Positions 1-64,000 of a DNA stretch of 64,000 nucleotides are shown here, piece after piece. Position numbers and translations under genes: made by a program. Positions within the stretch are counted from its first letter, which is position 1. The number at the start of each line of letters is the position of its first letter. Source of the DNA: Candidatus Omnitrophota bacterium (lineage in GTDB: Bacteria; Omnitrophota; Gorgyraeia; B26-G9); contig JAZDHZ010000021.1 of NCBI GenBank assembly GCA_043805415.1, positions 8,127 through 72,126 on the forward strand, written 5' to 3'. Below the pieces are notes generated by a model. The model did no database searches and was not told the DNA's origin. It saw only the letters and a program-made list of their open reading frames with translations.

Positions 1-8
1 CATGGACA

Positions 9-2972
9 GTGCCGGATACTGCGACTGCAATGGCACGGATCAGAGTGCTAGATGTGTCTGATGCTACGGTTTATGATGATTCAGATGCTAATTTCAGAAT
101 GCAGGGATTCTTTACTTTGAATCTGCCAAATGGCGGAGAATACTGGGTTGTCGGTACAGCGCATAATATTAATTGGACATGGGGCGGAACATTACCAAGC
201 GCGAAACTTTCTTATTCAACAGACAGCGGTATAACTTATCCTAATCTGATTAACGCGGCAGCTCCTAATGGCGTGGGCAGCGGCGGAACATTTAATTATT
301 CCTGGACCTTGCCGGATAATATTTCAACAAAAGTAAGAGTAAAAGTCGAAGATCCGAATGATAATACGGTATTTGATGTATCCAACGCGGATTTAACTAT
401 TGCCGGACAGATTATTGTTACCAGTCCAAATGGCGGAGAACGCTGGATAACCCGAGAATCTCACGCGATTACCTGGACAACATCCGGCACAATCCCAACT
501 GTTGATATCAAGTATTCTAAAGATAATTTCGTATCAAACATTAATACAGTTGTCACCGGCGCGGTTAATTCTAATTCATATGCCTGGAGCGTGCCGGATG
601 ATAGATCAGCTACAGTAAGAGTCAGAGTAATTGATCCGCGTGATCCAAGTAATACTTATGATGATTCAAACGCGAATTTTAGAATTGATTACTATACGAT
701 TTCGTTTGAAATCCGCGACTTGATTACTAATGAAGAATTATCAACTTTAACCGTGGATGCTTCATCTAATTTAGGTGATATCTGGGCAACAGCAACAATG
801 CCGGGTAATGCAGCCGCGCCTTTAGGTTCTCCAGTTACTGTTGACTTGCCGGCTGGTTTATGGACAGCAGTATGGTCAAAAGTCAGTTTTGGGGATAAAC
901 AGGCAAGCTTTGAAGTGAACGCGGATAAAGCAATAGACACTCTATATATGGAAACTACTGTAATCCATATCTGGCGCGCTTATTCTGAAGTTACTTATGA
1001 GGCAACAAATGATGTTCTAAAAGTAGCTTCCTGGTTAGAACGAGATGGATATGCTGTATCTGGCGCGGAAACAGTGTCGATTGATGTATATGATGATGAT
1101 GGTGTTTTGGTGCACAATATGTTTTCCAATACTCCTAATGCCGCGGGATTTTTCAACTTAAAATGGAATGCTCCCACAGGATTGCTGCCTTCAGTAGTGT
1201 ACACTTTGGTGACAAAAATCACCAATGCTTCAGGAGCTGAATTTAGGACTCCTGCTTCCTTCAATATTACGGAAACTCAGCAATTAGTCGCTACACAACT
1301 AGCAATGGAAAACATGCGTGATGTTACTTTGCCGGCTTTTCAGTCTGGGGTTGAAACAACGATTAATAACGGCATTGCTGAACAAAAAACACTGATTGAT
1401 ACTAAGATGACAGAGCAGACAAATATTATTGATACAAAAACAACGGAAATGAAAGAGTCAGTTGATGCGAGTATGACTGCTTTTGAAACAAGATCTCAGG
1501 TAGCAATTGATCAATTGCAGGAAGGTGCTGATCAGGCAACCGCGGCAGGTACAGAGCTTGAAACCATTGCCAAACGTCAATCCGGGGAACTTATTCTACC
1601 CACAAGCGTACTAACCGGGGGAACAGTTAATATCCGTTTTCGTATCGCTTCCGGGCTGATGCCGCTAATGGATGTAATTAGTTTTGACGGAACAATGCTT
1701 CGAAGCCAACAACCGCTTATTGAATCAAACAGTGTTGCCGGTTTGTATGGTTATGACCTATATATTGATGGTTCTCAGTTTAAGCCAGGTAAAGCGTTTA
1801 CAGTTGTTGTTACTGAAAATACAACCGGAAACCTGCAGGCTGGTTCAGTAATGGTTGAATCAACATCCTTAACCTCTATTGAAGGTTTGGCTTCTTCGAT
1901 TCCTCAGGTTAAATCTATCGCGGATTCGACTCTAGCAGCGGTTAACGCGTTGCAGAGCACATTGGCAACAGGCGGAGATGTCGGAAAGGCGCTTACTACT
2001 TTGCAGGATGCGGTGGATGAATTGCCATCATTGCTTGCCACAGAAGGACCAAGCGCGAAAATGGCTGAGGATATTAATGCTTTGATGGAGCGCTTAAAAG
2101 CTTTTGCCGGAGAAGAAGGATATGATATCTCGGCTATGGTTGAGGACGCATTGAGCAATTCTCCAACAATGAAGGAGATTAAGCTAAGAACAGAAAGCAT
2201 TAAGAGTGTGGTTAACTTCTTGCAGCAGTTATTTGAACATAAATTTGGAGGAATGGAAGAAGAACCAATGGTTTCAACATCGCTGTCAACTGGTAGTTTA
2301 ATTGTCAACGTGGTCGCGGCTAATCCATCCAGTACTGTATCTCAGGTAACGCAGGTAAAAGTTTATTTGCCCAAAGAAGTTACTCCCAATGATATTATGG
2401 ATACAGGCGGACTTGATGTTGAGTTTGACGCTAATCAATCAATATACTATGTCTACAAAGATAGAATTGAACTCGGGCCTAAAGAAGTTCGGGTATTCAA
2501 AGTTGAAATTGAGGATATCTGGATTATTCCGCAGACAGGTTTGGATGTAATGAAACTGCGGGCAACAAAACTCGCGAGCGCGTTAGAATCAACAGAATAT
2601 GCTCAAGATGGTGGAAAACTAGTTGACAAGGTTTATGCTGCTGTTGATGAAGTAATTGCTAAACAGAATGATATTACGCTAAGTCGCGAACAGCATATTG
2701 GTACTTATCGGGCGAACATCCTGATGATTGATAAATTAAAAACCGAGCTTAATGATATGGAAAAACTAATGATTGTTAATCCTGAAGAAACCGGCGCATT
2801 GTCAACGGCAATGACTTGGAAGATTATTATTATGGTGATCTTGTTTATCGGATTACTCGCGGTAGTATTCTTCTTTACCTGGTATCGCAAATCAGGGTTA
2901 ACTCAGGATGTTATTTCAAAAGCAAAACAGTTTTCTTTTCCCGAAGATGGAAAGGATCATAAAGAAAAATGA
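9..2972 (+). CDS. Large surface/cell-envelope protein, 5'-truncated at window edge. At least three tandem ~95-aa beta-sandwich repeats (PNGGExW...W.W/T..G...VRVRV.D), a long coiled-coil region, and a C-terminal TM anchor
   Basis: The repeat motif 'PNGGE(Y/R)W' plus 'SNA(D/N)F' recurs three times and the first copy is already partial at nt 9, so the gene continues upstream. Residues ~430-700 are heptad-like and Q/E/A/T-rich. The C-terminus has the hydrophobic stretch IIIMVILFIGLLAVVFFFTWY followed by basic residues. Confidence 0.6.
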   Translation: MPDTATAMARIRVLDVSDATVYDDSDANFRMQGFFTLNLPNGGEYWVVGTAHNINWTWGGTLPSAKLSYSTDSGITYPNLINAAAPNGVGSGGTFNYSWTLPDNISTKVRVKVEDPNDNTVFDVSNADLTIAGQIIVTSPNGGERWITRESHAITWTTSGTIPTVDIKYSKDNFVSNINTVVTGAVNSNSYAWSVPDDRSATVRVRVIDPRDPSNTYDDSNANFRIDYYTISFEIRDLITNEELSTLTVDASSNLGDIWATATMPGNAAAPLGSPVTVDLPAGLWTAVWSKVSFGDKQASFEVNADKAIDTLYMETTVIHIWRAYSEVTYEATNDVLKVASWLERDGYAVSGAETVSIDVYDDDGVLVHNMFSNTPNAAGFFNLKWNAPTGLLPSVVYTLVTKITNASGAEFRTPASFNITETQQLVATQLAMENMRDVTLPAFQSGVETTINNGIAEQKTLIDTKMTEQTNIIDTKTTEMKESVDASMTAFETRSQVAIDQLQEGADQATAAGTELETIAKRQSGELILPTSVLTGGTVNIRFRIASGLMPLMDVISFDGTMLRSQQPLIESNSVAGLYGYDLYIDGSQFKPGKAFTVVVTENTTGNLQAGSVMVESTSLTSIEGLASSIPQVKSIADSTLAAVNALQSTLATGGDVGKALTTLQDAVDELPSLLATEGPSAKMAEDINALMERLKAFAGEEGYDISAMVEDALSNSPTMKEIKLRTESIKSVVNFLQQLFEHKFGGMEEEPMVSTSLSTGSLIVNVVAANPSSTVSQVTQVKVYLPKEVTPNDIMDTGGLDVEFDANQSIYYVYKDRIELGPKEVRVFKVEIEDIWIIPQTGLDVMKLRATKLASALESTEYAQDGGKLVDKVYAAVDEVIAKQNDITLSREQHIGTYRANILMIDKLKTELNDMEKLMIVNPEETGALSTAMTWKIIIMVILFIGLLAVVFFFTWYRKSGLTQDVISKAKQFSFPEDGKDHKEK

Positions 2973-3100
2973 TTCCGAAAGTGCCTGCTTGGCCGCAGTC
3001 ATTTCGGACTAAATCCCCGCCAAAAAACGGCGGGATAAATCGCGCAGCAGGCTGACTTGACGTCACAAAAAACGTTCCGTAAGTCAGGCGCTCATTTAAG
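2971..3100 (+). ncRNA. Conserved structured 5'-UTR element, copy A (~130 nt), upstream of the F-type ATPase operon. Two stem-loops plus a ~30-nt inserted GC hairpin (ccccgcc...ggcggg)
   Basis: Near-identical to 39431-39530: gattCCGAAAgtgcCTGCttggccGCAGtcaTTTCGGactaaat, then gCTGACTTga..taAGTCAGgcgctcatttaa. The inner helix covaries between copies (ACG/CGT here, ATG/CAT in copy B). Lies between the ORF1 stop and atpC. Confidence 0.5.
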
Positions 3101-3119
3101 AAATAATAATGATTCCCGC

Positions 3120-3142
3120 AGGTGAAATCGAAAATCACCTGT
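3120..3142 (+). promoter_or_regulatory. Perfect 7-bp hairpin CAGGTGA-aatcgaaaa-TCACCTG followed by a G-rich RBS, immediately upstream of the atpC start
   Basis: Seen directly. Its loop (aaTCGAAaa) is shared with the hairpin at 39364-39385 that precedes copy B. Confidence 0.4.
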
Positions 3143-3157
3143 GGGGGGTAATATAGC

Positions 3158-3427
3158 ATGGAGGCTGGGGCGAGTATGGGGGAAAAGTTATTAGAGGTAA
3201 CAGTTTTAAACCCGGAGAAGATCGTTTTTCAGGGCAAGGCAGAACGCTTGATTCTGCCTGGGGAAAGTGGGGTATTTGAAATCCTGCCATTTCATAAACA
3301 GCTTTTAAGCCGTTTACTTACAGGAACTATAATCATCGATGATCAAATGATTCCGATTTACCGGGGAGTTGTTCAGGTGGGGGGCAATTCGGTAACTGTT
3401 ATTATCGAAGAAAAAAGAAGTTCATAG
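3158..3427 (+). CDS. atpC: F-type ATP synthase epsilon subunit, short form containing the N-terminal beta-sandwich only
   Basis: LLEVTVLNPEKIVFQGKAERLILPGESGVFEILPFHKQLL matches the epsilon N-domain pattern (L.V.V..PE...F.G....V.LPG.EGE.GILP.H.PL). At 89 aa it lacks the C-terminal helical hairpin. Confidence 0.75.
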   Translation: MEAGASMGEKLLEVTVLNPEKIVFQGKAERLILPGESGVFEILPFHKQLLSRLLTGTIIIDDQMIPIYRGVVQVGGNSVTVIIEEKRSS

Positions 3428-3452
3428 GATTGATAAGGAAGGTTAATCTATT

Positions 3453-3671
3453 ATGGCTAGACAAATAATATTGTTTCTGGTTTTTGCTTTATGTATTTTG
3501 GGACCAAGCGGAGTTATGGCAGCAGCAGCTTTTGCCAGCATAAATGCTTTAGGTCGGAATCCATCGGCCGCGCCAAAAATTTTCACAGCCATGACAATCA
3601 CTTTAATTTTTGCTGAAGCATTGGCGATTATTGCCATGTTAATAATATTCCAATTATTTCAAGCAGGATAA
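3453..3671 (+). CDS. atpE: F-type ATP synthase subunit c (proteolipid)
   Basis: 72 aa with two TM helices, a GRNP loop motif and the conserved carboxylate in AEALAIIAM. Confidence 0.85.
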   Translation: MARQIILFLVFALCILGPSGVMAAAAFASINALGRNPSAAPKIFTAMTITLIFAEALAIIAMLIIFQLFQAG

Positions 3672-3801
3672 AAGCTGTAAACCAGAAAATAAATTTAGAT
3701 TTAAGTATGGGGGATCATTGCGATCAAATAATGACTTATGAATGATTTTTCGGTATAATAAAATTATTGATAAACTAATTGGATAACCATAGAGGTGCTA
3801 A

Positions 3802-4536
3802 ATGTTTATAGTAAGTCTTATACTTTTGCAGATTTTTATTTTCGGAGGGCTCGCCTTTTTTCTGAAGCATTTGCTTACCCGCAATGTAACCAGCGCTACT
3901 TCTCATTTGCAAGGCATGATCAAAGAAAACACAGATAAAAAAGAAGAAATGCAGAAAAAGATCGAACAAGCAGAAAAAGAGTACGCGGTAAAAATAAAAA
4001 AAGCAAAAGAAGAAGCTGAACAGATCGAAAAGCAATGCCGCAAGGAAATAGAACAGGAAAGAGATAAAATCATCAGTCAAGCCCATGAGCAAAGTGAAGA
4101 ATTAATGTCTCGCGCGAATAAAACATGTGAGACTATTTTAGCTGACCTTGATAAAAATGTTAATGAGAAGGCAGTAGCTAGAGCTGGGGAATTAATCTGT
4201 AAAGTTTTACCGGAAAAAAATTGCCGGGATATTCATCAAGAATGGGTAAAGGCATTAATTAATGAAGGCTTAAATAGTTTAGATCGTTTGCGCATACCGG
4301 ATGATATTACCCGGATTGAAGTTATTACGGCATTTGCTTTAACTGAGCAGGAAAAAGCTGAACTGCATGAGCAGCTACAGGACCATTTAGATTTAAATTT
4401 AGTCATAGAGGAAACAGTTAAGAAAGATATTGTGGCGGGCATAATAATCAATATCGGCACATTAGTTCTGAATGGTAGTTTTGTTAACAAGATCAGGGAG
4501 GTAATCCATGAGTCCTACTCAAGAACAAACGAATGA
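3802..4536 (+). CDS. atpF: F-type ATP synthase b subunit fused to a delta (OSCP)-like C-terminal domain
   Basis: N-terminal TM helix followed by a K/E-rich coiled coil, as in the b subunit. The C-terminal ~100 aa (…VAGIIINIGTLVLNGSFVNKIREV) resemble the delta C-terminus. The RBS is GAGG. Confidence 0.65.
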   Translation: MFIVSLILLQIFIFGGLAFFLKHLLTRNVTSATSHLQGMIKENTDKKEEMQKKIEQAEKEYAVKIKKAKEEAEQIEKQCRKEIEQERDKIISQAHEQSEELMSRANKTCETILADLDKNVNEKAVARAGELICKVLPEKNCRDIHQEWVKALINEGLNSLDRLRIPDDITRIEVITAFALTEQEKAELHEQLQDHLDLNLVIEETVKKDIVAGIIINIGTLVLNGSFVNKIREVIHESYSRTNE

Positions 4537-6001
4537 AACTCATGCGATAAAATTTGATGTAAAGGAAGTCGGCTGTGTTAAAGCAGTGCGGGAATTCATT
4601 GTTTTAGCGGAAAACATGCCTTCATGCGTCAATGGTCAGATTGTTGAATTTGATGCTGGTTTACGCGGAATTGTTATGGGATTTACTCAAGATGAAGTGC
4701 AAATTCTTATGCTCGGGCCAAAGGCAAAAATCCGCGCTGGCGATAAGGTATATAGTCAAGCAAAATCATTGTATTTACCTGTGGGCGATGGCTTTGTCGG
4801 TAGGGTTGTTAATGCTTTATGTGAGCCGGTAGATAGTCAGGGTGAAATAAAAACTGATGATATGTTCCCGGTATTTAAAGAAGCTCCGGGGATTATGGCT
4901 CGTGATGCTGTTGAACGGACTTTAGAGTCAGGAACAAGAATTATTGACGCGATTATGCCGCTGGCTTTAGGTCAGCGGCAGCTTTTAGTCGGAGATAGAC
5001 AAACCGGAAAAACCTCGGTAACAACGGACGCGATCATAAATCAAAAAGGAAAAGATGTTATTTGTATATATTGTGTGATTGGAAAAACTTATTCCGGTTT
5101 ATTAAAAACAATTGAATTGTTTAAAGAACATAATGTTTTTGATTACACGCTGATTGTCAGCGGAATTGCTTCTACCTCTGTCGGCGAACAGTATTTAGCG
5201 CCGTATACAGCGGCAATGATCGGTGAATATTATATGCAGCAGGGTAAAGATGTTTTGGTTATATTTGATGATTTAACCCGGCATGCCTGGATTTATCGGC
5301 AGATTTCTTTGCTGCTGAAACGTGCTCCGGGCCGGGAAGCTTATCCCGGTGATATTTTTTATATTCATTCGCAGCTTATGGAAAGAGCCGGGCAGATGAG
5401 TAAAGCTTTAGGCGGCGGATCAATGACCTTTCTGCCAATAGTTGAAACGCTGCAAGGTGATGTTGCCGGCTTTATTCCTACTAACCTTGTATCAATGACT
5501 GACGGCCAGATTTATTTCAGCTCAGCTTTATTTAACAAAGGATTCCGTCCGGCGATTGATGTCGGGCTTTCAGTATCCCGAATCGGAAATAGAGCGCAAT
5601 GGCCGGCGGTTAAAGGCCCGAGCCGAAGTCTGCGGCTTGAGTTTTTGCAGTATAAAGAACTGGTGGCCATGACCCAGTTAAGAACCACTGAGCTGTCGAA
5701 AGAAGCGGAAAAAAAATTGCGGCGGGGTGAGGCAATTACTGAATTGCTTATCCAGGATAAAAATAAGCCGGTAGCAATGGAACATCAGGTAGTGGATATG
5801 TACGCGCTTAATCGAGAGGTGTTAGATGAACTATCAGTGGATGAGATTAGAAAATTCAAAATTGATTTTTACGATAAAATAGCGGAATGGTTTCCGAATT
5901 TACCCAAGCAATTAAGAGACACTAAGATTATTGTTGATGAAAGTATTGCTAATCTTGAAGAAGCAATTTATTATTACTTTAACCAGGAACCGAAAACTTA
6001 G
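4508..6001 (+). CDS. atpA: F-type ATP synthase alpha subunit
   Basis: Walker A GDRQTGKTS, plus the alpha-specific region DDLTRHAWIYRQISLLLKRAPGREAYPGDIFYIHSQLMERA. Confidence 0.95.
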   Translation: MSPTQEQTNETHAIKFDVKEVGCVKAVREFIVLAENMPSCVNGQIVEFDAGLRGIVMGFTQDEVQILMLGPKAKIRAGDKVYSQAKSLYLPVGDGFVGRVVNALCEPVDSQGEIKTDDMFPVFKEAPGIMARDAVERTLESGTRIIDAIMPLALGQRQLLVGDRQTGKTSVTTDAIINQKGKDVICIYCVIGKTYSGLLKTIELFKEHNVFDYTLIVSGIASTSVGEQYLAPYTAAMIGEYYMQQGKDVLVIFDDLTRHAWIYRQISLLLKRAPGREAYPGDIFYIHSQLMERAGQMSKALGGGSMTFLPIVETLQGDVAGFIPTNLVSMTDGQIYFSSALFNKGFRPAIDVGLSVSRIGNRAQWPAVKGPSRSLRLEFLQYKELVAMTQLRTTELSKEAEKKLRRGEAITELLIQDKNKPVAMEHQVVDMYALNREVLDELSVDEIRKFKIDFYDKIAEWFPNLPKQLRDTKIIVDESIANLEEAIYYYFNQEPKT

Positions 6002-6177
6002 AAACAATTTCTAATTACTAATTAATAATTTCTAATGGAGTTACTAAAAAGAAAAAAGATGCGAAAAATAATAGGCAAATAAGGAGTGTTTTGCTTTTGA
6101 ATTTTTTGATCAGGGATTTTTTAGGATTTAGAAATTAGATATTAGGAATTCTGGATGAGCAGGGGGGTGGCTTAGCG

Positions 6178-7020
6178 ATGATTCCAATAGCACAATTAAA
6201 AGGGGATATGGAATTTTACAGATCACTTGGTGGTTTGATTGAGGTTTTAAAGCTTGTGGCTGCTGCCCAGTATCAAATCCTGGAAAAAAAAATCAAAACT
6301 TATGGATTATATCTGGACGCTTTAAGCAATGTGTTCAGCTGGCTGGATATGCAACAAGTAAGACATCCTTTTGTTAGTGCCAGTGATAAGCCGACAGCGA
6401 TTGTGGCGATAACTACTGATGCCGGTCTATTGGGCGGGCTTAATTCTCTGGTTATGAATAAAGCGCTTGAGCAGGTTTCAAAAGACGATTGCCGGATGGT
6501 TATTGTCGGCAATCGCGGACAATTGTATGTTGAAAAACGGGAAATGATTTATGCTAATTTCCCTGGTGTTGATGATAATAAACGATTACAGCAGGCTTTA
6601 AAATTAAGAGATTATATTATTGAAAATGTTTTAAAAGGAAAATTCGGCAAGGTTATAATTGTTTTTCCGCGGGCTTTATCTTTTACTGTACAGCGGATAG
6701 AGGTGCTGCGGGTTTTTCCATTTGTTTGCGAAACAAAAAACCGTCTTACGAATTTACAGCTTTCTGATATTATCTTAGAATCAAAATTCGGAGATATCGT
6801 GGAACATTTGATTTATTTGTGGCTGGGACAGAAAATTTTTGAAATTTTCGGGATGGCAAGATTAGCGGAGCAGGCAGCAAGATTTATGCATCTTGAGAAA
6901 TGTACTGACCGGATTCAGGATCTGGATAAACAATTACGTTATAAATATTTTCGGGCAAAACATGAAATCATTGACCAAAACATGAGAGAGTTATTCGCGG
7001 CGAGGTTATTAAATGGCTAA
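6178..7020 (+). CDS. atpG: F-type ATP synthase gamma subunit
   Basis: Size (280 aa), position between alpha and beta, and gamma-like N- and C-terminal helices (LVAAAQYQ ... RELFAARLLNG). Confidence 0.75.
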   Translation: MIPIAQLKGDMEFYRSLGGLIEVLKLVAAAQYQILEKKIKTYGLYLDALSNVFSWLDMQQVRHPFVSASDKPTAIVAITTDAGLLGGLNSLVMNKALEQVSKDDCRMVIVGNRGQLYVEKREMIYANFPGVDDNKRLQQALKLRDYIIENVLKGKFGKVIIVFPRALSFTVQRIEVLRVFPFVCETKNRLTNLQLSDIILESKFGDIVEHLIYLWLGQKIFEIFGMARLAEQAARFMHLEKCTDRIQDLDKQLRYKYFRAKHEIIDQNMRELFAARLLNG

Positions 7021-8419
7021 TAATGCTTTAAGAAAAAACATAGTCGGCAGTGTTGTCGCCGTGCAGGGGCCGGTTGTTGATGTGCAGTTTAATAATCAGG
7101 CTGATGTGCCTAATGTTTTTGATGTTATTCATACTTTTACAATTGATGGACTGAGGGTAACTTTGGAAGTCGCGGAACATTCACCAGGCAATATTGCCCG
7201 GTGTATTTCGATTAATTCTACCCAGAATTTACAGCGTAATGCTCAGGCTTTTCCCACTGGGGGGGGCATTGAAATACCAGTTGGCGATGAAACCTATACC
7301 CGGTTGATGAATGTTATGGGTGAGCCGATAGACCAAAAAGGGCCGATAAAAGCTACAGAGACAAAACCAATACGGCTGGCGGCAAAGGGAACGCAGGTTA
7401 GTTTGAAAAAAGGCAGTAAAACAAGTTTTGAAATAATGGAAACAGGAATTAAAATTTTAGACCTGTTATTTCCCTTAGTAACCGGCAGTAAAAATGGTAT
7501 TCTCGGCGGCGCGGCTATGGGAAAAAGCGTGCTTACTCTGGAAATTATTCAGCATATTGTTAAAAGACATAAAGGTACTTGTGTGTTTACTGGTGCCGGA
7601 GAGCGTGTGCGTGAGGGAAATGAATTATATCATGAGCTTGCTCGCCATGATATTTTAGAAAAAATGAAAATTGTGTTTGGCCAGATGAATGAACCTCCGG
7701 GAGCGAGATATGAAGTGGCGATGACCGGGATTACTTTGGCTGAGAGCATTCAGCGTCAGAATAAAGATGTGCTTTTGTTTATCGATAATATCTTCCGATT
7801 CTTACAGGCTGGTCAAGAAATATCCACACTTTTAGGCCGAGTTCCGTCGGAAACCGGATATCAGCCGACCTTGATCTCAGAAGCCGCGGAATTCCATGAA
7901 CGCATTCGAACTTCTGAAGGAACCGGAGGTTCAATTACCTCTATCGAAGCAGTATATGTTCCGGCTGATGACTTGACAGATCCAGCGGTAGTCGCGATTT
8001 TTAGTTTTCTTGATTCAGTTATTGTACTTTCTCGTGAAAAAGTACAGCTCGGTCTTTACCCGGCAATTGACCCGCTGCTTTCATCTTGCGCGAATTTAGA
8101 CCCGGATATAGTGGGACAAAGACATTATAATGTTTCACAACAGGTATTGCAGTTATTTCAGCGATACGAAGAATTGCGTAAAATAGTTTTAGTTATTGGA
8201 ATTGACGAATTATCATCTCAGGACCGAACAATGTATGAACGTGCTCGTAAAATGCAGTTTTTTCTTACCCAGCCGTTTTCAGTGGCAGAAGCTTATACTG
8301 GCAGGCATGGAGAATATGTTGTATTGGAAGACACATTATCCAGCTGTGAGCGGATTATGAGCGGGGAATTTGACCAAAAACGAGAAGACTTATTTTATAT
8401 GATCGGCGCCCTTCATTAA
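7013..8419 (+). CDS. atpD: F-type ATP synthase beta subunit (divergent)
   Basis: P-loop GGAAMGKSV, DNIFRF.QAGQEIS..LGR.PS..GYQPTL, VPADDLTDPA and LYPAIDPL. Overlaps the gamma stop by 8 nt. Confidence 0.9.
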   Translation: MANNALRKNIVGSVVAVQGPVVDVQFNNQADVPNVFDVIHTFTIDGLRVTLEVAEHSPGNIARCISINSTQNLQRNAQAFPTGGGIEIPVGDETYTRLMNVMGEPIDQKGPIKATETKPIRLAAKGTQVSLKKGSKTSFEIMETGIKILDLLFPLVTGSKNGILGGAAMGKSVLTLEIIQHIVKRHKGTCVFTGAGERVREGNELYHELARHDILEKMKIVFGQMNEPPGARYEVAMTGITLAESIQRQNKDVLLFIDNIFRFLQAGQEISTLLGRVPSETGYQPTLISEAAEFHERIRTSEGTGGSITSIEAVYVPADDLTDPAVVAIFSFLDSVIVLSREKVQLGLYPAIDPLLSSCANLDPDIVGQRHYNVSQQVLQLFQRYEELRKIVLVIGIDELSSQDRTMYERARKMQFFLTQPFSVAEAYTGRHGEYVVLEDTLSSCERIMSGEFDQKREDLFYMIGALH

Positions 8420-8446
8420 AACAAACAGATATCCATGCCTTTTGAT

Positions 8447-8476
8447 TGACAAAATCACTGATCAATGTAATAATAA
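8447..8476 (+). promoter_or_regulatory. Putative sigma70-type promoter (TTGACA-N16/17-TAATAA) upstream of the gspE-like gene
   Basis: ttgatTGACAaaatcactgatcaatgTAATAAtaaat lies in the 126-nt gap after atpD. Confidence 0.35.
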
Positions 8477-8545
8477 ATCAGTTGCAAGTAAGATTATCTA
8501 ACTACGTTGGTTGCTTTTAGTTAAGCTTGACGCGCTAAGCAATAA

Positions 8546-10774
8546 ATGACTGCTATTGATATTATCGGAGCTGGAAAATTAATTATGGATAGAAAAATTG
8601 ATGCCCGGGTAATACGCCTGCTTAAAGAAAAAAAGAATTTAGATGAGGAAGATCTCAAAAATTGTTTTATTAAAGCGGAAAAAAAACAAAATTCTCCTAT
8701 TCCTGAAATAGCTGCTAGCACTCAAATCTCAGAAGTTGAATTGCTGGAAATAATTGCTGAGGATTTCCGCACCGAATATGTGGATTTACGCAATAGTTTA
8801 ATCGAGAAATCCTTGATCAAAAAAGTGCCGGTTAAAATCGCTGCCTATTATAAATTTGCTCCTTTAAGTATTGAAAATAGACTTTTGACAATTGCCCGGG
8901 CTTATCCGCTTGATATTAAAATACTTGATGAGATAAGAACGCATCTTGGTTATAGCGTAAAAGTAGTTTTAAGCACTGAGCAGGATGTTAATGAAATGCT
9001 TAAAAAATACTATGGTTTGGGAGCTTCGACTGTAGAAAAGATTATTGCCCAAAAGGCTTATGAGCATGTTACCAGCAAAAAAACCGATGATTTAGTTGAT
9101 GATCTTGAAGAAATCGGGGAGTCAACCTCTGTTATCCAGCTTGTTAACCAGATAATCCTTGAAGCTTACACAAAACGGGCAACAGATATTCATATCGAGC
9201 CGTATCGGAATAAACTGCGGCTGCGTTATCGGATTGATGGGATTCTTTATGATGCCAATGTATCTCCAGAGATAAATAATTTCCTTATTCCGATATTATC
9301 CCGGATCAAGCTCATGTCTAATTTGAATATTGTGGAAAAGCGTGTTCCCCAGGATGGCAGAGCGATTGTTCAAGTTCAAGGACAGACTGTTGATCTGCGC
9401 GTATCTTTTATTCCGACTCCTCATGGAGAGAGTGTGGTAATTAGAATATTGCCGACAGTTATGTTATTTGGCTTGGATAGATTAGGCTTAACCCCGGAAG
9501 AACTTGATTTTTTTAAAGAATTAATCAATAAGCCGCATGGAATTATTTTTGTTACCGGCCCTACGGGTAGTGGAAAAACAACAACGCTTTACGCGTGCTT
9601 ATCAAATATAAATACTAATGAGCGTAAAATAATAACCATTGAAGACCCGATTGAGTATGAGCTGGAAGGCATAACCCAAATCCAAATAACTCCGGAAGTG
9701 GGACTTGATTTTTCTCGGGGCCTTAGGAGCATGCTGCGTCATGATCCGGATGTTATGATGGTCGGAGAAGTAAGAGATTTGGAAACAGCGGAAATCGCGA
9801 TAAGAGTCGCGCTTACCGGTCATCTTGTTTTCTCAACATTACATACTAATGATGCTGCCAGCGGGATAACTCGGTTGATTGATATTGGGCTTGAACCTTA
9901 CCTGGTTGCCTCAAGTGTCGATGCTTTTATTGCCCAGCGTTTGCTCAGACTTAATTGTCCGCATTGTAAGGCTGAAGATACTCAGGTTGTGCCTGGGATA
10001 AAGGAACTGATATTAAGGGAACTTGGCAGAATCAATATTGAGGATATTAAGATCTATCGCAGTAAGGGTTGTCAGGCTTGTAATTTTACGGGTTTTTATG
10101 GAAGAACAGCAATTCATGAGATATTAGTGTTAAATGAGAAATTAAAAGCGCTTACATCGTCTAAAGCTTCAAGTGATGAAATTAAAAAATGCGCTGTATC
10201 AGATGGGATGAAGACATTACGTCAAAGCGGATGGCTAAAAGTGCTTGAAGGTGTGACAACCACTGATGAGGTTCTTAGAGTTACTCAGGCTGACGCGGTG
10301 CCAGATTATATGCGAGTATCCGAAGAGAAGGGATATGATTCAAGAACTGATGAAAAGCCATCTAAAATGCTTAGATTAGAGATTCCGAAACAGCCGGATA
10401 AAGCGGCTAAGCAAACTGATCAGCGGATTCATGAACGGATTGAAGATCAGTTATATGTTCACTATAAAATGTTTAAAACAAAGATAAAAGATTCTGGGGA
10501 AATAGAATACGAGCCAGAGCTTATTGGGGTTACTAAAAATATTAGCGCGGGCGGAGTATTATTAAATTCCGCGGAACAAATTTCTAAAGGAGTAATTCTT
10601 GATGTAAATATGGAAATGCCTCATGACGAAAGAAAAATAGAATGTCTGGCAAGGGTTATCCGCTGTACTGAGATTATTCCGAATAAGAATTATGAAATAG
10701 CGATTTGTTTTCTGGACTTAGCTAGTTCGGAAAGAAGCAGGCTTAATCGCTATATCAATAGAGTGAGCGCGTAA
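8546..10774 (+). CDS. GspE/PilB-family secretion ATPase with a C-terminal PilZ (c-di-GMP-binding type) domain
   Basis: N-terminal T2SE N-domain. Walker [14 protein letters not shown], Asp/His boxes, and tetracysteine motif CPHCK...CQACNFTG. The C-terminal ~110 aa carry RIHERIED (RxxxR) and NISAGGV ((D/N)xSxGG), which are the PilZ signatures. The start may instead be the ATG at 8585. Confidence 0.85.
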   Translation: MTAIDIIGAGKLIMDRKIDARVIRLLKEKKNLDEEDLKNCFIKAEKKQNSPIPEIAASTQISEVELLEIIAEDFRTEYVDLRNSLIEKSLIKKVPVKIAAYYKFAPLSIENRLLTIARAYPLDIKILDEIRTHLGYSVKVVLSTEQDVNEMLKKYYGLGASTVEKIIAQKAYEHVTSKKTDDLVDDLEEIGESTSVIQLVNQIILEAYTKRATDIHIEPYRNKLRLRYRIDGILYDANVSPEINNFLIPILSRIKLMSNLNIVEKRVPQDGRAIVQVQGQTVDLRVSFIPTPHGESVVIRILPTVMLFGLDRLGLTPEELDFFKELINKPHGIIFVTGPTGSGKTTTLYACLSNINTNERKIITIEDPIEYELEGITQIQITPEVGLDFSRGLRSMLRHDPDVMMVGEVRDLETAEIAIRVALTGHLVFSTLHTNDAASGITRLIDIGLEPYLVASSVDAFIAQRLLRLNCPHCKAEDTQVVPGIKELILRELGRINIEDIKIYRSKGCQACNFTGFYGRTAIHEILVLNEKLKALTSSKASSDEIKKCAVSDGMKTLRQSGWLKVLEGVTTTDEVLRVTQADAVPDYMRVSEEKGYDSRTDEKPSKMLRLEIPKQPDKAAKQTDQRIHERIEDQLYVHYKMFKTKIKDSGEIEYEPELIGVTKNISAGGVLLNSAEQISKGVILDVNMEMPHDERKIECLARVIRCTEIIPNKNYEIAICFLDLASSERSRLNRYINRVSA

Positions 10775-10783
10775 CTCAATTTT

Positions 10784-11686
10784 ATGTTAGAAAAGCGTGA
10801 GGCTTATAAATACAGAGCATTAAAACAAGATGGAGAGCTTATAGAAGGCATTGTTTATGCTCTTAATCAGCAAGAGGCTTTTGCTAAAATACTTGAGCAG
10901 GGATATACCCCTGAAATAATTGAAAAAACAGAGTTAGCAGATCAGCGGGCTTATGAACGCAAGCAAATAGAACTCGATTTTTTTTACAGTTTATTTGGCC
11001 AAAGAGCTAAAATAAAGCTGGCAGCAGTCAGCGTAGATAGTCCGGTTTTTAAAGCAAACTTTTTTGGAATTACCCAGAATATTAGTGCCGGAGGGTTGTT
11101 ATTTAATACTCCGCGGCAGTTGAATATCGGAACGATTATTAATGTAACTCTGGAACTGCCGGATGAAGATGCGAAAATTTATGCGCAATGCCGGGTTATC
11201 CGCTGTTATGAAATTGAACAAGATATTAAATATGAAATAGCGGTTTGTTTTTCTGAATTGCCGGAGCAAGGGAAAAAAATACTTAATTCAAAAATAAGAA
11301 AAATCAGCCGGCATTTTGACCGGCGGGCTTACGAACGGTTTAATCAAGAAACAAAATTATACTTTGATTTTCATAAGCTGGAGCAAGTTGAAGAAAAACC
11401 GCAGATTGTGGAAAAAGAAAATAAGTTTGCGGGAAAAACAATTGATCTCAGCGCCGGGGGTATGTTTTTCAGCGGTGCTCTAGAGCTTAAAAAAGATCAG
11501 GTTATTGAACTTGAAATCAGGTTTGAAACGGAAAAAAAAACAATTCAGACTTTGGGCAAGGTGGTGCGTTCCATTGAAGTGCCGAACAGCAATAAAATGT
11601 TATTTCATACTGCTGTTTTTTTTCTTAATATTTCTAATTCCGATAAGAATTGGCTTAATAGGTATGTAATGGATTACAATGGATAG
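10784..11686 (+). CDS. PilC/GspF N-terminal-domain-like module fused to two tandem PilZ domains
   Basis: The N-terminus YKYRALKQDGELIEGIVYALNQQEAFAKILEQGYTPEIIEK parallels the N-termini of both PilC proteins in this window. Two PilZ signatures follow: RAYERKQIE/NISAGG and RRAYERFNQE/DLSAGG. No TM segments. Confidence 0.7.
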   Translation: MLEKREAYKYRALKQDGELIEGIVYALNQQEAFAKILEQGYTPEIIEKTELADQRAYERKQIELDFFYSLFGQRAKIKLAAVSVDSPVFKANFFGITQNISAGGLLFNTPRQLNIGTIINVTLELPDEDAKIYAQCRVIRCYEIEQDIKYEIAVCFSELPEQGKKILNSKIRKISRHFDRRAYERFNQETKLYFDFHKLEQVEEKPQIVEKENKFAGKTIDLSAGGMFFSGALELKKDQVIELEIRFETEKKTIQTLGKVVRSIEVPNSNKMLFHTAVFFLNISNSDKNWLNRYVMDYNG

Positions 11687-11697
11687 GATGTAACTCT

Positions 11698-12186
11698 ATG
11701 GGTGTTTATAAATATAAGGCAACAAAGAGTACTACCGGGGGAACAATTGAATCCATAATCTACGCGGATAGCGCTGAGGAAGCTTTTGAAAAAATAATGG
11801 AAATGGGCTATGCTCCTGAAAAAATAGAGGAAATCAATGCGCCTGATCGTCGGGTAAATGAACGCTTGGAAATAGGACTGAAAATTATTTATAGCCGGTT
11901 TAAGCCTGGCCAGGAGCCGCGGAAAACAAGAGAAGGTTCAACGAGTAATCTCAGCTCAGGAGGGCTGCTTTTTAAAGCTGAACAATCTTATGACAAAGGA
12001 ACAATTTTGGACCTTGAATTGGAATTGCCCGAAGGTATCGAGAATATCAAGTGTTTGGCAAGAGTTATTCGCTGTGATAAAATAGGGCAAGAAGAGCGTC
12101 AGTATAATGTTGCTGCATGTTTTTTAGATCTGCCTAATTCAGAACGTTCAAGAATTAATGATTATATAAACCAACAAAAAAGATAG
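11698..12186 (+). CDS. PilC/GspF N-terminal-domain-like module fused to one PilZ domain
   Basis: YKYKATKSTTGGTIESIIYADSAEEAFEKIMEMGYAPEKIEE, then RRVNERLE/NLSSGG. The C-terminal box CLARVIRC...SERSRINDYIN is nearly identical to the PilZ tail of the 8546 ATPase. Confidence 0.7.
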   Translation: MGVYKYKATKSTTGGTIESIIYADSAEEAFEKIMEMGYAPEKIEEINAPDRRVNERLEIGLKIIYSRFKPGQEPRKTREGSTSNLSSGGLLFKAEQSYDKGTILDLELELPEGIENIKCLARVIRCDKIGQEERQYNVAACFLDLPNSERSRINDYINQQKR

Positions 12187-12195
12187 ACAAGAAAA

Positions 12196-13419
12196 ATGAG
12201 CTTATATAAATACAAAGCTAAAAAAGGTCCAAATAAGATTATTAACTCTGTTATTAATGCTGTATCTCGCCAAGAAGCAATTGAGAAGATAAGCGAGATG
12301 GGATATCTTCCGATGTCGATAGAAGAAGTTCGCGAGGGGGAATCAGCCGCTTTTTCCAGCAAAAAGCTAATCCGCGTGAAACTAAGGTCAAAGCAAATAA
12401 CTGTTTTTACCAGACAGCTGGCAATATTGCTGCGTTCCGGGGTGCCGATTCTTAAAGGACTATTAATCTTAGCAGACCAAGCGCTTAATCCTGATTTTAA
12501 AGCGATATTAAACACAATTAATGCTCAGATAAAAGACGGAAATTCTCTATCCGCAGCCTTGGCGGCTTTCCCGAATATTTTTTCAGCGCTTTATGTGTCT
12601 TTGGTTTGCGCTGGCGAAGACAGCGGCACTTTAGAAACTTCTTTGCTGAGGATTGCTGAATACAGACAAAAACAAGAACAAATTTTTATGAATATTAAAA
12701 CCGCGCTTACATACCCGATTTTAATGGCTTTAGTGGGCATGGGAACAATTATATTTATGCTTACTTTTGTTATGCCCAGGCTGTTAGGAATTTTTGCCAG
12801 ACTAGGTCAAGAATTACCGCTGCCCACAAAAATACTTATTAGTATCAGTAACTTTCTAACTCAGGGATGGGTTTGGGTGATTATTGTGTGTATTGGTTTA
12901 AGCTTAGTGCTCTATTTCAAAAACAATACTCCATCAAGGAGAAGAAAATTATTTATTAGCCGGCTAAAATTAAAACTTCCTATTTTCGGAGAGGTTTTTT
13001 TAAAAGCCGAACTGGCCAGATTTAGCCGGACGCTTGAGCTTTTATTAAAGAGCGGAGTTCATGTTCTCGCTGCCTTGCAAAGAAGCATTCCGATAATTGA
13101 AAACGAAATAATGCAGGATGAGTTAAAGAAAGCTTATCTGGCGATTGAACAAGGAGAATCTTTTGGAGCAACGCTTGACCAATCGGCTGTTTTTCCCAAA
13201 TTCATGGTTAACCTTATTAGCGTGGGTGAAGAATCGGGTAATTTAGAAGAAGCGCTTAAGGAATTGGCGCTTACTTATGAAAATGAAACTGATGAAGCCG
13301 TAAAATTCATGACAAACCTTTTAGAGCCGATGATGATTTTAGTTATGGGCATTGTTGTTGGTTTTATAATTATCTCAATGCTCTTACCTGTATTTCAATT
13401 AAATGTAATGGTTAATTAA
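12196..13419 (+). CDS. Type II secretion / type IV pilus platform protein (GspF/PilC)
   Basis: 407 aa with two T2SF repeats, three TM segments, and the N-terminal YKYKAKKG...GYLPMSIEE domain. Confidence 0.9.
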   Translation: MSLYKYKAKKGPNKIINSVINAVSRQEAIEKISEMGYLPMSIEEVREGESAAFSSKKLIRVKLRSKQITVFTRQLAILLRSGVPILKGLLILADQALNPDFKAILNTINAQIKDGNSLSAALAAFPNIFSALYVSLVCAGEDSGTLETSLLRIAEYRQKQEQIFMNIKTALTYPILMALVGMGTIIFMLTFVMPRLLGIFARLGQELPLPTKILISISNFLTQGWVWVIIVCIGLSLVLYFKNNTPSRRRKLFISRLKLKLPIFGEVFLKAELARFSRTLELLLKSGVHVLAALQRSIPIIENEIMQDELKKAYLAIEQGESFGATLDQSAVFPKFMVNLISVGEESGNLEEALKELALTYENETDEAVKFMTNLLEPMMILVMGIVVGFIIISMLLPVFQLNVMVN

Positions 13420-13420
13420 A

Positions 13421-14284
13421 TTGAAAATTAAAAAAATAGTAATGTTTATTTCTTTTTTTGGGCTGATAGCTGTTTCCGCTTTGACTTTTGCCAAACAAGA
13501 TTGGGCGCAAGTAAGTTCAGATCATTTTGTGGTTTATTATAATGAGATATATGAAAATTTCGCCAGCGATGTATCAAGAAAAGCAGAAGAATATTATAAC
13601 TCTATAGCGGATGATTTAGGCTATGTTCGCTATTCTAATTTCTGGAAATGGGATAAAAGAGTAAAAATATATATATATCCAGATCATATTTCTTATCTTA
13701 GCGCAACCGATCAGCAGAGTTGGTCGCATGGGATTGCTGATTATTACAAGAAGGAAATAATTAGTTATGCTTGGGGTAAAGATTTCTTAAAATCTCTTTT
13801 ACCGCATGAAATGGCGCATCTAATATTCAGGGATTTTGTGGGATTTAAATCCGAGATCCCTTTATGGCTTGATGAAGGGGTTGCTCAATGGGAAGAAACG
13901 GATTTAAAAGCGCAAAGACTTTCGATGATAAAACAGCAAGCCAGACAAAATATTCTTTTACCGATAGAGACAATGATCGACCTGGACATAAGAACAATAA
14001 AAACTGATCAGAAGATAAGCATTAAAGCCATGGCTATTGATGATGCTCAGACTCCATTGCTTGAAATGGATGGCAATGCTCTGGTCAATATTTACTATCT
14101 GCAATCTTTTTCTCTGGTTGGATTTTTGATGGAAAGATATGGATCGGATAGCTTTGTTGTTTTTAGCCGCCAGTTGCGTGATGGTAAGCCGATCAGTGAT
14201 GCTCTGAAATTTGCTTATCCGCAGCAATTGCGGAGTATTGAGGAGCTGGAAAAACAATGGAAACAATATTTATTAAGTAATTGA
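13421..14284 (+). CDS. Secreted zinc metallopeptidase-like protein (HEXXH...E, peptidase MA-like)
   Basis: Signal peptide MKIKKIVMFISFFGLIAVSALTFA. HEMAH with a downstream E in WLDEGVAQWEE. TTG start 1 nt after the pilC stop (coupled). Confidence 0.55.
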   Translation: MKIKKIVMFISFFGLIAVSALTFAKQDWAQVSSDHFVVYYNEIYENFASDVSRKAEEYYNSIADDLGYVRYSNFWKWDKRVKIYIYPDHISYLSATDQQSWSHGIADYYKKEIISYAWGKDFLKSLLPHEMAHLIFRDFVGFKSEIPLWLDEGVAQWEETDLKAQRLSMIKQQARQNILLPIETMIDLDIRTIKTDQKISIKAMAIDDAQTPLLEMDGNALVNIYYLQSFSLVGFLMERYGSDSFVVFSRQLRDGKPISDALKFAYPQQLRSIEELEKQWKQYLLSN

Positions 14285-14312
14285 ATAATTTAATATAAAT
14301 GGGGGATATTAT

Positions 14313-14717
14313 ATGAAAAAAAAACAAGGTTTTACACTAATAGAATTAATGCTGGTTGTAATTATAATAAGCGCATTGGCCGCTATGGTGCTGCCGCGGC
14401 TTGCTGGTCGTTCTGAACAAGCAAGAACTGCTGCCGCCAATGCTGATATTAACGCGAATATCGCGACAGGTTTAAAACTCTATGAGCTGGATAATGGTCA
14501 GTTTCCTACAACAGCAGAAGGATTACAGGCACTTTTGAGTAAGCCGGCTACTGCCAATAACTGGAATGGGCCTTATATTGAAAAAGATCCGATTGACCCA
14601 TGGGGAAGAAAATACGAGTACAAATCTCCGGGACAGAATCGGCCGCAAGATTATGATCTTTTTTCTTTAGGTAGAGATGCTCAGCCTAGCGAAGATGATG
14701 TGAATAATTGGAAATAA
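14313..14717 (+). CDS. Major pseudopilin GspG-like (type IV pilin-fold)
   Basis: Prepilin N-terminus KKKQGFTLIELMLVV. The GspG-like tail DPWGRKYEYKSPGQNRPQDYDLFSLGRDAQP corresponds to the GspG 'DPWGNPYQY...YDL.SLG.DG' block. Confidence 0.85.
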   Translation: MKKKQGFTLIELMLVVIIISALAAMVLPRLAGRSEQARTAAANADINANIATGLKLYELDNGQFPTTAEGLQALLSKPATANNWNGPYIEKDPIDPWGRKYEYKSPGQNRPQDYDLFSLGRDAQPSEDDVNNWK

Positions 14718-14718
14718 T

Positions 14719-15201
14719 ATGTTATTTATCCCGGATTTTAGGTTTAAAAAATTATTTAGGGTTAAATCAGTAAACATAAACTCTGCCAATAAGAAAGCTT
14801 TTACACTGGTTGAGGTGCTTGTTTCATCAGTTATTCTCTCAGTAGGATTGGTAATAATTTTTGAAGTATTTCTTTCTTCGCTTGATATTGTGAATTTAGT
14901 GAATAATCGGTTAAATGCCCAGTTGTTTATAAATGAAAAAATCTGGCAGTTGCAAAGTAATTTAGACCGGCAAAGCGGTATGTTTATTCCAATGAAACAG
15001 TCTGGTTCGGTTATGCTGGGAAACAAGGAATTTAAATGGCAGTTAGATATGGAATTAGTGGATATTTCTCAGGAGCTGTATAAAGTTAGCGGGCAAATGA
15101 ATTGGTTGTCTGGCAGTAAACAAAAAATGATTAAACGCCAAGTAATGGTAAAAAGTTGTTTTAGTAATGCCAATCCTTGGAAAGATCATAATAGATTATG
15201 A
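14719..15201 (+). CDS. Minor pseudopilin (GspH/GspI-like)
   Basis: Prepilin-type N-terminus KAFTLVEVLVSSVILSVGLVII, small size, and position after gspG. Confidence 0.6.
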   Translation: MLFIPDFRFKKLFRVKSVNINSANKKAFTLVEVLVSSVILSVGLVIIFEVFLSSLDIVNLVNNRLNAQLFINEKIWQLQSNLDRQSGMFIPMKQSGSVMLGNKEFKWQLDMELVDISQELYKVSGQMNWLSGSKQKMIKRQVMVKSCFSNANPWKDHNRL

Positions 15202-15821
15202 AAAAGAAAAGAAAATGTTCAGCTTTGACATTTATAGAAATGCTTTTAGCCACAGCAATGGTAAGTGTTATAGCTGTTGCTTTATATGGGATGATTTCCA
15301 ATGGATTGAAAGTTTGGCAGATTGTTAACCAAGAGTCTCCGCAGATTAATTCCAACATTTTTTTTGAAAAGATAAACATGGAATTGAAAAATGCGATTGG
15401 TTTCGAAGGCATTGATTTTGTCGGTGATGAAAGCAGTTTTTCTTTTGGCTGTGTTGCCAGAACAGCTGAATCTGACAACGGTTTTAATCAGGGGATTGGG
15501 CGGGTAAAATATTTTTATGATCAGGGGTTAAATTCGTTTTATAGGCAATACGCGGATTATGAGCAATTGTTGTCCCTAGAGCAGCCTCAAGCGCGGAGTT
15601 TGCTTGAAAATGTAAATAATGTTTCATTGAGCTATTATTTTTATGATGATCAAAAAGAAACATTTTTATGGAACAATACTTGGCCGCCAGAATCATTAGC
15701 TAAACTAAATAAGCGAGCTTTGCCTTTGGCTGTTCGTGTGGCAATTGTGTTTACAACAGAAGAAACCATCTCAAAAAGAATAAAAACAATGGATATTCCG
15801 ATTGGCGCTATTGAGTATTAA
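15198..15821 (+). CDS. Minor pseudopilin (GspJ-like)
   Basis: SALTFIEMLLATAMVSVIAVAL prepilin N-terminus, 207 aa, with a 4-nt overlap on the previous gene. Confidence 0.6.
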   Translation: MKKKRKCSALTFIEMLLATAMVSVIAVALYGMISNGLKVWQIVNQESPQINSNIFFEKINMELKNAIGFEGIDFVGDESSFSFGCVARTAESDNGFNQGIGRVKYFYDQGLNSFYRQYADYEQLLSLEQPQARSLLENVNNVSLSYYFYDDQKETFLWNNTWPPESLAKLNKRALPLAVRVAIVFTTEETISKRIKTMDIPIGAIEY

Positions 15822-15849
15822 AATTTAGCGCGCGATAACAACGAACTTT

Positions 15850-16962
15850 ATGGCAAAAAATAAAATAAAAGTAAGTAAAAAAGGAAGTGTTTTAGTGCTA
15901 GTGTTATGGGCGCTTGGACTTTTGACTGTTTTTGCTGTATACTTAGGAGTCGGGGTAAGAGCGCGGATTGATTTTTTAGATAGAATGGAAACTCGGAGTA
16001 AAACGTACAATATAGCTGAAGCTGGAATAAAGCAAGCTATATCCGAAATCGGCAACTTTGAAAAGAAAAGATCCTATCTTGCGCTTAAGGACAAATGTTT
16101 AAATAATATGAAGAAGTTTTTTCTTGCGAGCCTTGATGCCGGGGAGTTTACAGTCGGGTATGAATATCGGGCAGATGATTTTTCTCTAGGACAAGGCAGT
16201 GAGCAGAAAACAATGTATGGGGCTTGTGATGTTCAAGCAATGCTGAATATAAATACCGCGGACCAAAAAGAACTGATTGCTTTATTTATTGAGACAGCTG
16301 AGATTGAGACTGATAATGCGGATGTGATCGCTTCTTCGATTATTGATTGGCGAGATGAAGATAATAACTCTTTGGCTAAAGGAGCCGAAGATCAATATTA
16401 TCGCGGTTTAAAAAACGCGTATAAATGTAAAAATAGCAGCTTTGTTTCTATTGAAGAGTTGCGTTATGTAAAGGGAATGAATTATAATATCTATAAGGAT
16501 ATTGAGCCATATATAACGGTATTTGGGGCAGGAACAGTTAATATAAATACCGCGTCAAGTAAAGTATTAAAGGCTTTAGGCTTAAGTGAGGCTTTAACTA
16601 AGAAAATAATAAATTACCGTTGTGGTCAAGATGAAATAGAAGCAAATGGTGATGATCAAGTATTTGAAAATTTAAGCTCGGTTGTTGCCAAACTGTCTCA
16701 GGTAGAATCACTTTCTGCCAGTGAAGTTGCTCAGTTAAGTAATTTAGTTGCCGCGGGACGGTTGACCATTTTTTCAAATACGTTTTTAATCCAAAGCCGG
16801 GCAAGCTTAAAAAATAAACAAGATATTTGCCGGATTAAGTGTGTTTTTGAAAAAGATTTGGATGAAAATTCTAGGAAAGCGGGTCTGATTTTAAGTTGGC
16901 GAACGGATTATTTTAAATCAGCACAGATTAATCAGTTAGAAGGGGAGTATGAAGTTTGGTAA
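15850..16962 (+). CDS. Minor pseudopilin GspK-like
   Basis: KKGSVLVLVLWALGLLTVFAVYLG resembles the GspK N-terminus (…ALLIVLWVL…). ~370 aa with two helix-hairpin-like regions. Confidence 0.55.
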   Translation: MAKNKIKVSKKGSVLVLVLWALGLLTVFAVYLGVGVRARIDFLDRMETRSKTYNIAEAGIKQAISEIGNFEKKRSYLALKDKCLNNMKKFFLASLDAGEFTVGYEYRADDFSLGQGSEQKTMYGACDVQAMLNINTADQKELIALFIETAEIETDNADVIASSIIDWRDEDNNSLAKGAEDQYYRGLKNAYKCKNSSFVSIEELRYVKGMNYNIYKDIEPYITVFGAGTVNINTASSKVLKALGLSEALTKKIINYRCGQDEIEANGDDQVFENLSSVVAKLSQVESLSASEVAQLSNLVAAGRLTIFSNTFLIQSRASLKNKQDICRIKCVFEKDLDENSRKAGLILSWRTDYFKSAQINQLEGEYEVW

Positions 16963-18388
16963 ACACAAAGATATAATTGGCATAGATTTCTCAGCGGATC
17001 AGCTTACTATTTCTCAGCTGAAAATTTCAAGCAAGGATAGATCGTTTATTAATCTGGCTCAATATCCTATTGCTGGAGCTAACGAAGATGAAATAGCGCA
17101 AATGATTATTAAGGCTTTTAAGGATTTAAATATTAAAAATCCTTATGTTATTAATGTTATTCCCTTGCATTTGACAATAACAAAAAATCTTGAAATCCCA
17201 TCTCTAGACGTAAAAGAAATAAAGGAAATTATTGATCTCCAGTCTGGACGGCAGACGCCTTATGCCCGGGAAGAGATTATAGTCGATTATATAAATATTG
17301 GAACATACCGCCAGAGCTATACAAAAATTCTGCTGGTAATTGTAACCCGCACGGCGATTAAAAAACAATTCGATGTAATGGAAAAAGCGGGTTTGAAAAT
17401 TGAAAAGATAGTTTTTGCTCCAGAAGGAGTAAGCAGGGCATGTTATAGCCAGATTAAAAAAGAAGTAAAAGATTTACCGGTTGTTATGGTTCATATTGAT
17501 TCAGATTTTACGGACTTTATCGTTGCGCTGAAAGGTGTGCCGATTTTTACAAGAAATATTCCAATAGGAGTTAAACATCTCGCTAATGACCAGACTAAAT
17601 CTGAAACTAAGTTTATTGAGGAATTAAAAAACTCGCTAGAGACCTATCAATCTGAAGACATTGATAAATCTCCGCAGTTATTAGTATTAACCGGAGCAAC
17701 CGAAAAGATTGAACAATTAGAAAAACTGCTTATTACCGAACTGCACATACCAATACAAATAATTCCTTATTTTAATGTTATTCCTTTGGCTACTGATTTA
17801 GCAAGCATGCCGACACTTACAAGAAGCGTGTCTTTTTTTAATATCACCGCGGCTTGCTTATTTTCAAAACTGATGAAAGTAAGTCTTATTCCTGAGGAAA
17901 TAAAATTAAAGCGGGCTTTTGAAGAGCGGGCTCAAGAACTAATTAAAATGAGCATCTATATAATATGTTTAATGCTTATTGCCGGAAGTTTTTTTGTAAG
18001 CGAACTTTACTTTAAAGGCCAATATCTTAAAACGCTTAAAAAGAAAAACGCAATCACTAATCAAGAGGCTCAAATTCTGGAAAAAGCTATGGAAAAAATG
18101 CGGATCGTTAAGCATTACCTGGCAAACAGAGGATATGGCTTAGAAGTGGTCGCGGCAATTTATGATATATTGCCAAAAGAGGTTATGCTTACAAATATAA
18201 AAATGGATACAGAGAGAAAACTGCATTTAAAAGGAACCGCGCGGGCGATGTCAAATGTATTTTCATTTGTCAGCGCATTAGAAGCGTCGGATTATTTCAG
18301 CAATGTAAAGACTAATTATACTACTTCCCGTAAAAAGGATGACGAGGATTGGGCGGATTTCGGGATTTCTTGTGTTTTGGAAAAATAG
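16949..18388 (+). CDS. GspL-like / PilM-PilN fusion (cytoplasmic actin-like domain, TM helix, periplasmic domain)
   Basis: IIGIDFSADQLTISQL is an actin-like N-terminal motif. A mid-protein TM follows (MSIYIICLMLIAGSFFV), with SLIPEE (PilN-like INLLP) just before it. Confidence 0.65.
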   Translation: MKFGKHKDIIGIDFSADQLTISQLKISSKDRSFINLAQYPIAGANEDEIAQMIIKAFKDLNIKNPYVINVIPLHLTITKNLEIPSLDVKEIKEIIDLQSGRQTPYAREEIIVDYINIGTYRQSYTKILLVIVTRTAIKKQFDVMEKAGLKIEKIVFAPEGVSRACYSQIKKEVKDLPVVMVHIDSDFTDFIVALKGVPIFTRNIPIGVKHLANDQTKSETKFIEELKNSLETYQSEDIDKSPQLLVLTGATEKIEQLEKLLITELHIPIQIIPYFNVIPLATDLASMPTLTRSVSFFNITAACLFSKLMKVSLIPEEIKLKRAFEERAQELIKMSIYIICLMLIAGSFFVSELYFKGQYLKTLKKKNAITNQEAQILEKAMEKMRIVKHYLANRGYGLEVVAAIYDILPKEVMLTNIKMDTERKLHLKGTARAMSNVFSFVSALEASDYFSNVKTNYTTSRKKDDEDWADFGISCVLEK

Positions 18389-18418
18389 GACTAAAAATAA
18401 TATATTCAGGGACTAAAT

Positions 18419-18958
18419 ATGCTACAGTTTATTAGTAAGCTTTCGAAAAGAGAAAAACTAGTTTTATCAATATCAATAATTTTTGTTTTATTGGCGCTTC
18501 TCGATAGAGCTATATTGCACCCGATTATTGATAAAATGAAAAGCTTTGAACAGGAAATAAAAACTACTGAATATGAAATGACGAAAAATATAAAAATTCT
18601 CAATCAGAGCGCTCGGATTGAAAAAGAAGAGAAAAAATACGCGTCATATATGAAGGAATCTGGTTCGGAAGAAGAAGAAACCGCCGGATTATTACGGATT
18701 GTGGAAAACCTAGCGAGTACAACAAATGTCTATTTAGTTGATTTAAAGCCGGGAGGAGTAGAAGTATCCGGCAATTTAAAAAAATTTATTATTAATGTTA
18801 GTTGTGAAGCGCAAATGCAGCAAATTCTGAGTTTTATGTATGCGATTGAAAGCTCAGAGGTTCTTATGCATATTGCGGCATTTAGCATGAATCCTAAAGC
18901 CAAGGATTCAGATATTAATCGATGCGAGTTTCTATTAAATAAAATAGTTATCCAATAA
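18419..18958 (+). CDS. GspM/PilO-like bitopic inner-membrane assembly protein
   Basis: 179 aa, N-terminal TM LVLSISIIFVLLALL, coiled coil, and position after the L-like gene. Confidence 0.5.
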   Translation: MLQFISKLSKREKLVLSISIIFVLLALLDRAILHPIIDKMKSFEQEIKTTEYEMTKNIKILNQSARIEKEEKKYASYMKESGSEEEETAGLLRIVENLASTTNVYLVDLKPGGVEVSGNLKKFIINVSCEAQMQQILSFMYAIESSEVLMHIAAFSMNPKAKDSDINRCEFLLNKIVIQ

Positions 18959-19080
18959 CGCCATTAAGTTCATAAAACAAGACACAGGACACAAGTTAGT
19001 AGAAAAGTAAAAATTAAAAACTAAAAACTAAAAAGTAAACGCTAATCGCTATCCGCTATCCGCTGTTTTAAATCGTCTGG

Positions 19081-19109
19081 TTGCAATATAATACGCTAAA
19101 TGATATAAT
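19081..19109 (+). promoter_or_regulatory. Promoter TTGCAA-N17-TATAAT for pgk
   Basis: ttgcaa tataatacgctaaatga tataat, 36 nt upstream of the GGGAGG RBS. Confidence 0.5.
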
Positions 19110-19145
19110 AAATCTCTTAAATATTGAACAAGGGAGGGATAAACA

Positions 19146-20330
19146 ATGAATAAAATGACAGTTAAAGACCTTGATTTAAACAATAAAAAAGTCCTGATGA
19201 GAGTTGATTTTAATGTTCCTTTGGACGCGAATCGCGATATTACAGATGATTTAAGGATTGTATCGGCTTTGCCGACGATAAAATACTGCATAGAACAGGG
19301 CGCGGCAAAAATTATTCTTATCAGCCATTTGGGTCGGCCTAAGGGACAGGTTGTAGATAAAATGAGCTTAAAGCCCGCGGCAAAAAGCCTAGAAAAATTG
19401 CTGGGAATGCCGGTTAAAATGCTCGATGATTGTGTGGGCGAAAAAGTTAACAAAGCAGTAGCCCAGGCAAGTGAAAAAATCATATTACTGGAAAATTTAC
19501 GTTTTCACGCGGAGGAAACAAAAAATGACCCTGTTTTTGCCAAACAATTAGCTGAATTGGGTGAAGTGTTTGTTAATGATGCTTTTGGCACAGCGCATCG
19601 CGCGCACGCGTCTACCGAAGGCGTTACCCATTATTTACCAGCAGTGGCGGGATTTCTTTTGGAAAAAGAAATGGCTTATTTGGGTAAAGTAGTGGAAAAT
19701 CCGGAAAGACCGTTAGTAACAATTTTAGGCGGGGCTAAGGTTTCTGATAAAATTAAAATGATCGAGAATATGATGGATAAGGTCGATTGTTTTTTAATCG
19801 GCGGAGGCATGGCATATACTTTCTTAAAAGCTCAAGGCAAACAGATTGGAGCCTCTAAGTTAGAAGAAGATAAAATTGATTTAGCGAAAACAATTCTCCA
19901 AAAAGCAAAAGAAAAGAAGGTTGCCTTTATTTTACCGATTGATCATAAAGTAGCAGATAAGTTTGATGCTCAAGCCGCGGTACAATATGTTGGCGATGAA
20001 ATCCCGGAAGGTTGGATGGGCTTAGACATTGGACCGAAAACTATAGAACTGTTTAAACAAAAACTTAAAACAGCGAAAACAATTGTCTGGAATGGGCCTG
20101 TAGGTGTTTTTGAAATGCCGGCTTTTTCCAAAGGGACTGAGGCGCTTGCCCAGTATATCGCGACTTTATCCGCAACCAGTATTATTGGTGGAGGCGATAC
20201 TGCCAGCGCGGTAAGGCAGTTTAAGGTTGTGGATAAAATGAGTCATGTTTCAACCGGTGGAGGCGCGAGTTTGGAGCTTCTGGAAGGACTAGAATTACCA
20301 GGGATCGCGGCTTTAAAAAATAAGGAATAA
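19146..20330 (+). CDS. pgk: Phosphoglycerate kinase
   Basis: LMRVDFNVPLD, ISHLGRPKG, GGGASLELLEG. Confidence 0.97.
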   Translation: MNKMTVKDLDLNNKKVLMRVDFNVPLDANRDITDDLRIVSALPTIKYCIEQGAAKIILISHLGRPKGQVVDKMSLKPAAKSLEKLLGMPVKMLDDCVGEKVNKAVAQASEKIILLENLRFHAEETKNDPVFAKQLAELGEVFVNDAFGTAHRAHASTEGVTHYLPAVAGFLLEKEMAYLGKVVENPERPLVTILGGAKVSDKIKMIENMMDKVDCFLIGGGMAYTFLKAQGKQIGASKLEEDKIDLAKTILQKAKEKKVAFILPIDHKVADKFDAQAAVQYVGDEIPEGWMGLDIGPKTIELFKQKLKTAKTIVWNGPVGVFEMPAFSKGTEALAQYIATLSATSIIGGGDTASAVRQFKVVDKMSHVSTGGGASLELLEGLELPGIAALKNKE

Positions 20331-20340
20331 AATTTTATTC
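20322..20340 (+). terminator. Perfect AT-rich palindrome GGAATAAAATTTTATTCC overlapping the pgk stop
   Basis: Seen directly. A 9-bp stem with no loop, so at most a weak or partial terminator. Confidence 0.3.
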
Positions 20341-20353
20341 CAGGGTATTAAAT

Positions 20354-20803
20354 TTGAAAATGAAAAAAATAGACTGTTTTGGTTTTACCTTAATGGAAGT
20401 GCTGGCAGTATTAGCAATAATTTCTTTTTTAATGGGCATGATTTTAAGCGGCGGCAATCAAGCTAATAAAAGAGCGCGGATATATAAAACCAAAGCAATG
20501 ATTGCTTCACTGGATACGGCTTTGGCTTTGTACCATACAGATTTCGGGTTCTATCCTGCCTCAGGGAATCAGAATATGGTAAATTCTTTGGCAGGGCCGG
20601 CATATGCCTCTGAGGATGACTGGCATGGGCCGTATATGTCTTTTAAAGCAGAAGATTTGAGCGGGGTTATGCCTAATGCCACGGTAATTGATCCCTGGGG
20701 AACAGATTATTCATATGCTTTAGGAACTGTTCCGGCTTATGAAATTAAGTCCTGGGGGCCAGACAAAGCAAATAATACTAGTGATGATATAAGCAGTTTG
20801 TAA
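20354..20803 (+). CDS. Second GspG-like pseudopilin, inserted between pgk and tpiA
   Basis: CFGFTLMEVLAVLAIISFL prepilin N-terminus, and IDPWGTDYSY matches the GspG signature. Confidence 0.8.
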   Translation: MKMKKIDCFGFTLMEVLAVLAIISFLMGMILSGGNQANKRARIYKTKAMIASLDTALALYHTDFGFYPASGNQNMVNSLAGPAYASEDDWHGPYMSFKAEDLSGVMPNATVIDPWGTDYSYALGTVPAYEIKSWGPDKANNTSDDISSL

Positions 20804-20910
20804 GTAAGATAAGTTTTTAATTAGGGTTGTTAACAAAAAGACCTCTCACCTATGTTTCTAGGTTCGAGGTCGTTTCGCCCTAAAAAAAGGGCTCAACGAG
20901 GAGAATTTGT

Positions 20911-21675
20911 ATGCGTAAACCGATTATCGCAGGCAACTGGAAGATGAATAAAACAATAACCGAGGCTTTAGATCTTGTGCGCCAGCTTACTATGGAGCTT
21001 AAGGATATTAAAGATGTGGACATTCTGGTTTGTCCGGTTTTCACCGCATTGCATAGTGTTAGTCAGGCGGTTGATGGCTCTAATATAAAAATGGGAGCTC
21101 AAAATTTATTGTGGGAAGAAAAAGGGGCATTTACCGGAGAAGTATCGGCTCTGATGTTAAAAGATACACATTGTGAATATGTTATCCTCGGACACTCGGA
21201 AAGACGGAGCATTTTTAAAGAAACCAATGAAAATGTAAATAAAAAAATCAAAGCCGCATTAAAAGCTGATTTATTACCGATCCTATGTGTCGGCGAAAGA
21301 CTTCAAGAACGCGAAGATAACAAAACATATGAGGTTATCGCCGATCAACTGAAAGGTTCATTAGCAGATATTAGCGCGGATGATCTTAAGAAAATAATTA
21401 TTGCCTATGAGCCTGTTTGGGCAATTGGTACAGGCAAGGTTGCGACTCCCGCGCAAGCCCAGGCTGCGCATGCTTTTATTAGAAAGCTTATATCGGAAAA
21501 TTTCGGCTCAGATACGGCTGAGAGCTTGAGAATTCAATACGGGGGAAGCGTAAACCCGGAGAATATTAAAGACTTGATTGGTCAGCCGGATATTGACGGG
21601 GCATTAGTTGGCGGAGCAAGTTTAAAAGCCGAGGATTTTATTCAATTAGTCCAAGCTTGTACAATCGAAAATTAG
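20911..21675 (+). CDS. tpiA: Triosephosphate isomerase
   Basis: IIAGNWKMN, AYEPVWAIGTGKVATP, QYGGSV. Confidence 0.97.
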   Translation: MRKPIIAGNWKMNKTITEALDLVRQLTMELKDIKDVDILVCPVFTALHSVSQAVDGSNIKMGAQNLLWEEKGAFTGEVSALMLKDTHCEYVILGHSERRSIFKETNENVNKKIKAALKADLLPILCVGERLQEREDNKTYEVIADQLKGSLADISADDLKKIIIAYEPVWAIGTGKVATPAQAQAAHAFIRKLISENFGSDTAESLRIQYGGSVNPENIKDLIGQPDIDGALVGGASLKAEDFIQLVQACTIEN

Positions 21676-21755
21676 CTTGATTAGCCGGGTAATAAGTTAG
21701 CAAGGGATTAAACCGATTGCTAATGATAAATGGTTAAGATTATGATTAAAAATCA

Positions 21756-23432
21756 GTGATTTTCTCTGCTGGGGTAAAAATGCTGAATAAACAAAAAATG
21801 TTAAGCGAATTTCTTGAGGCCAAAGGAATCGCTAGTTATAATCAACTTGAGCAAGCTAAGCTAATTCAACAGCGTTTGCAAAAGAGTATTGGTCATATTC
21901 TTAATGATTTAGGCGTTGTTTATGATGATAATTTATCGCAGTTAATAATAGAAGAACTCGGCCTTACTTATGTTGATAGATTAAATTACTCTTTTGAAAA
22001 AAAAGTAATGGAATTAATCAATCCTTTCTTTGCTAAACGTTTCAGAATAATCCCCCTTAAATTAGAGGCGGATAACCTCCTGGTTGCTTTAGACGAACCG
22101 ATGAATTTTTTATCTTTAGAATATTTTTCTGATACTTTAAATATTAGGGTTGAAGCAGAACTAATAACAAAAAATCAGATGGATGATTTGCTCAATACCT
22201 ATTACCAGGCTGAGGAAGATACAACTATCGCGGAAAATTATCTGCCGCCTTCGGATAATACATATAAAGAAGACGATGCTCCGGTTATTCAGTTAGTCAG
22301 TATGCTGATTTCAGATGCTTATCAAAAAAGAGCAAGTGATATACATATTGAGCCCATGTATGATTCTCTAAGAATTCGTTATCGAATTGACGGAGTGCTA
22401 AGACAAGTTCAATCCCCGGATAAAAATTTACAATCTCCAATCATTAGCAGAATAAAGTTAATGGCCGGGCTGAATATAGCTGAGAAAAGGTTGCCACAAG
22501 ATGGCAGAATTAGAACCACAGTAAATAATAAGGAATTTGATTTGAGAATTTCAACTCTTCCGGCGCATTATGGAGAGAGTGTTGTATTGCGCATACTGGA
22601 CAGAAGAGTTATTACAATTGAAGAAATGGGCTTTTCGCCAGCGCAGATACAAAGTTTTAAAAATATTGTTAAAATGCCGAATGGGATAATTCTGGTAACC
22701 GGGCCTACCGGAAGCGGGAAAAGCACAACTCTTTATGGGGTGTTAAACAGTATAAATAGATCAAAGAAAAAGATATTAACGGTTGAAGATCCGGTGGAAT
22801 ATCAGATAAACGGCATAAATCAGGTTCAGGTGAAAACGAAAATTGGATTAAGTTTTGCCCTGGTTTTAAGATCAATGCTAAGACAAGCTCCAGACATTAT
22901 CATGGTCGGAGAAATAAGAGATCTGGAAACAGCGAGAATCGCTGTGCAATCAGCGCTAACCGGGCATCTGATTTTTAGTACCCTGCATACAAATGACGCG
23001 CCAAGTGCCGTAGCGAGAATTGTGGATATGGGAATTAAGCCGTACCTTGTAGGAGCTACTTTACAAGCTGTCTTAGCTCAGAGATTGATCAGACTGCTTT
23101 GTCCGGATTGTAAACAATCGTACAAACCGCCAAAAGATGAAATTAGAATTCTGGAGATTGATCCAGACAGTGATCTTAGTATTTTTAAAGCAAAAGGATG
23201 CAATCTTTGCGCCCATACGGGTTATCTCGGACGTACTGGAATTTTTGAGCTTTTAATGGTAGATGAAAAAATTAGGCGTTTAGCTGGTGAGAATGTTTCG
23301 AGCAGTGTGATTAGAGAGCAGGCAAGAGCATCAGGAATGACTACCTTAAAAGAACATGCCAGAGATAAAGTTTTGCAGGGATTGACTACCTTTCAAGAAC
23401 TTGTTAGGGTTACGCAAAGTGATGTTGATTAA
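21756..23432 (+). CDS. PilB/GspE-family assembly ATPase (paralog 2)
   Basis: GPTGSGKSTTLY, CPDCK...CNLCAHTGY. The probable true start is the ATG at 21780 (MLNKQK), preceded by GGGG. Confidence 0.9.
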   Translation: MIFSAGVKMLNKQKMLSEFLEAKGIASYNQLEQAKLIQQRLQKSIGHILNDLGVVYDDNLSQLIIEELGLTYVDRLNYSFEKKVMELINPFFAKRFRIIPLKLEADNLLVALDEPMNFLSLEYFSDTLNIRVEAELITKNQMDDLLNTYYQAEEDTTIAENYLPPSDNTYKEDDAPVIQLVSMLISDAYQKRASDIHIEPMYDSLRIRYRIDGVLRQVQSPDKNLQSPIISRIKLMAGLNIAEKRLPQDGRIRTTVNNKEFDLRISTLPAHYGESVVLRILDRRVITIEEMGFSPAQIQSFKNIVKMPNGIILVTGPTGSGKSTTLYGVLNSINRSKKKILTVEDPVEYQINGINQVQVKTKIGLSFALVLRSMLRQAPDIIMVGEIRDLETARIAVQSALTGHLIFSTLHTNDAPSAVARIVDMGIKPYLVGATLQAVLAQRLIRLLCPDCKQSYKPPKDEIRILEIDPDSDLSIFKAKGCNLCAHTGYLGRTGIFELLMVDEKIRRLAGENVSSSVIREQARASGMTTLKEHARDKVLQGLTTFQELVRVTQSDVD

Positions 23433-23705
23433 AAGCAAGAGAACAGAAAAAAGAAGGTCACAAGGACACAAAGTCACCAGGTCACAAGGATGGAAAGACG
23501 AAAAAGCAGAAAAGCTAAAAGCGCTTGACTGATGGCAAAAATTCTCTTTGAGCGGCGCTTTCGAACGTAATTTTGACAGGGATGTCAAAATAGAGAGAAC
23601 GCGCGGCTGGGCCTGCACGATGCAGGCTCAGGCTTAGCGAAAAGACGTGTTTTTGCCTAATACACACGACGTGCGACGCAATACTTAAAAAAGGGAGGAT
23701 AAATT

Positions 23706-24770
23706 ATGGGAGATATTGGTGAATTATTACAGCTTTGTGTTAAGCATAATGCCTCAGATATGCATTTAACTGTGGGAAAGCCTCCAACGCTGCGTATTGA
23801 CGGAGCATTGATGTCTTTAAATTATGATCCGCTTGGGCATGAAGATACTGAAGCGCTGATGAAGTCAATCACAAGTAATGATAATCAAAGGCGGATTCAG
23901 GAAGTCGGCGGTGTTGATTTTGGTTTTGCTTTTGAGAAAATAGCCAGGTTTCGGGTGTCTGTTTATAAACAAAAAGGCCATTATGGTTTAACTTTGCGCT
24001 TAATCCCAACTCATTTGTTGAGTTTTCAAGAAATTGGAGTTAGTAATGTAGTCAAGCAGTTGCTCTATCGTCCTAGAGGGTTAATTCTCGTTACCGGCCC
24101 TACTGGATCGGGGAAAACCACGACTATGGCGACAATGACTGATTTTATCAATACTGAACGCGACGCGCATATCATTACTATCGAAGATCCAATTGAGTAT
24201 TATCATACGCATAAAAAAGGGATTATTACCCAGCGGGAATTAGGCGTGGATGTTCCGAGTTTTAGTGAAGCGTTGATTAAAGGCTTGCGCCAGAATCCGG
24301 ATGTAATTTTAGTTGGAGAAATGAGAGACTTGGCAACTATTGAAGCGGCAATTTTAGCCGCGGAAACAGGGCATTTGGTTATGGCTACTTTGCATACAAC
24401 CAGCGCGGCAAGAACCGTTGACCGGATAATCGATGTTTTTCCGCCCAATCAACAGGAGCAGATCCGCACCCAATTGTCGACATCAATTTTAGCGGTTATT
24501 TCTCAGCAATTAATTGTTAAAGCTTCAGGCAGGGGAAGAATCGCGGCTTTTGAAATTATGATTAATACCGCCTCAATCCAAAACCTGATAAGAGAGAAGA
24601 AAACATACCGAATAACTTCGGATTTGCAGACTGGAGCAAAGTATGGGATGCGGACATTTGATTCCTCTTTATTTGAATTGTACACAAATGGAATAATCCG
24701 CTCTGAGGACGCGATTGATAAGGCTTTTGATCAGGATGGGATGCGGGCTAAAGTTGAAGGTAAACTCTAA
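23706..24770 (+). CDS. pilT: Twitching-motility retraction ATPase PilT
   Basis: 354 aa, [27 protein letters not shown], and no N-terminal GspII domain. Confidence 0.9.
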
Positions 24771-24789
24771 AAAATATTTATGCTGAGGG

Positions 24790-26517
24790 TTGTTTATTCA
24801 GGAAGAAAATATGAGCAGCGGATTTAAATTTAAAACAATAGGCAATATTTTACAAGAACGCGGATTTATCAGCAAAGCTGATTTAAAAGAAGGCCTAGAG
24901 AGTCAAAAGGTAAGCGGTCTTCCTTTGGGTAAGATTCTGGTTAATCTGGGTTTTATTACAGAAGGACAATTGCTTAATGCCTTAGGCATTCAAGCTAAAC
25001 TGGAAACTGTTGATCTTGAGCAATTTTCTATTCCTTCCGAGGTTTTAGATAAAATCCCGGGTTCGATTGCTCGGCTTTATAATATTCTTCCGCTTAGTTT
25101 TGAATCAGGGGTGCTCTCAATAGCGACTTCTGATCCGTTCAATTTTAGCATAATCGACGATTTGCGTTTCATGTTTAATTATAATATTAAAGCTAAAATT
25201 GCTACGCGGATTAGTATTGCTGACGCAATCAAAAGATACTATGGATCCGATGTGGAAAGTGTTGATGAAATATTTTCTGAGATAAGTAATAATATTCCAG
25301 AGCTTATTGAAGAAGCCGCAAGAGCGGATAATATTGAAGAACTTTCCGCGCAGCTGCCGATTGTAAAATTGATTAATCTGATACTTATCCAAGCAATTAA
25401 AAAGAAAGCTTCGGATATTCATTTTGAACCTTTTCAGGATGAATTTAAAATACGCTATCGCCTAGACGGTGTGCTTTATGATATTGTTTCCCCGCCAAAA
25501 GTTTTGCATGTGGCAATCAGCTCTAGGATTAAAGTTATGGCAAATTTAAACATAGCGGAAACAAGGTTGCCTCAGGACGGAAGGACTTTAGTTAGAATTG
25601 CCGGACGCATGGTCGATATGCGAGTATCAACATTGCCGACTATTTTTGGGGAAAGTGTTGTTATTAGGATATTAGATAAAGCTACTGTTCAATTGTCGCT
25701 GGATGATTTGGGGTTTAAGGAAGATGTTAAAAATAAGATATATTCGCTGATTAAAAAACCTTATGGCATTATCTTAAGCACCGGGCCGACAGGATGCGGA
25801 AAAACAACGACTCAGTATTCAGCTTTGAGTCAGATAAATACAATTGAACAAAAAATAATTACAGTTGAAGATCCGGTGGAATTTGATTTGCCGGGTTTAA
25901 TCCAGGTTTCAGTGCGGCCTAAAATTAATTTTACATTTCCCGTAGCCTTGCGCCATATCCTTAGGCAGGATCCGGATATAATTATGGTCGGAGAAATCCG
26001 CGATACCGAGACCGTGCAAATGGCGATTCATGCTTCTTTAACCGGGCATCTTGTCTTTTCCACATTGCATACTAATGATGCTCCCAGCGCGGTAACCAGG
26101 CTTATTGATATGGGGGTTGAGCCTTTTTTAATCGCTTCCGCGGTGGAGGCAATTTTAGCGCAAAGACTTGTGCGCTGTATTTGTTTAAATTGTAAACAAG
26201 CTTATACTCCGACAAAAAAAGAGCTGGATGAAGCAGGCATTGAGCCGGAAGAAATAGAAAATAAAAAATTCTATAAAGGTATGGGGTGTGGTCAGTGTAA
26301 TAATTCAGGCTATAGAGGCAGATTGGGAGTTTTTGAGTTAATGGTGTTTGATGAGGATTTGCGTTCAATGATTCTTGATCGATCAACGGTTGGGGAATTG
26401 AGAAATCAGGCAATAAAAAATGGAATGCGGACATTAAGGAAAGACGCGTTATTAAAAGTATGCGATGGCTTAACCACCTTAGAAGAGTTGGTTAATATAA
26501 GTTCTAATTATTCATAA
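24790..26517 (+). CDS. PilB/GspE-family assembly ATPase (paralog 3) with N-terminal GspII-type domains
   Basis: GPTGCGKTTTQY, CLNCKQ...CGQCNNSGY. Confidence 0.9.
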   Translation: MFIQEENMSSGFKFKTIGNILQERGFISKADLKEGLESQKVSGLPLGKILVNLGFITEGQLLNALGIQAKLETVDLEQFSIPSEVLDKIPGSIARLYNILPLSFESGVLSIATSDPFNFSIIDDLRFMFNYNIKAKIATRISIADAIKRYYGSDVESVDEIFSEISNNIPELIEEAARADNIEELSAQLPIVKLINLILIQAIKKKASDIHFEPFQDEFKIRYRLDGVLYDIVSPPKVLHVAISSRIKVMANLNIAETRLPQDGRTLVRIAGRMVDMRVSTLPTIFGESVVIRILDKATVQLSLDDLGFKEDVKNKIYSLIKKPYGIILSTGPTGCGKTTTQYSALSQINTIEQKIITVEDPVEFDLPGLIQVSVRPKINFTFPVALRHILRQDPDIIMVGEIRDTETVQMAIHASLTGHLVFSTLHTNDAPSAVTRLIDMGVEPFLIASAVEAILAQRLVRCICLNCKQAYTPTKKELDEAGIEPEEIENKKFYKGMGCGQCNNSGYRGRLGVFELMVFDEDLRSMILDRSTVGELRNQAIKNGMRTLRKDALLKVCDGLTTLEELVNISSNYS

Positions 26518-26551
26518 TAAAACATATAACCAAAAATAGAAAACAATCAAA

Positions 26552-27793
26552 ATGGAAAAATTCAATTATGTGGCTGTAAGCAAAGATGGTGCTGATATTA
26601 AGGGAACGGTTGAAGCCATTAATTTAAATGACGCTTTGACTAAAATCAAGGGAAAGGGATATTTTCCCTCGGAAGTTGTGGCGGCGCACTTAAGCACTAA
26701 AAAATCTTTCTTAGCGGCTCTGATTAAAAAGTTGAGTTTTTTCAGGCTGGCGGACGCGAAAATAAAAGACATTGATCTGGTTATTTTTACCCGCCAGCTT
26801 TCCGTTCTCCTTGATGCCGGGCTATCTTTGGTGCGGGGTCTTCATACATTAAAAAAACAATCACGGTTTAAAGCAATGAATGCGGTTATTGCCGATGTTG
26901 TTGATATGATAGAGTCAGGCCGGGCATTTAGTGATGCTTTGGCGCATTATCCAGATACTTTTTCAAAAGTATATATCAATATTGTTAAAGCTGGAGAAAC
27001 CGGAGGGGCAATGGATCAGGTTCTTCGGCGGTTAGCTGATTTTTTAGAAAGAAATTTAAGATTAAAACAAAGGATTCAGGCAGCATTGATTTATCCCAGT
27101 CTTGTTCTTGCGGTATCACTTACAATTTTAATCCTTATCCTTGTTTTTGTAATTCCGCGATTTATGGAAATGTTTCAAGATACAGGAGTGGCTTTGCCTT
27201 TTTTAACTTTATGTATAATGTCTTTCAGTAATTTTCTATTAACTAAATGGTATGTGTTTTTTGCTGTGATAATTTTGTTTATAGGGTGCTATAAAATGTT
27301 ACTATATAATTCTAAGTTTCGTAATTATATTGATAATTTAAAGTTAAATATTCCGGTTTTAGGAGGATTAACCCAAAAGGTCATTGCGGCGCGATTTTCC
27401 CGGACTCTTTCAACCCTGCTTTCTGGGGGGGTTCCGATATTGAGAGCTTTAGAGTTAACCAAGGAAGTAAGCGGTAATGAGGTTGTCGCAAAAGCCATTG
27501 CTAATGTTGCGGAGCATGTTAAAGAAGGCGGTTTTATTTCCAAGGTACTTGAAAATAACCCGGCTTTTCCCCAGCTAATGATAAATATGATTGCAGTTGG
27601 CGAAGAGAGCGGGGCATTAGATAAGATGCTGGCTAAAGTCGCTGACACCTATGAAGAAGAAGTTGATGTTACGGCTAATACTTTAACATCGCTTTTAGAG
27701 CCTTTTCTTGTTATTGTTATGGGTGGGTTTGTTTTTATAATTGTTTTGGCAATGTTTTTGCCTTTATTGACCTTAATCCAGTCTTTAACTTAA
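26552..27793 (+). CDS. PilC/GspF platform protein (paralog 2)
   Basis: 413 aa with two T2SF repeats and the N-terminus FNYVAVSKDGADIKGTVEAINLNDALTKIKGKGYFP. Confidence 0.9.
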   Translation: MEKFNYVAVSKDGADIKGTVEAINLNDALTKIKGKGYFPSEVVAAHLSTKKSFLAALIKKLSFFRLADAKIKDIDLVIFTRQLSVLLDAGLSLVRGLHTLKKQSRFKAMNAVIADVVDMIESGRAFSDALAHYPDTFSKVYINIVKAGETGGAMDQVLRRLADFLERNLRLKQRIQAALIYPSLVLAVSLTILILILVFVIPRFMEMFQDTGVALPFLTLCIMSFSNFLLTKWYVFFAVIILFIGCYKMLLYNSKFRNYIDNLKLNIPVLGGLTQKVIAARFSRTLSTLLSGGVPILRALELTKEVSGNEVVAKAIANVAEHVKEGGFISKVLENNPAFPQLMINMIAVGEESGALDKMLAKVADTYEEEVDVTANTLTSLLEPFLVIVMGGFVFIIVLAMFLPLLTLIQSLT

Positions 27794-28064
27794 TGCAAAT
27801 AATTGAGTTGCATTATTGTTCGACAAAATTTTAGTCTAATTATGCTGAAATTTGCCGATTGAGTATTGACAAACCTTTATAAATATGATATATATATGAC
27901 ATATATGATAGTTAGAATTGTTTTATAGTCATTTTAAAGACAAACATCTTCCCTTTAAAAAAGCCTTTTCAAAGGAATGAATTGGTGACCTATGGGTATT
28001 GAAAAGATCTTAATATCTTGCCTGGTTAAATCACAAAATGGATGTATAATATTTAGGTTGATTC

Positions 28065-29663
28065 ATGTCTAATGAAAAAAAAATATTTTTAGGTATTGAT
28101 ATTGGTTCAAGCTCCTTGAAAATTGCGCTTTTAAGCAAGGAAAAAGGAGGCAGGATCAAATTGCTTCAAGCAGTTTGTGATGAGTATACAAGTTATCCTG
28201 TAAGTGAAGATAATCAAAATCAAACCGCATTATTAGCCTATTTTTTAAAGAAATTCCTATATAAAGAGAAAATTTCCCGGGATACCAGGATAGGTATTTC
28301 TATTGCCGGACAATCTGCTTTTGTTCGTTTAGTTAAAGTTCCGGTTACTGCGCCCGCAAAATTGCGCCAAATTGTGCTTTATGAGACTCAGCAACAAGTG
28401 CCATTTCCGATAAAAGATGTTGTTTGGGATTTTCAAATATATGGACGGGATAAAAAACAAATCAGTGTGCTTTTAGCCGCTGTAAAAAAAGAGCTTACAT
28501 CTTCGATTTTAGATGTGATCAGTGAATTTTCACTTAATGTTGAGTTTATTGATGTAAGCAATCTGGCTCTTTATAACTGTTTGCATTATTTTTATCGTGA
28601 TCTTAAAGAAACATTAGTTTTAGATATTGGCGCTAAAACAACAAATATTATTATTGTCAACGACGGTAAAATCTGGACGAGAAGCCTGCCGATAGGCGGT
28701 CAGGATATCACGGATGCGATTGCGCTTTCTCTTAAAATAGATAATGCTCAGGCTGAAAAAATAAAAAGAGAAAAAGGCAAAGTGCTGATGCTTTATTATG
28801 GCCAAAAACGCTCGCAAGATACCCAAGAACAAAAAATCGCGGAAGCGATTACTGAGATATTAACAGACTTGACCAATGAAATTGTTAAGACATTGAATTT
28901 TTATAAGTCTCAGCATAAGTCTGATATGAATTTTAAAAAAGTGTTGCTGACCGGGGGTGTTAGCAAAATAGATAATATTGATAAATTTTTTGAGAATAGT
29001 TTGTCTCTTCCTGTGGAGAAATTGGATTATTTGAATTTTCTGGGTTTTCATCATAAAATTGATTTGTCACTCAATGAATTATTAGGACCGGCAATCGGTT
29101 TAGCATTACGCGGTCATGGCCGGTCAGTTTTAAATATTAATTTGCTCTCGCAAGAGCATTTGCAAAAGAAAACCTTTAAAAAGAAAATCCCATTTATAGT
29201 CAGCACCTGCGCGGCTTTTAGTTTATTCTTACTCGGATTGCTTATGCTGATTGCTAGCAAAAATAGCCAACTGGCTAGTTATTTGGAAATATTGAATAAT
29301 ACAATTACTAAATATGAACAAGCGACTAAACAATTAGACGATTTGCAAAAAGAGATCAATACTACGCAAAACAGCCACAAAGCAATGAGTAAAATTGTAT
29401 CGGAGCGCTATGACGCGATAGAAATCCTAAGCCTGCTTACTCAAACAATGCCTGGGGCAGTGTGGATTCGAAGTCTTAATTTAGATTTAGAACTTAACGC
29501 GATTGTTATTGAAGGAAACTGCGGACAGGATTTAAACGCGCTGGATTCTTTTCAAAACCAAATTAAGTCACAGGAAATATTTAAAGATGTGAAAGTGAAT
29601 ACTGTTAATAAAAAAGAAGATGGGACGATAGATTTTTCTTTAAGCATATTTATAAACACATAG
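28065..29663 (+). CDS. PilM-PilN fusion protein
   Basis: IFLGIDIGSSSLKIALL is an actin-like fold motif. LNINLLSQEH precedes a TM helix (IVSTCAAFSLFLLGLLMLIA), followed by a periplasmic tail. Confidence 0.75.
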   Translation: MSNEKKIFLGIDIGSSSLKIALLSKEKGGRIKLLQAVCDEYTSYPVSEDNQNQTALLAYFLKKFLYKEKISRDTRIGISIAGQSAFVRLVKVPVTAPAKLRQIVLYETQQQVPFPIKDVVWDFQIYGRDKKQISVLLAAVKKELTSSILDVISEFSLNVEFIDVSNLALYNCLHYFYRDLKETLVLDIGAKTTNIIIVNDGKIWTRSLPIGGQDITDAIALSLKIDNAQAEKIKREKGKVLMLYYGQKRSQDTQEQKIAEAITEILTDLTNEIVKTLNFYKSQHKSDMNFKKVLLTGGVSKIDNIDKFFENSLSLPVEKLDYLNFLGFHHKIDLSLNELLGPAIGLALRGHGRSVLNINLLSQEHLQKKTFKKKIPFIVSTCAAFSLFLLGLLMLIASKNSQLASYLEILNNTITKYEQATKQLDDLQKEINTTQNSHKAMSKIVSERYDAIEILSLLTQTMPGAVWIRSLNLDLELNAIVIEGNCGQDLNALDSFQNQIKSQEIFKDVKVNTVNKKEDGTIDFSLSIFINT

Positions 29664-29675
29664 AAATCTACGATT

Positions 29676-30416
29676 ATGGAAATATTGTTAATAAAAAAAT
29701 TTAAAAAAACTTTTACCGTTATTGTCATTATCGGGGTAATTTGTGTATGCCTGATAATCGCGATCCTGGCAGCCGGAGTTTTAAATTCGACTTTAAATTT
29801 AAAAGTTTCCGAACTGGAAAAAAAACTTATAGTCTATAAGAAAGCTTTGGGCAGCAATCCGGAGCAAGCGATAGATATCAAAAAATCCTTAAAGCAACAG
29901 TTATTAGCTGAAAATGAACAGATTAATAATCTTTTTATGAAAACAAGGGAAAGTAATCCTGTGACCACTACGCCGCTTTCATTTAAACAATTTTTGTTTA
30001 GTACTCAGGATAGATTAAAATCTAAGGCGCTTAAGAAAAAGATGTCCTTACCTGTTTGGCTGGGATTTGATGAATATAAAATTAATGTTCCTGATGCTGA
30101 TAATGCTGATGTTTTGATTAAAGAGCTTGCTATTGTCGAAGAGATTGTTAACGGAGCATTGGCTAGTGAGGTGAGCTCTATTGAGAGCATTAAATTATCA
30201 CACCAAAGACTTAGCGTAATAGTTGCTGAGCAAAAAATTAAATATTTGCCTATTGCTTTATCAATAAAATCTGATTCCGGGCAGATGAAAGCTTTTTTGA
30301 TGAATATTTCAAAGCTGCAAGGTATTTTTTCGATCAAACAATTAAAAGTAAAGTGCCTTGATGAAAATAAAAATCAATTGTCAGCGGATATAAATCTGAA
30401 GTTTATCGAGATATGA
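29676..30416 (+). CDS. PilO-like inner-membrane pilus assembly protein
   Basis: N-terminal TM VIVIIGVICVCLIIAILAAGVL, coiled coil, and position after pilMN. Confidence 0.5.
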   Translation: MEILLIKKFKKTFTVIVIIGVICVCLIIAILAAGVLNSTLNLKVSELEKKLIVYKKALGSNPEQAIDIKKSLKQQLLAENEQINNLFMKTRESNPVTTTPLSFKQFLFSTQDRLKSKALKKKMSLPVWLGFDEYKINVPDADNADVLIKELAIVEEIVNGALASEVSSIESIKLSHQRLSVIVAEQKIKYLPIALSIKSDSGQMKAFLMNISKLQGIFSIKQLKVKCLDENKNQLSADINLKFIEI

Positions 30417-31123
30417 AAAATATGAATAAGATATATGATAATTTAGAAAAAATAGCCTGTTTTACGATGGTAAGTATTTTGATAATCAGCAGTTATTTTT
30501 TCATTACAAGCAATGCTGAGTATAAAATATTTGTAGAGCAAAAGAAAAGTGAATTAGCAGATATGGATAGGCAATTTGTGGCAAAATCAGCTGAGCCGGG
30601 AACTTTACTATCAAGAATTGATGAAAAAACAAAGATTGATTTACTGAAAGTAAAAAGGAATATTTTTGCTCCGTTTAAGGATGATGATGAGAAAAGACAA
30701 TATTCTAATAATTCCGTGTTGGAGGTATTGGATATTGCCTATAAGCCATTGGCCTTTCAATATCAAGGAAGAATAATTTATCCTAATGGACAGATTGTAG
30801 CGCAGATTAATGCTGATAATAAAAGCTATTTAGTAAAGACTGGTTCAAACTTGGGAAAATACAAGGTTGGGCAATTGGATAAAGATTCAATTAATTTAAA
30901 AACTAAACAAGGTGAAAATGTAACTATTAAATATCTGCAGACAGCGTTTAGTGATGAGTTAATGGCAAAAATAAAAGAAAGTATTTCTGGAGAGATTGAA
31001 ACAGTTTATAAAAACAGTGATATATACGGCTATAAGGTGCTTGACATTGAGGAAGATTGTGTGATATTATCTAAGTCAGGACAGCACCTAAGGTTACAGA
31101 AAGGAATGGTGCAAGCAAAATGA
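30413..31123 (+). CDS. PilP-like protein (N-terminal anchor, beta-rich C-terminus)
   Basis: Position between the pilO-like gene and the secretin. Overlaps both neighbours by 4 nt. Confidence 0.4.
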   Translation: MKNMNKIYDNLEKIACFTMVSILIISSYFFITSNAEYKIFVEQKKSELADMDRQFVAKSAEPGTLLSRIDEKTKIDLLKVKRNIFAPFKDDDEKRQYSNNSVLEVLDIAYKPLAFQYQGRIIYPNGQIVAQINADNKSYLVKTGSNLGKYKVGQLDKDSINLKTKQGENVTIKYLQTAFSDELMAKIKESISGEIETVYKNSDIYGYKVLDIEEDCVILSKSGQHLRLQKGMVQAK

Positions 31124-33057
31124 AACGATTTTTCTTCTTTTTAATTCTAATATCTTTTTTCTTATCTTCTGCTCAAAGCGGGGTTTGCCAAGAAATCGAT
31201 ACGAGTAGTTTTGAGCAAGAGCGGGCTTTAGGGCTTGCTAATCAGATCGCACAGCAAAAATATTCAGTGGCTCAAACAGATACAAAGTACTTAAGTGCCG
31301 ATGTCGCTGATTTAGTCAGCAAAGGATATGATGCTTGGGCAAATCTTGATTTTGAACAGGCAAAGTTATTTTTTAATAGCGCGCTGAATCTTGAACCGAG
31401 TAATTCTGATCTCTCGGAGCTTATTTATGGGGTTGAAAAAGCGCGATTAGAATATGAGCGTGATAAGGTGAAAACAGAATTGTCTCTTTTGCAGGAAAAA
31501 AAAGTGCTTGATTCAGAGAAAGCATGGCTTATCGATGAACAGCAAACCACAGTTTCTACCGCGAAAATTAAAAAACCAGAGGTAGCTGCTTTAAAACAAA
31601 AAGCAATGCAGAAAAATGTCAGCATAGATTTTACCAACGCGCAGATTAGTAATGTGCTTGAGTTTTTATCAGAAGTCAGCGGAATTAATATTATTATGGA
31701 TGAGACCGCTGTAGCGAGCGCGGGAAATATCGGCATTCATCTGAAAAATGTTAGTTTAGTCCAGGCCTTAGAATCAATATTGCGCTCTAAAGGACTTGGT
31801 TATCGTTTTGAAAATGATTTTATTTGGGTTAGTTCTCAAGCTGATATTGCCAATGAAGGTTTAGTTGTGCGTGTATATCATCTTTCTCAAGGCTTAGCAA
31901 GTTTTACTTATTTTACTACTTTTGACACGGTTACAGTTGAGGGAGTGCGGGCAGATAATAAAATAGTTTTAGGCGATGCTGCTGGTGAAGAAGGCACTGA
32001 TAGCTCTGGGGTGCGGACTTTTGAAGGGATAAAAGTCGGTGGGCCCAGCGGAGTCGCGGGTAAAATAACAATGACAATTGAAGATGTTTTAAAACAAGTC
32101 GTTGATTGGCCGGAAACAAGTAAGATATTCCTGGATAATCGGACAAGTACTCTTATTGTTAGAAATACCCCGAGCAATATTGCGGTTTTAGAAGAAGTTT
32201 TAGCGGCAATTGATGTAAATCCTCCCCAGGTTATGATTGAAGCAAGGTTTGTGGAAATCGGCGCGGATGATTTGTATTCTTTGGGGCTTAAGATGAATGC
32301 TGAGATTTCTGGTCAAGGGGCATCAGCTCCGACATCATTTCCGTTTAATAAAAACAATGATGGAAAATTCGCAGCTGCTTTTCCTAATCCAACAACTGAT
32401 GAATTTAATGTGGGTAAGCTTGATTTTTCACAGTTCCAAGCGGTTATTTCTGCTATAGAAAGAAATACTAATAGCAATACTCTTTCTTCTCCGAAGATCA
32501 CTACAATTAGCGGGCAAGAAGCAGTAATAAAGATAGTAAAAGAATATCGATATCCCACAAAATATGAAATCGAAGTATTAAAGGTGGAAGATGCTAGTGG
32601 TAATACGGTTACCCAGTCTTTTCCCGTTCCGGTTGAATTTACAACCCGCGATATTGGAATAATTTTAAAAGTTACCCCTAATGTTGGTGCTGATGAGAAG
32701 ACAATCAATATGACGGTTATTCCAGAGGTTAGTGAATTTGACACAACCAAAGACTTTTTTAATTATGGGACAGCTGAAAGACCATTTTTACAGCCTTTTT
32801 TCAATACGCGGAACGCGACAGCAAGTATCATCGTTAATAATAATGAAACTGTTGTCATGGGCGGACTGATGCGGGAAGTTGTAGAAAAGGGGGTTGACCG
32901 TATTCCAGTGCTGGGGAGTATTCCGTTGATTGGAAATTTATTTAGCCGCAAAGTTGACAATAAACAAAAAAGAAATTTATTGATTTTTGTTACAGCAAGA
33001 ATAATCAGTCCTACTGGCCAAACAGTAGCAAAAAAATATTTTTTTGAAGAGTTATAA
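31120..33057 (+). CDS. pilQ: Secretin (PilQ/GspD family) outer-membrane channel
   Basis: TLIVRNTPSNIAVLEEVLAAIDVNPPQVMIEARFVEI (N-domain / secretin junction). C-terminal ETVVMGGL...IPVLGSIPLIGNLF...LLIFVTARII. Signal peptide present. Confidence 0.9.
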   Translation: MKRFFFFLILISFFLSSAQSGVCQEIDTSSFEQERALGLANQIAQQKYSVAQTDTKYLSADVADLVSKGYDAWANLDFEQAKLFFNSALNLEPSNSDLSELIYGVEKARLEYERDKVKTELSLLQEKKVLDSEKAWLIDEQQTTVSTAKIKKPEVAALKQKAMQKNVSIDFTNAQISNVLEFLSEVSGINIIMDETAVASAGNIGIHLKNVSLVQALESILRSKGLGYRFENDFIWVSSQADIANEGLVVRVYHLSQGLASFTYFTTFDTVTVEGVRADNKIVLGDAAGEEGTDSSGVRTFEGIKVGGPSGVAGKITMTIEDVLKQVVDWPETSKIFLDNRTSTLIVRNTPSNIAVLEEVLAAIDVNPPQVMIEARFVEIGADDLYSLGLKMNAEISGQGASAPTSFPFNKNNDGKFAAAFPNPTTDEFNVGKLDFSQFQAVISAIERNTNSNTLSSPKITTISGQEAVIKIVKEYRYPTKYEIEVLKVEDASGNTVTQSFPVPVEFTTRDIGIILKVTPNVGADEKTINMTVIPEVSEFDTTKDFFNYGTAERPFLQPFFNTRNATASIIVNNNETVVMGGLMREVVEKGVDRIPVLGSIPLIGNLFSRKVDNKQKRNLLIFVTARIISPTGQTVAKKYFFEEL

Positions 33058-33153
33058 ACACAGTCAAATCTTAATCACTTAAAAGCTGGGTACACGCCGC
33101 ATTGTATAAATCCCGATGATAAGTATGTATAGCGTAAGGCATATCTAAATTCG

Positions 33154-35727
33154 ATGCAAAGAAAAAAACTTTATCTTGTAGATGGAAACTCCTATATTTA
33201 TCGGGCATATTATGCTATCGGGGACTTGACAACATCTACCGGTATTCCGACAGGCGCGGTTTTCGGCTTTGTCACAATGCTAAATAGGCTAAAAGCTGAT
33301 GCTGCTCCAGATTATCTCGCGGTTTGTTTTGATTTAAAGGGACCAACCCTCCGCCATGGAGGTGAAGTTGATTATAAAAAAGATCGCAAGCCTATGCCGG
33401 AAGACCTGGTTATTCAGATGCAGGTAGTTAAGGAAGTTATCGGCGCGTATGGGATACCAATCTTTCAGCTATCAGGCTATGAAGCAGATGATATTATCGC
33501 GACCTTAGCTGTAAAATTTAAAAAAGATGTAGATGTTTACATTGCCAGCAGCGATAAAGATATGTTGCAACTGGTGGATAAATATGTTAAAATTTATAAT
33601 CCGCAAAAAGAAAGTAAGATTGTTGATGAAGCGCAGGTTTTTGCAAGATATAATGTAACTCCCAGTCAAATAACCGACCTTTTAGCTTTAGCTGGTGATA
33701 GTTCAGATAGTATCCCCGGAGTACCAGGGATAGGGCCTAAAACAGCAGCTGAGTTATTATCAATGTTTGAGGATTTAGAAGGTATTTTAAAAAATACTGA
33801 TAAAATTACCCAGAAAAAAAGAAAACAGCTGCTTGAAGAATTTGCCGATCAGGCTAGGCTGAGCAAGAAACTAGCAACGGTAATCACTGACGCGCCGATT
33901 GATGTTTCTTTAGAAAGACTTAAAGGTACTAGCCCGGATGCTCAAACTTTAAGAAATATTTTTCAAAGACTGGAATTTAAGAATTTGTACCGGAATTTAG
34001 CTGATCAAGAACCACAAAATAATAATGCTATAAAATTTGAACAGATTAATACAAAAAAAGAATTGCACGCGTTTTCTCTTGATTTAGAAAAGGAAAAAAC
34101 TCTTTCCTTCTGCGTTCGGACTGATAACGAAAAACTGCATAATATTACCAGTTTAGAAATAAGTTTTAATGAAAATTCTCTAACAACCATAATTATAAAT
34201 AAAAATTTAACAATAGATGATGTTCAACAGCAATTAGCGCAAATTTTTTCTGATCAGAATACGCTTAAAATCGGCTATGATATTAAAAGTTCCTGTATTA
34301 TTTTTGAGAAAAATAATGTAAAACTGGAGGGGCCGTTCTTTGACATAATGGTTGGGGCATATTTACTGGAGCCAGGGGCAAGTAGAAGAACCCTGGGAGA
34401 TATTGCCGGCAACTATATTGGTAGAAATATTGACTCGAAAATACAGGCAGCTGAGCAGATAAATATTAAAAACATGTTAGATGCTGAACTTAAAACAAAA
34501 GAATTGTTATCGCTTTTCAACGACGTAGAAATGCCTTTAATCAGGGTATTAGCTTTAATGGAGAGTGCGGGAATAAAAGTTGATAAAGATTTGCTGTGTT
34601 CAATGGAAAAAAGTATAGAAGGAAAGCTGAATGTGCTTACAGCGCAAATTTATAAGACCGCTGGGTGTGAATTTAATATAAATTCACCAAAACAACTAAG
34701 TGATATTTTGTTTGATAAATTAAAATTACCTATGGGGAAAAAGGGGAAAAGCGGGCCTTCGACAAATGGGGAAGTGCTTAAGCAGTTAGCTTTGGAACAT
34801 GCCTTGCCGGCAATGATTCTTGAATATCGTGAGCTGGCTAAGCTAAGGTCAACCTATATTTTGGGCTTGCTTGATTTAATCGATCCGATAACTTCCCGGA
34901 TACACACATCTTTTAATCAAACTATTACCGCAACCGGAAGACTTAGTTCCAGTACGCCTAATTTGCAAAATATACCAGTAAGAACGGATATTGGCAGAAA
35001 GATCCGGGCTGCTTTTATAAGTAAGGCATCGGATTGGAGTCTTTTATCGGCTGATTATTCGCAAATAGAATTAAGAGTTTTAGCGCATATGTCGGAAGAT
35101 GAGCAGCTTATCCGGGCTTTTAAGCAGGATTTAGATATTCACGCGTTTACGGCTGCTTTAATTTTCGATATTGCTGAAGATCAAGTAGATACAAAAATGC
35201 GTAATTTGGCAAAAAGAGTTAATTTTGGCATAATTTATGGAATGGGAGCCTATGGCTTAGCCCGAGATATTGAAGTATCCCATGTTGAAGCGAATAAATT
35301 TATCGATGAGTATTTCAAACGATATCCATTGGTGAAAAAATATTTACAATCCCAGATTGATCAGGCCAGGGAAACCGGTTATGTGACGACTCTGCTTAAT
35401 CGCCGCCGTTATATTCCGCAAATAAATACTAAAAATGCCATGCAGCGAAGTTTTGCTGAACGCACAGCGATGAATACGCCGATTCAAGGGACAGCGGCTG
35501 ATTTAATTAAGTTAGCAATGATTAATGTTTTCAATGAACTAAAACAAAAGCAGTTTGAAGCAGTTATGGTTTTGCAGGTACATGATGAATTGGTTTTTGA
35601 AGTTTTGGATAAAGAGCTTGAGCAGGTGAAAAAAACAGTTAAACAGTGTATGGAAAATGTGTTTAAACTTAATGTGCCTATTCGGGTTGATTTAAAATCG
35701 GGAAAAAACTGGAGAGATATGCAGTAA
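33154..35727 (+). CDS. polA: DNA polymerase I
   Basis: 5'-3' exonuclease N-terminus (LYLVDGNSYIYRAYYA). Polymerase motifs DYSQIELRVLAH, RR..K..NFG..YG, QVHDELVFE. The 3'-5' exo motifs look degenerate. Confidence 0.95.
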   Translation: MQRKKLYLVDGNSYIYRAYYAIGDLTTSTGIPTGAVFGFVTMLNRLKADAAPDYLAVCFDLKGPTLRHGGEVDYKKDRKPMPEDLVIQMQVVKEVIGAYGIPIFQLSGYEADDIIATLAVKFKKDVDVYIASSDKDMLQLVDKYVKIYNPQKESKIVDEAQVFARYNVTPSQITDLLALAGDSSDSIPGVPGIGPKTAAELLSMFEDLEGILKNTDKITQKKRKQLLEEFADQARLSKKLATVITDAPIDVSLERLKGTSPDAQTLRNIFQRLEFKNLYRNLADQEPQNNNAIKFEQINTKKELHAFSLDLEKEKTLSFCVRTDNEKLHNITSLEISFNENSLTTIIINKNLTIDDVQQQLAQIFSDQNTLKIGYDIKSSCIIFEKNNVKLEGPFFDIMVGAYLLEPGASRRTLGDIAGNYIGRNIDSKIQAAEQINIKNMLDAELKTKELLSLFNDVEMPLIRVLALMESAGIKVDKDLLCSMEKSIEGKLNVLTAQIYKTAGCEFNINSPKQLSDILFDKLKLPMGKKGKSGPSTNGEVLKQLALEHALPAMILEYRELAKLRSTYILGLLDLIDPITSRIHTSFNQTITATGRLSSSTPNLQNIPVRTDIGRKIRAAFISKASDWSLLSADYSQIELRVLAHMSEDEQLIRAFKQDLDIHAFTAALIFDIAEDQVDTKMRNLAKRVNFGIIYGMGAYGLARDIEVSHVEANKFIDEYFKRYPLVKKYLQSQIDQARETGYVTTLLNRRRYIPQINTKNAMQRSFAERTAMNTPIQGTAADLIKLAMINVFNELKQKQFEAVMVLQVHDELVFEVLDKELEQVKKTVKQCMENVFKLNVPIRVDLKSGKNWRDMQ

Positions 35728-35769
35728 GGCATTTATAAAAATGGGGGGCAATGGTAATCATGGTTCAAT

Positions 35770-37194
35770 ATGGGGGGAATTGTGAAAGTATTATTTTGTA
35801 GTTCTGAAGTAGTTCCTTTTGCGAAAACCGGCGGATTAGCTGATGTTGCCGGAACCCTGCCTCTTGAACTTGCCAAACTGGGGATAAATATAAAAATAGT
35901 TTTACCATATTATAAAACTATTGATCCAAAAAAATTTAAATTAAAAAGATTAGATGAAGATACCTTAATGGCTATTCTTCAAGATAAGGTAACAGTTTAT
36001 TTTTTAGAAAATAAAAAATATTTTGATCGATCAAGTCTTTATCAGTATTACGGAGTAGATTATAAAGATAATCTCGAAAGATTCACATATTATTGCCAGC
36101 AAACACTTAAATTAGCAAAAAAAATTAAATTTAAGCCGGATATTATTCATTGTAATGATTGGCAAAGCGCTTTGATCCCGGTTTATTTAAAAACTTTGTA
36201 CAAAAAAGATGCTTTTTTTAAGAAAACAAAGACTGTGTTTACAATCCATAATCTTGGCTATCAGGGACTTTTTCCCAAAGAGGATTTACCTTTAACCGGA
36301 CTGAGTGATGATGTTTTTTCAATAGATGGTTTAGAATTCTATGGAAGAATAAATCTGCTTAAAGGCGGATTATTATTTTCCGATAAAATTACAACAGTAA
36401 GTTCTACATATGCTGATGAGATTCAAACCCCGCAATTCGGCTGCGGCTTAGAAGGGGTGCTGCGGAAAAGAAAAAAAGATTTATCGGGTATCTTAAACGG
36501 CATAAATTGCCATGATTGGGACCCGCAGCAAAATAAAACTTTGATAAAAAATTATGGACCTGATTCGGTTGAAGGAAAATACAGCAATAAAACTGATCTG
36601 CAGAAACTTTGCAAACTAAAAGTTAATAAGAGTATCCCCGTATTCGGCATAATAACTAGATTAGCAGATCAAAAAGGGCTGGATATATTAGCAGAAGTGA
36701 TTGATAAAATAGTTCAGATGCCGATTCAGTTTGTTTTGCTGGGTACTGGTGACCAGAAATACCATAAATTGTTTGAGGAGATAAAAAGGAAATATAAAAA
36801 CGCGTCAATTCATCTTACTTTTGATGCGTCTTTAGCATATAAAATTTATGCTAGTTCAGATATATTTCTAATGCCTTCTTATTATGAACCCTGCGGCTTA
36901 GGGCAGTTAATAAGTCTTAATTTCGGCACAATCCCTTTGGTTCGTAATACTGGCGGCTTAGCGGATACGGTTATAGATTATGATCCGTTTACAAAACAAG
37001 GCAATGGCTTTGTTTTTGATGCTTATCAGTCCGGGGCTTTATTGGAAGCAATTAAAAGAGCATTATGCGTTTATCATGACACTGATACTTGGAAAAAACT
37101 TGTTGTGGGCGCAATGAAATGTAATTTTTCTTGGGAAATATCGGCAAAAGAATATAGTAATCTTTATAAAAACCTATCAAGCGCGAAAAAGTAA
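35770..37194 (+). CDS. glgA: Glycogen synthase (ADP-glucose type)
   Basis: KTGGLADVAGTLP, and the GT-B C-terminal half. Confidence 0.9.
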   Translation: MGGIVKVLFCSSEVVPFAKTGGLADVAGTLPLELAKLGINIKIVLPYYKTIDPKKFKLKRLDEDTLMAILQDKVTVYFLENKKYFDRSSLYQYYGVDYKDNLERFTYYCQQTLKLAKKIKFKPDIIHCNDWQSALIPVYLKTLYKKDAFFKKTKTVFTIHNLGYQGLFPKEDLPLTGLSDDVFSIDGLEFYGRINLLKGGLLFSDKITTVSSTYADEIQTPQFGCGLEGVLRKRKKDLSGILNGINCHDWDPQQNKTLIKNYGPDSVEGKYSNKTDLQKLCKLKVNKSIPVFGIITRLADQKGLDILAEVIDKIVQMPIQFVLLGTGDQKYHKLFEEIKRKYKNASIHLTFDASLAYKIYASSDIFLMPSYYEPCGLGQLISLNFGTIPLVRNTGGLADTVIDYDPFTKQGNGFVFDAYQSGALLEAIKRALCVYHDTDTWKKLVVGAMKCNFSWEISAKEYSNLYKNLSSAKK

Positions 37195-37211
37195 AATCAG
37201 AACTTTATTTT

Positions 37212-37823
37212 ATGATTAATAAATTAATGGTAATCGGATTAACTGGCGGTTTAGCCAGCGGAAAAACGACAGTGGCAAAACTGTTTGCTGGGTTTGGGGC
37301 AGCGGTTTTAGACGCGGATAAAATTAGTCACAGAGCGCTTTTTAAAAATTCGCGTTGTTATAATAAAATAGTAAAGCGATTTGGGCGCAAGATTCTAAAT
37401 GATAATGGTAAGATAAACAGAAAAAAATTAGCTGAGCTTGCCTTTAAAAATAAAACAGAGCAAGCAGCGCTTTGCGCGATAATCCATCCCTGGGTTTTTG
37501 AATATATTGACAAGAAAATAAAACTCTATAAAAAAAATAAAGAGTTAAAACTGCTTATGGTGGAGGCAGTATTACTTATTGAGTCAGGACTGTATAAGAA
37601 GATGGATAAGATTGTTGTGGTAAAAGCAAGCCCAAGCCAACAGCTCTTAAGAGCAAAACTTAACCGAAATATGGATGAGGAATCGGCAAAACAAAGAATG
37701 CGGTATCAATTAAAACTTGCTCGGAAAATTAAGTACGCTGATTATTTGATCGATAATCAGGGGGCTTTTAAAAATACAGAATTTCAAGTTAAAAAAATAG
37801 TAGTTCAATTATTGAAAGGTTAA
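37212..37823 (+). CDS. coaE: Dephospho-CoA kinase
   Basis: IGLTGGLASGKTTVAK, LDADKISH. Confidence 0.9.
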   Translation: MINKLMVIGLTGGLASGKTTVAKLFAGFGAAVLDADKISHRALFKNSRCYNKIVKRFGRKILNDNGKINRKKLAELAFKNKTEQAALCAIIHPWVFEYIDKKIKLYKKNKELKLLMVEAVLLIESGLYKKMDKIVVVKASPSQQLLRAKLNRNMDEESAKQRMRYQLKLARKIKYADYLIDNQGAFKNTEFQVKKIVVQLLKG

Positions 37824-37863
37824 CAAAATATGTTTAGGTAACTAAAAAGTCCTAAACAAAAAA

Positions 37864-39285
37864 GTGAGGGAGTCTATGAAGCCACAAAAAACAGAAAGAC
37901 CAGAAAGACCAGAAAGACCAAAGCCAACTAGAGCAGATAGCAATTCGCGTTATCCGACACATAACTCTAGACCAAAGCAACTGATACAACCTGAGCGCCG
38001 CCCAGTTGAAAAACACCAGACTGATGGAGGGATCTATATTGGTGAACTTAAAAAAATGAGTGGTTCAGGGTTGATAAAAATAGCAAAAGATTTGAAAATT
38101 GCCGGAATAAGCGGAGTTCGCAAACAAGATCTTATTTTTAAAATTTTGCAAGCTCAGGCTGAAAAAGCCGGGAATATGTTTGGTGAAGGAATATTGGAAA
38201 TACTTCCCGATGGATTTGGTTTTTTAAGATCACCGAACTATAATTATTTGCCTTGTCCGGATGATATTTACATTTCTCCTAGTCAAATAAGAAAATTCAA
38301 TTTAAAAACCGGGGATACGGTCAGCGGTCAGATTCGTCCTCCCAAAGAAGGCGAGCGCTATTTTGCCTTATTAAAGGTTGAAGCGGTTAATTTTGAAGCC
38401 CCGGAAAAAGTAAAAGACAAAATCCTGTTTGATAACTTAACTCCGCTTTATCCTGAAGAGCGCTTAATTCTGGAAACAGATTCAGAAGATGTATCAACGA
38501 GAATTATGGATTTATTAACTCCGATTGGAAAAGGACAGCGAGGTTTGATTGTTGCGCCGCCTTATAGCGGAAAGACTGTTTTACTGCAGAAAATAGCAAA
38601 CAGTATTATTACGAATAATGAGGATGTGGTGCTTATTGTTCTTTTAATTGATGAGCGTCCGGAAGAAGTTACTGACATGCAGCGTTCAGTTAAGGCAGAA
38701 GTTATCAGCTCTACTTTCGATGAACCGCCGGAAAGGCATGTGCAGGTCGCGGAAATTGTTTTAGAAAAAGCAAAACGATTGGTTGAATGCGGCAGAGATG
38801 TAGTTATATTATTAGATAGTATAACCCGTTTGGCTCGGGCCCATAATACGGTTGTTCCTCATTCCGGGAAAATCTTATCCGGCGGTGTGGATTCCACTGC
38901 TTTGCAAAAACCAAAGCGGTTTTTCGGCGCTGCCCGCAATATTGAAGAAGGCGGGTCATTGACAATCCTCGCTACAGCATTGATTGATACCGGAAGCCGG
39001 ATGGATGAAGTTATATTCGAAGAGTTTAAGGGTACTGGAAATATGGAATTGCAGCTTGATCGTAATTTGTTTCAAAGAAGGATTTATCCAGCAATTGATA
39101 TTAAACGTTCTAATACGCGTAAAGAGGAATTATTGGTTGATCCGGAAGAATTAAAACTTATTTGGATTTTGCGCAAAGCTTTGAATGAGCTAAGCAGCGT
39201 GGAGGCAATGGAACTGCTTAGTACTAAACTTAAGAAAGTGGCAACAAACGCGGAATTCTTGCTTTCATTGGCTAAAAATAGATAA
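37864..39285 (+). CDS. rho: Transcription termination factor Rho with a ~60-aa low-complexity N-terminal extension
   Basis: [16 protein letters not shown]; the C-terminus matches the Rho tail pattern. The N-terminus contains a (PER)x3 tandem 9-nt repeat at 37895-37921. Confidence 0.95.
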
Positions 39286-39326
39286 AAAGTTCTAGTACTG
39301 GATTATGCTGAATTCAGCAACAATAG

Positions 39327-39355
39327 TTGACGAAAAGCCTATTTTCTGGTAGAAT
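39327..39355 (+). promoter_or_regulatory. Promoter TTGACG-N17-(TGg)TAGAAT driving the element-rpmE-prfA transcript
   Basis: ttgacg aaaagcctattttctgg tagaat, with an extended -10 TG. Confidence 0.5.
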
Positions 39356-39363
39356 TTCTAGTT

Positions 39364-39385
39364 CACAATCGAAGATGTGAACAAG
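39364..39385 (+). promoter_or_regulatory. Hairpin GTTCACA-atcgaaga-TGTGAAC in the 5' leader
   Basis: 7-bp stem. The loop matches that of the 3120-3142 hairpin. Confidence 0.35.
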
Positions 39386-39430
39386 CGTAAGATGTGTAGC
39401 AATACAAGACATTTATGATGTAAATAATAA

Positions 39431-39530
39431 TGATTCCGAAAGTGCCTGCTAGGCCGCAGCCATTTCGGACTAAATTCGCGTGGCTGACTTGATGTCGCAC
39501 AAATGCTCCATAAGTCAGACGCTCATTTAA
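39431..39530 (+). ncRNA. Conserved structured 5'-UTR element, copy B (~100 nt), immediately upstream of the rpmE RBS
   Basis: Collinear with 2971-3100 minus the inserted hairpin. Stems CCGAAAgtg/caTTTCGG, CTGC/GCAG and CTGACTT/AAGTCAG are retained. The inner helix ATG/CAT differs compensatorily from copy A's ACG/CGT. Confidence 0.5.
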
Positions 39531-39742
39531 AGGGAGGGAAAATGAAGAATAAAATACATCCAGAATACAAACAAAGCACAATAACTTGTGCCTGTGGTGA
39601 GGTAATGAATACAAGCAGTACCAAACAAGATATCCGTGTGGAAATATGCAGCAGCTGCCATCCTTTTTATACTGGCAAACAAAAATTACTTGATACCGCT
39701 GGAAGAGTGGAACGATTCAAGAAAAGATATGCTAAACAATAG
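39503..39742 (+). CDS. rpmE: Ribosomal protein L31 (C-x-x-C zinc-ribbon type)
   Basis: [10 protein letters not shown]...CACGEV...[13 protein letters not shown]. Confidence 0.9.
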
Positions 39743-40817
39743 TCTTTTATTTAGTAAGCTCAAAGAATTTGAAGATCGTTTCAAGTTATTGGAAAATCAA
39801 ATGAGTGATCCAGCGGTGATAAAAGACATTTCTGGATATCGAAAAATAGCAATTGAAAGATCCGAGCTTTCTGATAAAATTGCTTTGTTTACAAATTATA
39901 AAAATAATTATGAAGAAATTTCCCGTTTAGAAATGATTCTTCAAGAATCAAGTGAAGAACAAGAGTTCCTTGATCTGGTGGATGAAGAATTGAAAGTTTT
40001 AAAACAAAAACATACTAAGTTTATTGAAAGAATTGAAGAATTTTTAATCGAGCCTGATCCGAATGATGATAAGAATATTATTATTGAGATTCGGGCGGGA
40101 ACAGGCGGTGAAGAAGCAGCGCTTTTTGCCGCGGATCTTTACCGGATGTATGCTTATTATGCTGATAAGTGCGGGTTTAAAGTTGAAGTAATAAACTCAA
40201 GCCCAACGCCAATTGGCGGTTTTAAAGAAATAATTTTTTCTTTAGAAGGGATTAAAGCTTATAAGCGGTTTAAATTTGAATCCGGAATTCATCGGGTGCA
40301 AAGGGTTCCGAGTACTGAGACCTCAGGCAGAATACACACCTCAGCCGTAAGCGTAGCAGTATTGCCTGAAGCAGAAGAGAAGGATATAATAATAAATCCG
40401 CAGGATTTAAAAGTGGATGTGTACCGTTCTTCAGGTGCTGGCGGCCAAAGTGTAAATACAACAGATTCAGCTGTACGGATTACCCATTTGCCTACCGGAG
40501 TAGTTGTAACCTGTCAGGATGAGCGTTCGCAGATTAAAAATCGAGCTAAAGCTTTAAAGGTATTAAGAGCCAGACTGCTTGATCATGCCCAATTAGAACA
40601 GGCTTCGAAAATAAGCCAAGATCGAAAGAAGCAGGTTGGCTCAGGAGATAGAAGTGAAAAGATAAGGACTTATAATTTCCCCGATAGAAGGGTTACGGAC
40701 CATAGAATTTCTTTAACATTATATAAGATTGAACAAATTTTGGCAGGAGATTTAGATGAACTTGTTTCTGGATTGCAGAATGCGGAAAAAGAGCTTAAAC
40801 TTCAGCAAGAAAAATAG
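39729..40817 (+). CDS. prfA: Peptide chain release factor 1
   Basis: GGQ motif ([23 protein letters not shown]), PST tripeptide, HRVQRVP. I prefer the start at ATG 39729 (MLNNSLLF), which gives 362 aa; the track ORF from 39636 would read through the rpmE 3' end. Confidence 0.9.
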
Positions 40818-40858
40818 AATAGCAGCGATATAGGATAGATACTGATAAGTCAAAAAAC

Positions 40859-41332
40859 ATGATTACTTATTGCACCAAGGGGTGCGATTTTTTTATAAAA
40901 TATTACATGAGGCTGAAAGTGAAATTTACTAAATATGGGTTTTTAATAATCCTAGGTTTATTTTTCATGTTGGTATTAGCCAATAAAGGGCTCACTGAGA
41001 ATATGAATAATTCTGGCTCAGATAGAGTTATTTTTGAACAGCCCATCTCTTATGACGATGTTCTGAAAATGAAAGAAAAAGTCGAACAACTCGAAAAAGA
41101 ACAAAAAGAGAAGAATCCTGGAGCAATCGATCCTATGGGTAATAGTAATAGCTCTGATGAAAACTCTAAAATGCTTATAATGCTTAAAGCATTACTCAGT
41201 GCAATGGGCATAGATGCACCGGAAGATATGCCATTACCGGAAACAGACAATGCCCAAAGTAAAGATACAAATAACTTTAAACAGTGGGGAGCCCAGCACA
41301 ACTGGAAGGGTTTAAGCATTGAGCAAAGATAA
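40859..41332 (+). CDS. Small exported/anchored hypothetical protein inserted between prfA and prmC
   Basis: Hydrophobic segment YGFLIILGLFFMLVLA (likely start at M 40907), followed by a low-complexity acidic tail. Confidence 0.4.
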   Translation: MITYCTKGCDFFIKYYMRLKVKFTKYGFLIILGLFFMLVLANKGLTENMNNSGSDRVIFEQPISYDDVLKMKEKVEQLEKEQKEKNPGAIDPMGNSNSSDENSKMLIMLKALLSAMGIDAPEDMPLPETDNAQSKDTNNFKQWGAQHNWKGLSIEQR

Positions 41333-41350
41333 TCTAGGCGTATGCTCTAA

Positions 41351-42265
41351 ATGCAGGATATGATGAATGAGTTTGCTAATAATCCTAAGATCGGTCAAGC
41401 TTTAATCACAGCAGAAATGCGGTTTTTAGAAGCGGGTATTGATTCAGCAAAAAAAGAAGCGGAAATTTTACTAGGGTTTTTTTTGAATTTTAAGCGCATT
41501 GAACTTTATGCCAAAAGAAATCAAATCATCGAAGACAATATTCTTAATAAGTTTCAAAATGCGGTTAAAAAAAGATGTCTGGCTGTTCCCCTGCAGTATA
41601 TTACTGGAGAGACTTATTTTTATGGGTTAAGGCTTCTTGTTTCTGAGGGGGTTTTTATTCCCAGACCGGAAACGGAAGTACTGGTCGAAAAATTAATCAG
41701 ACTGGCTAAGGCTAGTTTTCCAAATAGATTGAAAATATTGGAGTTATGTACGGGTTCAGGTAATATTTCAGTTTCATTGACAAAAAACTTACAATATTGT
41801 ACAATTATTAGTTCAGATATAAACATAAAGGCTTTAGAATTAGCCAGGCAGAATTTTCAGCTGCATGGGCTGAGTAGCCAAATAGAATTTATCCAAAGTG
41901 ATTTATTTAAGGCTTTGGATAAGAATGAAGCTTATAAACAAGAAAGCAATCGCTTTGATATAATCGTGTCTAATCCTCCGTATGTTAGTGGTGAACAAAT
42001 GAGTCAATTGCCCGCGGATGTGCTTAATGAGCCAAAAGAGGCGCTTTATGGAGGCTGGGATGGGCTTGATTTCTATCGGAAAATTATTAGTCAATCATGC
42101 GGTTATTTAAAAAAGGGCGGTTATCTGGCTTTTGAATTCGGAGATTGTCAAGCCCCGAGTATTGAAAAAATTATAAAAGCAACTGAGATTTTTGAGCCGG
42201 CGGAGTTTTTCGCGGATTTAAACGGAATATACCGATTTGTAATCACTAGGCGTATTAATGGATAA
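41351..42265 (+). CDS. prmC: Release-factor glutamine N5-methyltransferase
   Basis: PRPETE, LELCTGSG, IVSNPPYV. Confidence 0.9.
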   Translation: MQDMMNEFANNPKIGQALITAEMRFLEAGIDSAKKEAEILLGFFLNFKRIELYAKRNQIIEDNILNKFQNAVKKRCLAVPLQYITGETYFYGLRLLVSEGVFIPRPETEVLVEKLIRLAKASFPNRLKILELCTGSGNISVSLTKNLQYCTIISSDINIKALELARQNFQLHGLSSQIEFIQSDLFKALDKNEAYKQESNRFDIIVSNPPYVSGEQMSQLPADVLNEPKEALYGGWDGLDFYRKIISQSCGYLKKGGYLAFEFGDCQAPSIEKIIKATEIFEPAEFFADLNGIYRFVITRRING

Positions 42266-43523
42266 AATTATTATTGAAGGCGGAGTTCCTTTAAAAGGCA
42301 ATATTGTAGTTAGTGGTGCTAAAAACGCGGCATTGCCGATTCTTGCCGCTACTTTGCTGACTGAAGAAAAATGTATTATTAAAAACGTGCCTGTGCTCAG
42401 GGATGTTCTGACTATGCTTAGAATCCTGCGCAGTTTGGGAGTTAAAACCCAAATGCAAGGCAATAAAGTAATTATCGAGCCAAAAAAATGCAAAAGCTAT
42501 GTTGCTGACTATAAATTAGTCAGTACTATGCGTGCTTCAATTTGTGTTTTAGGTCCTTTGTTAGCTAAGCAAAAACAGGCAAAAGTATCAATGCCGGGCG
42601 GATGTATTATTGGCCAAAGACCAGTTGATTTGCATATAAAAGGTTTACGCGCGCTTGGGGCAAAAATTAAGATTGAGCATGGTTATATTGAAGCGCGGGC
42701 TAAACAATTGCGCGGGGCTAATATTTTCCTGGGCGGGGCATATGGTTCTTCAGTGCTGGCGACATCTAATGTGCTTATGAGCGCGGTTTTAGCTAAAGGA
42801 ACAACCTTAATTGAAAACGCGGCTTGTGAGCCGGAGATTGTTGATCTGGCAAATTTTTTAATTAAGATGGGCGCGAAGATAAAAGGTCAGGGAACTCCGC
42901 TGCTTAGTATTGATGGGGTTAAGCGGTTAAATGGTGCTACTCATACAGTTATCCCGGATCGTATCGAAGCTGGAACTTTTATCCTGGCGGCGGTAATTAC
43001 CGGAGGCGACCTGATTATTGAAAAAGCCCGGGCTGATCATTTGTCAGCGCTGTTTGATAAATTAAAGCAGATTGGGGTTTCAATTACTGTCCGCGGCGAC
43101 TGTATTCATGTTAAAAGAAAAACAGCGCTATTAAAGCCTGTGGACATAACTACCTTACCTTATCCGGGTTTTCCTACGGATATGCAGGCACAAATGATGG
43201 CAGTAGCAGCGGTTAGTGACGGAATTAGTGTGTTGACGGAAAAGATATTCCCAGACAGGTTTATGCATGTTAGCGAATTGAATCGTATGGGAGCAGGAAT
43301 TTTTTTAGAAGGAGCAAGCGCGATTGTCAAAGGCGTAAAACGTTTAAGCGGCGCGCCGGTTATGGCTTCTGATCTAAGAGCTTCCGCGGCGCTGATTTTA
43401 GCAGGCTTGGTTGCTAAAGGGAAAACCGAAGTTTCTCGGATTTATCATTTAGATCGAGGGTATGATAAAATTGAAGAAAAATTGCAGAAAGTCGGAGCAA
43501 AGATTAAAAGAGTAAAAGAATAA
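42258..43523 (+). CDS. murA: UDP-N-acetylglucosamine 1-carboxyvinyltransferase
   Basis: MDKIIIEGG.PLKG...SGAKNAALPILAA, and the EPSP-synthase fold length. Confidence 0.95.
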   Translation: MDKIIIEGGVPLKGNIVVSGAKNAALPILAATLLTEEKCIIKNVPVLRDVLTMLRILRSLGVKTQMQGNKVIIEPKKCKSYVADYKLVSTMRASICVLGPLLAKQKQAKVSMPGGCIIGQRPVDLHIKGLRALGAKIKIEHGYIEARAKQLRGANIFLGGAYGSSVLATSNVLMSAVLAKGTTLIENAACEPEIVDLANFLIKMGAKIKGQGTPLLSIDGVKRLNGATHTVIPDRIEAGTFILAAVITGGDLIIEKARADHLSALFDKLKQIGVSITVRGDCIHVKRKTALLKPVDITTLPYPGFPTDMQAQMMAVAAVSDGISVLTEKIFPDRFMHVSELNRMGAGIFLEGASAIVKGVKRLSGAPVMASDLRASAALILAGLVAKGKTEVSRIYHLDRGYDKIEEKLQKVGAKIKRVKE

Positions 43524-43545
43524 ATTTAAAAAGGGAGGTGAAATA

Positions 43546-43812
43546 GTGGCAGTTATTATTCGTTTATCAAGATTAGGGACAAAAGGAAAACCGCATCATA
43601 AAATTGTTGTTATAGAACAGCATAGACCAAGAGACGGTCGATTTATTGAAGAAATTGGTTATTACAATGCTTCACTTAAGCCAGCAATGGTTGAAATTAA
43701 AGAAGAGCGTGCTTTATATTGGATTAGCGTTGGGGCAAAACCAACAGGAACTGTAAAAAGAATCTTAAAAAATAAAATTATCTCTTTGCAAGGTAAAAAG
43801 GAGACAAAATAG
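43546..43812 (+). CDS. rpsP: Ribosomal protein S16
   Basis: MAVIIRLSRLGTKGKPHHKIVV. Confidence 0.9.
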   Translation: MAVIIRLSRLGTKGKPHHKIVVIEQHRPRDGRFIEEIGYYNASLKPAMVEIKEERALYWISVGAKPTGTVKRILKNKIISLQGKKETK

Positions 43813-44117
43813 TGAAACGTGCTATTTTATTTATTTTGGCTGGCTTGATGGTTTTTTCTGTTTCGGGATGTAAAACTCTAAATGAGTTTATTAAACCCGA
43901 GGGAGAAGAGGCATCAATAAAGGCTGATGAGTTAAACCTTGATAATGACCAAGCATATCTCTTGCGCAGCTGGTATCATAATGCGGTTTTATCAGAAGAT
44001 GTGGGGGATTATAATACAGCAATTATGTACTATTCAAAGATTGTTGAGTATTTTCCGGAAACTAAAAAAGCGGCTATGGCCAAAAAACGGCTTAAGGTGC
44101 TAAATAAAGCGCATTAA
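43812..44117 (+). CDS. Small lipoprotein (TPR-like helix pair) occupying the usual rimM position
   Basis: Lipobox FSVSGC. Not RimM-like (no PRC barrel, only 101 aa). Confidence 0.5.
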   Translation: MKRAILFILAGLMVFSVSGCKTLNEFIKPEGEEASIKADELNLDNDQAYLLRSWYHNAVLSEDVGDYNTAIMYYSKIVEYFPETKKAAMAKKRLKVLNKAH

Positions 44118-44159
44118 TGTAGATATGTTTGTTAAGGCGAAAACAATAATTTTCAAAAT

Positions 44160-44855
44160 ATGCAGATAGACGTGTTGACATTGTTCCCGGAGATGTTTCC
44201 CGGAATTTTAAATGAATCTATTTTAAAAAGAGCTCAGGAAAATAAAAAAGCGCGAATTTCTGTTTATAATATGCGCGATTGGACACATGACGCGCGGAAA
44301 ACTGTAGATGATAAGCCGTATGGCGGCGGTCCGGGAATGGTGATTAAACCAGAACCGGTATATGAAGCTTGCGATGATCTTTGTAAAAAAAATTCACATG
44401 TAATTTTACTTACTCCTCAGGGAGAAAGATTTAATCAATCAATTGCTAAGGAACTTTCAAACCAAAAGCGAATATTACTGATCTGCGGTCATTATGAAGG
44501 TTTTGATGAGCGGATCAGAAAAATAGCAGATCGGGAAATTTCGATTGGAGATTATGTGCTTACCGGCGGGGAAATACCGGCGATGGTAGTTATTGATGCC
44601 GTAATCCGGCTTATTCCCGGGGTTTTAGGAGAAGAAGCTTCTTTAGATGATGAATCATTTAATGATGGCTTGCTTGAATACCCGCATTACACGCGGCCCA
44701 GAGTATATAGAAATATAAAAGTGCCGCAAGTGCTTTTATCCGGAGACCATAAAAAAATAGCAAAGTGGCGTTGTGAACAATCATTAAAAAGAACACAAGA
44801 AAAAAGAAAAGATTTACTAAGGGAGGAACTAAACAATGGTAAAGAAAAAAAATGA
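44160..44855 (+). CDS. trmD: tRNA (guanine37-N1)-methyltransferase
   Basis: [21 protein letters not shown]. Confidence 0.95.
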
Positions 44856-45186
44856 TCAGCCGAATATTGTTGACTTTGGACCTGGCGATACAATTAAAGT
44901 TTATGTAAAAATTCAGGAAGAAGAAGGAAAAGTTCGTATTCAGAGTTTTGAAGGAGTTGTTCTGCGTAAGCGTGGCGGAGGAGTGAGTGAGACTTTTACT
45001 GTGCGCCGAGTTTCTTATGGAGAGGGCGTGGAAAGAATTTTTCCTTTACACTCGCCGATTATCGACAGAATTGAAATTATTAAACAAGGAAAAGTGCGTC
45101 GAGCAAGACTATATTATTTGCGCGATAGAAAAGGTAAGAGAGCAAAAATCGAAGAAAAAAAGAAAACAGTTAAAGCTGAGGCTTAA
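44836..45186 (+). CDS. rplS: Ribosomal protein L19
   Basis: [26 protein letters not shown]. Confidence 0.9.
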
Positions 45187-45192
45187 CAAAGC

Positions 45193-45795
45193 GTGTGGCA
45201 AATAGAGCAATCTGTTTTTGACAGAGGGATTGAACTTATAGCGGGAGTGGATGAGGCGGGACGCGGCCCTTTGGCAGGGCCAGTAGTTGCTGCCGCGGTT
45301 ATTGTTCCTAAAGCGTATATATTTGAATCCAAAGTAACTGACTCAAAGAAATTGTCTGCTATTCAAAGGCAAAAAGCATATAAAGAGATAACTGCTAAAT
45401 GTGTTTTTGCTTTTGCTGTAGTTAGTGAAAAACAAATTGATGAATATAATATTCTTCAGGCTAGTCTTTTGGCCATGGCTAATGCCGTTAATAAGCTTAG
45501 CAAAAAACCTGAGTGGGTTTTAGTTGATGGCACGCATAAACCTAATATAATATTTCCCAGCCAAACAATAATCCAAGGGGATGCAAAAAGTATTTCCATT
45601 GCTGCCGCTTCAATTGTGGCAAAGGTTGTAAGAGATAATCTGATGCGTCAAATGGATAATCAGTACCCGCAATACGGCTTTGCAATTCATAAAGGCTATG
45701 GAACAAAATCCCATCTGCAAGCGATATCCCAGTATGGGCCTTGCCCGATCCACCGTAAATCATTCCAACCGATAAAAGACCTTATTAGTAATTAG
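45193..45795 (+). CDS. rnhB: Ribonuclease HII
   Basis: [21 protein letters not shown]. Confidence 0.95.
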
Positions 45796-45958
45796 TTTTC
45801 TCTTGTATTTTGAATAATTCTCTTAAAATAAAATCTTATCAAAAATTGGCATAAAAAGTTAAAAAATGGTAAACTTTACTAATTTTTAATTAAATTAAAA
45901 TTAACTTAACCTTATGCGATCAAATGATAAATAGAATTTACGCTTTTACGGGGAAGAT

Positions 45959-48900
45959 ATGATTACCGGTAAAAAACTTCAAATATTTAAAAAAACACTG
46001 GCCTTGGTTTGCGGGTGGAGTTTCCTTTGCCTAAATAATGCGCTGGCTTTTAGCTGTCTTGATTATGCTCAGCAGGATAATTGTTTGAGTCCGCAGGTGA
46101 ACATTGCTAGTACGTTTTTTGTCGATAATTTTCAGAAAATCACAAGAACTCCGCGTTGGCTTAGACCGGATATTGTTGGTTTCTTTGGCGGTACAGGAGG
46201 CAATATTGCCGGCAATGTTTTAAGTTTCAGCGATTTAAATCAGTTCTTAACGGAAAAATTATTTGTCAGTTTTATTATCTCACCGCATGATGATGGCGGT
46301 TCTTCTGTTATTCTGCAGAGAGTTTTATCGGAATATCTTGGGTATACTCTTTCTCCAGGGGACACAAATAATATATTCTCCGGACTGACCACCAGTTATT
46401 TTAAAAAGCGGGTTCTGAGAACGCGTTTTGAAGAGAATATCTCCGGAACACTTTTACGCGATAAGCTGGAAAAAATTATCACCGCTACTGAAGATTTGGC
46501 CAGGTCCAGGCCTTTATTTTTAGATGAACAAAAAGAAAAAACAGTTAGCAAAATAACGATTGAAGGTATTGATTATCCAGTCAGTTTTGACTCACAGAAT
46601 AAGCGGTTTATATTTAATCAGGGTAAAGAAGCGGGGATTAATCAGAAGCTAATATTTGAAAAAGAGCAATTTATCATTAAACAATATGAGGGGAAAACAA
46701 TATTGTGTTTCATCCCTGATGAAAATAATTCAGAAGCCTTAACTTATGACTTGAAAACTAATTCTAATTGGGCACAGTTTAAACAGCAAATTCTAGAACT
46801 TGCCCAAAGTTTTGATCAGGAGTTTATAAACCCGAAAACTAAAACTTTGCCGGGAAAAATTGTTGATATCTCTTCCGGAAGCATGGGGAATTTTTTAATT
46901 GCCGCTAAGATGATTCAAACAGGGGTTTATGATCCTAAAAGAAAAGATTTAATTGATCAGGTTAAATACCACCAGGGTATTCAGGAGCTGTGTGATTTGC
47001 TGGATATTGATAATGGCTTTGTCAGTTGTTCAACTTTTGATCCGGCGATTTTGTATGTAAAACTTGCTTCAATTGCTATTGAAAAAGACAATAAAGCTTT
47101 ATTGCTGGATGGGAATAATGAACAGACTTTAAAGGCCAGCGGAATACTGATTGATAAAATAGACCGCGGCCGCGGAGTATTTGATATTAATTGCGAGGGT
47201 TCGGAAAATTCTCGGCGCACAAAGTTTGGTTTAAAAATCCGGGAATATATTGAAGGTTATGTATACAGGAATAAACCGGGCCGGGAAGACAGTTATTCAG
47301 AAGTGAGTTTGCCTTTAGATGTACTGGCGCAATATCCGGTTACGCTTAGCTATAATGGGCTTGAACTGAGTCTAAAAATCGCGAATCAGAAAATAGTTAG
47401 TCTGGACTATGAAAAAGATGGGAAAGATGAAAAAGTTAAAAAAGTTGGCAAAATTACTCAAGCGCAATTAGCAAAGCTTGAATCAGAAGGGCGGATTATT
47501 TTTGCTTTGCCGGAAACGGTTGCGTCGGCTTCAGCTACGGAGATGCGAAGCTTGCCGCGATTTTATATTGACGCAAAGTCAGGAAACTTGCAGATAGTTC
47601 TGGATACTAAGGGAATAGGCGTTGGGCTTTCAATAAATGGAGTGCAGTTAAAAATAAAAAGCCGTCTGGTTATTGAGCAGACAAATATAACCGAGGGGCT
47701 GCATCACTGCGGAATAATTGATTTTGGTTTTTTAAATAATGTTAAGCCGCGGGTTAACAAACATAGCCTTTTAGCGATGGAGAATGCTCCTTTGTTAATT
47801 ATGGGGCCAGGCAGTCAGTATACAAGCTTAATGTCGCTTTTACTTATTCCGGAAATCGTCGAAGCTTTGAAGCAAAGGGTTGCCAGCGGTAAAGAAAATC
47901 TGTTTATTTTTAATCCCTTAAGAGATAATGAAACTGTTGATAGTCAAAGTGTAAGGGATATTATTAGTGATATTGAGCGGATTACAGGAGTTGAGTTTGG
48001 GGAAATATTTAATAATGCGGTAGTTAATGATAGTCAAGCATTTCTGGAAGATTTTTCTAAAGCTGAAGACGATTTTAGGGCATTGGGAGAATCATCTCCT
48101 GATTATTTCGCGGCAAAACAATTATATGAAAAATATTTTAAAATGAACAGCTTAATGAATGAGATGAAAGATAAAAAAACATCAAAGACAAGAAAAGCAT
48201 CGAGTTTTTCCAAGCTGGCAAAATATTCAAGAGGTAGAATTAGTTTTGACGAAAATGATTTAAACGCGCTGATAGGCCAGGGTGTGGAAGTTTATAAAAC
48301 AAGAGTTATCTTGAGCTCCCGGGAAGTTCGCGAAAAAGGAAAGGCGCTGAAGGAGGAATCGATAAGATATGATAATGCTCAGATCGCGAATATTATTGAT
48401 CAAATACTTTGGAAGCGGGGAGCGGTATTTAAGCAGGATGAAAAATTAGGCAGACTCAGGCAGCAGCTTATTGACGAATATTTTGACGGAGATGCCGCTG
48501 AATTTGACAAAGCAAGCGAACGGATAAGAAATGAAGGGATCTTGAAATCAAGGAGTCCGGCCGCTACAGCAAGGTATATATTTGAGCGTTTGGTAAAAGA
48601 GGATTTTGTTTTTTCTGATAAGCAGCAGAAAGCTCTTTTGGGAAAGAAGGTAATAATTACTAATCTTAAGCATACGCTTTGTATGAAAAACGGGATTACG
48701 CCAAAAATAAAAAAAGAGCTAGAGGTGTTTTTAAAGAACAATGGTAAATTAATCGTTATTAGCGGTTTTGAAGTTGGAGAGATGAAGCGAAGGCTGCTTG
48801 ATTTTGTGGATAAAAGTTTATGGAGTTCAATTGTTTTAGTGGCTAATTACGGAACAGAGGCATGGTACTGGGATCAGCAGCAAGCAAAGCTAATGAGCTT

Positions 48901-49630
48901 ATTTACTTCTTTTTATGAAGAAGCCGGTATTACTGATGAGCAAAGAGCCAGATGGCAGCAAATAGTGGATAATACTGTGTTAGAGTATGGTCTGGATAAA
49001 CCGCTGAGAACTAAGTCCGTAAGTATGGATAAAACCATCGCGGAAGTTGAAGATCGGGGAACAATGATTGCTTTACGCTTGGGATCGCGGCTTTATCTGC
49101 ACAGCTTAAACCTGATTACCCTGGCAAATAGGCGCTTGAACGAACAGTATTTACCGTTGATTGGGGCTGATGGTGTTTTGCGTACTCCGATGCTTGAGCG
49201 TTTGAATAATATGTTTGCCAAATATGATCTGCCGATAAGCGCTGTTTTGGGCGGAACAGGCACGATTAATACCATGGTTAAAAAAGCAGCGGATAAAGGC
49301 GATGTTATTCAGCGGGTATTATGGGCAGCTAAAGATAAGGGATTGCTGCCCAGGGAAAACCTTGAGCAGCAGCTGCTGATTATGGGTAAGGGCAATTATG
49401 AAATAGCCAAAAAACTGGAATCTGATCAGGTGCCTTGGCTGGTGTTTCGGCTGCCGCGTCAATCTACTAAATATATGATTGAATTTAAGAAAAAGTATGG
49501 GGTCCAGGCTGCTGAGGTGTTTTTAGAACAGCTGAATCTTATCAAAAGCTCTCTTGAAGCAGCTAAAATATTGATTAAAGTATATGATTCTGTTCCTGGT
49601 AATTTAGATTCAATCGGTCAGGCGATATAG
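45959..49630 (+). CDS. Giant (1223 aa) exported YvcK/CofD-family (UPF0052 'gluconeogenesis factor'/LPPG-transferase fold) protein with a ~450-aa insertion and a ~500-aa C-terminal extension
   Basis: Signal peptide TLALVCGWSFLCLNNALA|FS. The family N-terminal half is IVGFFGGTGGNIAG...FIISPHDDGGSSVILQRV...LSPGDTNN. The family C-terminal half appears ~450 aa later (LLIMGPGSQYTSLMSLLLIPEIVEALK ... NAVVND). Confidence 0.55.
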   Translation: MITGKKLQIFKKTLALVCGWSFLCLNNALAFSCLDYAQQDNCLSPQVNIASTFFVDNFQKITRTPRWLRPDIVGFFGGTGGNIAGNVLSFSDLNQFLTEKLFVSFIISPHDDGGSSVILQRVLSEYLGYTLSPGDTNNIFSGLTTSYFKKRVLRTRFEENISGTLLRDKLEKIITATEDLARSRPLFLDEQKEKTVSKITIEGIDYPVSFDSQNKRFIFNQGKEAGINQKLIFEKEQFIIKQYEGKTILCFIPDENNSEALTYDLKTNSNWAQFKQQILELAQSFDQEFINPKTKTLPGKIVDISSGSMGNFLIAAKMIQTGVYDPKRKDLIDQVKYHQGIQELCDLLDIDNGFVSCSTFDPAILYVKLASIAIEKDNKALLLDGNNEQTLKASGILIDKIDRGRGVFDINCEGSENSRRTKFGLKIREYIEGYVYRNKPGREDSYSEVSLPLDVLAQYPVTLSYNGLELSLKIANQKIVSLDYEKDGKDEKVKKVGKITQAQLAKLESEGRIIFALPETVASASATEMRSLPRFYIDAKSGNLQIVLDTKGIGVGLSINGVQLKIKSRLVIEQTNITEGLHHCGIIDFGFLNNVKPRVNKHSLLAMENAPLLIMGPGSQYTSLMSLLLIPEIVEALKQRVASGKENLFIFNPLRDNETVDSQSVRDIISDIERITGVEFGEIFNNAVVNDSQAFLEDFSKAEDDFRALGESSPDYFAAKQLYEKYFKMNSLMNEMKDKKTSKTRKASSFSKLAKYSRGRISFDENDLNALIGQGVEVYKTRVILSSREVREKGKALKEESIRYDNAQIANIIDQILWKRGAVFKQDEKLGRLRQQLIDEYFDGDAAEFDKASERIRNEGILKSRSPAATARYIFERLVKEDFVFSDKQQKALLGKKVIITNLKHTLCMKNGITPKIKKELEVFLKNNGKLIVISGFEVGEMKRRLLDFVDKSLWSSIVLVANYGTEAWYWDQQQAKLMSLFTSFYEEAGITDEQRARWQQIVDNTVLEYGLDKPLRTKSVSMDKTIAEVEDRGTMIALRLGSRLYLHSLNLITLANRRLNEQYLPLIGADGVLRTPMLERLNNMFAKYDLPISAVLGGTGTINTMVKKAADKGDVIQRVLWAAKDKGLLPRENLEQQLLIMGKGNYEIAKKLESDQVPWLVFRLPRQSTKYMIEFKKKYGVQAAEVFLEQLNLIKSSLEAAKILIKVYDSVPGNLDSIGQAI

Positions 49631-49711
49631 CCAAAATAAGCTTGATCCCGCAATTTGTTCTCATGAAATATCTAAAAGTTGTAACTCATTCACTGTCAAT
49701 ATATTACATTC

Positions 49712-49740
49712 TTGCAATAAGACATAAAATATGGTATAAT
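49712..49740 (+). promoter_or_regulatory. Near-consensus promoter TTGCAA-N17-(TGg)TATAAT for the RSH-like gene
   Basis: cttgcaa taagacataaaatatgg tataat. Confidence 0.55.
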
Positions 49741-49774
49741 TTATAACATTTCAAAAAGGCTTAAAAAGTGAGAT

Positions 49775-52741
49775 ATGTTTATGTCGCAAATTCAAAAAAA
49801 CATTAATCGTAACTTTTCCTATCTACTGATATTTCTGCTTATTCAGGGCATGATTATTAGTCCTGCTTTGGCATTAAATAATCCTGTTTTGCCCGAACAT
49901 TTAAGCCCGCGGATAAATATTAACTATACCGCATTTTCGGATTTGATCAAAACCTCCTATTCTGATGCTTCCAAAGCTCTTGCTGAGCTTCCGGAAACAA
50001 ATGAACTGAATTTACTAGATATCAGCTATCAAAAAAAACAGAGAGCTATTTTGCAAGATGAAATTATTGATCGCTTTAAGCAGAATTATCCGGATAGTCT
50101 AGAGCAGTTAGAGATGATTAAAGTTTTTTTTGGAATAGCACTAGAGCATTATGAAGAGCAACAGTTTGAATCAGGAGAGTTCTACTATAACCATTGTCTA
50201 GAAGTAGCTGCAATTGCCGCGAAAAATAAAGCGGGATTTATCGAAATCCTGGCAGCTATTTTTCATCGCATGCCAACCAATAAGATTAATCCAGTGATTG
50301 CGTCTTTGGCTAAAACCGCAGGAATTGGAAAAAATAAGAGTGAATCATTCCGCAAATATGAATTAGTTGAAATTAATGGACTAATTAAGAAATTTTCCAA
50401 AATAGCTGATCTTAAATACTATGCGCATTCGCAGGGAGCAAATTCTATTGAAAATTTTATGGGTGCTGTACTTAATATGATGGAGGGGGATCCTAGGATC
50501 AGGCGTCTTGTTTTTGCGGACAAAGAGGCCTCAATTGCTCATGCGTCTGAGACTGAAAAAGCGGATATTGTTAAAGAAATCCAAAGTATTTATGGGCCTT
50601 TTGCCGGACGTTTTGGCTTGTTTGAAATTAAAAAAGAATTAGAAAATTCTATTTTTAAAATTCATAATCCAAAAGGTTATGAGCTGGTAATGAAAAAAGT
50701 ACGCAATACTTATGGTGTGGATTATAAAGATCTTAATGATTCCTTGGATAAAACTAAAGCGCTTATTCAGAAAATTGCTGATGATAATCAAATTGATGCG
50801 ATTATATTGTCGCGGGTAAAGGCTCCTTACCGAATTTATGTGAAAGAAAAAATCGCGGGAAAAGGTAAAGGGCAAAAAGATACTTTATACGGAGTTGATA
50901 CGATTGGGATTAAGGTTATTTGTAAGACTGAGGATTGTTTTTATCAAATGACCACTCGGATCCGACAGGCTTTAAATGATAAAAAGCTGGGGAATTGGAA
51001 AATAGGGAAAATTAAGGCCATAGCATCAGGTATAACTTATATTAATTTGGTGGAAATTGAAGGATTGGGTAATTTAGAAGTGCAGTTTCTTACCAAAGAG
51101 GCTGATGATTTGCGAGAAATAAATTTTGCCCATTGGTCGTATGAGATAGCTAGACAAACGAATCGCAAACAGAAATTTGACAAAGTAGAGGATTTTGGTT
51201 TTTACCAATTGCGTGAAATGTATCAAAACGCGATAGATGATCCTGAGCGTAAAGATGTGGATATTAATACTGTGACAGAGGAGTATTTTAAAAGTGTTTA
51301 TGACCATAACAAAAAATGGGTTTATATTTTTGAAAAGTCTTCAGAAATTATTGATGGACGAGAAGTTGATGTTGTTAAACCAAAAAGATTGGCAAAAGGC
51401 GCGAATGGCCCTGTGTTTGCCGCTCAAACAGGAGTTGATTTATTTGATAAGAATTATGATGGCTTAGTTTTTTATGAATGGCGCGGTTCAAAACTTGTTC
51501 CAAAAAGAAGACAATATAATGATCTTAATCAGCTTAAAGACGGTGATATTGTAGCTGTAAAAACAACTGCGGATGGTTTGCTTGATAAATTAGAGAAAGA
51601 TAAAGGCTACGAAGCTAATCTGTTTAGCAGCATAAGAGGGTTTTTGCGTTCAACAATACTGCTCGCGCAAGTAGGTTTGTCGGAAAGTGACAAGGTCCGA
51701 TATTATAAAAATGCGCAGTCTTTTCTTAATAAATCTTTTAGTCAAAAAGGAATTGTTTGGGGTAAAAGTGTCCAGAGCAAATTTCCGCAAAACGCGAAAT
51801 ACATGCAAAATTTCCTCAATGAATTTGCGGTCTCAAAAAAACTTAAAAATTCTGATGAGCTTTTAATGGGTTTAGCTTTAAAGCTTATTAATAGTTCAGA
51901 GGTTGTTGATTGGGCTAAAGAACGCGGAGCGGATCTTTTGAATACAATACAGGTTGATGACCCAGGGATTAAGGCGCAGGTTGAAAATATCTATGGTTCA
52001 TTAGATAAACTATTTATTGAAGTCGGGATTGGTGAAATCAGCGTAGAAAAGGTAATTAAAAAACTGAGAGATCAGCAAAACGTTAATGTAAGTATGATGC
52101 CTACAATATCCGGAGATTATTCAGGAAGATTTGAGTACAGTATTGAAGTCAGAGAGCCTGATAAAAAAGCAATTTCAGCAAGAACCCGAGAAATTAAAGC
52201 GCGGATAAAAGAAATATTAAAAACTCAGGGGATCGAGCTTGGTGAGCAGTCTTTTAATGATAAGAAAAGCCGAAAAATTAAAGGTGGCTTTCTGGTTAAC
52301 TTTGAAATTCCAGTAAGATATGAGCAGCTTCCTAATATAAGAACAGCTTTGCTTTCAGGTTTAGAAACAAGTATCAAAGTAAAGACCAAAAGGGAGAAAA
52401 AAGACAAAGAAAAGGCTTTGACGTCTATTGGTCTTATTATTAATGTGAAAAACAAAAAGGCAGTTAGTTCAATAATTAAAAGATCAGTTAATATCGGGAT
52501 CAATGCGCTCAAGAATTATGATTTTGATGAAAAAAATGAGCAGCTGTCTTGTGTCATTGAATATGACCAGATGAGTTATGATTTAACGTCGATTCTTAAG
52601 GTTCTTAATGTTTCGCTTAAAAACGTTACGCTTGCTGATGAAAACCAAGGTTTTATTGAAGCCGCGGAATTGCAAAAAAAGTTAAAAAGAAAACAAGCGC
52701 AACCACTTGAAAACGCTAGTTTAATTGAATCGGCGATATAA
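49775..52741 (+). CDS. RelA/SpoT-homolog (RSH)-like large protein with an N-terminal Sec-type signal / TM anchor and a degenerate hydrolase motif
   Basis: N-terminus FSYLLIFLLIQGMIISPALA|LN. HCLEVAAIAA...AAIFHRMP resembles the HD-domain region, but HD is replaced by HR. IYGPFAGRFGLFEIKKELENSIF corresponds to Rel 'LYAPLAHRLGI..IKWELEDL'. Synthetase-like block RVKAPYRIYVKEK...DTIGIKVIC...EVQFLT...AHWSYE. Confidence 0.55.
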   Translation: MFMSQIQKNINRNFSYLLIFLLIQGMIISPALALNNPVLPEHLSPRININYTAFSDLIKTSYSDASKALAELPETNELNLLDISYQKKQRAILQDEIIDRFKQNYPDSLEQLEMIKVFFGIALEHYEEQQFESGEFYYNHCLEVAAIAAKNKAGFIEILAAIFHRMPTNKINPVIASLAKTAGIGKNKSESFRKYELVEINGLIKKFSKIADLKYYAHSQGANSIENFMGAVLNMMEGDPRIRRLVFADKEASIAHASETEKADIVKEIQSIYGPFAGRFGLFEIKKELENSIFKIHNPKGYELVMKKVRNTYGVDYKDLNDSLDKTKALIQKIADDNQIDAIILSRVKAPYRIYVKEKIAGKGKGQKDTLYGVDTIGIKVICKTEDCFYQMTTRIRQALNDKKLGNWKIGKIKAIASGITYINLVEIEGLGNLEVQFLTKEADDLREINFAHWSYEIARQTNRKQKFDKVEDFGFYQLREMYQNAIDDPERKDVDINTVTEEYFKSVYDHNKKWVYIFEKSSEIIDGREVDVVKPKRLAKGANGPVFAAQTGVDLFDKNYDGLVFYEWRGSKLVPKRRQYNDLNQLKDGDIVAVKTTADGLLDKLEKDKGYEANLFSSIRGFLRSTILLAQVGLSESDKVRYYKNAQSFLNKSFSQKGIVWGKSVQSKFPQNAKYMQNFLNEFAVSKKLKNSDELLMGLALKLINSSEVVDWAKERGADLLNTIQVDDPGIKAQVENIYGSLDKLFIEVGIGEISVEKVIKKLRDQQNVNVSMMPTISGDYSGRFEYSIEVREPDKKAISARTREIKARIKEILKTQGIELGEQSFNDKKSRKIKGGFLVNFEIPVRYEQLPNIRTALLSGLETSIKVKTKREKKDKEKALTSIGLIINVKNKKAVSSIIKRSVNIGINALKNYDFDEKNEQLSCVIEYDQMSYDLTSILKVLNVSLKNVTLADENQGFIEAAELQKKLKRKQAQPLENASLIESAI

Positions 52742-52784
52742 AACATTGTTTTTAACACTATATTTACTTTTTTTATCATTATGC

Positions 52785-52800
52785 TATAATATTATTCATG
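52785..52800 (+). promoter_or_regulatory. Extended -10 (TGcTATAAT) ending 7 nt before the ATG, implying a leaderless mRNA for the 52798 gene
   Basis: atgctataat attattc ATG. Confidence 0.35.
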
Positions 52801-53202
52801 AAAGATTCTAAAATTCCTTGGTCTAAAGAAAAAGCCAGCAAACATCACAAAATAGCCTCAGGACTGATTATCTTAAGCGGGGTTTATGGCTTATACTTGA
52901 GTATTGATGATATTATTATTTTGGGTAATCGCTTAAGTACTTTTGTCCTGCCTTATTTATTTAATTACTTTGGGTTTTTTCTGTCAATGTTTCAGATTTA
53001 TACGGCAATTTGTTTTTTAAATAAACAAAAATGGGCAATAAATGTTATTTTATGGATTTTTCTGATCAGGTTGATTCTAGGGTGTTTTGATATAATCGAG
53101 GCTGTTCCAGCAATCTTTTTATTACCATATGTATTGTTTCTTATTTCTAATAAAAGAGCGGGTAGTATTTTTTCAGATACTAATTCGGAACTTAACCCTT
53201 AA
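52798..53202 (+). CDS. Small polytopic membrane protein (3-4 TM), hypothetical
   Basis: Hydrophobic segments IILSGVYGLYLSI, LPYLFNYFGFFLSMF and VILWIFLIRLILGCF. Confidence 0.45.
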   Translation: MKDSKIPWSKEKASKHHKIASGLIILSGVYGLYLSIDDIIILGNRLSTFVLPYLFNYFGFFLSMFQIYTAICFLNKQKWAINVILWIFLIRLILGCFDIIEAVPAIFLLPYVLFLISNKRAGSIFSDTNSELNP

Positions 53203-53260
53203 ATTTGCAATGTTTTATCTAAAATTTAGGGCTTATAAACATAAAAATACAAACAATTGC

Positions 53261-53306
53261 AAGCCTGCAGGCTTTGCTTGACATTCAAATTGGTTTGGGG
53301 TACAAT
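53261..53306 (+). promoter_or_regulatory. Perfect 14-nt palindrome AAGCCTGCAGGCTT abutting promoter TTGACA-N17-TACAAT, with -10 to ATG spacing implying a leaderless MTHFS transcript
   Basis: aagcctgcaggctt tgc TTGACA ttcaaattggtttgggg TACAAT ttaaa ATG. Confidence 0.45.
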
Positions 53307-53311
53307 TTAAA

Positions 53312-53866
53312 ATGAGTAAAACAGTAATTAGAGAACGGATTCTGAGAATATTAAAAGAGCAAAGAGAGGAGCTAAAACTTAAAAAAAGCTTAAAAATTAA
53401 AAAACAATTATTTTCACAACATCTGTTTCTGCAAGCAGATAGAGTAATGTTTTATATAGCGAAAGATGATGAAGTTGATACAAAAGATATGATTAAAGAT
53501 GCGCTTAAAATGGGAAAAAAGGTGGTTGTTCCAGTGACATTGGTAAAAGAAAAAAAGATTATTCCTTCTCAGTTAAAAGATTTTGATAAAGAACTGAGCA
53601 AGGGTCCCTATGGGATCTATCAGCCAAAGAAACAGTTCATAAGAAGGGTTGTATTAAAAACCATTGATTTGATTATTGTTCCGGGTGTTGCTTTTGACCG
53701 TCTAGGTAATCGACTTGGACGTGGAGGCGGCTATTTTGATAGATTCTTGGCTAAACTTAAAAAATATGATATACCAATGTTGGGTTTGGCATTTAAATGC
53801 CAAATTGTGAATAAACTTCCTGTTTTATCTCATGACATTCCTGTCACAAAGCTCATTTTTGCCTAA
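53312..53866 (+). CDS. 5-formyltetrahydrofolate cyclo-ligase
   Basis: VVPGVAFDRLGNRLGRGGGYFDRFL. Confidence 0.85.
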   Translation: MSKTVIRERILRILKEQREELKLKKSLKIKKQLFSQHLFLQADRVMFYIAKDDEVDTKDMIKDALKMGKKVVVPVTLVKEKKIIPSQLKDFDKELSKGPYGIYQPKKQFIRRVVLKTIDLIIVPGVAFDRLGNRLGRGGGYFDRFLAKLKKYDIPMLGLAFKCQIVNKLPVLSHDIPVTKLIFA

Positions 53867-53968
53867 ATCTTAAACTCATCTTCTAGGCGCTAAGTTTTTA
53901 TTTTAATTAAAACTTAATCGTTGTTATAACACTGAGATAGTACATCTTAAGGAGGTGAAGATCAAACT

Positions 53969-55528
53969 ATGAGCACTTTAAATATTATAATCGGAGTATC
54001 AAGTGGGATTGTCTTCTTTTTGACTGGGTATCTTTTTCGCCGCTATGGAGCGGAGAAAAAAGTGCAAAGTGCTGAAGACAAGGCAAAACTTATTTTAGAA
54101 GATGCCGATAGACAAGTTGAAGCGAAAAAGAAAGAAGCAAGTTTAGAAGCAAAAGATCTTCTGTATAAAACCAGAATAGAATTTGAAAAAGAATCAAAAG
54201 GAAGACGCCAGGAATTACTTACTATTGAAAGACGTTTAATCAGTCGGGAAGAAAATCTGGATAGAAAAGTTGATCTTTTGGAGAAAAAAGAGCGGGAATT
54301 AAGTAGTAAATCTAAAACACTTGAGACAAAAGAACAAGAGAATCAAGATAAAGAAGATGAACTTAAAAGACTGATTTTAGAAGAAAAAGAGCGTTTGCAA
54401 AAGGTTTCCGGATTAAGTAGTGAAGAAGCAAAAAAAATCCTACTTAAGCACATGGAAGGCGAAATTCGATACGATGCTAATTTGATGATCAAAAGGATTG
54501 AAGATGAATCCAAAGACATTGCGGCCAAGAAAGCAAAGCAGATTATTAGCTTAGCGATTCAGCGTTGTGCTGCTGAGCATACAGTTGAGTCAACAGTTAG
54601 CGTTGTAAGCTTGCCGAGTGATGATATGAAAGGCAGAATTATCGGTCGGGAAGGGCGTAATATTAGGTCTTTAGAAGTTGCTACGGGCATTGATGTTATT
54701 ATTGACGATACTCCGGAAGCTGTGACATTATCGGGATTTGATCCGATTCGCCGAGAAATAGCGCGTTTATCGCTTGAGCGGCTAATTGCCAATGGCCGGA
54801 TTCATCCAGCGAGAATTGAGGAAGTAGTAGAAAAAGTAAAAAAAGAAATGGATGTTAGTATTAAAGAAGAAGGGGAAAAAGCCTCTTTTGATGTAGGGAT
54901 TCAAAGATTACATCCTGAAATCGTACGGTTACTCGGCCGCTTAAAATACAGAACTAGTTATGGGCAAAATGTATTACAGCATTCAAAAGAAGTTGCTTAC
55001 ATCATGGGCCTGCTTGCTGGACAGCTTGATCTTGATATAACATTGGCTAAGAGAATAGGCTTATTGCATGATATCGGCAAAGCTGTAGACCATGACCAGG
55101 AAGGAACTCATGCTGGGCTGGGAGCAGACTTGGCAAGAAAATTTGGAGAAAATCAGGAAGTAGTAAACGCGATTGCCGCGCATCATGATGATACTGAATC
55201 TAATTCCGTGTACGGGATTTTAGTTCAAGCGGCTGACGCGATTAGTGCTACTCGGCCGGGAGCACGCCGGGAGACACTGGAAATCTATATTAAGCGCTTA
55301 GAAAAACTGGAAGCGATCGCGGATTCTTTTAAAGGTGTTGACCGAGCATTCGCGATTCAAGCTGGAAGAGAAATCAGAGTTATTGTTCACCCGGATAAGG
55401 TGGGAGATGCTGAATCAGCAATAATGGCGCGGGATATAACTAAAAGAATGGAAAATGAATTAGAATATCCTGGACAGGTGAAAGTAACGGTTATTCGGGA
55501 AAAACGGGTTGTGGAATACGCCAAGTAG
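53969..55528 (+). CDS. rny: Ribonuclease Y
   Basis: N-terminal TM, coiled coil, KH domain (GRIIGREGRNIRSLE) and HD domain (LLHDIGKA...HH). Confidence 0.95.
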   Translation: MSTLNIIIGVSSGIVFFLTGYLFRRYGAEKKVQSAEDKAKLILEDADRQVEAKKKEASLEAKDLLYKTRIEFEKESKGRRQELLTIERRLISREENLDRKVDLLEKKERELSSKSKTLETKEQENQDKEDELKRLILEEKERLQKVSGLSSEEAKKILLKHMEGEIRYDANLMIKRIEDESKDIAAKKAKQIISLAIQRCAAEHTVESTVSVVSLPSDDMKGRIIGREGRNIRSLEVATGIDVIIDDTPEAVTLSGFDPIRREIARLSLERLIANGRIHPARIEEVVEKVKKEMDVSIKEEGEKASFDVGIQRLHPEIVRLLGRLKYRTSYGQNVLQHSKEVAYIMGLLAGQLDLDITLAKRIGLLHDIGKAVDHDQEGTHAGLGADLARKFGENQEVVNAIAAHHDDTESNSVYGILVQAADAISATRPGARRETLEIYIKRLEKLEAIADSFKGVDRAFAIQAGREIRVIVHPDKVGDAESAIMARDITKRMENELEYPGQVKVTVIREKRVVEYAK

Positions 55529-55665
55529 AACAAACAACTAATGACAAATGCCAAATTACAAATGACAAATAAAAAGAACAGAGAACAGAATGAGGGTTTT
55601 ATTTTATTTTTTGCAATCTGACTTCTGTTTTCCGCATTCTGTCTTCTGTCAAACAAAGGGTTAAT

Positions 55666-56466
55666 GTGAAGATTTTGATGATCGGGGATATTGTAGGAGA
55701 TCCTGGCAGGCAGGTTGTACGCCAAAGCATTCCTATTTTAAAACAGCGTGAAGGCATTGATTTTGTTATTGCTAATGGCGAGAATTCTGCCGGCGGCTCG
55801 GGGATAACTACCAGGATCTATACTGAATTGCTTAAAGCCGGAGTGGATGTTTTAACCTCAGGCGATCATATTTTTAAGAAAAAAGAGATCCTTGAGTTTA
55901 TTGATTTTCAAGAGCGCTTATTAAGACCAGCGAATTATCCGCCGGGAGTTGCCGGACGTGGGTTTACGATTATTAAGGCGAATAATGGGCTGAAAATAGG
56001 AGTGATTAATTTAAACGGCAGGGTTTTTATGGAGCCTTTGGATTGCCCTTTTCGCTGTGCTTCTGAGATTGCGCAAGAAATAAAAAAACAAACTAATATT
56101 ATTTTTGTGGATATCCATGCCGAAGCTACCAGTGAAAAAGTAGCTATGGGCTGGTATTTAAACGGAAAAGTAAGTGCTGTTTTAGGAACGCATACCCATA
56201 TTCAGACCGCGGATCAGCGTATCCTGCCGGAGTTCGAGCATACAGCTTATATAACTGATGTGGGAATGACCGGGTCGGTTGATTCAGTCATCGGCAGAAA
56301 AGTAGAGCAGGTTTTACATCGGTTTTTAACCCATACTCCCACCCGTTTTGAAGTAGAAGATAAAAATGTTCAGCTTCAAGGTGTAATTGTGGAAATTGAT
56401 CCTGACACCGGCAAAGCATTATCAATAAAACGTGTTTGTGAAAAACTTATTGAAGATCCAAAGTAA
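55666..56466 (+). CDS. ymdB: YmdB-family 2',3'-cyclic-nucleotide phosphodiesterase (calcineurin-like)
   Basis: MKILMIGDIVG..GR, GENSAGG, HTH motif; the usual rny partner. Confidence 0.9.
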   Translation: MKILMIGDIVGDPGRQVVRQSIPILKQREGIDFVIANGENSAGGSGITTRIYTELLKAGVDVLTSGDHIFKKKEILEFIDFQERLLRPANYPPGVAGRGFTIIKANNGLKIGVINLNGRVFMEPLDCPFRCASEIAQEIKKQTNIIFVDIHAEATSEKVAMGWYLNGKVSAVLGTHTHIQTADQRILPEFEHTAYITDVGMTGSVDSVIGRKVEQVLHRFLTHTPTRFEVEDKNVQLQGVIVEIDPDTGKALSIKRVCEKLIEDPK

Positions 56467-56490
56467 ATAAGAGAAATCGCAAAAATGTAT

Positions 56491-56544
56491 AATGTAAAAT
56501 TAGCAATTTAAGCTTTAAATAATTGCTAATTTTACATTTTTTCA
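56491..56544 (+). terminator. Rho-independent terminator: 18-bp perfect inverted repeat (aatgtaaaattagcaatt ... aattgctaattttacatt) followed by TTTTTT
   Basis: Seen directly, 25 nt after the ymdB stop. Confidence 0.7.
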
Positions 56545-56550
56545 CAAAAG

Positions 56551-56661
56551 GTGATTTGTATTGCTGGCGGAGATATCGTGACCGGCGCGGCAACAGTTAT
56601 TCAGGCAATGGGCGCGGGCAAAAAAGCCGCGCAATCTATTGGGCTGTACCTAAATGGGTGA
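56551..56661 (+). pseudogene. C-terminal remnant (~36 codons) of a gltD-like / pyridine-nucleotide-disulfide oxidoreductase small-subunit gene
   Basis: Translates as VICIAGGDIVTGAATVIQAMGAGKKAAQSIGLYLNG*, the conserved C-terminus (GD..xG..T.. A.. GR.AA..I) of glutamate-synthase-beta-like flavoproteins. GC-rich island. No upstream remainder of the gene. Confidence 0.5.
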
Positions 56662-56734
56662 ATTGTTAATCCTTATTTTTGCGATTATTTAGTTGCCAAA
56701 TATTTAATAATACTTTATTGACAATAAGCGCGAT

Positions 56735-56763
56735 TCTTGATAAACAATATATATTGTGCTAAA
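56735..56763 (+). promoter_or_regulatory. Candidate promoter TTGATA-N17-(TGc)TAAACT for the V-type ATPase operon
   Basis: ttgata aacaatatatattgtgc taaact. Several other AT-rich candidates exist in the 520-nt gap. Confidence 0.3.
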
Positions 56764-56992
56764 CTAAATACTTACAATTATATCAAAATAATTACCAGAG
56801 TTTTTTGATAAATCCTCAATAATTATTAACAGAATAAATCAAGCGGACAAGAGTGCTGAAAAATATTTTTATTGACCGTTGTTTTTGTCCCAATTTTATT
56901 TATTAAACTACAGCCATCTGCCATATGAAAAACAAGAGACTTTAATTGTTAAGAGCTATATTATAAAAAAGCAAAAACAAAAGAGGTGAGAC

Positions 56993-57622
56993 ATGACTGA
57001 CAAGTTAGAGAAACTGACTAAACAGATTTATGATGAAGGTATCGCAAAAGCTGACCAGCAGGCAGAAAAAATAATTAAGGCGGCAGAAGAGGAAAAGAGA
57101 AAAATCCTGCGCGCGGCGCGAAAAGAATCAGAAGATATTATTTCAGTCGCGCATAAAGAATCAGAAGAATTAAAGCATATGGTCAATTCTGAGCTGCGGA
57201 TGGCAACCCAACAGTCCTTGGCCCTGCTTAGACAAAAAATCACAGAATTAATTTCCGTGAAAGTTACCACCGGCGCAGTGGAAGGGTTTTTTGATGACTC
57301 GGATTTTTTAAAGAAAATCCTGGAGATTGTGATGAAGGAATGGCTTGGCTCTGGCTGTCATCAAGGACAAGAGTTTTATTTAAAATTACCCAAAAAGGTT
57401 CAAGCAGAGATACAAGATCATTTCTTTATCGCTGGCAAGCAAGAACTGAATAAAGGCTTAAAAATAGAGTTTGATGAAAAGATAAAAAGCGGTTTTATAA
57501 TCACGCCCAAAGACGGCAGCTATAGAATTGGGTTTACAGAAGATGATTTTAAAGCACTGATTCAGTATTTTCTCCGGCCGAGGATGACCAGATTTCTTTT
57601 TGGAGAAAAGGCAAATGAGTAA
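56993..57622 (+). CDS. V/A-type ATPase subunit E
   Basis: ~200 aa with an N-terminal K/E/A coiled coil (IYDEGIAKADQQAEKIIKAAEEEKRKIL), and first position in the operon. Confidence 0.7.
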   Translation: MTDKLEKLTKQIYDEGIAKADQQAEKIIKAAEEEKRKILRAARKESEDIISVAHKESEELKHMVNSELRMATQQSLALLRQKITELISVKVTTGAVEGFFDDSDFLKKILEIVMKEWLGSGCHQGQEFYLKLPKKVQAEIQDHFFIAGKQELNKGLKIEFDEKIKSGFIITPKDGSYRIGFTEDDFKALIQYFLRPRMTRFLFGEKANE

Positions 57623-58454
57623 TTATTATTATTTAATTTCTTCATTGCCTGAATTGCGTTTAGATGATTATAAAGAGCCGTATCGGGTTAATGAGTTTAT
57701 TGACGAACTTTATGCTAATCTTGAATCTGAGCACGCGGAATATGTTCAGGACATACTATGCATGAATGACAATCCGAATATAGTCGATATTGTTTCCGGC
57801 AGCGGTAATACTTGGCTTGACGCAAGGGGCAATTGGACTTTTGAAGAACTGAAATCTTTTTTTGATAATCCGGAAGCTTTGGATGAAAAAGAACACGCGT
57901 ATATTCTGGGTTTTATAAACTCCTTGGCTGGATTTAAAAAAGAGGAACAAAAAATAAACCGCTATAAAGCTGAGGAATTACTTTTGGGCGGGTTTTACGC
58001 GAAAATGATGCGGCATAAAAATTCTTTTATCCGTGATTATTTCAGTTTTGATTTTAAGCTGAGAAATGTTTTAATGGCGATAAATAAAAGAAAATTCAAT
58101 CTCGATAAAATTCCCTTATTAGAAGTGGGTGAACATGAAGTTGTAAGAAAACTGCAAACATCCACGGCCAATGATTTCGGCTTGTCCCTGAGCCTTGATT
58201 ATATGCAATCCTTATTAGCTGCTTTTGAAAAAGATGATATTGTTTATCGCGAAAAGTTTATTGATCAGCTGCGCTGGGAGAAAATAGATCAAATTAATAC
58301 TTTTTCTTATTTTAAAGTTGATGTTTTACTGGGATATTTAATTAAATTAATGATGGTAGAGCGATGGATTGCTATGGGAGCAAGCCGCGGACATGAAGCC
58401 TTGGCTAAGATATCAAAAGTAGATCCAGGGATTTTAAATAAAAAATTTAATTAA
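57600..58454 (+). CDS. V-ATPase operon protein between E and A (DUF2764-like / putative C-subunit analog)
   Basis: Positional call only. Bacteroidetes/Chlamydiae V-operons carry an uncharacterised gene at this slot. Confidence 0.4.
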   Translation: MEKRQMSNYYYLISSLPELRLDDYKEPYRVNEFIDELYANLESEHAEYVQDILCMNDNPNIVDIVSGSGNTWLDARGNWTFEELKSFFDNPEALDEKEHAYILGFINSLAGFKKEEQKINRYKAEELLLGGFYAKMMRHKNSFIRDYFSFDFKLRNVLMAINKRKFNLDKIPLLEVGEHEVVRKLQTSTANDFGLSLSLDYMQSLLAAFEKDDIVYREKFIDQLRWEKIDQINTFSYFKVDVLLGYLIKLMMVERWIAMGASRGHEALAKISKVDPGILNKKFN

Positions 58455-58516
58455 TTTTAAAAAAATCGAATAAGGGTTTTAGCTTTAAAAATAAAAGAAA
58501 TAAATTCGGAGGAAAA

Positions 58517-60274
58517 ATGCGAACAAAAGGACAGGTTGTCGGGATAGTATCAAATCTGATTACTATAGAAGTTGATGGACCGGTTAGTCAGAATGAAATA
58601 TGTTATATCATGCTTGACGAAACCAAATTAAAAGCTGAGGTTATTAAAATAAATGGAAAGAACGCCTTTGCTCAGGTGTTTGAAAGTACCCGCGGCTTAA
58701 AAGTAGGCAGCCTGGTTGAGTTTACTGATCATTTGCTGGAAGTTGAACTCGGACCTGGGCTGTTATCACAAAAATATGACGGTTTGCAAAATGATTTAGA
58801 AGCAATGACCGGAGTTTTTTTAAAACGCGGAGAAATGACCACTCCTTTTTCCTATGAAAAAAAGTGGGAATTTATCGCTTTAGCAAAAAAATCAGACAAA
58901 GTGCAAGCTGGAGACTGGTTGGGAGAAGTTAAGGAAAATTTTATTAGCCATAAGATAATGGTACCGCTAAAGCTCGAAGGGATTTGGCAAATAGATTCTA
59001 TCGCGTCTAAAGGTGAATATACCGTAAAAGATACTATTGTTGTGTTAAGAAATTCTCAGAAAGAAACTGTTGATGTTACCATGACCCAGCGCTGGCCAGT
59101 TAAAGTGCCGATTCGGGCTTATGCCAATAAACCGATCGCGTTTAAAACTTTGCAGACAGGGGTTCGGCTGATTGATACAATCAATCCGATTGTTGAGGGA
59201 GGAACTGGCTTTATTCCCGGACCATTTGGCTGCGGAAAAACAGTTTTACAGCATATTATTGCTGCTAATGCCCAGGTTGATATGGTAATTATCTGTGCTT
59301 GTGGTGAACGGGCTAATGAAGTGGTCGAGATATTTAAAGAATTTCCTGAGCTTGATGATCCGAATACTGGCCGCAAATTAATGGAAAGAACCATTATTAT
59401 TTGCAATACATCCAATATGCCGGTTGCCGCCCGTGAGGCTTCGGTGTACACGGCCATGACCATTGCTGAATATTACAGACAGATGGGAATAAAAATATTG
59501 TTATTAGCTGATTCGACATCACGTTGGGCTCAAGCATTAAGGGAAATGTCAAATCGCATGGAAGAACTTCCTGGCCCAGACGCTTTTCCCATGGACCTTA
59601 CCGCGATAGTAGCAAATTTTTATGCCAGGGCAGGAATGGTGGAATTAAATAATGGCCAGACCGGATCAGTAACTTTTCTTGGCACAGTGAGCCCTGCCGG
59701 AGGAAATATGAAAGAACCTGTGACTGAATCAACTAAGAAGGTGGCAAGATGTTTTTATGCTTTATCCCAGCAGAGAGCGGATAGCAAGCGATATCCTTCA
59801 ATTGATACCATAGAAAGTTATTCTAAATATCTGGAGTATAAAGAAGTGCAGGAATATTTAGAAGAGCACTTTGAACCGCATTGGATTGAGAAAATTGCTT
59901 ATATCAAAGATATATTACTCCGCGGTAAAGAAGCCTATGATCAGATAAATATTTTAGGTGATGATAGCGTGCCGATTGAATATCATCAGCGTTTTTGGAA
60001 ATCAGAATTAGTTGATTTCGGGTTTTTACAGCAAGATGCTTTTGATCCTGTTGATAAAGCTACTTCTTTAGAAAGACAACGTTATATGCTGGATATTATT
60101 TATAATATTTGTGACGCGGAATTCAAATTTGACGGGTTTACAGAAGTGTCGGCTTATTTTAAGAAAATAATTAACATTATAAGGCAGATTAATTTTTCAG
60201 AATTTCAAAAGGAAGAGTTTAAAAATTTTGAAGATGAATTGCAAAGCACTTTAATGGAAAGGAAACTATCATGA
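58517..60274 (+). CDS. V/A-type ATPase catalytic subunit A
   Basis: GPFGCGKTVLQH P-loop, the non-homologous insert region, and 585 aa. Confidence 0.95.
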   Translation: MRTKGQVVGIVSNLITIEVDGPVSQNEICYIMLDETKLKAEVIKINGKNAFAQVFESTRGLKVGSLVEFTDHLLEVELGPGLLSQKYDGLQNDLEAMTGVFLKRGEMTTPFSYEKKWEFIALAKKSDKVQAGDWLGEVKENFISHKIMVPLKLEGIWQIDSIASKGEYTVKDTIVVLRNSQKETVDVTMTQRWPVKVPIRAYANKPIAFKTLQTGVRLIDTINPIVEGGTGFIPGPFGCGKTVLQHIIAANAQVDMVIICACGERANEVVEIFKEFPELDDPNTGRKLMERTIIICNTSNMPVAAREASVYTAMTIAEYYRQMGIKILLLADSTSRWAQALREMSNRMEELPGPDAFPMDLTAIVANFYARAGMVELNNGQTGSVTFLGTVSPAGGNMKEPVTESTKKVARCFYALSQQRADSKRYPSIDTIESYSKYLEYKEVQEYLEEHFEPHWIEKIAYIKDILLRGKEAYDQINILGDDSVPIEYHQRFWKSELVDFGFLQQDAFDPVDKATSLERQRYMLDIIYNICDAEFKFDGFTEVSAYFKKIINIIRQINFSEFQKEEFKNFEDELQSTLMERKLS

Positions 60275-61620
60275 GCCGCCAACCACCAGCATTTAAAACG
60301 GTCTATACCAAGATCGAGCAGATCACCAAAGCGACCTGCTCATTAAAAGCTAATGGTATCGCTAATGAGGAAATGGCAACAATTGATGGCCGCCCGGCTC
60401 AAGTAGTTAAAATTCAAGGTGATTTAGTTACCTTGCAGGTTTTTTCCGGAACGCAAGGTATTGGTACAGATGTGGATGTTATTTTTATGGGAGAGCCGCC
60501 GACATTAAGAGTAGGCGATGATTTATCCGGGAGATTTCTTAATGCCTATGGCCAGCCAATTGATGGCGGCCCTGATCTGGAAGGAAAAAAAACCCCGATT
60601 GGCGGGCCAAGTGTTAATCCAGTGCGTCGGGAACAGCCGTCAGAATTAATCAGTACCGGGATCGCCGGGATTGACTTAAACAATACCCTGGTTACCGGAC
60701 AAAAAATACCTTTTTTTGCTGATCCTGACCAGCCTTATAATCAGGTGATGGCCGATGTTGCCCTGCGGGCTAAAGCTGATAGAATTATCCTTGGCGGTAT
60801 GGGACTTTCCAATGATGATTATCTTTATTACCGCAGAGTTTTTGAAGATGCCGGTGTTTTAGAAAAAATCACTTGTTTTATTAATACCAATGATGATCCT
60901 CCGGTAGAAAGATTATTAGTTCCCGACATGGTGCTAGCCGCGGCTGAATATTTTGCGGTTGAAAAAAAGGAAAAAGTATTGGTTTTACTTACTGATATGA
61001 CATTATTTTGTGACGCATTGAGTATTGTTTCAAACCGAATGGATCAAATTCCCAGTAAGGACAGTATGCCGGGATCGCTGTATAGTGATTTGGCTAAAAT
61101 ATATGAAAAAGCAGTACAATTTAAAGAAGGCTCAATCACGATTATTGCTGTAACTACACTTAGCGGTGGAGATATTACTCATGCTATTCCGGATAATACG
61201 GGTTATATTACAGAAGGCCAGTTATTTTTGCGGCGGAATACCGATATATCTAAAGTTATTATTGATCCGTTTAGAAGTCTTTCCAGACTTAAACAATTAG
61301 TTATTGGTAAAAGAACAAGAGAAGATCATCCTCAGGTTATGAATGCCGGGGTTAGGCTTTATTCTGACGCGGCAAATGCTAAGACAAAAAAAGAAAATGG
61401 TTTTGATCTGACTGATTATGATGAACGGGCATTAAAATTCGCTTATGATTATGCTCAGGAATTATTGGCCATAGATATTAATATTGATGTGGATAAGATG
61501 TTAGATACAGCCTGGAGATTATTTGCTCAATATTTTCAAAAGGATGAAATTGCCATAAAAGAAGAAATAATGAGCAAATACTGGCCGAAAAATATCGAAG
61601 GCGTAAAAAGCAGCGTATAG
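60271..61620 (+). CDS. V/A-type ATPase subunit B
   Basis: 449 aa. Homologous to A/beta but without a P-loop. 4-nt overlap with A. Confidence 0.9.
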   Translation: MSRQPPAFKTVYTKIEQITKATCSLKANGIANEEMATIDGRPAQVVKIQGDLVTLQVFSGTQGIGTDVDVIFMGEPPTLRVGDDLSGRFLNAYGQPIDGGPDLEGKKTPIGGPSVNPVRREQPSELISTGIAGIDLNNTLVTGQKIPFFADPDQPYNQVMADVALRAKADRIILGGMGLSNDDYLYYRRVFEDAGVLEKITCFINTNDDPPVERLLVPDMVLAAAEYFAVEKKEKVLVLLTDMTLFCDALSIVSNRMDQIPSKDSMPGSLYSDLAKIYEKAVQFKEGSITIIAVTTLSGGDITHAIPDNTGYITEGQLFLRRNTDISKVIIDPFRSLSRLKQLVIGKRTREDHPQVMNAGVRLYSDAANAKTKKENGFDLTDYDERALKFAYDYAQELLAIDINIDVDKMLDTAWRLFAQYFQKDEIAIKEEIMSKYWPKNIEGVKSSV

Positions 61621-61763
61621 CGGACAGCGTTTAGCGAATAGAAAAAGCAGGAAAAAGTTATCGAGTTAACGCGTTTACGTGTTTGCGGGTTAAAAAATAA
61701 AATCAGTTAGTTTTTTACGCAATACGCGATACGCACGACGCAATACGAAACAGAGGATCAATC

Positions 61764-62354
61764 GTGGCACAGATACAATATAATAAAACTGCTCTGCTTA
61801 AGATCAATAAAGACTTGTCAATGCGTCAAAACGCATTGCCTGTATTACGCAGCAAAGAATCAGCCTTAAGAGCAGAAACAAGAAAAATCAGAGCTAAGAT
61901 CAAAGGCTTAGAGCTAAGCCTTGAACAGTTGAAAGCAACGCTTGAGCCGATGGAGCGATTATGGGTAGAATTTCCGGATATTGTTAAAATTGAGAAGATT
62001 AACTTTGTGCAGAAAAAAGTAGCGAGTATTGCTGTGTTTAATATTGAGGGAATTGATTTCAACACAGAAGATATAAGTTTTTTTGCTTATCCCTCATGGG
62101 TATCGCAGGGAATAGAAATTATTAAAAACCTTTTATTTTTACAAATGGAATTGATTAACGAAAAAAATATTCTGGATAGTGTTGAATATGCCCGCCGTAA
62201 AACTACCCAGAAAGTCAATCTCTATGAAAAAGTACAGATACCATTTTTCGAGGAATCAATTCGCAGGATTAAACGGTTTTTAGAAGATCAGGATAACCTG
62301 TCTAAATCTTCACAGAAAGTAATTAAAAACCGGATGGAGGCAGCCTTGATATGA
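61764..62354 (+). CDS. V/A-type ATPase subunit D (central stalk)
   Basis: MAQIQYNKTALLKINKDLSMRQNALPVLRSKESAL corresponds to the D-subunit N-terminal helix. 196 aa. Confidence 0.8.
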   Translation: MAQIQYNKTALLKINKDLSMRQNALPVLRSKESALRAETRKIRAKIKGLELSLEQLKATLEPMERLWVEFPDIVKIEKINFVQKKVASIAVFNIEGIDFNTEDISFFAYPSWVSQGIEIIKNLLFLQMELINEKNILDSVEYARRKTTQKVNLYEKVQIPFFEESIRRIKRFLEDQDNLSKSSQKVIKNRMEAALI

Positions 62355-64000
62355 TTGCTCCAATGGAAAAAGTTACAATTCTAATTTTTCATAAGATCAA
62401 GGATGATTTTTTAAGCGCTCTGCAAACGCTGGGACTTTTGCATGTATCGCAGGAGAAAAAAGACGCGGATCAGCATTTAAAGCTGATGCAGTCAGAAATA
62501 ATGCGTTGTGAAGCATTTTTAAAAACAGTTAAAAAAACAAAAGATATCGCGGCTGAGGATGAAATAGCTGCTGAGTTTAAACCTAAACAGGGATTTGAGT
62601 TTGTGGAGCTGTTAGAAATGTTAGACTCGGAGTTAAGCGGCTTAACCGATAATTTAGAAAAGACAGAAAAAGAAATCCGGAATCTTGCTCCTTGGGGAGA
62701 ATTTGACCGCAAAGCAATTGAGCGATTAAATCTTTCCGGGGTGAAGCTGCGTTTTTTTATTAGTCCGCTTAAAAAATTCAGCGAATGTAATATTGATCAG
62801 AGTATTTGTGCGCATGAGATTTCACGGGATAAAACCTATGTTTACTTTGTGGTGTTTGAAAAAGATCAGGAAATAGAGCTTGATTGCGATGAGTTTTTTT
62901 ATCCGGCTGTTGATCTGCAGACCTTGGAGAAAGAAGCGGTATCCCTTAGAAAGCAAATCGCGGAAAAAAACAGATCGCGGTTAACCGCGCTCGCAGCGTA
63001 TAACCAGGTGCAGGATTATTCTAACCAACAGAAGACTCAGCTGAATTATTTATTGGTTAGTAATAGTCTGACTCATGCTGCCCAAGAAAAAGTAATTATT
63101 ATTAATGGTTGGCTGCCGAGACAGCAAAAGCCTGATGTGGAAGAATTTTTAGACGCTCAGGAAGTTTATTTTTATTTTAGCCAACCTGAACTAGGCGAAG
63201 ATGTCCCGGTTTTACTTAAAAATAATTGGTTTAGCAGTTTATTTGAGCCGATAACAAAGATGTTTGCTTTACCTCAATATACGGAGATGGATTTAACTGC
63301 TTTTTTTGCTCCATTTTTCACCTTATTTTTCGGGTTTTGTTTAGGGGACGCGGGTTATGGCTTAATAATTCTTTTATTATGCGCGGGATTTTGGAGAAAA
63401 GTCTCTTTAGAACAGCGCCCGTTTTTAACATTAGGCGCGGTTTTTGGTTTATCAACATTTATATTTGGCCTTATTTCCGGGAATTTGTTTGGAATCGAAC
63501 TAGTAAAAATAGAGTTTATTAGAAAATTAGTTTTACTTAATCAAGATCAGCTGTTTTATCTTTCACTTAAAATCGGGATCGTGCAGATATTTTTCGGCTT
63601 ATTTTTAAAGGCAATCAACAAAACCCGTCAATTTGGTTTTATGTCCAGCTTGTCAACCTGGGGCTGGATGTTAATGCTTACCGGTGTGCTGCCTTTGGTT
63701 TTAGCGTTTTTAGCAAATAGCATAGCCCCGATCTGGGCTGATTATTCTGCTTTAGCTGGGCTTGTTTTGATTTTACTGTTTAATGACCTTAAAGCTAATC
63801 TATTTGTGCGTCTAGGCAAAGGTCTTTGGGAATTATATGGCGGACTTACTGGATTTTTGGGTGATGTTTTAAGTTATGTCCGCTTGTTTGCTTTGGGTAT
63901 TTCCGGAGCAATTTTAGGACTGGTGGTAAATGAGATTGGGATGCAGTTTAGAACCATACCCTATATCGGCTATTTTCTTACTTTTGCTTTTTTAATTGTG
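62351..64000 (+). CDS. V/A-type ATPase subunit I (a-type membrane subunit), 3'-truncated by the window end
   Basis: Open frame of 550 codons from ATG 62351 (ATGA overlap with D) to 64000 with no stop. Soluble N-domain, then TM region with FAPFFTLFFGFCLGDAGYGL and LSYVRLFALGISGAIL. Confidence 0.85.
   Translation, partial: MIAPMEKVTILIFHKIKDDFLSALQTLGLLHVSQEKKDADQHLKLMQSEIMRCEAFLKTVKKTKDIAAEDEIAAEFKPKQGFEFVELLEMLDSELSGLTDNLEKTEKEIRNLAPWGEFDRKAIERLNLSGVKLRFFISPLKKFSECNIDQSICAHEISRDKTYVYFVVFEKDQEIELDCDEFFYPAVDLQTLEKEAVSLRKQIAEKNRSRLTALAAYNQVQDYSNQQKTQLNYLLVSNSLTHAAQEKVIIINGWLPRQQKPDVEEFLDAQEVYFYFSQPELGEDVPVLLKNNWFSSLFEPITKMFALPQYTEMDLTAFFAPFFTLFFGFCLGDAGYGLIILLLCAGFWRKVSLEQRPFLTLGAVFGLSTFIFGLISGNLFGIELVKIEFIRKLVLLNQDQLFYLSLKIGIVQIFFGLFLKAINKTRQFGFMSSLSTWGWMLMLTGVLPLVLAFLANSIAPIWADYSALAGLVLILLFNDLKANLFVRLGKGLWELYGGLTGFLGDVLSYVRLFALGISGAILGLVVNEIGMQFRTIPYIGYFLTFAFLIV

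Follow-up and report, generated by a model that had tools for sequence, protein, structure and literature searches.

The window, a stretch of 64,000 nucleotides from a Candidatus Omnitrophota bacterium, contains two similar sequence units on the forward strand. Copy A occupies positions 2962-3099 (+) and lies upstream of atpC, the gene for the F-ATPase epsilon subunit, while copy B at 39423-39530 (+) precedes rpmE, which codes for ribosomal protein L31. Copy A begins with the lead-in AAGAAAAATGATTC (2962-2975, +), which overlaps the TGA stop codon (2970-2972) of an upstream ORF of 987 amino acid residues; the family consensus of the lead-in is AATAATAATGATTC. Hairpin 1, of type a, follows at 2974-3008 (+) and consists of 13 bp with one bulged G, one pyrimidine-pyrimidine mismatch and the hexaloop TTGGCC. 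The linker CTAAATCC (3009-3016, +; family consensus CTAAATTC) leads to an optional GC-hairpin module, CCCGCC-aaaaaac-GGCGGG followed by ATAAA (3016-3039, +). The extended hairpin 2 (3042-3091, +) is built, from the outside inward, of a 4-bp helix GCGC/GCGC, a bulge, the helix CTGACTT/AAGTCAG, a bulged G, ACG/CGT, a UC/UC internal loop and an apical stem. The tail TCATTTAA (3092-3099, +) completes the unit.

After copy A a truncated third unit is found (3102-3147, +), consisting of a second lead-in AATAATAATGATTC (3102-3115) and the hairpin TTCCCGCAGGTGA-aatcgaaaa-TCACCTGTGGGGG (3113-3147), with neither linker nor hairpin 2. An earlier note on this DNA had recognized both of these parts; the hairpin has 13 bp. 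The third unit is absent from the orthologous place in L011. The gene atpC (3158-3427, +) heads the cluster atpC-c-b/delta-alpha-gamma-beta. Its start is likely the ATG at 3176, favoured because the sequence MGEKLL is conserved in L011, and GGAGG is located ahead of it at 3160-3164. Both copies had been proposed to end 10-60 nt before a start codon, which is correct for copy B (11 nt) but not for copy A (77 nt to the likely start at ATG 3176). Copy A had also been assigned to the 5' UTR of the F-ATPase operon. It is indeed upstream of atpC, but, because its start falls on the stop codon of the conserved 987-residue ORF, it occupies an intercistronic spacer and not a demonstrated 5' UTR. No promoter was found at copy A, and no terminator at copy A or copy B.

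Upstream of copy B there is a sigma-70-type extended -10 promoter-like site, TTGACG-17-TAGAAT (39327-39355, +), conserved in L004, L044 and L046, so that copy B would fall in the 5' UTR of rpmE. A 7-bp hairpin with the loop atcgaaga (39361-39382, +) lies where the transcript of rpmE is predicted to begin and, as had been observed earlier, shares a common loop motif with the hairpin that follows copy A. Copy B consists of the lead-in AATAATAATGATTC (39423-39436, +), hairpin 1 of type a (39435-39469, +), the linker CTAAATTC (39470-39477, +), the extended hairpin 2 (39478-39522, +), with outer helix GCGT/ACGC, then CTGACTT/AAGTCAG, ATG/CAT, a UC/UC internal loop and GC/GC, and the tail TCATTTAA (39523-39530, +). 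The Shine-Dalgarno (SD) sequence GGGAGGG (39532-39538) and the ATG of rpmE (39542) come directly afterwards. The spacer between murA and rpsP (TAA ATTTAAAAAGGGAGG..GTG, 43519-43545, +) is empty in the window, while one or two units occupy it in relatives.

The two copies are about 90% identical outside the GC hairpin of copy A, which appears in the pairwise alignment as a 29-nt insertion absent from copy B; the core is otherwise near-identical. The end-to-end alignment and the extra GC hairpin agree with the earlier note, as do the places and the strand of both copies. The 20-mer ATGATTCCGAAAGTGCCTGC occurs in the window exactly twice, at 2969 and 39430, and TAAGTCAGNCGCTCATTTAA exactly twice, at 3080 and 39511, whereas 0.00 and 0.03 matches, respectively, are expected from shuffled sequences. 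The helices described earlier are real, namely hairpin 1 (CCGAAA..TG..CTGC / GCAG..CA..TTTCGG) and hairpin 2 (CTGACTT..ACG / CGT..AAGTCAG). The exchange of ACG/CGT in copy A for ATG/CAT in copy B is compensatory, and across the family this pair is found as CG in 30 sequences, UA in 5 and UG in 1.

These copies belong to a larger family. Scanning of genomes revealed seven loci in two Omnitrophota MAGs and scanning of metagenomes 25 real loci; the 61 hits of nhmmer include 54 full units, 46 of them distinct, and a search of 508 kb with a covariance model returned 57 hits. Within the collections scanned, related Omnitrophota MAGs and metagenome contigs thus hold at least 46 distinct units, distributed over a few species of a narrow clade of Candidatus Omnitrophota. 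No match was obtained by blastn against phage and plasmid collections or by a pattern scan of viral contigs. No Rfam family corresponds to either copy. A search of the whole window with Rfam 15 at gathering thresholds gave 0 hits, and searches of each region at E<=10 returned chance-level matches only, such as anti-hemB (14.1 bits, threshold 49.5) and BSR0626 (17.2 bits, threshold 155). ARAGORN found 0 tRNA-like cloverleaf genes in the window.

The order of elements in a unit is the lead-in AAUAAUAAUGAUUC, hairpin 1 of type a or b, the linker CUAAAUUCG, an optional GC hairpin and the extended hairpin 2. Units are single or form head-to-tail tandem arrays of up to three, with periods of 96-124 nt that are not multiples of three; at the end of an array the tail CUCAUUUAA is followed immediately by the SD sequence. 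The modules are interchangeable, and mosaics can be read directly in the arrays: some units are devoid of hairpin 1 or hairpin 2, and the GC hairpin, with variable loop and stem, also occurs in L003, L005, L007, L009, L010, L022 and L036. The invariance of the lead-in, the linker and the CTGACTT motif is partly a matter of ascertainment, since these motifs belonged to the scan pattern.

A near-identical unit precedes at least 15 functionally unrelated genes, so that neither the ATPase operon nor rpmE can claim the element as a leader of its own. According to Pfam the downstream genes encode ribosomal proteins L31, S16 and L9, the ATPase epsilon subunit (atpC), P-II (at several loci), the ammonium transporter AmtB, AdoHcy hydrolase, SAICAR synthetase (PurC), lumazine synthase (RibH), a FabZ-like protein, an epimerase, a HAD phosphatase, a GATase and a Fis-type HTH protein. 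The units are flanked by housekeeping genes in conserved synteny, not by cassettes. Co-orientation with the neighbouring gene or genes is seen in 30 of 35 non-identical arrays. The start of the array lies between -10 and +7 nt from the upstream stop codon in 12 arrays, and its end lies 4-15 nt ahead of the start codon in 17. The region occupied, almost always in the sense orientation, is thus the untranslated mRNA spacer from the upstream stop codon or promoter to the SD sequence.

The covariation suspected from two copies became strong once more copies were gathered, with double changes in 14 of 34 pairs. Paired cells amount to 94.2%, compared with 24-36% in slid controls, and the observed covariation values were reached in 0 of 500 shuffles. 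The same helices were found independently by RNAalifold. In hairpin 1 (helix 2 of the alignment) 97.4% of cells are paired and five pairs show double changes, while the outer 4-bp helix of hairpin 2 is represented by at least ten different complementary 4-mers, including those at the orthologous rpsP and rpmE sites. The fold has therefore been selected. Cells with G.U pairs, possible only on the plus strand, number 25 against 14 A.C cells, which favours sense-strand RNA, though not decisively: on the minus strand the conserved UC/UC internal loops turn into tandem G.A pairs, and this strand folds better in silico, or at least no worse than the plus strand. No SD-sequestering helix or anti-SD platform was found, and the SD sequence is predicted to be accessible by default. 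The calculated accessibility of the ribosome-binding site falls from 0.67 in the absence of any unit to 0.56 when the native units are in place; shuffled ones give a lower value than native ones, 0.46 (Wilcoxon p=0.004, n=17).

At orthologous sites the units show considerable turnover, with 0 to 3 copies per site among close relatives and module types exchanged at the same site. The murA-rpsP spacer is reduced to the stop codon and SD sequence (13 nt) in L041 and L043, and contains different cassettes in L004, L044, L046 and L040. The rpmE leader carries, depending on the genome, hairpin 1a, hairpin 1b with a GC hairpin, two tandem units, GC hairpins with hairpin 2, or an AU-rich hairpin; no unit is present in L040, L041 and L043. 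The layout of linker, 4-bp helix, hairpin and tail is kept at rpmE and rpsP despite full replacement of the hairpin (L047, L040, L044). At four loci one unit is lodged within a second repeat, which bears terminal inverted repeats (TIRs). Where copies are positionally orthologous they are 92.5-93.4% identical, while identity at four-fold degenerate sites in the genes beside them is only 44-60%; this is far above the conservation expected of a neutral passenger. Such identity points to sequence-level function, factor recognition, gene conversion or recent transfer.

With regard to the mode of insertion, the family showed neither a transposase nor long terminal inverted repeats, and no clear target-site duplication was recognized. 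The inverted unit termini are only AATGA/TCATT, about 5-6 nt, which is short of the TIR of a MITE (usually at least 10 bp); the helix they can form is paired in 80.6% of cells, with a two-sided change in one of five pairs (1 of 36 sequences). Among orthologous sites some are filled and others empty. Each unit follows a TAA and itself closes with TAA, as might be left by a duplication of TAA, but TAA is also a stop codon and common in AT-rich spacers.

The arrangement described above allows us to propose, with moderate confidence, that the units are a previously undescribed repeat family, small, interspersed and modular, whose members form hairpins, are co-transcribed with mRNAs and fold on themselves. 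They would spread by insertion, by recombination through the conserved single-stranded junction motifs, or by both, and would be co-transcribed with the flanking genes. Each unit is predicted to fold on itself and to keep the ribosome-binding site accessible, which might explain why insertions at this site are tolerated. By analogy with REP and ERIC elements and with the RNase III sites of phage T7, the AU-rich lead-in between stable irregular stems could in addition serve as a module of processing and end protection. The repeat may thus affect mRNA processing or stability; the cassette could alter the stability or relative expression of neighbouring cistrons with no sensing of a ligand. The earlier note had treated covariation and a dispersed DNA repeat as mutually exclusive, a premise that does not hold, since the unit family shows both.

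Much is known of small interspersed repeats from a few bacteria in culture, but, to our knowledge, they are essentially undescribed in Omnitrophota, a phylum without cultured members. The present family is unusual among such repeats in its almost exclusive sense orientation, its position from stop codon or promoter to SD sequence at housekeeping genes, its covarying multi-hairpin fold and its identity of about 93% between genomes whose synonymous sites are saturated. It also provides a warning for annotation: a covarying structure upstream of an operon that has no match in Rfam can be a dispersed repeat and not a riboswitch. At the same time it supplies naturally occurring, self-folding cassettes whose insertion beside a ribosome-binding site is predicted to leave it open.

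The conserved unpaired positions could alternatively be explained by a trans-acting factor, either an RNA-binding protein or a dedicated RNase, for which the cassette is the binding platform, the operator having spread like a mobile element. Its targets would be a set of genes with high expression (ribosomal proteins, ATP synthase, nitrogen assimilation, the SAM cycle), whose translation or processing it would co-ordinate as a post-transcriptional regulon. The lead-in, CUAAAUUCG, CUCAUUUAA, the UC/UC loops, the bulged G and the pyrimidine-pyrimidine mismatch are conserved while the stems around them covary, although the invariance of the motifs is in part due to ascertainment. The layout retained at rpmE and rpsP in L047, L040 and L044, where the hairpin sequence is wholly replaced, the 93% identity of orthologous copies against about 50% at neutral sites, and the constant contact with the SD sequence agree with this explanation, and the TAACTGA repeats of Beggiatoaceae, close to start codons and proposed as a regulator site, offer a precedent (PMC4679880). 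However, no candidate factor was identified, the genes share no evident theme other than that they are probably highly expressed, 0 to 3 copies per site in close relatives would be odd for a tuned operator, and the ribosome-binding site is predicted to be open by default. We consider a factor platform of this kind unlikely. Rather unlikely, too, is a clade-specific "punctuation and control" cassette of mRNA, in which AAUAAUAAUGAUUC, CUAAAUUCG, CUCAUUUAA, the UC/UC loops and the bulges are read by a dedicated factor and the genes form a post-transcriptional regulon. In that case the units would be more than passengers, and it is the factor that would determine how the most highly expressed operons (ribosomal proteins, ATP synthase, P-II/AmtB, the SAM cycle) are processed, stabilized or translated, with its operator spreading like a mobile element and held at 93% identity while neutral sites are saturated, and the loops would offer a route into post-transcriptional control in an uncultivated phylum.

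The minus-strand fold and the small excess of G.U cells (25 against 14) also suit a purely DNA-level element, in which single-stranded DNA hairpins serve an HUH enzyme (IS200/IS605, REP-RAYT) or a recombinase of the integron attC type and the RNA fold is an irrelevant by-product. The ends of IS608 and attC sites are imperfect hairpins with conserved extrahelical bases and mismatches, as are the hairpins described here; long TIRs are lacking, all units point one way, and cassette-like replacement occurs at fixed junctions, also inside another repeat. But the unit ends are tied to the stop codon and SD sequence and to no other DNA feature, no Y1/HUH or integrase gene was seen beside any unit in the loci read, and the flanks are syntenic housekeeping genes; such an element appears unlikely as well. 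The cis-regulatory RNA proposed earlier, a riboswitch or protein-binding leader, is supported in that the unit is structured, covarying, on the sense strand and just upstream of start codons, but its riboswitch form is not. A metabolite- or ion-sensing riboswitch is very improbable: a covarying, aptamer-like multi-helix RNA immediately 5' of start codons with no Rfam match is present, several copies of it ahead of nitrogen-assimilation genes (P-II, AmtB), but the downstream genes do not form a functionally coherent set and the near-identical copies form arrays of up to three units. Its modules are optional or swappable (hairpin 1 of type a or b, units without hairpin 1 or 2), its distribution is restricted to a few species, and as an expression platform there is neither a terminator nor an anti-SD helix, the SD sequence being accessible by default in the predicted folds. 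Least probable is a small peptide whose ORF starts at the lead-in ATG, translationally coupled to the upstream gene by an ATGA overlap, as proposed for MIRU. The ATGA does overlap the upstream stop codon in copy A, and the ORF would have 28 codons there and 20 in copy B. However, this ATG is AAG, AAC, ATT or shifted elsewhere in the family, the unit periods do not preserve a reading frame, the ORF of copy B stops within hairpin 2, and the differences between the copies would all be non-synonymous, with substitutions that follow base pairing and not codons.

Modular repeats comparable to the proposed family are known from other bacteria. REP/BIME, ERIC and Correia elements are transcribed in mRNAs and act as barriers to or targets of nucleases (3' exonuclease, RNase E, RNase III). 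REPs alternate in orientation in BIMEs, have a GTAG-type head, are located mostly after genes and are tied to RAYT transposases, while Correia and ERIC elements have long TIRs. The intercistronic RNase III sites of phage T7 are irregular hairpins of about 20 bp, whose cleavage leaves protective stem-loops at mRNA ends. The Omnitrophota units resemble the T7 sites as irregular hairpins of similar length with internal loops between cistrons just ahead of the next ribosome-binding site; however, there is no sequence relation, and the T7 sites are single-copy at each junction and not a dispersed chromosomal repeat. With REP/BIME (PMC2817692) and with ERIC and Correia elements the units share the character of abundant palindromic intergenic mosaics with puzzlingly high sequence conservation, but the alternation of orientation, GTAG-type head and long TIRs of those elements were not found in them. 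Membership in REP/BIME itself was rejected, as the arrayed units are all head-to-tail, compared with imperfect palindromes of 20-40 nt in alternating orientation.

The TAACTGA direct repeats of Beggiatoaceae, Cyanobacteria and Bacteroidetes (PMC4679880) likewise lie a few nucleotides upstream of start codons, and the genes that follow them have unrelated functions and include those of ribosomal proteins; the TAACTGA repeats are unstructured heptamer arrays, however, while the Omnitrophota units are structured, about 100 nt long, with covarying helices. MIRU form tandem units in operon spacers, oriented with the genes and placed at the translation start, with downstream expression preserved (PMC12548453), and this arrangement is shared by the Omnitrophota units. 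MIRU are thought to act through an internal ORF coupled at -4 nt, whereas the present units have no conserved ORF and consist of covarying hairpins that leave the native SD sequence in place. The BOX elements of Streptococcus pneumoniae, with the structure boxA-boxB(n)-boxC, are co-transcribed, vary in length by strain and occur in few related species (PMC3049150). The Omnitrophota units are also small, non-coding and modular, with a variable number of internal modules, extensive secondary structure and probable co-transcription. Their composition of a lead-in, one to three blocks of hairpin 1, linker, optional GC hairpin and hairpin 2, and a tail is of the BOX type, the architecture being analogous only, with no sequence similarity apparent; the units precede genes, 30 of 35 of them in sense, and terminate at the SD sequence. 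Parasite-type repeats such as BOX, RUP and SPRITE accumulate between convergent genes (PMC3049150), while the Omnitrophota units are located upstream of genes.

Two look-alike structured units of about 100 nt are located on the + strand of the window, copy A at ~2962-3099 and copy B at ~39423-39530. Their two terminal 20-mers occur exactly twice each in the 64-kb window, while shuffled sequences give an expectation of 0.00 and 0.03. The aligned copies are near-identical except for a 29-nt GC hairpin inserted in copy A. The matching copies and the insertion described in the earlier note are therefore borne out. The helices it described are formed in both copies, and the exchange of ACG/CGT in copy A for ATG/CAT in copy B is indeed a compensatory change in hairpin 2. 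Apart from these two full units, the window contains only a truncated one (3102-3147), made up of a lead-in and one hairpin.

By Pfam, copy A has a conserved 987-aa ORF of unknown function on its 5' side and atpC on its 3' side, with the c, b/delta, alpha, gamma and beta subunit genes next in line after atpC. The ORF has its TGA stop (2970-2972) within the copy A lead-in. Copy B is flanked, again by Pfam, by rho on one side and rpmE-prfA on the other. The 987-aa ORF (9-2972) is without a Pfam match, keeps 89% amino-acid identity in L011 (L numbers denote loci from related Omnitrophota MAGs or metagenome contigs) and has a hydrophobic stretch near its C-terminus, just 5' of copy A. The F-type ATPase cluster (3158-8419) has the order epsilon, c, b/delta fusion, alpha, gamma, beta; there is no a-subunit ORF inside it, and a gap of ~130 nt at 3672-3801 is without assignment. 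The longest Rho ORF (37864-39285) encodes 473 aa from a GTG start. The NCBI product for the identical Rho protein (P0006) has 417 aa, and the N-terminal 56 residues may therefore be untranslated. Exact-protein look-ups gave no record for the L31 or atpC product of the window.

A scan for hairpin 1 in one genome per species gave seven loci, all from two Candidatus Omnitrophota MAGs. All seven carry a sense-strand unit ending in CATTTAA right before the Shine-Dalgarno (SD) sequence and start codon, and the genes differ. A metagenome scan, whose pattern put no constraint on hairpin 1 or on the 3' half of hairpin 2, yielded 32 loci; 25 were real, and seven were chance pattern matches and were dropped. 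Sixty-one matches were obtained with nhmmer, including 54 full units with 46 distinct sequences among them, and a covariance model built on 36 type-a units gave 57 matches in 508 kb. The genomes carrying the repeat include that of the window, JAHITY, JAHITE, GCA_054043625 and GCA_043806135. From reading the loci, the unit is composed of a lead-in (AATAATAATGATTC), a hairpin 1 of type a (CCGAAAGTGCCTGC-TAGGCC-GCAGTCATTTCGG) or of the unrelated type b (CCCGAATCAGCAGC-TGGTC-GCTGCTTCTCGGG), a linker (CTAAATTCG), an optional GC hairpin with ATAAA after it, and an extended hairpin 2. The array is then closed by the tail CTCATTTAA and the SD, or another lead-in begins, so that units are arranged in tandem, three at most, with periods of 96-124 nt.

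The genes downstream of the units, assigned by Pfam, encode ATPase epsilon, the ribosomal proteins L31, S16 and L9, P-II (several loci), an ammonium transporter, S-adenosylhomocysteine hydrolase (itself after metK), SAICAR synthetase, lumazine synthase, a FabZ-like dehydratase, an NAD-dependent epimerase, a HAD phosphatase, a class-I glutamine amidotransferase, a Fis-type HTH protein and two proteins without a Pfam match. The same unit precedes many unrelated genes, so a leader specific to the ATPase operon is not sustained, and a gene-specific leader is excluded. Co-orientation with the neighbouring gene or genes is found in 30 of 35 non-identical arrays. Twelve of the 35 start -10 to +7 nt from the upstream stop codon, and 17 arrays end 4-15 nt 5' of a start codon. 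Three of the five orientation exceptions are nested in a second repeat; the other two are mutual orthologues located just 3' of the stop codon of an opposite-strand gene. The second repeat is MITE-like, about 190 nt long, with inverted termini GGCAAAAA/TTTTTGCC and a hairpin of its own (CCTGAGCCTGCA-TCG-TGCAGGCTCAGC). Its centre is either one of the studied units or a different small hairpin: it surrounds the unit in L019, L021, L025 and L028, while in L011 (minus strand, ~2810-2935 in reverse-complement coordinates) the different hairpin is found.

Applied to the 36 type-a units, the proposed structure has 94.2% of its cells paired; sliding the 3' partners by 1-3 columns lowers this to 24-36%. 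Changes on both sides are present in 14 of 34 pairs (73 cells), and none of 500 shuffles reaches the observed pairing and change values. Independently, RNAalifold recovers hairpin 1, the outer helix and hairpin 2 with 13 covarying pairs. The 4-bp helix closing hairpin 2 occurs in the complementary variants GCGC/GCGC, GAGC/GCTC, GCAC/GTGC, GTGT/ACAC, GTGC/GCAC, GAAC/GTTC, GAGT/ACTC, CACA/TGTG, CAGA/TCTG and GCCA/TGGC. The pairing and the two-sided changes, measured against these controls, show that the fold is under selection, as RNA or as single-stranded DNA. Cells that can pair only on the + strand (G.U) number 25, and those that can pair only on the minus strand (A.C) number 14. This preference for the + strand is weak, comes from cells that are not mutually independent, and is compatible with a DNA-level or minus-strand reading. 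The better in silico folding of the minus strand is explained by the conserved UC/UC internal loops, which turn into tandem G.A pairs there.

Rfam 15 gave zero matches in the whole window at gathering thresholds, and only chance-level matches for the copy A and B regions at E<=10, in agreement with the earlier note, which could name no known RNA class. A tRNA-like cloverleaf for copy A was rejected, since ARAGORN is negative and the third hairpin is missing from most units. Hammerhead, k-turn and CsrA (GGA-loop) signatures do not fit on informal inspection by eye, and a small-ORF reading was rejected on comparing the unit copies. A phage, plasmid or viral origin was discarded, as no similar sequence was found in those collections. 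As the earlier note said, the loop of the hairpin preceding copy B does resemble that of the hairpin at 3113-3147, but ~444 kb yielded only these two window hairpins and orthologues of one of them, and the ATCGAA-loop hairpin was dropped as an extra module family.

Consensus scans found no terminator in copy A or B and no promoter inside the units, which also led to rejection of a -10 box in the lead-in. The GC hairpin is not followed by a T-run on the + strand, as a terminator would be, and a weak anti-hemB terminator-like Rfam match is on the minus strand. The only promoter-like site found, a strong one of the extended -10 type (TTGACG-17-TAGAAT, 39327-39355), is located 68 nt 5' of copy B, which would place this copy in the rpmE 5' UTR. 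Copy A, without a promoter and starting on the upstream stop codon, is probably intercistronic. A 7-bp hairpin (GTTCACA-atcgaaga-TGTGAAC) follows the promoter-like site, where the rpmE transcript is predicted to begin (39327-39382 region), and both are kept in L004 and L044/L045. For 17 units with clean boundaries, the mean unpaired probability from the tail to +6 nt past the start codon is 0.56 for native and 0.46 for dinucleotide-shuffled units (Wilcoxon p=0.004); the native value comes near the 0.67 obtained without an upstream unit. SD sequestration by CUCC in the 3' strand of hairpin 2 appeared only in truncated inputs with the 5' strand titrated away, and is absent once unit boundaries are clean.

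Rho homologues identify the window as part of an Omnitrophota MAG and provided a graded series of relatives for spacer comparison. The rho-rpmE spacer contains type-a hairpin 1 and hairpin 2 in the window and L004, two tandem units in L046, type-b hairpin 1, a GC hairpin and hairpin 2 in L044/L045, GC hairpins and hairpin 2 without hairpin 1 in L048, and nothing in L040, L041 and L043. L047 has a GC hairpin plus an unrelated AU-rich hairpin, which is set between the same linker, 4-bp helix and tail. The murA-rpsP spacer is 13 nt in L041 and L043, the stop codon being followed directly by the SD, and 24 nt and empty in the window (43519-43545). It holds one unit in L044 (11636-11747), two in L004 (5549-5770) and in L046 (11632-11840), and one diverged unit in L040 (15414-15662). 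Its length thus ranges from 13 to ~250 nt, and cassette combinations differ among close relatives; in L004 the murA 3' end (AGAGTAAAAGAAT) occurs again after the first unit. The variation at both spacers indicates that the same tiny sites have gained, lost, duplicated and exchanged units. Positional orthologues are mutual nearest neighbours with 92.5-93.4% identity, while four-fold degenerate sites of the flanking genes have only 44-60%. One of four processes must account for this: purifying selection acting on the sequence as a whole, its recognition by a factor, gene conversion among copies, or recent transfer between co-occurring species. Neither long TIRs, a clear target-site duplication nor a transposase was found for the units.

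The suggestion of a cis-regulatory RNA stands in so far as the element is structured, covarying and on the sense strand. However, it is a dispersed modular repeat rather than a dedicated leader, and a riboswitch is very unlikely. The data fit a new family of small modular interspersed repeats settled in untranslated mRNA spacers. If the original spacers were as short as those of L041 and L043 (stop, SD, start), every tolerated insertion must fall between stop codon and SD, and the stop-to-SD geometry is then the natural outcome. The self-contained fold explains why the ribosome-binding site is left open. Intercistronic processing and end-protection sites, such as REP, ERIC and the T7 RNase III sites, have stable irregular stems around an AU-rich single strand. 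The Omnitrophota units, with similar stems around the AU-rich single-stranded lead-in, resemble them in layout, so the most likely consequence, by inference, is that mRNA processing or stability is affected.

A mobile operator that acts post-transcriptionally and is recognised by a dedicated factor appears unlikely by comparison; it stays in play mainly because of the high sequence conservation of the units and their position upstream of genes. The Beggiatoaceae TAACTGA repeats are a conceptual precedent for such a factor-bound cassette (PMC4679880). MIRU offers a precedent of repeats inserting at translation starts without harm to expression (PMC12548453). Small interspersed repeats are known in bacteria, but the SD-abutting, sense-only placement is unusual for them. 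BOX, RUP and SPRITE accumulate between convergent genes (PMC3049150), while the Omnitrophota units do the opposite and are found upstream of genes. At rpsP of L047, where the family is absent, a small unrelated hairpin (ATTTCGCGAAGCGAAAT, 12160-12204) lies immediately 5' of the SD, suggesting that SD-abutting hairpins may be a wider habit of these genomes.

What the first reader, a model, noticed from the sequence alone, without database searches (positions are those of the whole stretch)
8546..13419. Three consecutive PilZ-domain fusions flanked by the T2SS-like GspE ATPase and GspF platform genes
Four PilZ domains sit in three adjacent genes. One is on the C-terminus of a GspE/PilB ATPase. 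Three are on two soluble proteins whose N-termini copy the short N-terminal domain of PilC/GspF. That domain (the YKYKA..G.....A.S..EA...I...GY.P..IEE pattern) is the one expected to contact the ATPase in PilC/GspF. The PilZ tails are near-identical paralogs: CLARVIRC....Y..A.CFLDL..SERSR.N.YIN occurs in the gene at 8546 and again in the gene at 11698. This looks like a dedicated c-di-GMP input layer that could mimic the platform's ATPase-docking domain. I do not recognise this arrangement as a described system.
Basis: partly seen in the sequence, partly recalled or inferred. Interest (0 to 1): 0.8.

Follow-up and report, generated by a model that had tools for sequence, protein, structure and literature searches.

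The report
Soluble platform-domain PilZ sensors in Omnitrophota
In an uncultivated Omnitrophota bacterium, a pilus or secretion machine carries four sensor domains for the signal molecule c-di-GMP, three of them on two small soluble proteins that copy the outer N-terminal domain of the machine's membrane platform; no paper I could search describes this, and it gives a way to study a platform domain whose partner is unknown.

Summary
Three adjacent genes carry four canonical PilZ domains, each with RxxxR and (D/N)xSxxG motifs. One sits on the C-terminus of a GspE/PilB-type ATPase (8546-10774). Two are in a 300-aa protein (10784-11686) and one in a 162-aa protein (11698-12186).

Both small proteins begin with a copy of the ~45-residue N-domain of the adjacent GspF (54% and 45% identity, E 2e-12 and 3e-9; Pfam T2SSF_N). 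"Near-identical" PilZ tails is overstated: identity is 43% over the domain.

The genome is a Candidatus Omnitrophota MAG. ATPase-PilZ | N-PilZ | GspF recurs in at least 9 distinct related loci. It follows the non-respiratory F-type ATPase already described beside pilus genes in this phylum. Two relatives have ATPase-PilZ abutting GspF with no small gene.

Only 11 full-length clusters at 50% identity turned up among 1.84 billion representatives, and every named one is Omnitrophota.

I infer gene birth by tandem duplication across the gspE/gspF boundary. This rests on gene order and unit length; tree support is weak.

In Klebsiella PulF the N-domain is peripheral and non-essential, and its partner is unknown. 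The ATPase is modelled to contact the Cyto1 and Cyto2 domains.

The likeliest function is c-di-GMP-gated docking or competition at the N-domain's site. This is untested.

The parts
8546..10774 (+). GspE/PilB-type motor ATPase with a C-terminal PilZ domain (742 aa; the true start is probably 8585)
   Evidence: Pfam MshEN residues 74-160, T2SSE 193-578, PilZ 653-738. NCBIfam GspE scores 567.7 bits and PilB 550.9 bits, both below their equivalog cut-offs. Closest PDB sequences are PilB 6olj/5tsg, E 1e-128. Orthologues of 723-745 aa have the same architecture.
10415..10771 (+). PilZ domain of the ATPase (about residues 624-742), reached through a ~45-residue low-complexity linker
   Evidence: RIHER at nt 10424 and NISAGG. 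R627, R631, N665, S667, G669 and G670 are invariant in 7 orthologues.
10784..11686 (+). P2: 300-aa soluble protein with a T2SSF_N-like N-domain (about residues 6-48, nt 10799-10927), PilZ-1 (about 53-172, nt 10940-11299) and PilZ-2 (about 178-300, nt 11315-11683)
   Evidence: Pfam PilZ 93.6 bits in 2 stretches. Precomputed PF28597 + PF07238. 45% identity to the GspF N-domain, E 3e-9. In the AF2 model the N-domain is beta-beta-alpha-beta at pLDDT about 80; the rest is low confidence. dN/dS about 0.2. Present in only a subset of relatives.
11698..12186 (+). S: 162-aa soluble protein with a T2SSF_N-like N-domain (residues 1-46, nt 11698-11835) and a PilZ domain (residues 49-162, nt 11842-12183). 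The RxxxR motif begins 5 residues after the N-domain ends.
   Evidence: Pfam PilZ 45.2 bits. 54% identity to GspF 1-45, E 2e-12. AF2 pLDDT 79.6: beta-beta-alpha-beta module, low-confidence linker at 49-54, beta-barrel and C-terminal helix. Foldseek hits to c-di-GMP-bound PilZ structures 5vx6, 5kgo, 4xrn and 4rt0. dN/dS 0.10-0.20. Always lies directly upstream of gspF.
12196..13419 (+). GspF/PilC platform protein (407 aa). Its own N-domain is residues 1-45 (nt 12196-12330).
   Evidence: Pfam T2SSF in 2 stretches. TIGR02120 E 1e-108. Orthologues carry PF28597 T2SSF_N. No PDB entry covers the N-domain.
13421..18958 (+). Rest of the gene run: Peptidase_MA_2 protein (13421-14284), GspG major pseudopilin (14313-14717), GspI-like (14719-15201), GspJ-like (15198-15821), GspK-like (15850-16962), PilM-PilN fusion (16949-18388), and a 179-aa protein with no family (18419-18958)
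   Evidence: The same order is seen in relatives.
3158..8419 (+). Upstream F-type ATPase genes: epsilon, c (3453-3671), b/delta fusion, alpha, gamma, beta. These are conserved neighbours of the pilus/secretion genes.
   Evidence: This matches the arrangement of the 'symbiotic' non-respiratory F-type ATPase/T4aP locus of Omnitrophota described in PMC10066038. I did not test the alpha-subunit phylogeny.

Best explanation
The three genes form a c-di-GMP input layer that is wired into one type IV filament (T2SS-like) machine of an Omnitrophota bacterium.

(1) The motor ATPase senses c-di-GMP in cis through a C-terminal PilZ domain. Its N-terminal MshEN-type domain lacks the published c-di-GMP-binding motif.

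(2) The 162-aa protein S, and in some lineages the 300-aa protein P2, are soluble c-di-GMP receptors. Their address label is a copy of the platform protein's peripheral N-domain.

(3) The RxxxR half of the binding site starts only 5 residues after that N-domain. Ligand binding should therefore fix the N-domain against the PilZ barrel, as in two-domain PilZ proteins of the YcgR/MotI type. That would switch whether the copied N-domain can occupy the site normally used by GspF's own N-domain.

(4) Deleting the N-domain in Klebsiella PulF lowers but does not abolish function. The expected output is therefore graded tuning of filament assembly, not an on/off switch.

(5) S most likely arose by one tandem duplication of the stretch spanning the 3' end of gspE (PilZ) and the 5' end of gspF (N-domain). 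That event creates an in-frame N-PilZ gene between the two parents.

Shown: domain identities, motif conservation, synteny, restricted distribution, purifying selection. Inferred: c-di-GMP binding, the docking site, the direction of the effect and the duplication route.
For: - Domain calls and motifs.
- PilZ fold of S, with best structural matches to c-di-GMP-bound PilZ proteins.
- Binding residues are invariant across S, P2 and ATPase orthologues.
- Gaps of 9-11 nt between the genes and no terminator-like site between them.
- S lies directly upstream of gspF in every locus with enough sequence, from 75% down to 32% identity.
- Purifying selection: dN/dS 0.10-0.20 for S, and the N-domain is more constrained than the PilZ part (pN 0.09-0.12 against 0.15-0.20).
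- No match to the MshEN c-di-GMP motif in the ATPase N-terminus, even with a loosened pattern; motif from PMC5013675.
- The PulF N-domain is peripheral but contributes to activity.
- Duplication model:
  - Relatives L011 and L023 have ATPase-PilZ abutting GspF with no small gene.
  - The S N-domain is 39-41% identical to this cluster's GspF N-domains but about 26% to the window's second PilC.
  - The best non-family matches of the S profile include many C-terminal PilZ domains of GspE fusions.
  - The S start and the gspF start lie 498 nt apart. I estimate the unit PilZ + spacer + N-domain at roughly 490-500 nt, from domain lengths. In-register DNA similarity remains.
Against: - No binding or interaction data exist.
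- Co-folding could not be run.
- The partner of the GspF/PilC N-domain is unknown in every system, so 'competition' is only one of several possible docking logics.
- The relative orientation of the two domains in the S model is not confident (linker pLDDT below 50, pTM 0.57).
- Trees of the short PilZ domain do not support the duplication route robustly. Bootstrap values are 0.27 for the S clade, 0.45 for the ATPase-PilZ clade and 0.16 for the two together. One S-type protein (L018) falls elsewhere.
- No diguanylate cyclase or phosphodiesterase is encoded in the window.
Confidence: 0.5

Rival explanations
1. Adaptor, not competitor. The PilZ domain of S or P2 binds the motor ATPase, for example its N1D as Xanthomonas PilZ does with PilB, or its C-terminal PilZ through shared c-di-GMP. 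The copied N-domain pairs with GspF's N-domain or fills sites left empty, since a GspF trimer offers three N-domains to a GspE hexamer. S would then bridge or stabilise the motor-platform contact when c-di-GMP is present.
For: PilZ-PilB N1D complexes are established in Xanthomonas (PMC8389850, and review PMC11656802). The 3:6 PulF:PulE stoichiometry leaves N-domains sub-stoichiometric. The N-domain contributes positively to PulF function.
Against: The Xanthomonas-type PilZ has lost the c-di-GMP motifs and part of the barrel, whereas these domains are canonical. Nothing here shows a PilZ-ATPase contact.
Confidence: 0.25
2. S and P2 are c-di-GMP receptors that act elsewhere: on the neighbouring F-type ATPase, on the second pilus cluster at 21756-33057, or as c-di-GMP buffers. 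Their position and N-domain would then be leftovers of how they were born.
For: The ATPase-pilus neighbourhood is conserved as a whole. The window holds three GspE/PilB paralogues and a PilT.
Against: The N-domain of S is under stronger constraint than its PilZ part. It keeps the GspF N-domain signature after divergence to 32-45% identity. S always lies immediately upstream of gspF. Its N-domain resembles this cluster's GspF more than the other PilC.
Confidence: 0.12
3. The small ORFs are non-functional relics of local duplications.
For: Their make-up is exactly what a junction-spanning duplication would leave. P2 is patchily distributed.
Against: The reading frames are intact. The c-di-GMP motifs are invariant. 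dN/dS is 0.1-0.2 across lineages whose synonymous sites are near saturation. S is retained at 32-85% identity in many genomes.
Confidence: 0.03

Closest known systems
MshE / PilB-type ATPases regulated by c-di-GMP through the N-terminal MshEN domain (Vibrio cholerae MshE, P. aeruginosa PA14_29490; PMC4624772, PMC5013675)
   Same: A type IV filament or T2SS motor ATPase carries its own c-di-GMP sensor domain. An MshEN-family domain is present here too.
   Different: The published two-part 24-residue binding motif is absent here. The sensor is instead a canonical PilZ on the C-terminus. I found no paper describing GspE-PilZ fusions, although the exhaustive search shows many such proteins.
PilB-PilZ-FimX complex of Xanthomonas and Pseudomonas (PMC8389850; review PMC11656802)
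   Same: A small soluble PilZ-family protein acts on a pilus motor and links it to c-di-GMP.
   Different: That PilZ cannot bind c-di-GMP, has a broken barrel and has no platform-derived domain. S and P2 keep canonical motifs and carry a T2SSF_N module.
Two-domain PilZ effectors YcgR / MotI(DgrA) / PlzD (PilZN-PilZ)
   Same: About 160-230 residues. An N-terminal targeting domain is followed by PilZ, with RxxxR in the interdomain linker. MotI 5vx6 and YcgR 5y6f are among the best structural matches. They act as c-di-GMP-dependent brakes on a rotary machine.
   Different: The N-terminal domain here is not PilZN (no Pfam hit) but a copy of a machine component. The target is a type IV filament machine, not the flagellum.
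N-domain of GspF/PilC platform proteins (Pfam T2SSF_N PF28597; PulF residues 1-54, PMC10790770)
   Same: Same sequence signature (YKYxA...EA..KI..MGY.P..IE) and the same predicted beta-beta-alpha-beta fold.
   Different: Here it is detached from the membrane protein and fused to PilZ. In GspF it precedes Cyto1 and the transmembrane segments.
'Symbiotic' F-type ATPase / type IVa pilus loci of Omnitrophota (Seymour et al. 2023, PMC10066038)
   Same: The same phylum and the same gene neighbourhood: F-type ATPase genes directly upstream of pilus/secretion genes.
   Different: That description does not mention PilZ or c-di-GMP. The sensor layer is an addition to it.

Membership tests
Canonical PilZ domain (PF07238), c-di-GMP receptor | Profile match above Pfam's gathering score | tested here: met
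   37.6, 93.6 (two stretches) and 45.2 bits against a cut-off of 22.5.
Canonical PilZ domain (PF07238), c-di-GMP receptor | RxxxR and (D/N)xSxxG motifs | tested here: met
   RIHER/NISAGG, RAYER/NISAGG, RAYER/DLSAGG and RVNER/NLSSGG. Invariant in orthologues.
Canonical PilZ domain (PF07238), c-di-GMP receptor | Six-stranded beta-barrel with a C-terminal helix | tested here: met
   For S: AF2 model and Foldseek matches to 4xrn and 4rt0 (TM about 0.7 on the target), and to 5vx6 and 5kgo. The P2 model is too weak to judge. The ATPase PilZ was not modelled.
Canonical PilZ domain (PF07238), c-di-GMP receptor | Measured c-di-GMP binding | not testable with these tools
   Needs ITC or DRaCALA on purified protein.
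T2SSF_N (PF28597), N-domain of GspF/PilC | Sequence match to the family | tested here: met
   Precomputed PF28597 on P2 itself (P0011) and on S orthologues P0020, P0030, P0018 and P0110. It is not listed for the window's own S (P0001). There the evidence is BLASTP at 54% identity, E 2e-12, to adjacent GspF. The model is missing from the local Pfam copy, so I could not rescan.
T2SSF_N (PF28597), N-domain of GspF/PilC | beta-beta-alpha-beta fold of about 45 residues | tested here: met
   AF2: E2-10, E16-23, H26-35, E38-46 in S; E6-13, E19-26, H29-38, E42-48 in P2. This matches the secondary structure reported for PulF. No solved structure exists for comparison.
GspF/PilC platform protein | T2SSF cytoplasmic domains and three transmembrane segments | tested here: not met
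   S and P2 have no T2SSF hit. They are not platform proteins, only carriers of its N-domain.
GspE (T2SS) versus PilB (T4aP) ATPase equivalogs | NCBIfam equivalog score above the cut-off | tested here: not met
   TIGR02533 567.7 against 630.25; TIGR02538 550.9 against 675.65. It is a member of the T2SSE superfamily (434 bits), but the subtype is undecided.
MshEN-type c-di-GMP-binding domain | Tandem 24-residue motif RLGxx(L/V/I)(L/V/I)xxG(L/V/I)(L/V/I)xxxxLxxxLxxQ | tested here: not met
   The Pfam MshEN domain is present (58 bits), but neither a strict nor a loosened motif is found in the first 200 residues of the ATPase. The paralogue at 24790 keeps both half-motifs except the leading Arg.
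YcgR/MotI-type PilZN-PilZ effectors | N-terminal PilZN (PF07317) or PilZNR domain | tested here: not met
   No such Pfam hit at E below 0.01. The resemblance is in layout only.
Type II (Xanthomonas-type) PilZ, PilB N1D binder | Loss of c-di-GMP motifs and an incomplete barrel | tested here: not met
   The motifs and barrel are intact. Family description.

The most novel reading that the evidence does not exclude
S and P2 are c-di-GMP-gated molecular mimics of the platform protein's N-domain. They compete with, or stand in for, that domain at its still unknown docking site on the motor complex. This would be a regulatory principle not described for any type IV filament machine. They were created in one step by a tandem duplication across the gspE/gspF gene boundary. 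If so, they also point to the partner and the role of the GspF/PilC N-domain in general.
Probability: 0.3. Interest if true: 0.7.

Novelty: new variant of a known kind. Interest (0 to 1): 0.55.

Why it matters
c-di-GMP control of pili and secretion is known to act through MshEN domains, FimX and degenerate PilZ partners of PilB. A soluble sensor built from a piece of the machine itself has not been described in the papers I could search.

The N-domain of GspF/PilC is widespread enough to have its own Pfam family, and it measurably helps function in PulF. Yet it has no known partner and no solved structure. A natural, soluble, ligand-switchable copy of it is a ready-made probe for that question.

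The locus is also the F-type ATPase/pilus locus proposed to mediate host attachment in the ultra-small, probably predatory or parasitic Omnitrophota. A second-messenger switch on it would say something about how these cells decide to engage a host.

The case may also be a clean example of a new gene born by duplication across a gene junction.

Tried and rejected
There is no interface prediction.
- The Foldseek AFDB library was not available.
- The search for related loci with the two broader alignments failed for lack of a conserved stretch. The scan with the narrow alignment reached only close relatives. It also returned false joins, and L011's 'match' is ATPase PilZ plus GspF N-domain.
- The third word-index protein search, with the ATPase C-terminus, returned only 4 hits and gave no census of GspE-PilZ fusions.
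- NJ trees of the PilZ domain gave the expected topology only with weak bootstrap. I do not rest the origin model on them. A first bootstrap script timed out.
- The P2 structure model is of low confidence outside the N-domain and was not used for fold search.
- A chance or compositional origin of the N-terminal similarity is rejected by the pairwise E-values and the Pfam family.
- Rfam and tRNA scans of the window found nothing.
- The promoter/terminator scan is at background level.

Full report
**What is there**

The window reads like a bacterial chromosome. It is about 38% G+C and nearly all long ORFs are on the + strand. Exact matches name the source as a Candidatus Omnitrophota MAG.

Coordinates 8546-18958 hold one tightly packed gene run:
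- a GspE/PilB-type ATPase;
- two small PilZ proteins;
- GspF;
- a Peptidase_MA_2 protein;
- GspG-, GspI-, GspJ- and GspK-like pseudopilins;
- a PilM-PilN fusion;
- a 179-aa protein with no family.

Gaps between the first four genes are 9-11 nt. No terminator-like site separates them.

A second pilus cluster lies at 21756-33057. It holds two more PilB-like ATPases, PilT, PilC, PilM-N and a secretin. F-type ATPase genes lie directly upstream at 3158-8419.

**The observation**

It is confirmed.
- Pfam finds PilZ above threshold in all three genes, with two copies in the 300-aa protein.
- All four domains carry RxxxR and (D/N)xSxxG. These are the only such motif pairs in all six frames of the window.
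- The motif residues are invariant in orthologues of each protein.
- An AlphaFold2 model of the 162-aa protein, here called S, has pLDDT 79.6. It shows a beta-beta-alpha-beta module (residues 2-46), a low-confidence linker (49-54), and a beta-barrel with a C-terminal helix.
- Its best PDB matches are c-di-GMP-binding PilZ proteins: MotI, MrkH, PA4608, Alg44 and YcgR.

The N-terminal modules are true homologues of the GspF N-domain.
- S residues 1-46 are 54% identical to the adjacent GspF (E 2e-12).
- The 300-aa protein, here called P2, is 45% identical (E 3e-9).
- The precomputed Pfam marks list the recent family T2SSF_N (PF28597) on P2 and on several S orthologues, as well as on GspF itself.

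Two corrections apply. The PilZ tails are 43% identical over the domain, not near-identical. The ATPase probably starts at nt 8585.

**Distribution**

A profile of S was scored against 1.84 billion representative proteins. Within the 150 best hits listed, only 11 clusters at 50% identity matched from the first to the last profile position. One of these is P2-type. A twelfth family sequence, P0018, has the same architecture. Every member that carries a source name is from Omnitrophota.

The arrangements found are:
- ATPase-PilZ | S | GspF in at least 9 distinct related loci: L001/L002, L004/L005, L007, L008, L009, L021, L022, and the short contigs L018 and L020, where gspF follows directly. S identity to the window's copy runs from 75% down to 32%.
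- The trio with P2 recurs in L024. Shared contig lengths suggest it in two further assemblies. It is absent from L001 and L007, although their S is 70-75% identical.
- Two more distant relatives, L011 and L023, have ATPase-PilZ abutting GspF with no small gene.
- The F-type ATPase genes precede the cluster wherever the contig extends upstream of the ATPase gene.

S and P2 are under purifying selection, with dN/dS of 0.10-0.20. The N-domain of S is more constrained than its PilZ part. Synonymous sites are close to saturation.

**Origin (inference)**

S is made of the two gene ends that meet at the gspE/gspF junction. A tandem duplication of the stretch 'PilZ + spacer + N-domain' would give [ATPase-PilZ][N-PilZ][N-GspF] in one step.

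In favour:
- Two relatives lack the small gene, which fits an ancestral state without it.
- The S start and the gspF start are 498 nt apart. By my estimate from the domain lengths the duplication unit would be roughly 490-500 nt.
- DNA similarity remains in register. The PilZ of the ATPase and PilZ-1 of P2 share 59 nt at 78% identity, at a constant offset of 540 nt.
- The S N-domain is 39-41% identical to this cluster's GspF N-domains but about 26% to the other PilC in the window.
- Many of the best non-family hits of the S profile are C-terminal PilZ domains of GspE fusions.

Against:
- A neighbour-joining tree gives the expected sister relation, but bootstrap is only 0.16-0.45.
- One S-type sequence (L018) falls elsewhere.

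Same-genome S/GspF pairs are no more alike than cross-genome pairs (40.8% against 38.9%). The event is therefore old and has not been blurred by gene conversion.

**How it probably works**

The ATPase carries an MshEN-family domain. That domain lacks the tandem 24-residue c-di-GMP motif defined for MshE. The C-terminal PilZ is therefore the likely cis sensor.

The literature does not say so. In Klebsiella PulF:
- the N-domain (residues 1-54) is peripheral and flexibly linked;
- it is not needed for stability or oligomerisation;
- it is not essential, though its deletion significantly lowers secretion and pilus assembly;
- the modelled ATPase contact runs through Cyto1 and Cyto2 to the N2D of PulE, and the N-domain was omitted from that model.

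Other recent machine models do not address the N-domain either. No solved structure covers it.

What the sequence does show is that the RxxxR motif of S begins five residues after the N-domain ends. In two-domain PilZ proteins the ligand clamps that linker and fixes the two domains. This point is from my own knowledge of YcgR, PlzD and MotI. The layout match is supported.

My best reading is therefore as follows. c-di-GMP switches whether the soluble N-domain copy can sit at the site used by GspF's own N-domain. The output is graded tuning of filament assembly.

The data cannot separate competition from bridging, where PilZ binds the ATPase and the N-domain binds the platform.

**Comparison and novelty**

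c-di-GMP control of type IV filament motors is well known (MshEN, FimX, PilZ-PilB). The F-type ATPase/pilus locus of Omnitrophota is also described. A preprint on giant genes notes small pilZ genes near such regions and GGDEF domains in giant proteins of this phylum.

I found no paper on a T2SSF_N-PilZ fusion or on GspE-PilZ fusions. Public annotation says only 'PilZ domain-containing protein'.

I rate it a new variant of a known kind. The parts and the general logic are familiar. The use of a detached platform domain as the address label is not.

**Verdict**

The feature is real and conserved, and its domains are correctly identified. Its mechanistic premise needs correcting.

Interest is 0.55. 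A specialist would find the architecture unexpected, and it makes the role of the GspF/PilC N-domain testable. But function is inferred from sequence alone and the organism is uncultivated.

Noticed in passing
window 3158-8419: The F-type ATPase gene set is epsilon, c (3453-3671), b/delta fusion (3802-4536), alpha, gamma and beta, with no a-subunit gene visible. It lies directly upstream of the pilus/secretion cluster and is conserved there in relatives. It fits the arrangement of the 'non-respiratory, symbiotic' F-type ATPase of Omnitrophota (PMC10066038).
   Followed up: partly
window 9-2972 (runs off the start): This is the C-terminal 987 aa of a very long ORF with no Pfam hit. Orthologues in L001 and L002 are 4325-4392 aa. 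Omnitrophota giant genes are reported next to T2SS-like loci and pilZ genes (bioRxiv 10.1101/2023.11.21.568195).
   Followed up: partly
window 21756-33057: A second pilus cluster carries two PilB-like ATPases (21756, 24790), PilT (23706), PilC (26552), a PilM-PilN fusion (28065), two proteins with no family (29676, 30413) and the only secretin in the window (31120). The first cluster has no secretin or PilT of its own, so the two may share parts.
   Followed up: no
window 24790-26517: This PilB paralogue keeps both MshEN half-motifs almost intact (TIGNILQERGFISKADLKEGLESQ and PLGKILVNLGFITEGQLLNALGIQ). The leading Arg of each is replaced by Thr or Pro, so c-di-GMP binding is uncertain.
   Followed up: partly
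window 19146-21675: A GspG-like pseudopilin gene (20354-20803) sits between pgk and tpiA. The same insertion is present in L001 and L002.
   Followed up: no
window 13421-14284: A Peptidase_MA_2 protein with a hydrophobic N-terminus lies directly after gspF (1-nt gap). It is conserved there in most relatives but absent in L023. It could be a substrate or an accessory part of the machine.
   Followed up: no
window 56993-62354: A V/A-type ATPase gene set (DUF2764 protein, A and B subunits) is present in addition to the F-type genes, so one 64 kb stretch carries two rotary ATPase systems.
   Followed up: no
window 45959-52741: Two large proteins are each mostly without family matches. One is 1223 aa with only a CofD-like stretch at residues 571-694. 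The other is 988 aa with only an HD_4 domain at residues 122-282.
   Followed up: no
L019 315-848 (protein P0110): This is a 177-aa T2SSF_N-PilZ-like protein whose PilZ part has lost RxxxR and has NVGAGG in place of NxSxxG. Its upstream neighbour is not a GspE. It may be a degenerate or repurposed family member.
   Followed up: no

What the first reader, a model, noticed from the sequence alone, without database searches (positions are those of the whole stretch)
8546..33057. Two differently organised filament systems: a secretin-less T2SS-like set and a pilin-less T4P-like set
Cluster 1 (8546-18958) follows the canonical T2SS order E-F-G-(H/I)-J-K-L-M but has no secretin or GspC. Cluster 2 (21756-33057) has pilB, pilT, a second pilB, pilC, pilMN, pilO, pilP and a pilQ secretin, but no pilin genes. 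A third GspG-like gene sits alone between pgk and tpiA. No prepilin peptidase gene is present in the window. Across the two clusters there are three assembly ATPases, one PilT, two platforms and a single secretin. This suggests either a shared outer-membrane channel or a hybrid machine.
Basis: partly seen in the sequence, partly recalled or inferred. Interest (0 to 1): 0.55.

Follow-up and report, generated by a model that had tools for sequence, protein, structure and literature searches.

The report
Two paralogous pilus machines, parts split
An uncultured Omnitrophota bacterium carries two related pilus/secretion-type machines side by side, one lacking an outer-membrane pore and the other lacking its minor pilins, so they probably share parts; the broad locus type is already described.

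Summary
Window 8546-33057 (an Omnitrophota MAG) encodes three GspE/PilB-type ATPases, one PilT, two platform proteins, two fused PilM-PilN proteins, one secretin and no prepilin peptidase.

- Cluster 1 also carries a PilZ domain on its ATPase, two T2SSF_N-PilZ adaptor genes and a conserved exported zinc peptidase.
- The "lone" GspG-like gene is only the second such gene in the window. It is cluster 2's own major pilin, orthologous to the G gene inside a complete E-F-G-H-I-J-K-MN-O/P-Q cluster at the same chromosomal site in a distant relative.
- The T2SS-versus-T4P contrast is largely naming. Both clusters are paralogues of one filament type.

Comparative findings:
- Cluster 1 is a phylum-wide module, usually preceded by an F-type ATPase operon (described by Seymour et al. 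2023). None of about ten orthologous loci carries a secretin or a GspC/PilP gene.
- Cluster 2 lost its minor-pilin block in this clade.

The complementary losses make shared use of the secretin and the minor pilins the best reading. This is inferred, not shown, because the rest of the genome could not be searched. It is a new variant of a known kind, of moderate interest.

The parts
3158..8419 (+). F-type ATPase operon directly upstream of cluster 1. It comprises epsilon 3158-3427, c subunit 3453-3671, b/delta fusion 3802-4536, alpha 4508-6001, gamma 6178-7020 and beta 7013-8419. No a subunit is present in the window.
   Evidence: Pfam hits. The same operon precedes cluster 1 orthologues in L081, L083, L086-L091, L151, L153 and L154. 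This is the 'symbiotic' F-ATPase/T4aP co-location of Seymour et al. 2023 (PMC10066038).
8546..10774 (+). Cluster 1 assembly ATPase with a C-terminal PilZ domain (MshEN + T2SSE + PilZ).
   Evidence: NCBIfam scores: GspE 568 bits, PilB 551 bits, both below the equivalog cut-offs. PDB scores: PilB 431, GspE 391. The PilZ RxxxR...NxSxxG motif is intact. The fusion is conserved in L151, L153 and L154.
10784..11686 (+). Adaptor protein: a platform-protein N-terminal domain (T2SSF_N-like) followed by two PilZ domains.
   Evidence: two PilZ domains; the N-terminus is 36% identical to c1_F residues 4-58 (E 1e-8), and the PilZ part is 38% identical to the tail of c1_E. Both c-di-GMP motifs are intact. 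The gene is absent from L001, L081 and L083.
11698..12186 (+). Adaptor protein: T2SSF_N-like domain plus one PilZ domain.
   Evidence: residues 1-46 are 54% identical to c1_F residues 1-45 (E 2e-10). The orthologue in L151 is annotated PF28597 T2SSF_N + PilZ. Only about 10 full-length relatives exist among 1.84 billion representative proteins. DNA repeats with a 500-540 nt period link the E 3' end, the adaptors and the F 5' end.
12196..13419 (+). Cluster 1 platform protein (GspF/PilC family).
   Evidence: GspF model 364 bits, cut-off 424. It is 33% identical to the cluster 2 platform.
13421..14284 (+). Exported gluzincin zinc metallopeptidase with a signal-peptide-like N-terminus, HEMAH and E152. 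It is a conserved component of cluster 1.
   Evidence: Peptidase_MA_2. 1304 homologues; the top 120 are at least 49% identical and the named ones are all Omnitrophota 'hypothetical' proteins. HExxH and the downstream E are invariant. The AF2 model has pLDDT 90.8. Foldseek matches M1 aminopeptidase and M9 collagenase catalytic domains with TM 0.56-0.59. The gene always lies just upstream of G.
14313..14717 (+). Cluster 1 major pseudopilin, GspG type.
   Evidence: TIGR01710 scores 135 bits against a cut-off of 88.9. Canonical G|FTLIE cleavage site.
14719..15201 (+). Minor pseudopilin, GspI/PilV-like.
   Evidence: N_methyl domain. Weak gspI hit, E 9.5e-4. A|FTLVE site.
15198..15821 (+). Minor pseudopilin, GspJ-like.
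   Evidence: T2SSJ, E 2e-8. gspJ, E 2e-6.
15850..16962 (+). Minor pseudopilin, GspK-like tip subunit.
   Evidence: T2SSK_1st, E 7e-21, plus HHH_3. T2SS_GspK, E 2e-25.
16949..18388 (+). Cluster 1 PilM-PilN fusion, with a GspL-like architecture.
   Evidence: More than 120 orthologue clusters are at least 41% identical; those that carry a name are Omnitrophota or 'PVC group'. Only 19% identical to the cluster 2 fusion.
18419..18958 (+). Cluster 1 PilO/GspM-like protein, the last gene of the cluster 1 operon.
   Evidence: GspM_XpsM, E 1e-8. T2SSM_b and PilO hits are weak. Intergenic gaps from E to O are all 30 bp or less.
20354..20803 (+). GspG-type pilin between pgk and tpiA, inferred to be the major pilin of cluster 2.
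   Evidence: T2SSG, E 9e-13. G|FTLMEV site. Best match of the G gene in L147. It co-occurs with cluster 2 and not with cluster 1. It starts 23 bp after pgk.
21756..23432 (+). Cluster 2 first assembly ATPase (B1), the most GspE-leaning of the three.
   Evidence: NCBIfam: GspE 603 bits, PilB 557 bits. PDB: PilF 434, GspE 426, PilB 416. The MshE-type c-di-GMP motif scores below its cut-off (22 against 38 bits).
23706..24770 (+). PilT retraction ATPase.
   Evidence: pilT_fam scores 455 bits against a cut-off of 319. It is 83-97% identical in relatives.
24790..26517 (+). Cluster 2 second assembly ATPase (B2), PilB-like, with an intact MshEN c-di-GMP motif.
   Evidence: PDB: PilB 531 bits, GspE 410 bits. 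The c-di-GMP motif model scores 57 bits against a cut-off of 38. Motif LGKILVNLGFITEGQLLNALGIQ.
26552..27793 (+). Cluster 2 platform protein (PilC/GspF family).
   Evidence: It is the best match of the L147 platform (42% identity).
27794..28064 (.). A 271-bp AT-rich gap at the position where the orthologous cluster in L147 carries its G-H-I-J-K pilin block. No pilin remnant is detectable here.
   Evidence: L147 gene order. No pilin motif in any reading frame. Sequence inspected.
28065..29663 (+). Cluster 2 PilM-PilN fusion, Amuc_1101-like.
   Evidence: PilM_2, E 5e-33, plus PilN. Amuc_1101_fam, E 1e-90, below its cut-off.
29676..30416 (+). PilO-like protein, Amuc_1100-like.
   Evidence: Amuc_1100_fam, E 2e-12. 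Orthologues are annotated PF28028 Amuc_1100.
30413..31123 (+). Protein in the PilP position: an N-terminal helix followed by a beta-rich region. Its function is not established.
   Evidence: No Pfam, NCBIfam or PDB match. The AF2 single-sequence model has pLDDT 42. The gene is conserved in position, and in L147 it is fused to the PilO-like gene.
31120..33057 (+). Secretin with a TPR-like N-terminal region, N0/STN, N1 and the secretin domain; PilQ-leaning.
   Evidence: Amuc_1098_fam is the best NCBIfam hit. The best PDB match is V. cholerae PilQ at 117 bits, against XcpQ at 92 bits. The named hits outside the close Omnitrophota-type family are mostly annotated PilQ. MN-O-P-Q-polA synteny is conserved in L146-L149 and L155.

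Best explanation
The region holds two paralogous type IV filament machines of one Omnitrophota/PVC type. They are two motors with partly shared parts, not one hybrid operon.

Machine A is cluster 2 plus the pilin at 20354-20803. It is read as a retractile T4a-like pilus. Its parts are a PilB-like extension ATPase (B2, with an intact MshEN c-di-GMP site), a second ATPase (B1), PilT, a PilC platform, a PilM-PilN fusion, an Amuc_1100-like PilO, a PilP-position protein, a TPR-secretin and a GspG-type major pilin co-transcribed with pgk. In this clade it has lost the H-I-J-K minor-pilin block that the orthologous cluster keeps between the platform and PilMN in a distant relative.

Machine B is cluster 1. 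It is a phylum-wide module, in most loci preceded by an F-type ATPase operon. It consists of an ATPase with a C-terminal PilZ domain, a platform, an exported gluzincin peptidase, GspG/I/J/K pseudopilins, a PilM-PilN fusion and a PilO/GspM-like protein. It has no retraction ATPase, no PilP/GspC and no secretin in any lineage sampled. In this clade, one or two T2SSF_N-PilZ adaptors arose by tandem duplication of the junction between the 3' end of gene E and the 5' end of gene F.

What is shown: the gene content, the orthology, the independence of the two modules and the complementary losses.

What is inferred:
(i) Machine B builds a short, non-retractile pseudopilus under c-di-GMP control.
(ii) Having no outer-membrane conduit of its own, machine B works through the only PilQ-type secretin.
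(iii) The I-J-K tip complex of cluster 1 also primes the cluster 2 pilus.
(iv) The peptidase is either cargo or, given its high conservation, a periplasmic processing or disassembly factor.
For: Gene families.

Paralogy:
- The three ATPases are 40-43% identical to one another, the platforms 33% and the PilMN fusions 19%.

Cluster 1 as a conserved, secretin-less module:
- L081, L083, L084, L086-L091 and L133.
- L133 is followed by pst genes.
- L151, L152, L153 and L154.
- More than 120 PilMN orthologue clusters and 1304 peptidase homologues; those that carry a name are Omnitrophota or 'PVC group'.

Cluster 2 orthology and loss of the pilin block:
- L147 reads E-F-G-H-I-J-K-x-MN-O/P-Q-polA.
- The best matches of L147 F, MN and Q are the cluster 2 genes, and the best match of L147 G is the lone G.
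- L146 and L149 have the same block-less arrangement as the window.

Lone G travels with cluster 2.

Super-locus conservation:
- The arrangement is kept down to 61% PilMN and 54-61% secretin identity.

Modules are not always self-sufficient: L152 has a cluster 1-type module with no platform gene in 21 kb.

c-di-GMP motifs are intact in all four PilZ domains and in B2.

Peptidase fold and active site.

Precedent for cross-use: T2SS and T4a minor pilins are functionally interchangeable, and a T2SS can assemble a T4 pilus (review PMC7248040).

Co-location of an F-ATPase with a T4aP cluster has already been reported for Omnitrophota (PMC10066038).
Against: - The rest of the genome was not available, so a second secretin (for example the Tad RcpA type common in Omnitrophota), further pilins and pilD may lie elsewhere.
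- The alignment proteins of the two clusters are very divergent (PilMN 19% identical; the PilO-like proteins show no detectable similarity), and cluster 1 has no PilP/GspC. Docking of cluster 1 under the cluster 2 secretin therefore has no identified coupler.
- Cluster 1 sits far from any cluster 2-type locus in most lineages (L133, L152-L154).
- L004 and L005 carry cluster 2 plus the lone G without an adjacent cluster 1. L005 retains only a frameshifted remnant of the last 57 codons of the PilO-like gene, which suggests cluster 2 can work without cluster 1. L005 is, however, a scaffold with runs of N.
- No expression, operon or structural data exist. The promoter and terminator scans were at chance level.
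Confidence: 0.5

Rival explanations
1. The two systems are fully independent, and their missing parts are encoded elsewhere in the genome. Cluster 1 would have its own secretin (and GspC-like coupler) at another locus. Cluster 2 would have its own minor pilins at another locus, as in Pseudomonas, where pilMNOPQ, pilABCD, fimU-pilVWXY1E and pilTU are scattered. On this view the adjacency is incidental.
For: - Cluster 1 and cluster 2 occur at unrelated sites in most lineages.
- L004 and L005 have cluster 2 without an adjacent cluster 1.
- pilD is encoded elsewhere in every locus examined, so scattered T4F genes are normal here.
- Tad/RcpA secretins are frequent in Omnitrophota.
- The alignment proteins of the two clusters are highly divergent.
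Against: - A dedicated T2SS secretin is almost always encoded with its system (general knowledge). Yet none of about ten cluster 1 orthologous loci, spanning 44-92% PilMN identity, has one nearby.
- The pilin block was lost from cluster 2 in exactly the clade where cluster 1 lies adjacent.
- L152 lacks a platform gene, which shows that modules can depend on parts encoded elsewhere.
Confidence: 0.28
2. Cluster 1 never crosses the outer membrane. It would build a periplasm-confined pseudopilus (an 'endopilus') that works with the exported peptidase inside the periplasm, for example in envelope remodelling or uptake. It would therefore need no secretin at all.
For: - Secretin and PilP/GspC are absent phylum-wide.
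- The peptidase is more conserved (at least 49% identity) than the pseudopilins (29-39%), which fits a housekeeping periplasmic enzyme better than a fast-evolving secreted effector.
- There is no retraction ATPase.
Against: - The GspK-type tip subunit and the GspG equivalog are typical of systems that push or extend through a secretin.
- I know of no precedent for such a machine in a diderm bacterium.
- The conserved link to the F-type ATPase is not explained.
Confidence: 0.12
3. All the genes form one obligate hybrid machine: a single envelope complex containing both platforms, both PilMN/O sets and all four ATPases.
For: - All genes lie on the same strand with short spacers.
- The super-locus is conserved over substantial divergence.
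- Gene content is complementary.
Against: - The two clusters are inherited independently and occur separately in most lineages.
- Each has a complete inner-membrane set (ATPase, platform, PilMN, PilO).
- Spacers of 187, 273 and 271 bp suggest at least four transcription units.
Confidence: 0.08

Closest known systems
Omnitrophota 'symbiotic' F-type ATPase / type-4a pilus loci (Seymour et al. 2023, Nat Microbiol, PMC10066038)
   Same: An F-type ATPase operon lies immediately upstream of a T4P-type cluster. The paper reports this for 57 of 66 contigs and in every class of the phylum. The window and loci L081, L083, L086-L091, L151, L153 and L154 show exactly this arrangement.
   Different: The main text of the paper calls the cluster T4aP and, as searched, never uses the words 'secretin' or 'T2SS'. 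The passages returned do not mention the PilZ-fused ATPase, the conserved peptidase or a second, secretin-bearing paralogous cluster. Here the ATPase-linked cluster is the one without a secretin and without PilT.
Akkermansia muciniphila Amuc_1098-Amuc_1101 pilus-like cluster (PVC superphylum; Ottman et al. 2016, PMC4960237)
   Same: The PilMN fusion, the PilO-like protein and the secretin of cluster 2 have Amuc_1101, Amuc_1100 and Amuc_1098 as their best NCBIfam families. The secretin combines a TPR-like N-terminal region with the secretin domain, as described for Amuc_1098.
   Different: All scores lie far below the family cut-offs (305 against 650, 47 against 180 and 205 against 750 bits). 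These are distant homologues, not members. The Omnitrophota secretin is shorter (645 aa against 907 aa).
Canonical type II secretion system (Gsp/Xcp/Eps)
   Same: Cluster 1 has the gene order E-F-G-(I)-J-K-L-like-M-like, a GspG that passes its equivalog model, GspJ- and GspK-type minor pseudopilins, and no retraction ATPase. A protease encoded inside the operon recalls T2SS operons that carry their own substrate, for example E. coli T2SS-beta with SslE (from my own knowledge).
   Different: There is no GspD, GspC, GspH or GspO. The L-like protein is a PilM_2 + PilN fusion by HMM. The ATPase and the platform score below the GspE and GspF cut-offs. The ATPase carries a PilZ domain.
Type IVa pilus machines of Myxococcus, Geobacter and Pseudomonas
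   Same: Cluster 2 has a PilB-like ATPase (531 bits to Geobacter PilB), PilT, PilC, PilM/N/O, a PilQ-leaning secretin and a separate MN-O-P-Q unit. Pilins being encoded away from pilMNOPQ is ordinary in these systems.
   Different: PilM and PilN are fused. There is a second PilB/GspE-like ATPase. The major pilin is of the GspG type. No recognisable PilP and no AMIN domains are present, and no minor pilins lie in or near the cluster.
Cross-use between T2SS and T4P parts (review PMC7248040) and c-di-GMP control of T4P/T2SS ATPases (MshEN, PMC5013675; PilZ-FimX-PilB, PMC8389850)
   Same: Minor pseudopilins and minor pilins are interchangeable, and a T2SS can assemble T4 pili. That gives a precedent for sharing. 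c-di-GMP acts on the extension ATPase through MshEN or through PilZ partner proteins.
   Different: Here the PilZ domain is fused to the ATPase itself. Extra PilZ proteins carry a copy of the platform's N-terminal domain. This architecture is very rare, with about 10 representative clusters.

Membership tests
Type II secretion system (cluster 1) | Outer-membrane secretin GspD encoded with the system | tested here: not met
   Cluster 1 contains no Secretin-domain gene, here or in about ten orthologous loci.
Type II secretion system (cluster 1) | GspC coupler (HR domain) linking the inner-membrane platform to GspD | tested here: not met
   No T2SSC or PilP hit in any cluster 1 gene. The small ORFs that follow the PilO-like gene in L133, L152 and L153 have no family hit.
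Type II secretion system (cluster 1) | Major pseudopilin GspG | tested here: met
   TIGR01710 scores 135.1 bits against a cut-off of 88.85.
Type II secretion system (cluster 1) | Minor pseudopilins GspH, I, J and K | tested here: inconclusive
   J (T2SSJ, E 2e-8) and K (T2SSK_1st, E 7e-21) are recognised. One gene is weakly I-like (E 9.5e-4). No H is found. All score below the equivalog cut-offs.
Type II secretion system (cluster 1) | GspE and GspF at equivalog level | tested here: not met
   GspE scores 567.7 bits, below its 630.25 cut-off, and nearly ties with PilB at 550.9. GspF scores 364.2 bits, below its 424 cut-off.
Type II secretion system (cluster 1) | GspL and GspM | tested here: inconclusive
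   The L-position protein matches PilM_2 + PilN, not T2SSL. The M-position protein matches GspM_XpsM at 35 bits, below its 60-bit cut-off, and PilO weakly.
Type IVa pilus (cluster 2) | PilT retraction ATPase | tested here: met
   TIGR01420 scores 455.5 bits against a cut-off of 319.1.
Type IVa pilus (cluster 2) | PilB extension ATPase | tested here: inconclusive
   B2 scores 626 bits on the PilB model (cut-off 675.65) and 628 bits on the GspE model. Against solved structures, PilB scores 531 and GspE 410.
Type IVa pilus (cluster 2) | PilM, PilN, PilO and PilP alignment complex | tested here: inconclusive
   The pilM model is passed (158 bits against 133). PilN is present, fused to PilM. PilO is weak. 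PilP is not detectable by Pfam, NCBIfam, PDB sequence search or a low-confidence model.
Type IVa pilus (cluster 2) | PilQ secretin | tested here: inconclusive
   The Pfam Secretin domain is passed (137.5 bits). The PilQ subfamily model scores 178 bits, below its 284 cut-off, and GspD scores 184 bits, below its 351 cut-off. The best solved structure is a PilQ.
Type IVa pilus (cluster 2) | T4a-type major pilin and core minor pilins | tested here: not met
   The only associated pilin is of the GspG type (T2SSG domain). There are no minor pilins in 21756-33057. The orthologous L147 cluster does have them.
T2SS and T4aP (both clusters) | Prepilin peptidase (GspO/PilD, Peptidase_A24) | tested here: not met
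   None in the 64-kb window, nor in any of the contexts L146-L155. The rest of the genome could not be tested.
Omnitrophota F-type ATPase / T4aP co-located locus (Seymour et al. 2023) | An F-type ATPase gene cluster within 10 kb of a T4P-type cluster, in an Omnitrophota genome | tested here: met
   The ATPase beta gene ends 126 bp before the cluster 1 ATPase gene. The organism is identified. The phylogenetic placement of the alpha subunit as 'type 2/3' was not tested.
Amuc_1098 / Amuc_1100 / Amuc_1101 families (NCBIfam) | Score above the curated family cut-off | tested here: not met
   The scores are 204.7 against 750, 47.4 against 180 and 305.4 against 650 bits. These are the best-hitting families, but the proteins are only distant homologues.

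The most novel reading that the evidence does not exclude
The two clusters may have undergone reciprocal gene loss and become mutually dependent. One GspI-J-K tip complex, from cluster 1, would prime both filaments. One TPR-secretin, from cluster 2, would serve both inner-membrane motors. c-di-GMP would decide which motor engages. It would act through the PilZ-fused ATPase plus platform-mimicking T2SSF_N-PilZ adaptors on one side, and through the MshEN site of the PilB-like ATPase on the other. The cell would thus toggle one envelope conduit between protease secretion and a retractile attachment pilus, with the linked F-type ATPase feeding the secretion module.
Probability: 0.18. Interest if true: 0.7.

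Novelty: new variant of a known kind. Interest (0 to 1): 0.45.

Why it matters
Omnitrophota are uncultured ultra-small bacteria thought to live as predators or parasites. Their pili and the linked F-type ATPase are the main genomic clues to how they attach to hosts.

Three points sharpen that picture. The ATPase-linked cluster is a secretin-less, c-di-GMP-gated pseudopilus module that carries a conserved exported zinc peptidase. A second, paralogous cluster supplies the only secretin and the only PilT in the window. That second cluster has lost its minor pilins. Together these give a concrete, testable case of part-sharing between type IV filament machines.

The result also shows that T2SS and T4P labels from standard models are unreliable in this phylum. 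If sharing were disproved, the finding would reduce to ordinary scattered pilus genes.

Tried and rejected
- Promoter and terminator consensus scans over 8000-36000 gave counts at or near shuffle level and no intergenic +-strand terminators, so they are uninformative for operon mapping. Only the intergenic distances were used.
- An Rfam scan of the whole window found nothing, so there is no c-di-GMP riboswitch.
- PilP identity of 30413-31123 could not be established. There is no Pfam, NCBIfam or PDB sequence match for it or for five orthologues, and the single-sequence AF2 model is unusable (pLDDT 42). It stays unresolved.
- I considered the peptidase as a substitute prepilin peptidase and rejected the idea. 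It is an exported gluzincin (HExxH + E, signal-peptide-like N-terminus, M1/M9-like fold). It is not a polytopic aspartic protease acting at the cytoplasmic face.
- I considered cluster 1 as a Com-like DNA-uptake pseudopilus. It has no ComEA or ComEC genes, and the HHH_3 hit lies in the GspK-type domain. The idea is not supported.
- Three attempts to extend the source contig beyond the window by exact-protein look-up failed.
- No formal ATPase phylogeny with outside references was built, because no reference sequences were available offline. HMM and PDB score comparisons were used instead, and they are ambiguous for two of the three ATPases.
- L005 as proof that cluster 2 works without cluster 1 is weakened by runs of N in that scaffold.

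Full report
**Source and layout**

The window comes from an uncultured Candidatus Omnitrophota genome. The secretin, the cluster 1 PilMN protein and the peptidase are each 100% identical to NCBI proteins with V1747_ locus tags on a 72,940-bp contig. The closest pgk genes are in Omnitrophota MAGs. Every gene in the 64 kb lies on the + strand, and G+C is about 37%.

**Check of the observation**

Cluster 1 (8546-18958) reads as follows:
- an ATPase (MshEN + T2SSE + a C-terminal PilZ domain);
- two PilZ proteins;
- a platform protein;
- a Peptidase_MA_2 protein;
- GspG, which passes its equivalog cut-off;
- an I-like pseudopilin, a J-like pseudopilin and a K-like pseudopilin;
- a PilM-PilN fusion;
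- a PilO/GspM-like protein.

Cluster 2 (21756-33057) reads as follows:
- an ATPase (B1);
- PilT, which passes its family cut-off;
- a second ATPase (B2);
- a platform protein;
- a PilM-PilN fusion;
- a PilO/Amuc_1100-like protein;
- an unassignable protein in the PilP position;
- a secretin.

A six-frame scan finds only four prepilin-type N-termini (14313, 14719, 15198, 20354). None lies in cluster 2. No prepilin peptidase is present in the window.

- The gene between pgk and tpiA is the second GspG-type gene in the window, not the third.
- Three cluster 1 genes (two PilZ genes and the peptidase) and the PilZ fusion on the ATPase were not noted.
- 'PilP' rests on position alone.

**The T2SS/T4P dichotomy is weak**

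All three long ATPases score almost equally on the GspE and PilB models and fall below both cut-offs. Both platform proteins hit the GspF model best.

Against solved structures:
- B2 is clearly PilB-like (531 bits against 410).
- B1 is the most GspE-leaning.
- The cluster 1 ATPase is intermediate.

The three ATPases are 40-43% identical to one another. The platforms are 33% identical and the PilMN fusions 19%. Both clusters use a fused PilM-PilN. The secretin leans towards PilQ. Together with the PilMN and PilO-like proteins, it has the Akkermansia Amuc_1098/1101/1100 families as best hits, though far below their cut-offs. The TPR-plus-secretin design matches what was described for Amuc_1098.

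**Cluster 1 is an old, autonomous, secretin-less module**

Metagenome loci and gene contexts show the same string wherever enough flanking sequence was recovered. The string is an ATPase, usually PilZ-fused, then (usually) a platform, the peptidase, G, I-like, J, K, PilMN and the PilO-like gene. In most loci it is preceded by an F-type ATPase operon.

- At 85-87% platform identity: L081-L083.
- At 55%: L084.
- At 46-47%: L086-L091 and L133.
- At 44-61% PilMN identity: L151-L154.

None of these loci has a secretin or a PilP/GspC gene. Where 4.8-9.4 kb downstream is available (L133, L152, L153, L154), unrelated genes follow.

Variants carry response regulators and histidine kinases inside or beside the module (L152, L153). 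L152 lacks a platform gene altogether, is preceded by sensor kinase and response-regulator genes instead of the F-type ATPase, and its ATPase has no PilZ domain.

PilMN orthologues (more than 120 clusters) and peptidase homologues (1304) that carry a name are Omnitrophota or 'PVC group'.

Co-location of an F-type ATPase with a 'T4aP' cluster is already published for this phylum (PMC10066038). In the window the operon comprises epsilon, c, a b/delta fusion, alpha, gamma and beta.

**The peptidase**

It is about 285 aa with a signal-peptide-like N-terminus. It has invariant HExxH and a glutamate 19 residues downstream. The model is confident (pLDDT 90.8). The fold matches M1 aminopeptidase and M9 collagenase catalytic domains (TM 0.56-0.59).

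It is more conserved across the phylum (at least 49% identity) than the pseudopilins (29-39%). It cannot be the missing prepilin peptidase: it is the wrong catalytic class and sits on the wrong side of the membrane. It is either cargo of the pseudopilus or a periplasmic processing or disassembly factor. The high conservation favours the second option, but this is inference.

**c-di-GMP inputs**

All four PilZ domains keep the RxxxR...(D/N)xSxxG motif. Only B2 keeps a full MshEN motif.

The two small PilZ proteins begin with a copy of the platform's N-terminal domain. One is 54% identical to the cluster 1 platform over 46 residues (E 2e-10). Both end with a PilZ domain that is 35-38% identical to the ATPase tail. 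The L151 orthologue is annotated T2SSF_N + PilZ.

DNA repeats with a 500-540 nt period link the 3' end of gene E, the adaptors and the 5' end of gene F. This fits tandem duplication of the E/F junction. Relatives at 61-89% identity have one copy, the window has two, and the more distant lineages sampled have none. Only about ten representative clusters among 1.84 billion proteins share the full architecture. A role as c-di-GMP-dependent competitors or couplers at the ATPase-platform interface is a hypothesis.

**Cluster 2 and the 'lone' pilin**

The unit MN-O-P-Q followed by polA-glgA-coaE-rho is conserved across Omnitrophota. What lies upstream of it varies:
- the same B1-T-B2-C arrangement as the window (L146, L149);
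- nothing related (L148, L155);
- in L147 (secretin 43% identical), a complete E-F-G-H-I-J-K-x-MN-O/P-Q cluster.

The best matches of L147's platform, PilMN and secretin are the cluster 2 proteins. The best match of its G pilin is the lone G (41% identity, E 9e-34, against 34% for the cluster 1 G).

The lone G is present between pgk and tpiA at all 8 loci where cluster 2 follows tpiA. That includes L004 and L005, which have no cluster 1 upstream. It is absent from 15 Omnitrophota loci where pgk and tpiA are adjacent and cluster 2 is not nearby.

The lone G is therefore cluster 2's major pilin. It starts 23 bp after pgk. In this clade cluster 2 has lost the H-I-J-K block, and a 271-bp gap remains at that position.

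**Are the two machines linked?**

Arguments for a link:
- The losses are complementary.
- The super-locus is conserved down to 54-61% identity of marker proteins.
- L152 has a module without a platform gene.
- Published work shows that T2SS and T4a minor pilins are interchangeable and that a T2SS can assemble T4 pili (PMC7248040).

Arguments against a link:
- The two clusters are inherited independently.
- Their alignment proteins are very divergent, and no coupler for cluster 1 is known.
- L004 and L005 have cluster 2 without an adjacent cluster 1. L005 retains only a frameshifted 57-codon remnant of the PilO-like gene, but it is a scaffold with N runs.
- The rest of the genome is unknown, and Tad/RcpA secretins are common in the phylum.

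**Verdict**

The best reading is two paralogous motors with shared parts, at about 0.5 confidence. The rivals are full independence with the missing parts elsewhere (0.28), a periplasm-confined cluster 1 (0.12), and a single hybrid complex (0.08).

The broad locus type is known. The new points are the secretin-less, peptidase-bearing, PilZ-gated anatomy of cluster 1, the loss of the pilin block from cluster 2, and the junction-duplication adaptors. Together they make this a new variant of a known kind, of moderate interest.

Noticed in passing
window 3158-8419: An F-type ATPase operon (epsilon, a 72-aa c subunit, a b/delta fusion, alpha, gamma, beta) ends 126 bp before cluster 1. No a subunit is present in the window. 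The same window also holds a V/A-type ATPase operon (56993-62354: a DUF2764 protein and the A, B and D subunits), so the cell has two rotary ATPases.
   Followed up: partly
window 9-2972: A 987-aa protein with repeated Ig-like N-terminal modules and a single C-terminal transmembrane helix lies directly upstream of the F-type ATPase operon. It is about 90% conserved in L081 and L083 at the same position. It has no confident family hit and could be a surface adhesin tied to the locus.
   Followed up: no
window 10784-12186; L151 4289-4798: The T2SSF_N + PilZ adaptor genes appear to have arisen by tandem duplication of the junction between the 3' end of the ATPase gene and the 5' end of the platform gene. 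The window has two copies (one with two PilZ domains) and relatives at 61-89% identity have one. The more distant loci sampled (L084, L086, L152-L154) have none. The architecture is very rare, with about 10 representative clusters worldwide.
   Followed up: yes
L152 4414-12538: This is a cluster 1-type module with no platform gene in 21 kb. A 251-aa response regulator sits where the platform gene normally is. Two sensor kinase/response regulator pairs lie upstream in place of the F-type ATPase, and the ATPase has no PilZ domain.
   Followed up: partly
L153 522-1013; L154 2947-3414; L087-L089: In more distant relatives a stand-alone MshEN-domain protein of 155-163 aa is encoded just before the PilZ-fused ATPase. 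The window has no such gene.
   Followed up: no
L005 6180-6350: A frameshifted remnant of the last 57 codons of the cluster 1 PilO-like gene lies just upstream of pgk. The scaffold otherwise lacks cluster 1. It also contains runs of N, so either a deletion or an assembly artefact is possible.
   Followed up: partly
window 45959-52741: Two large proteins have hydrophobic, signal-like N-termini. One is 1223 aa with a CofD-like domain. The other is 988 aa with HD_4 and weak RelA_SpoT domains. An apparently exported RelA/SpoT-like protein is odd.
   Followed up: no
window 19146-21675: The pilin gene is wedged into the otherwise universally adjacent pgk-tpiA pair, starting 23 bp after pgk. This would tie expression of the major pilin to a strongly expressed glycolytic operon.
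   Followed up: partly
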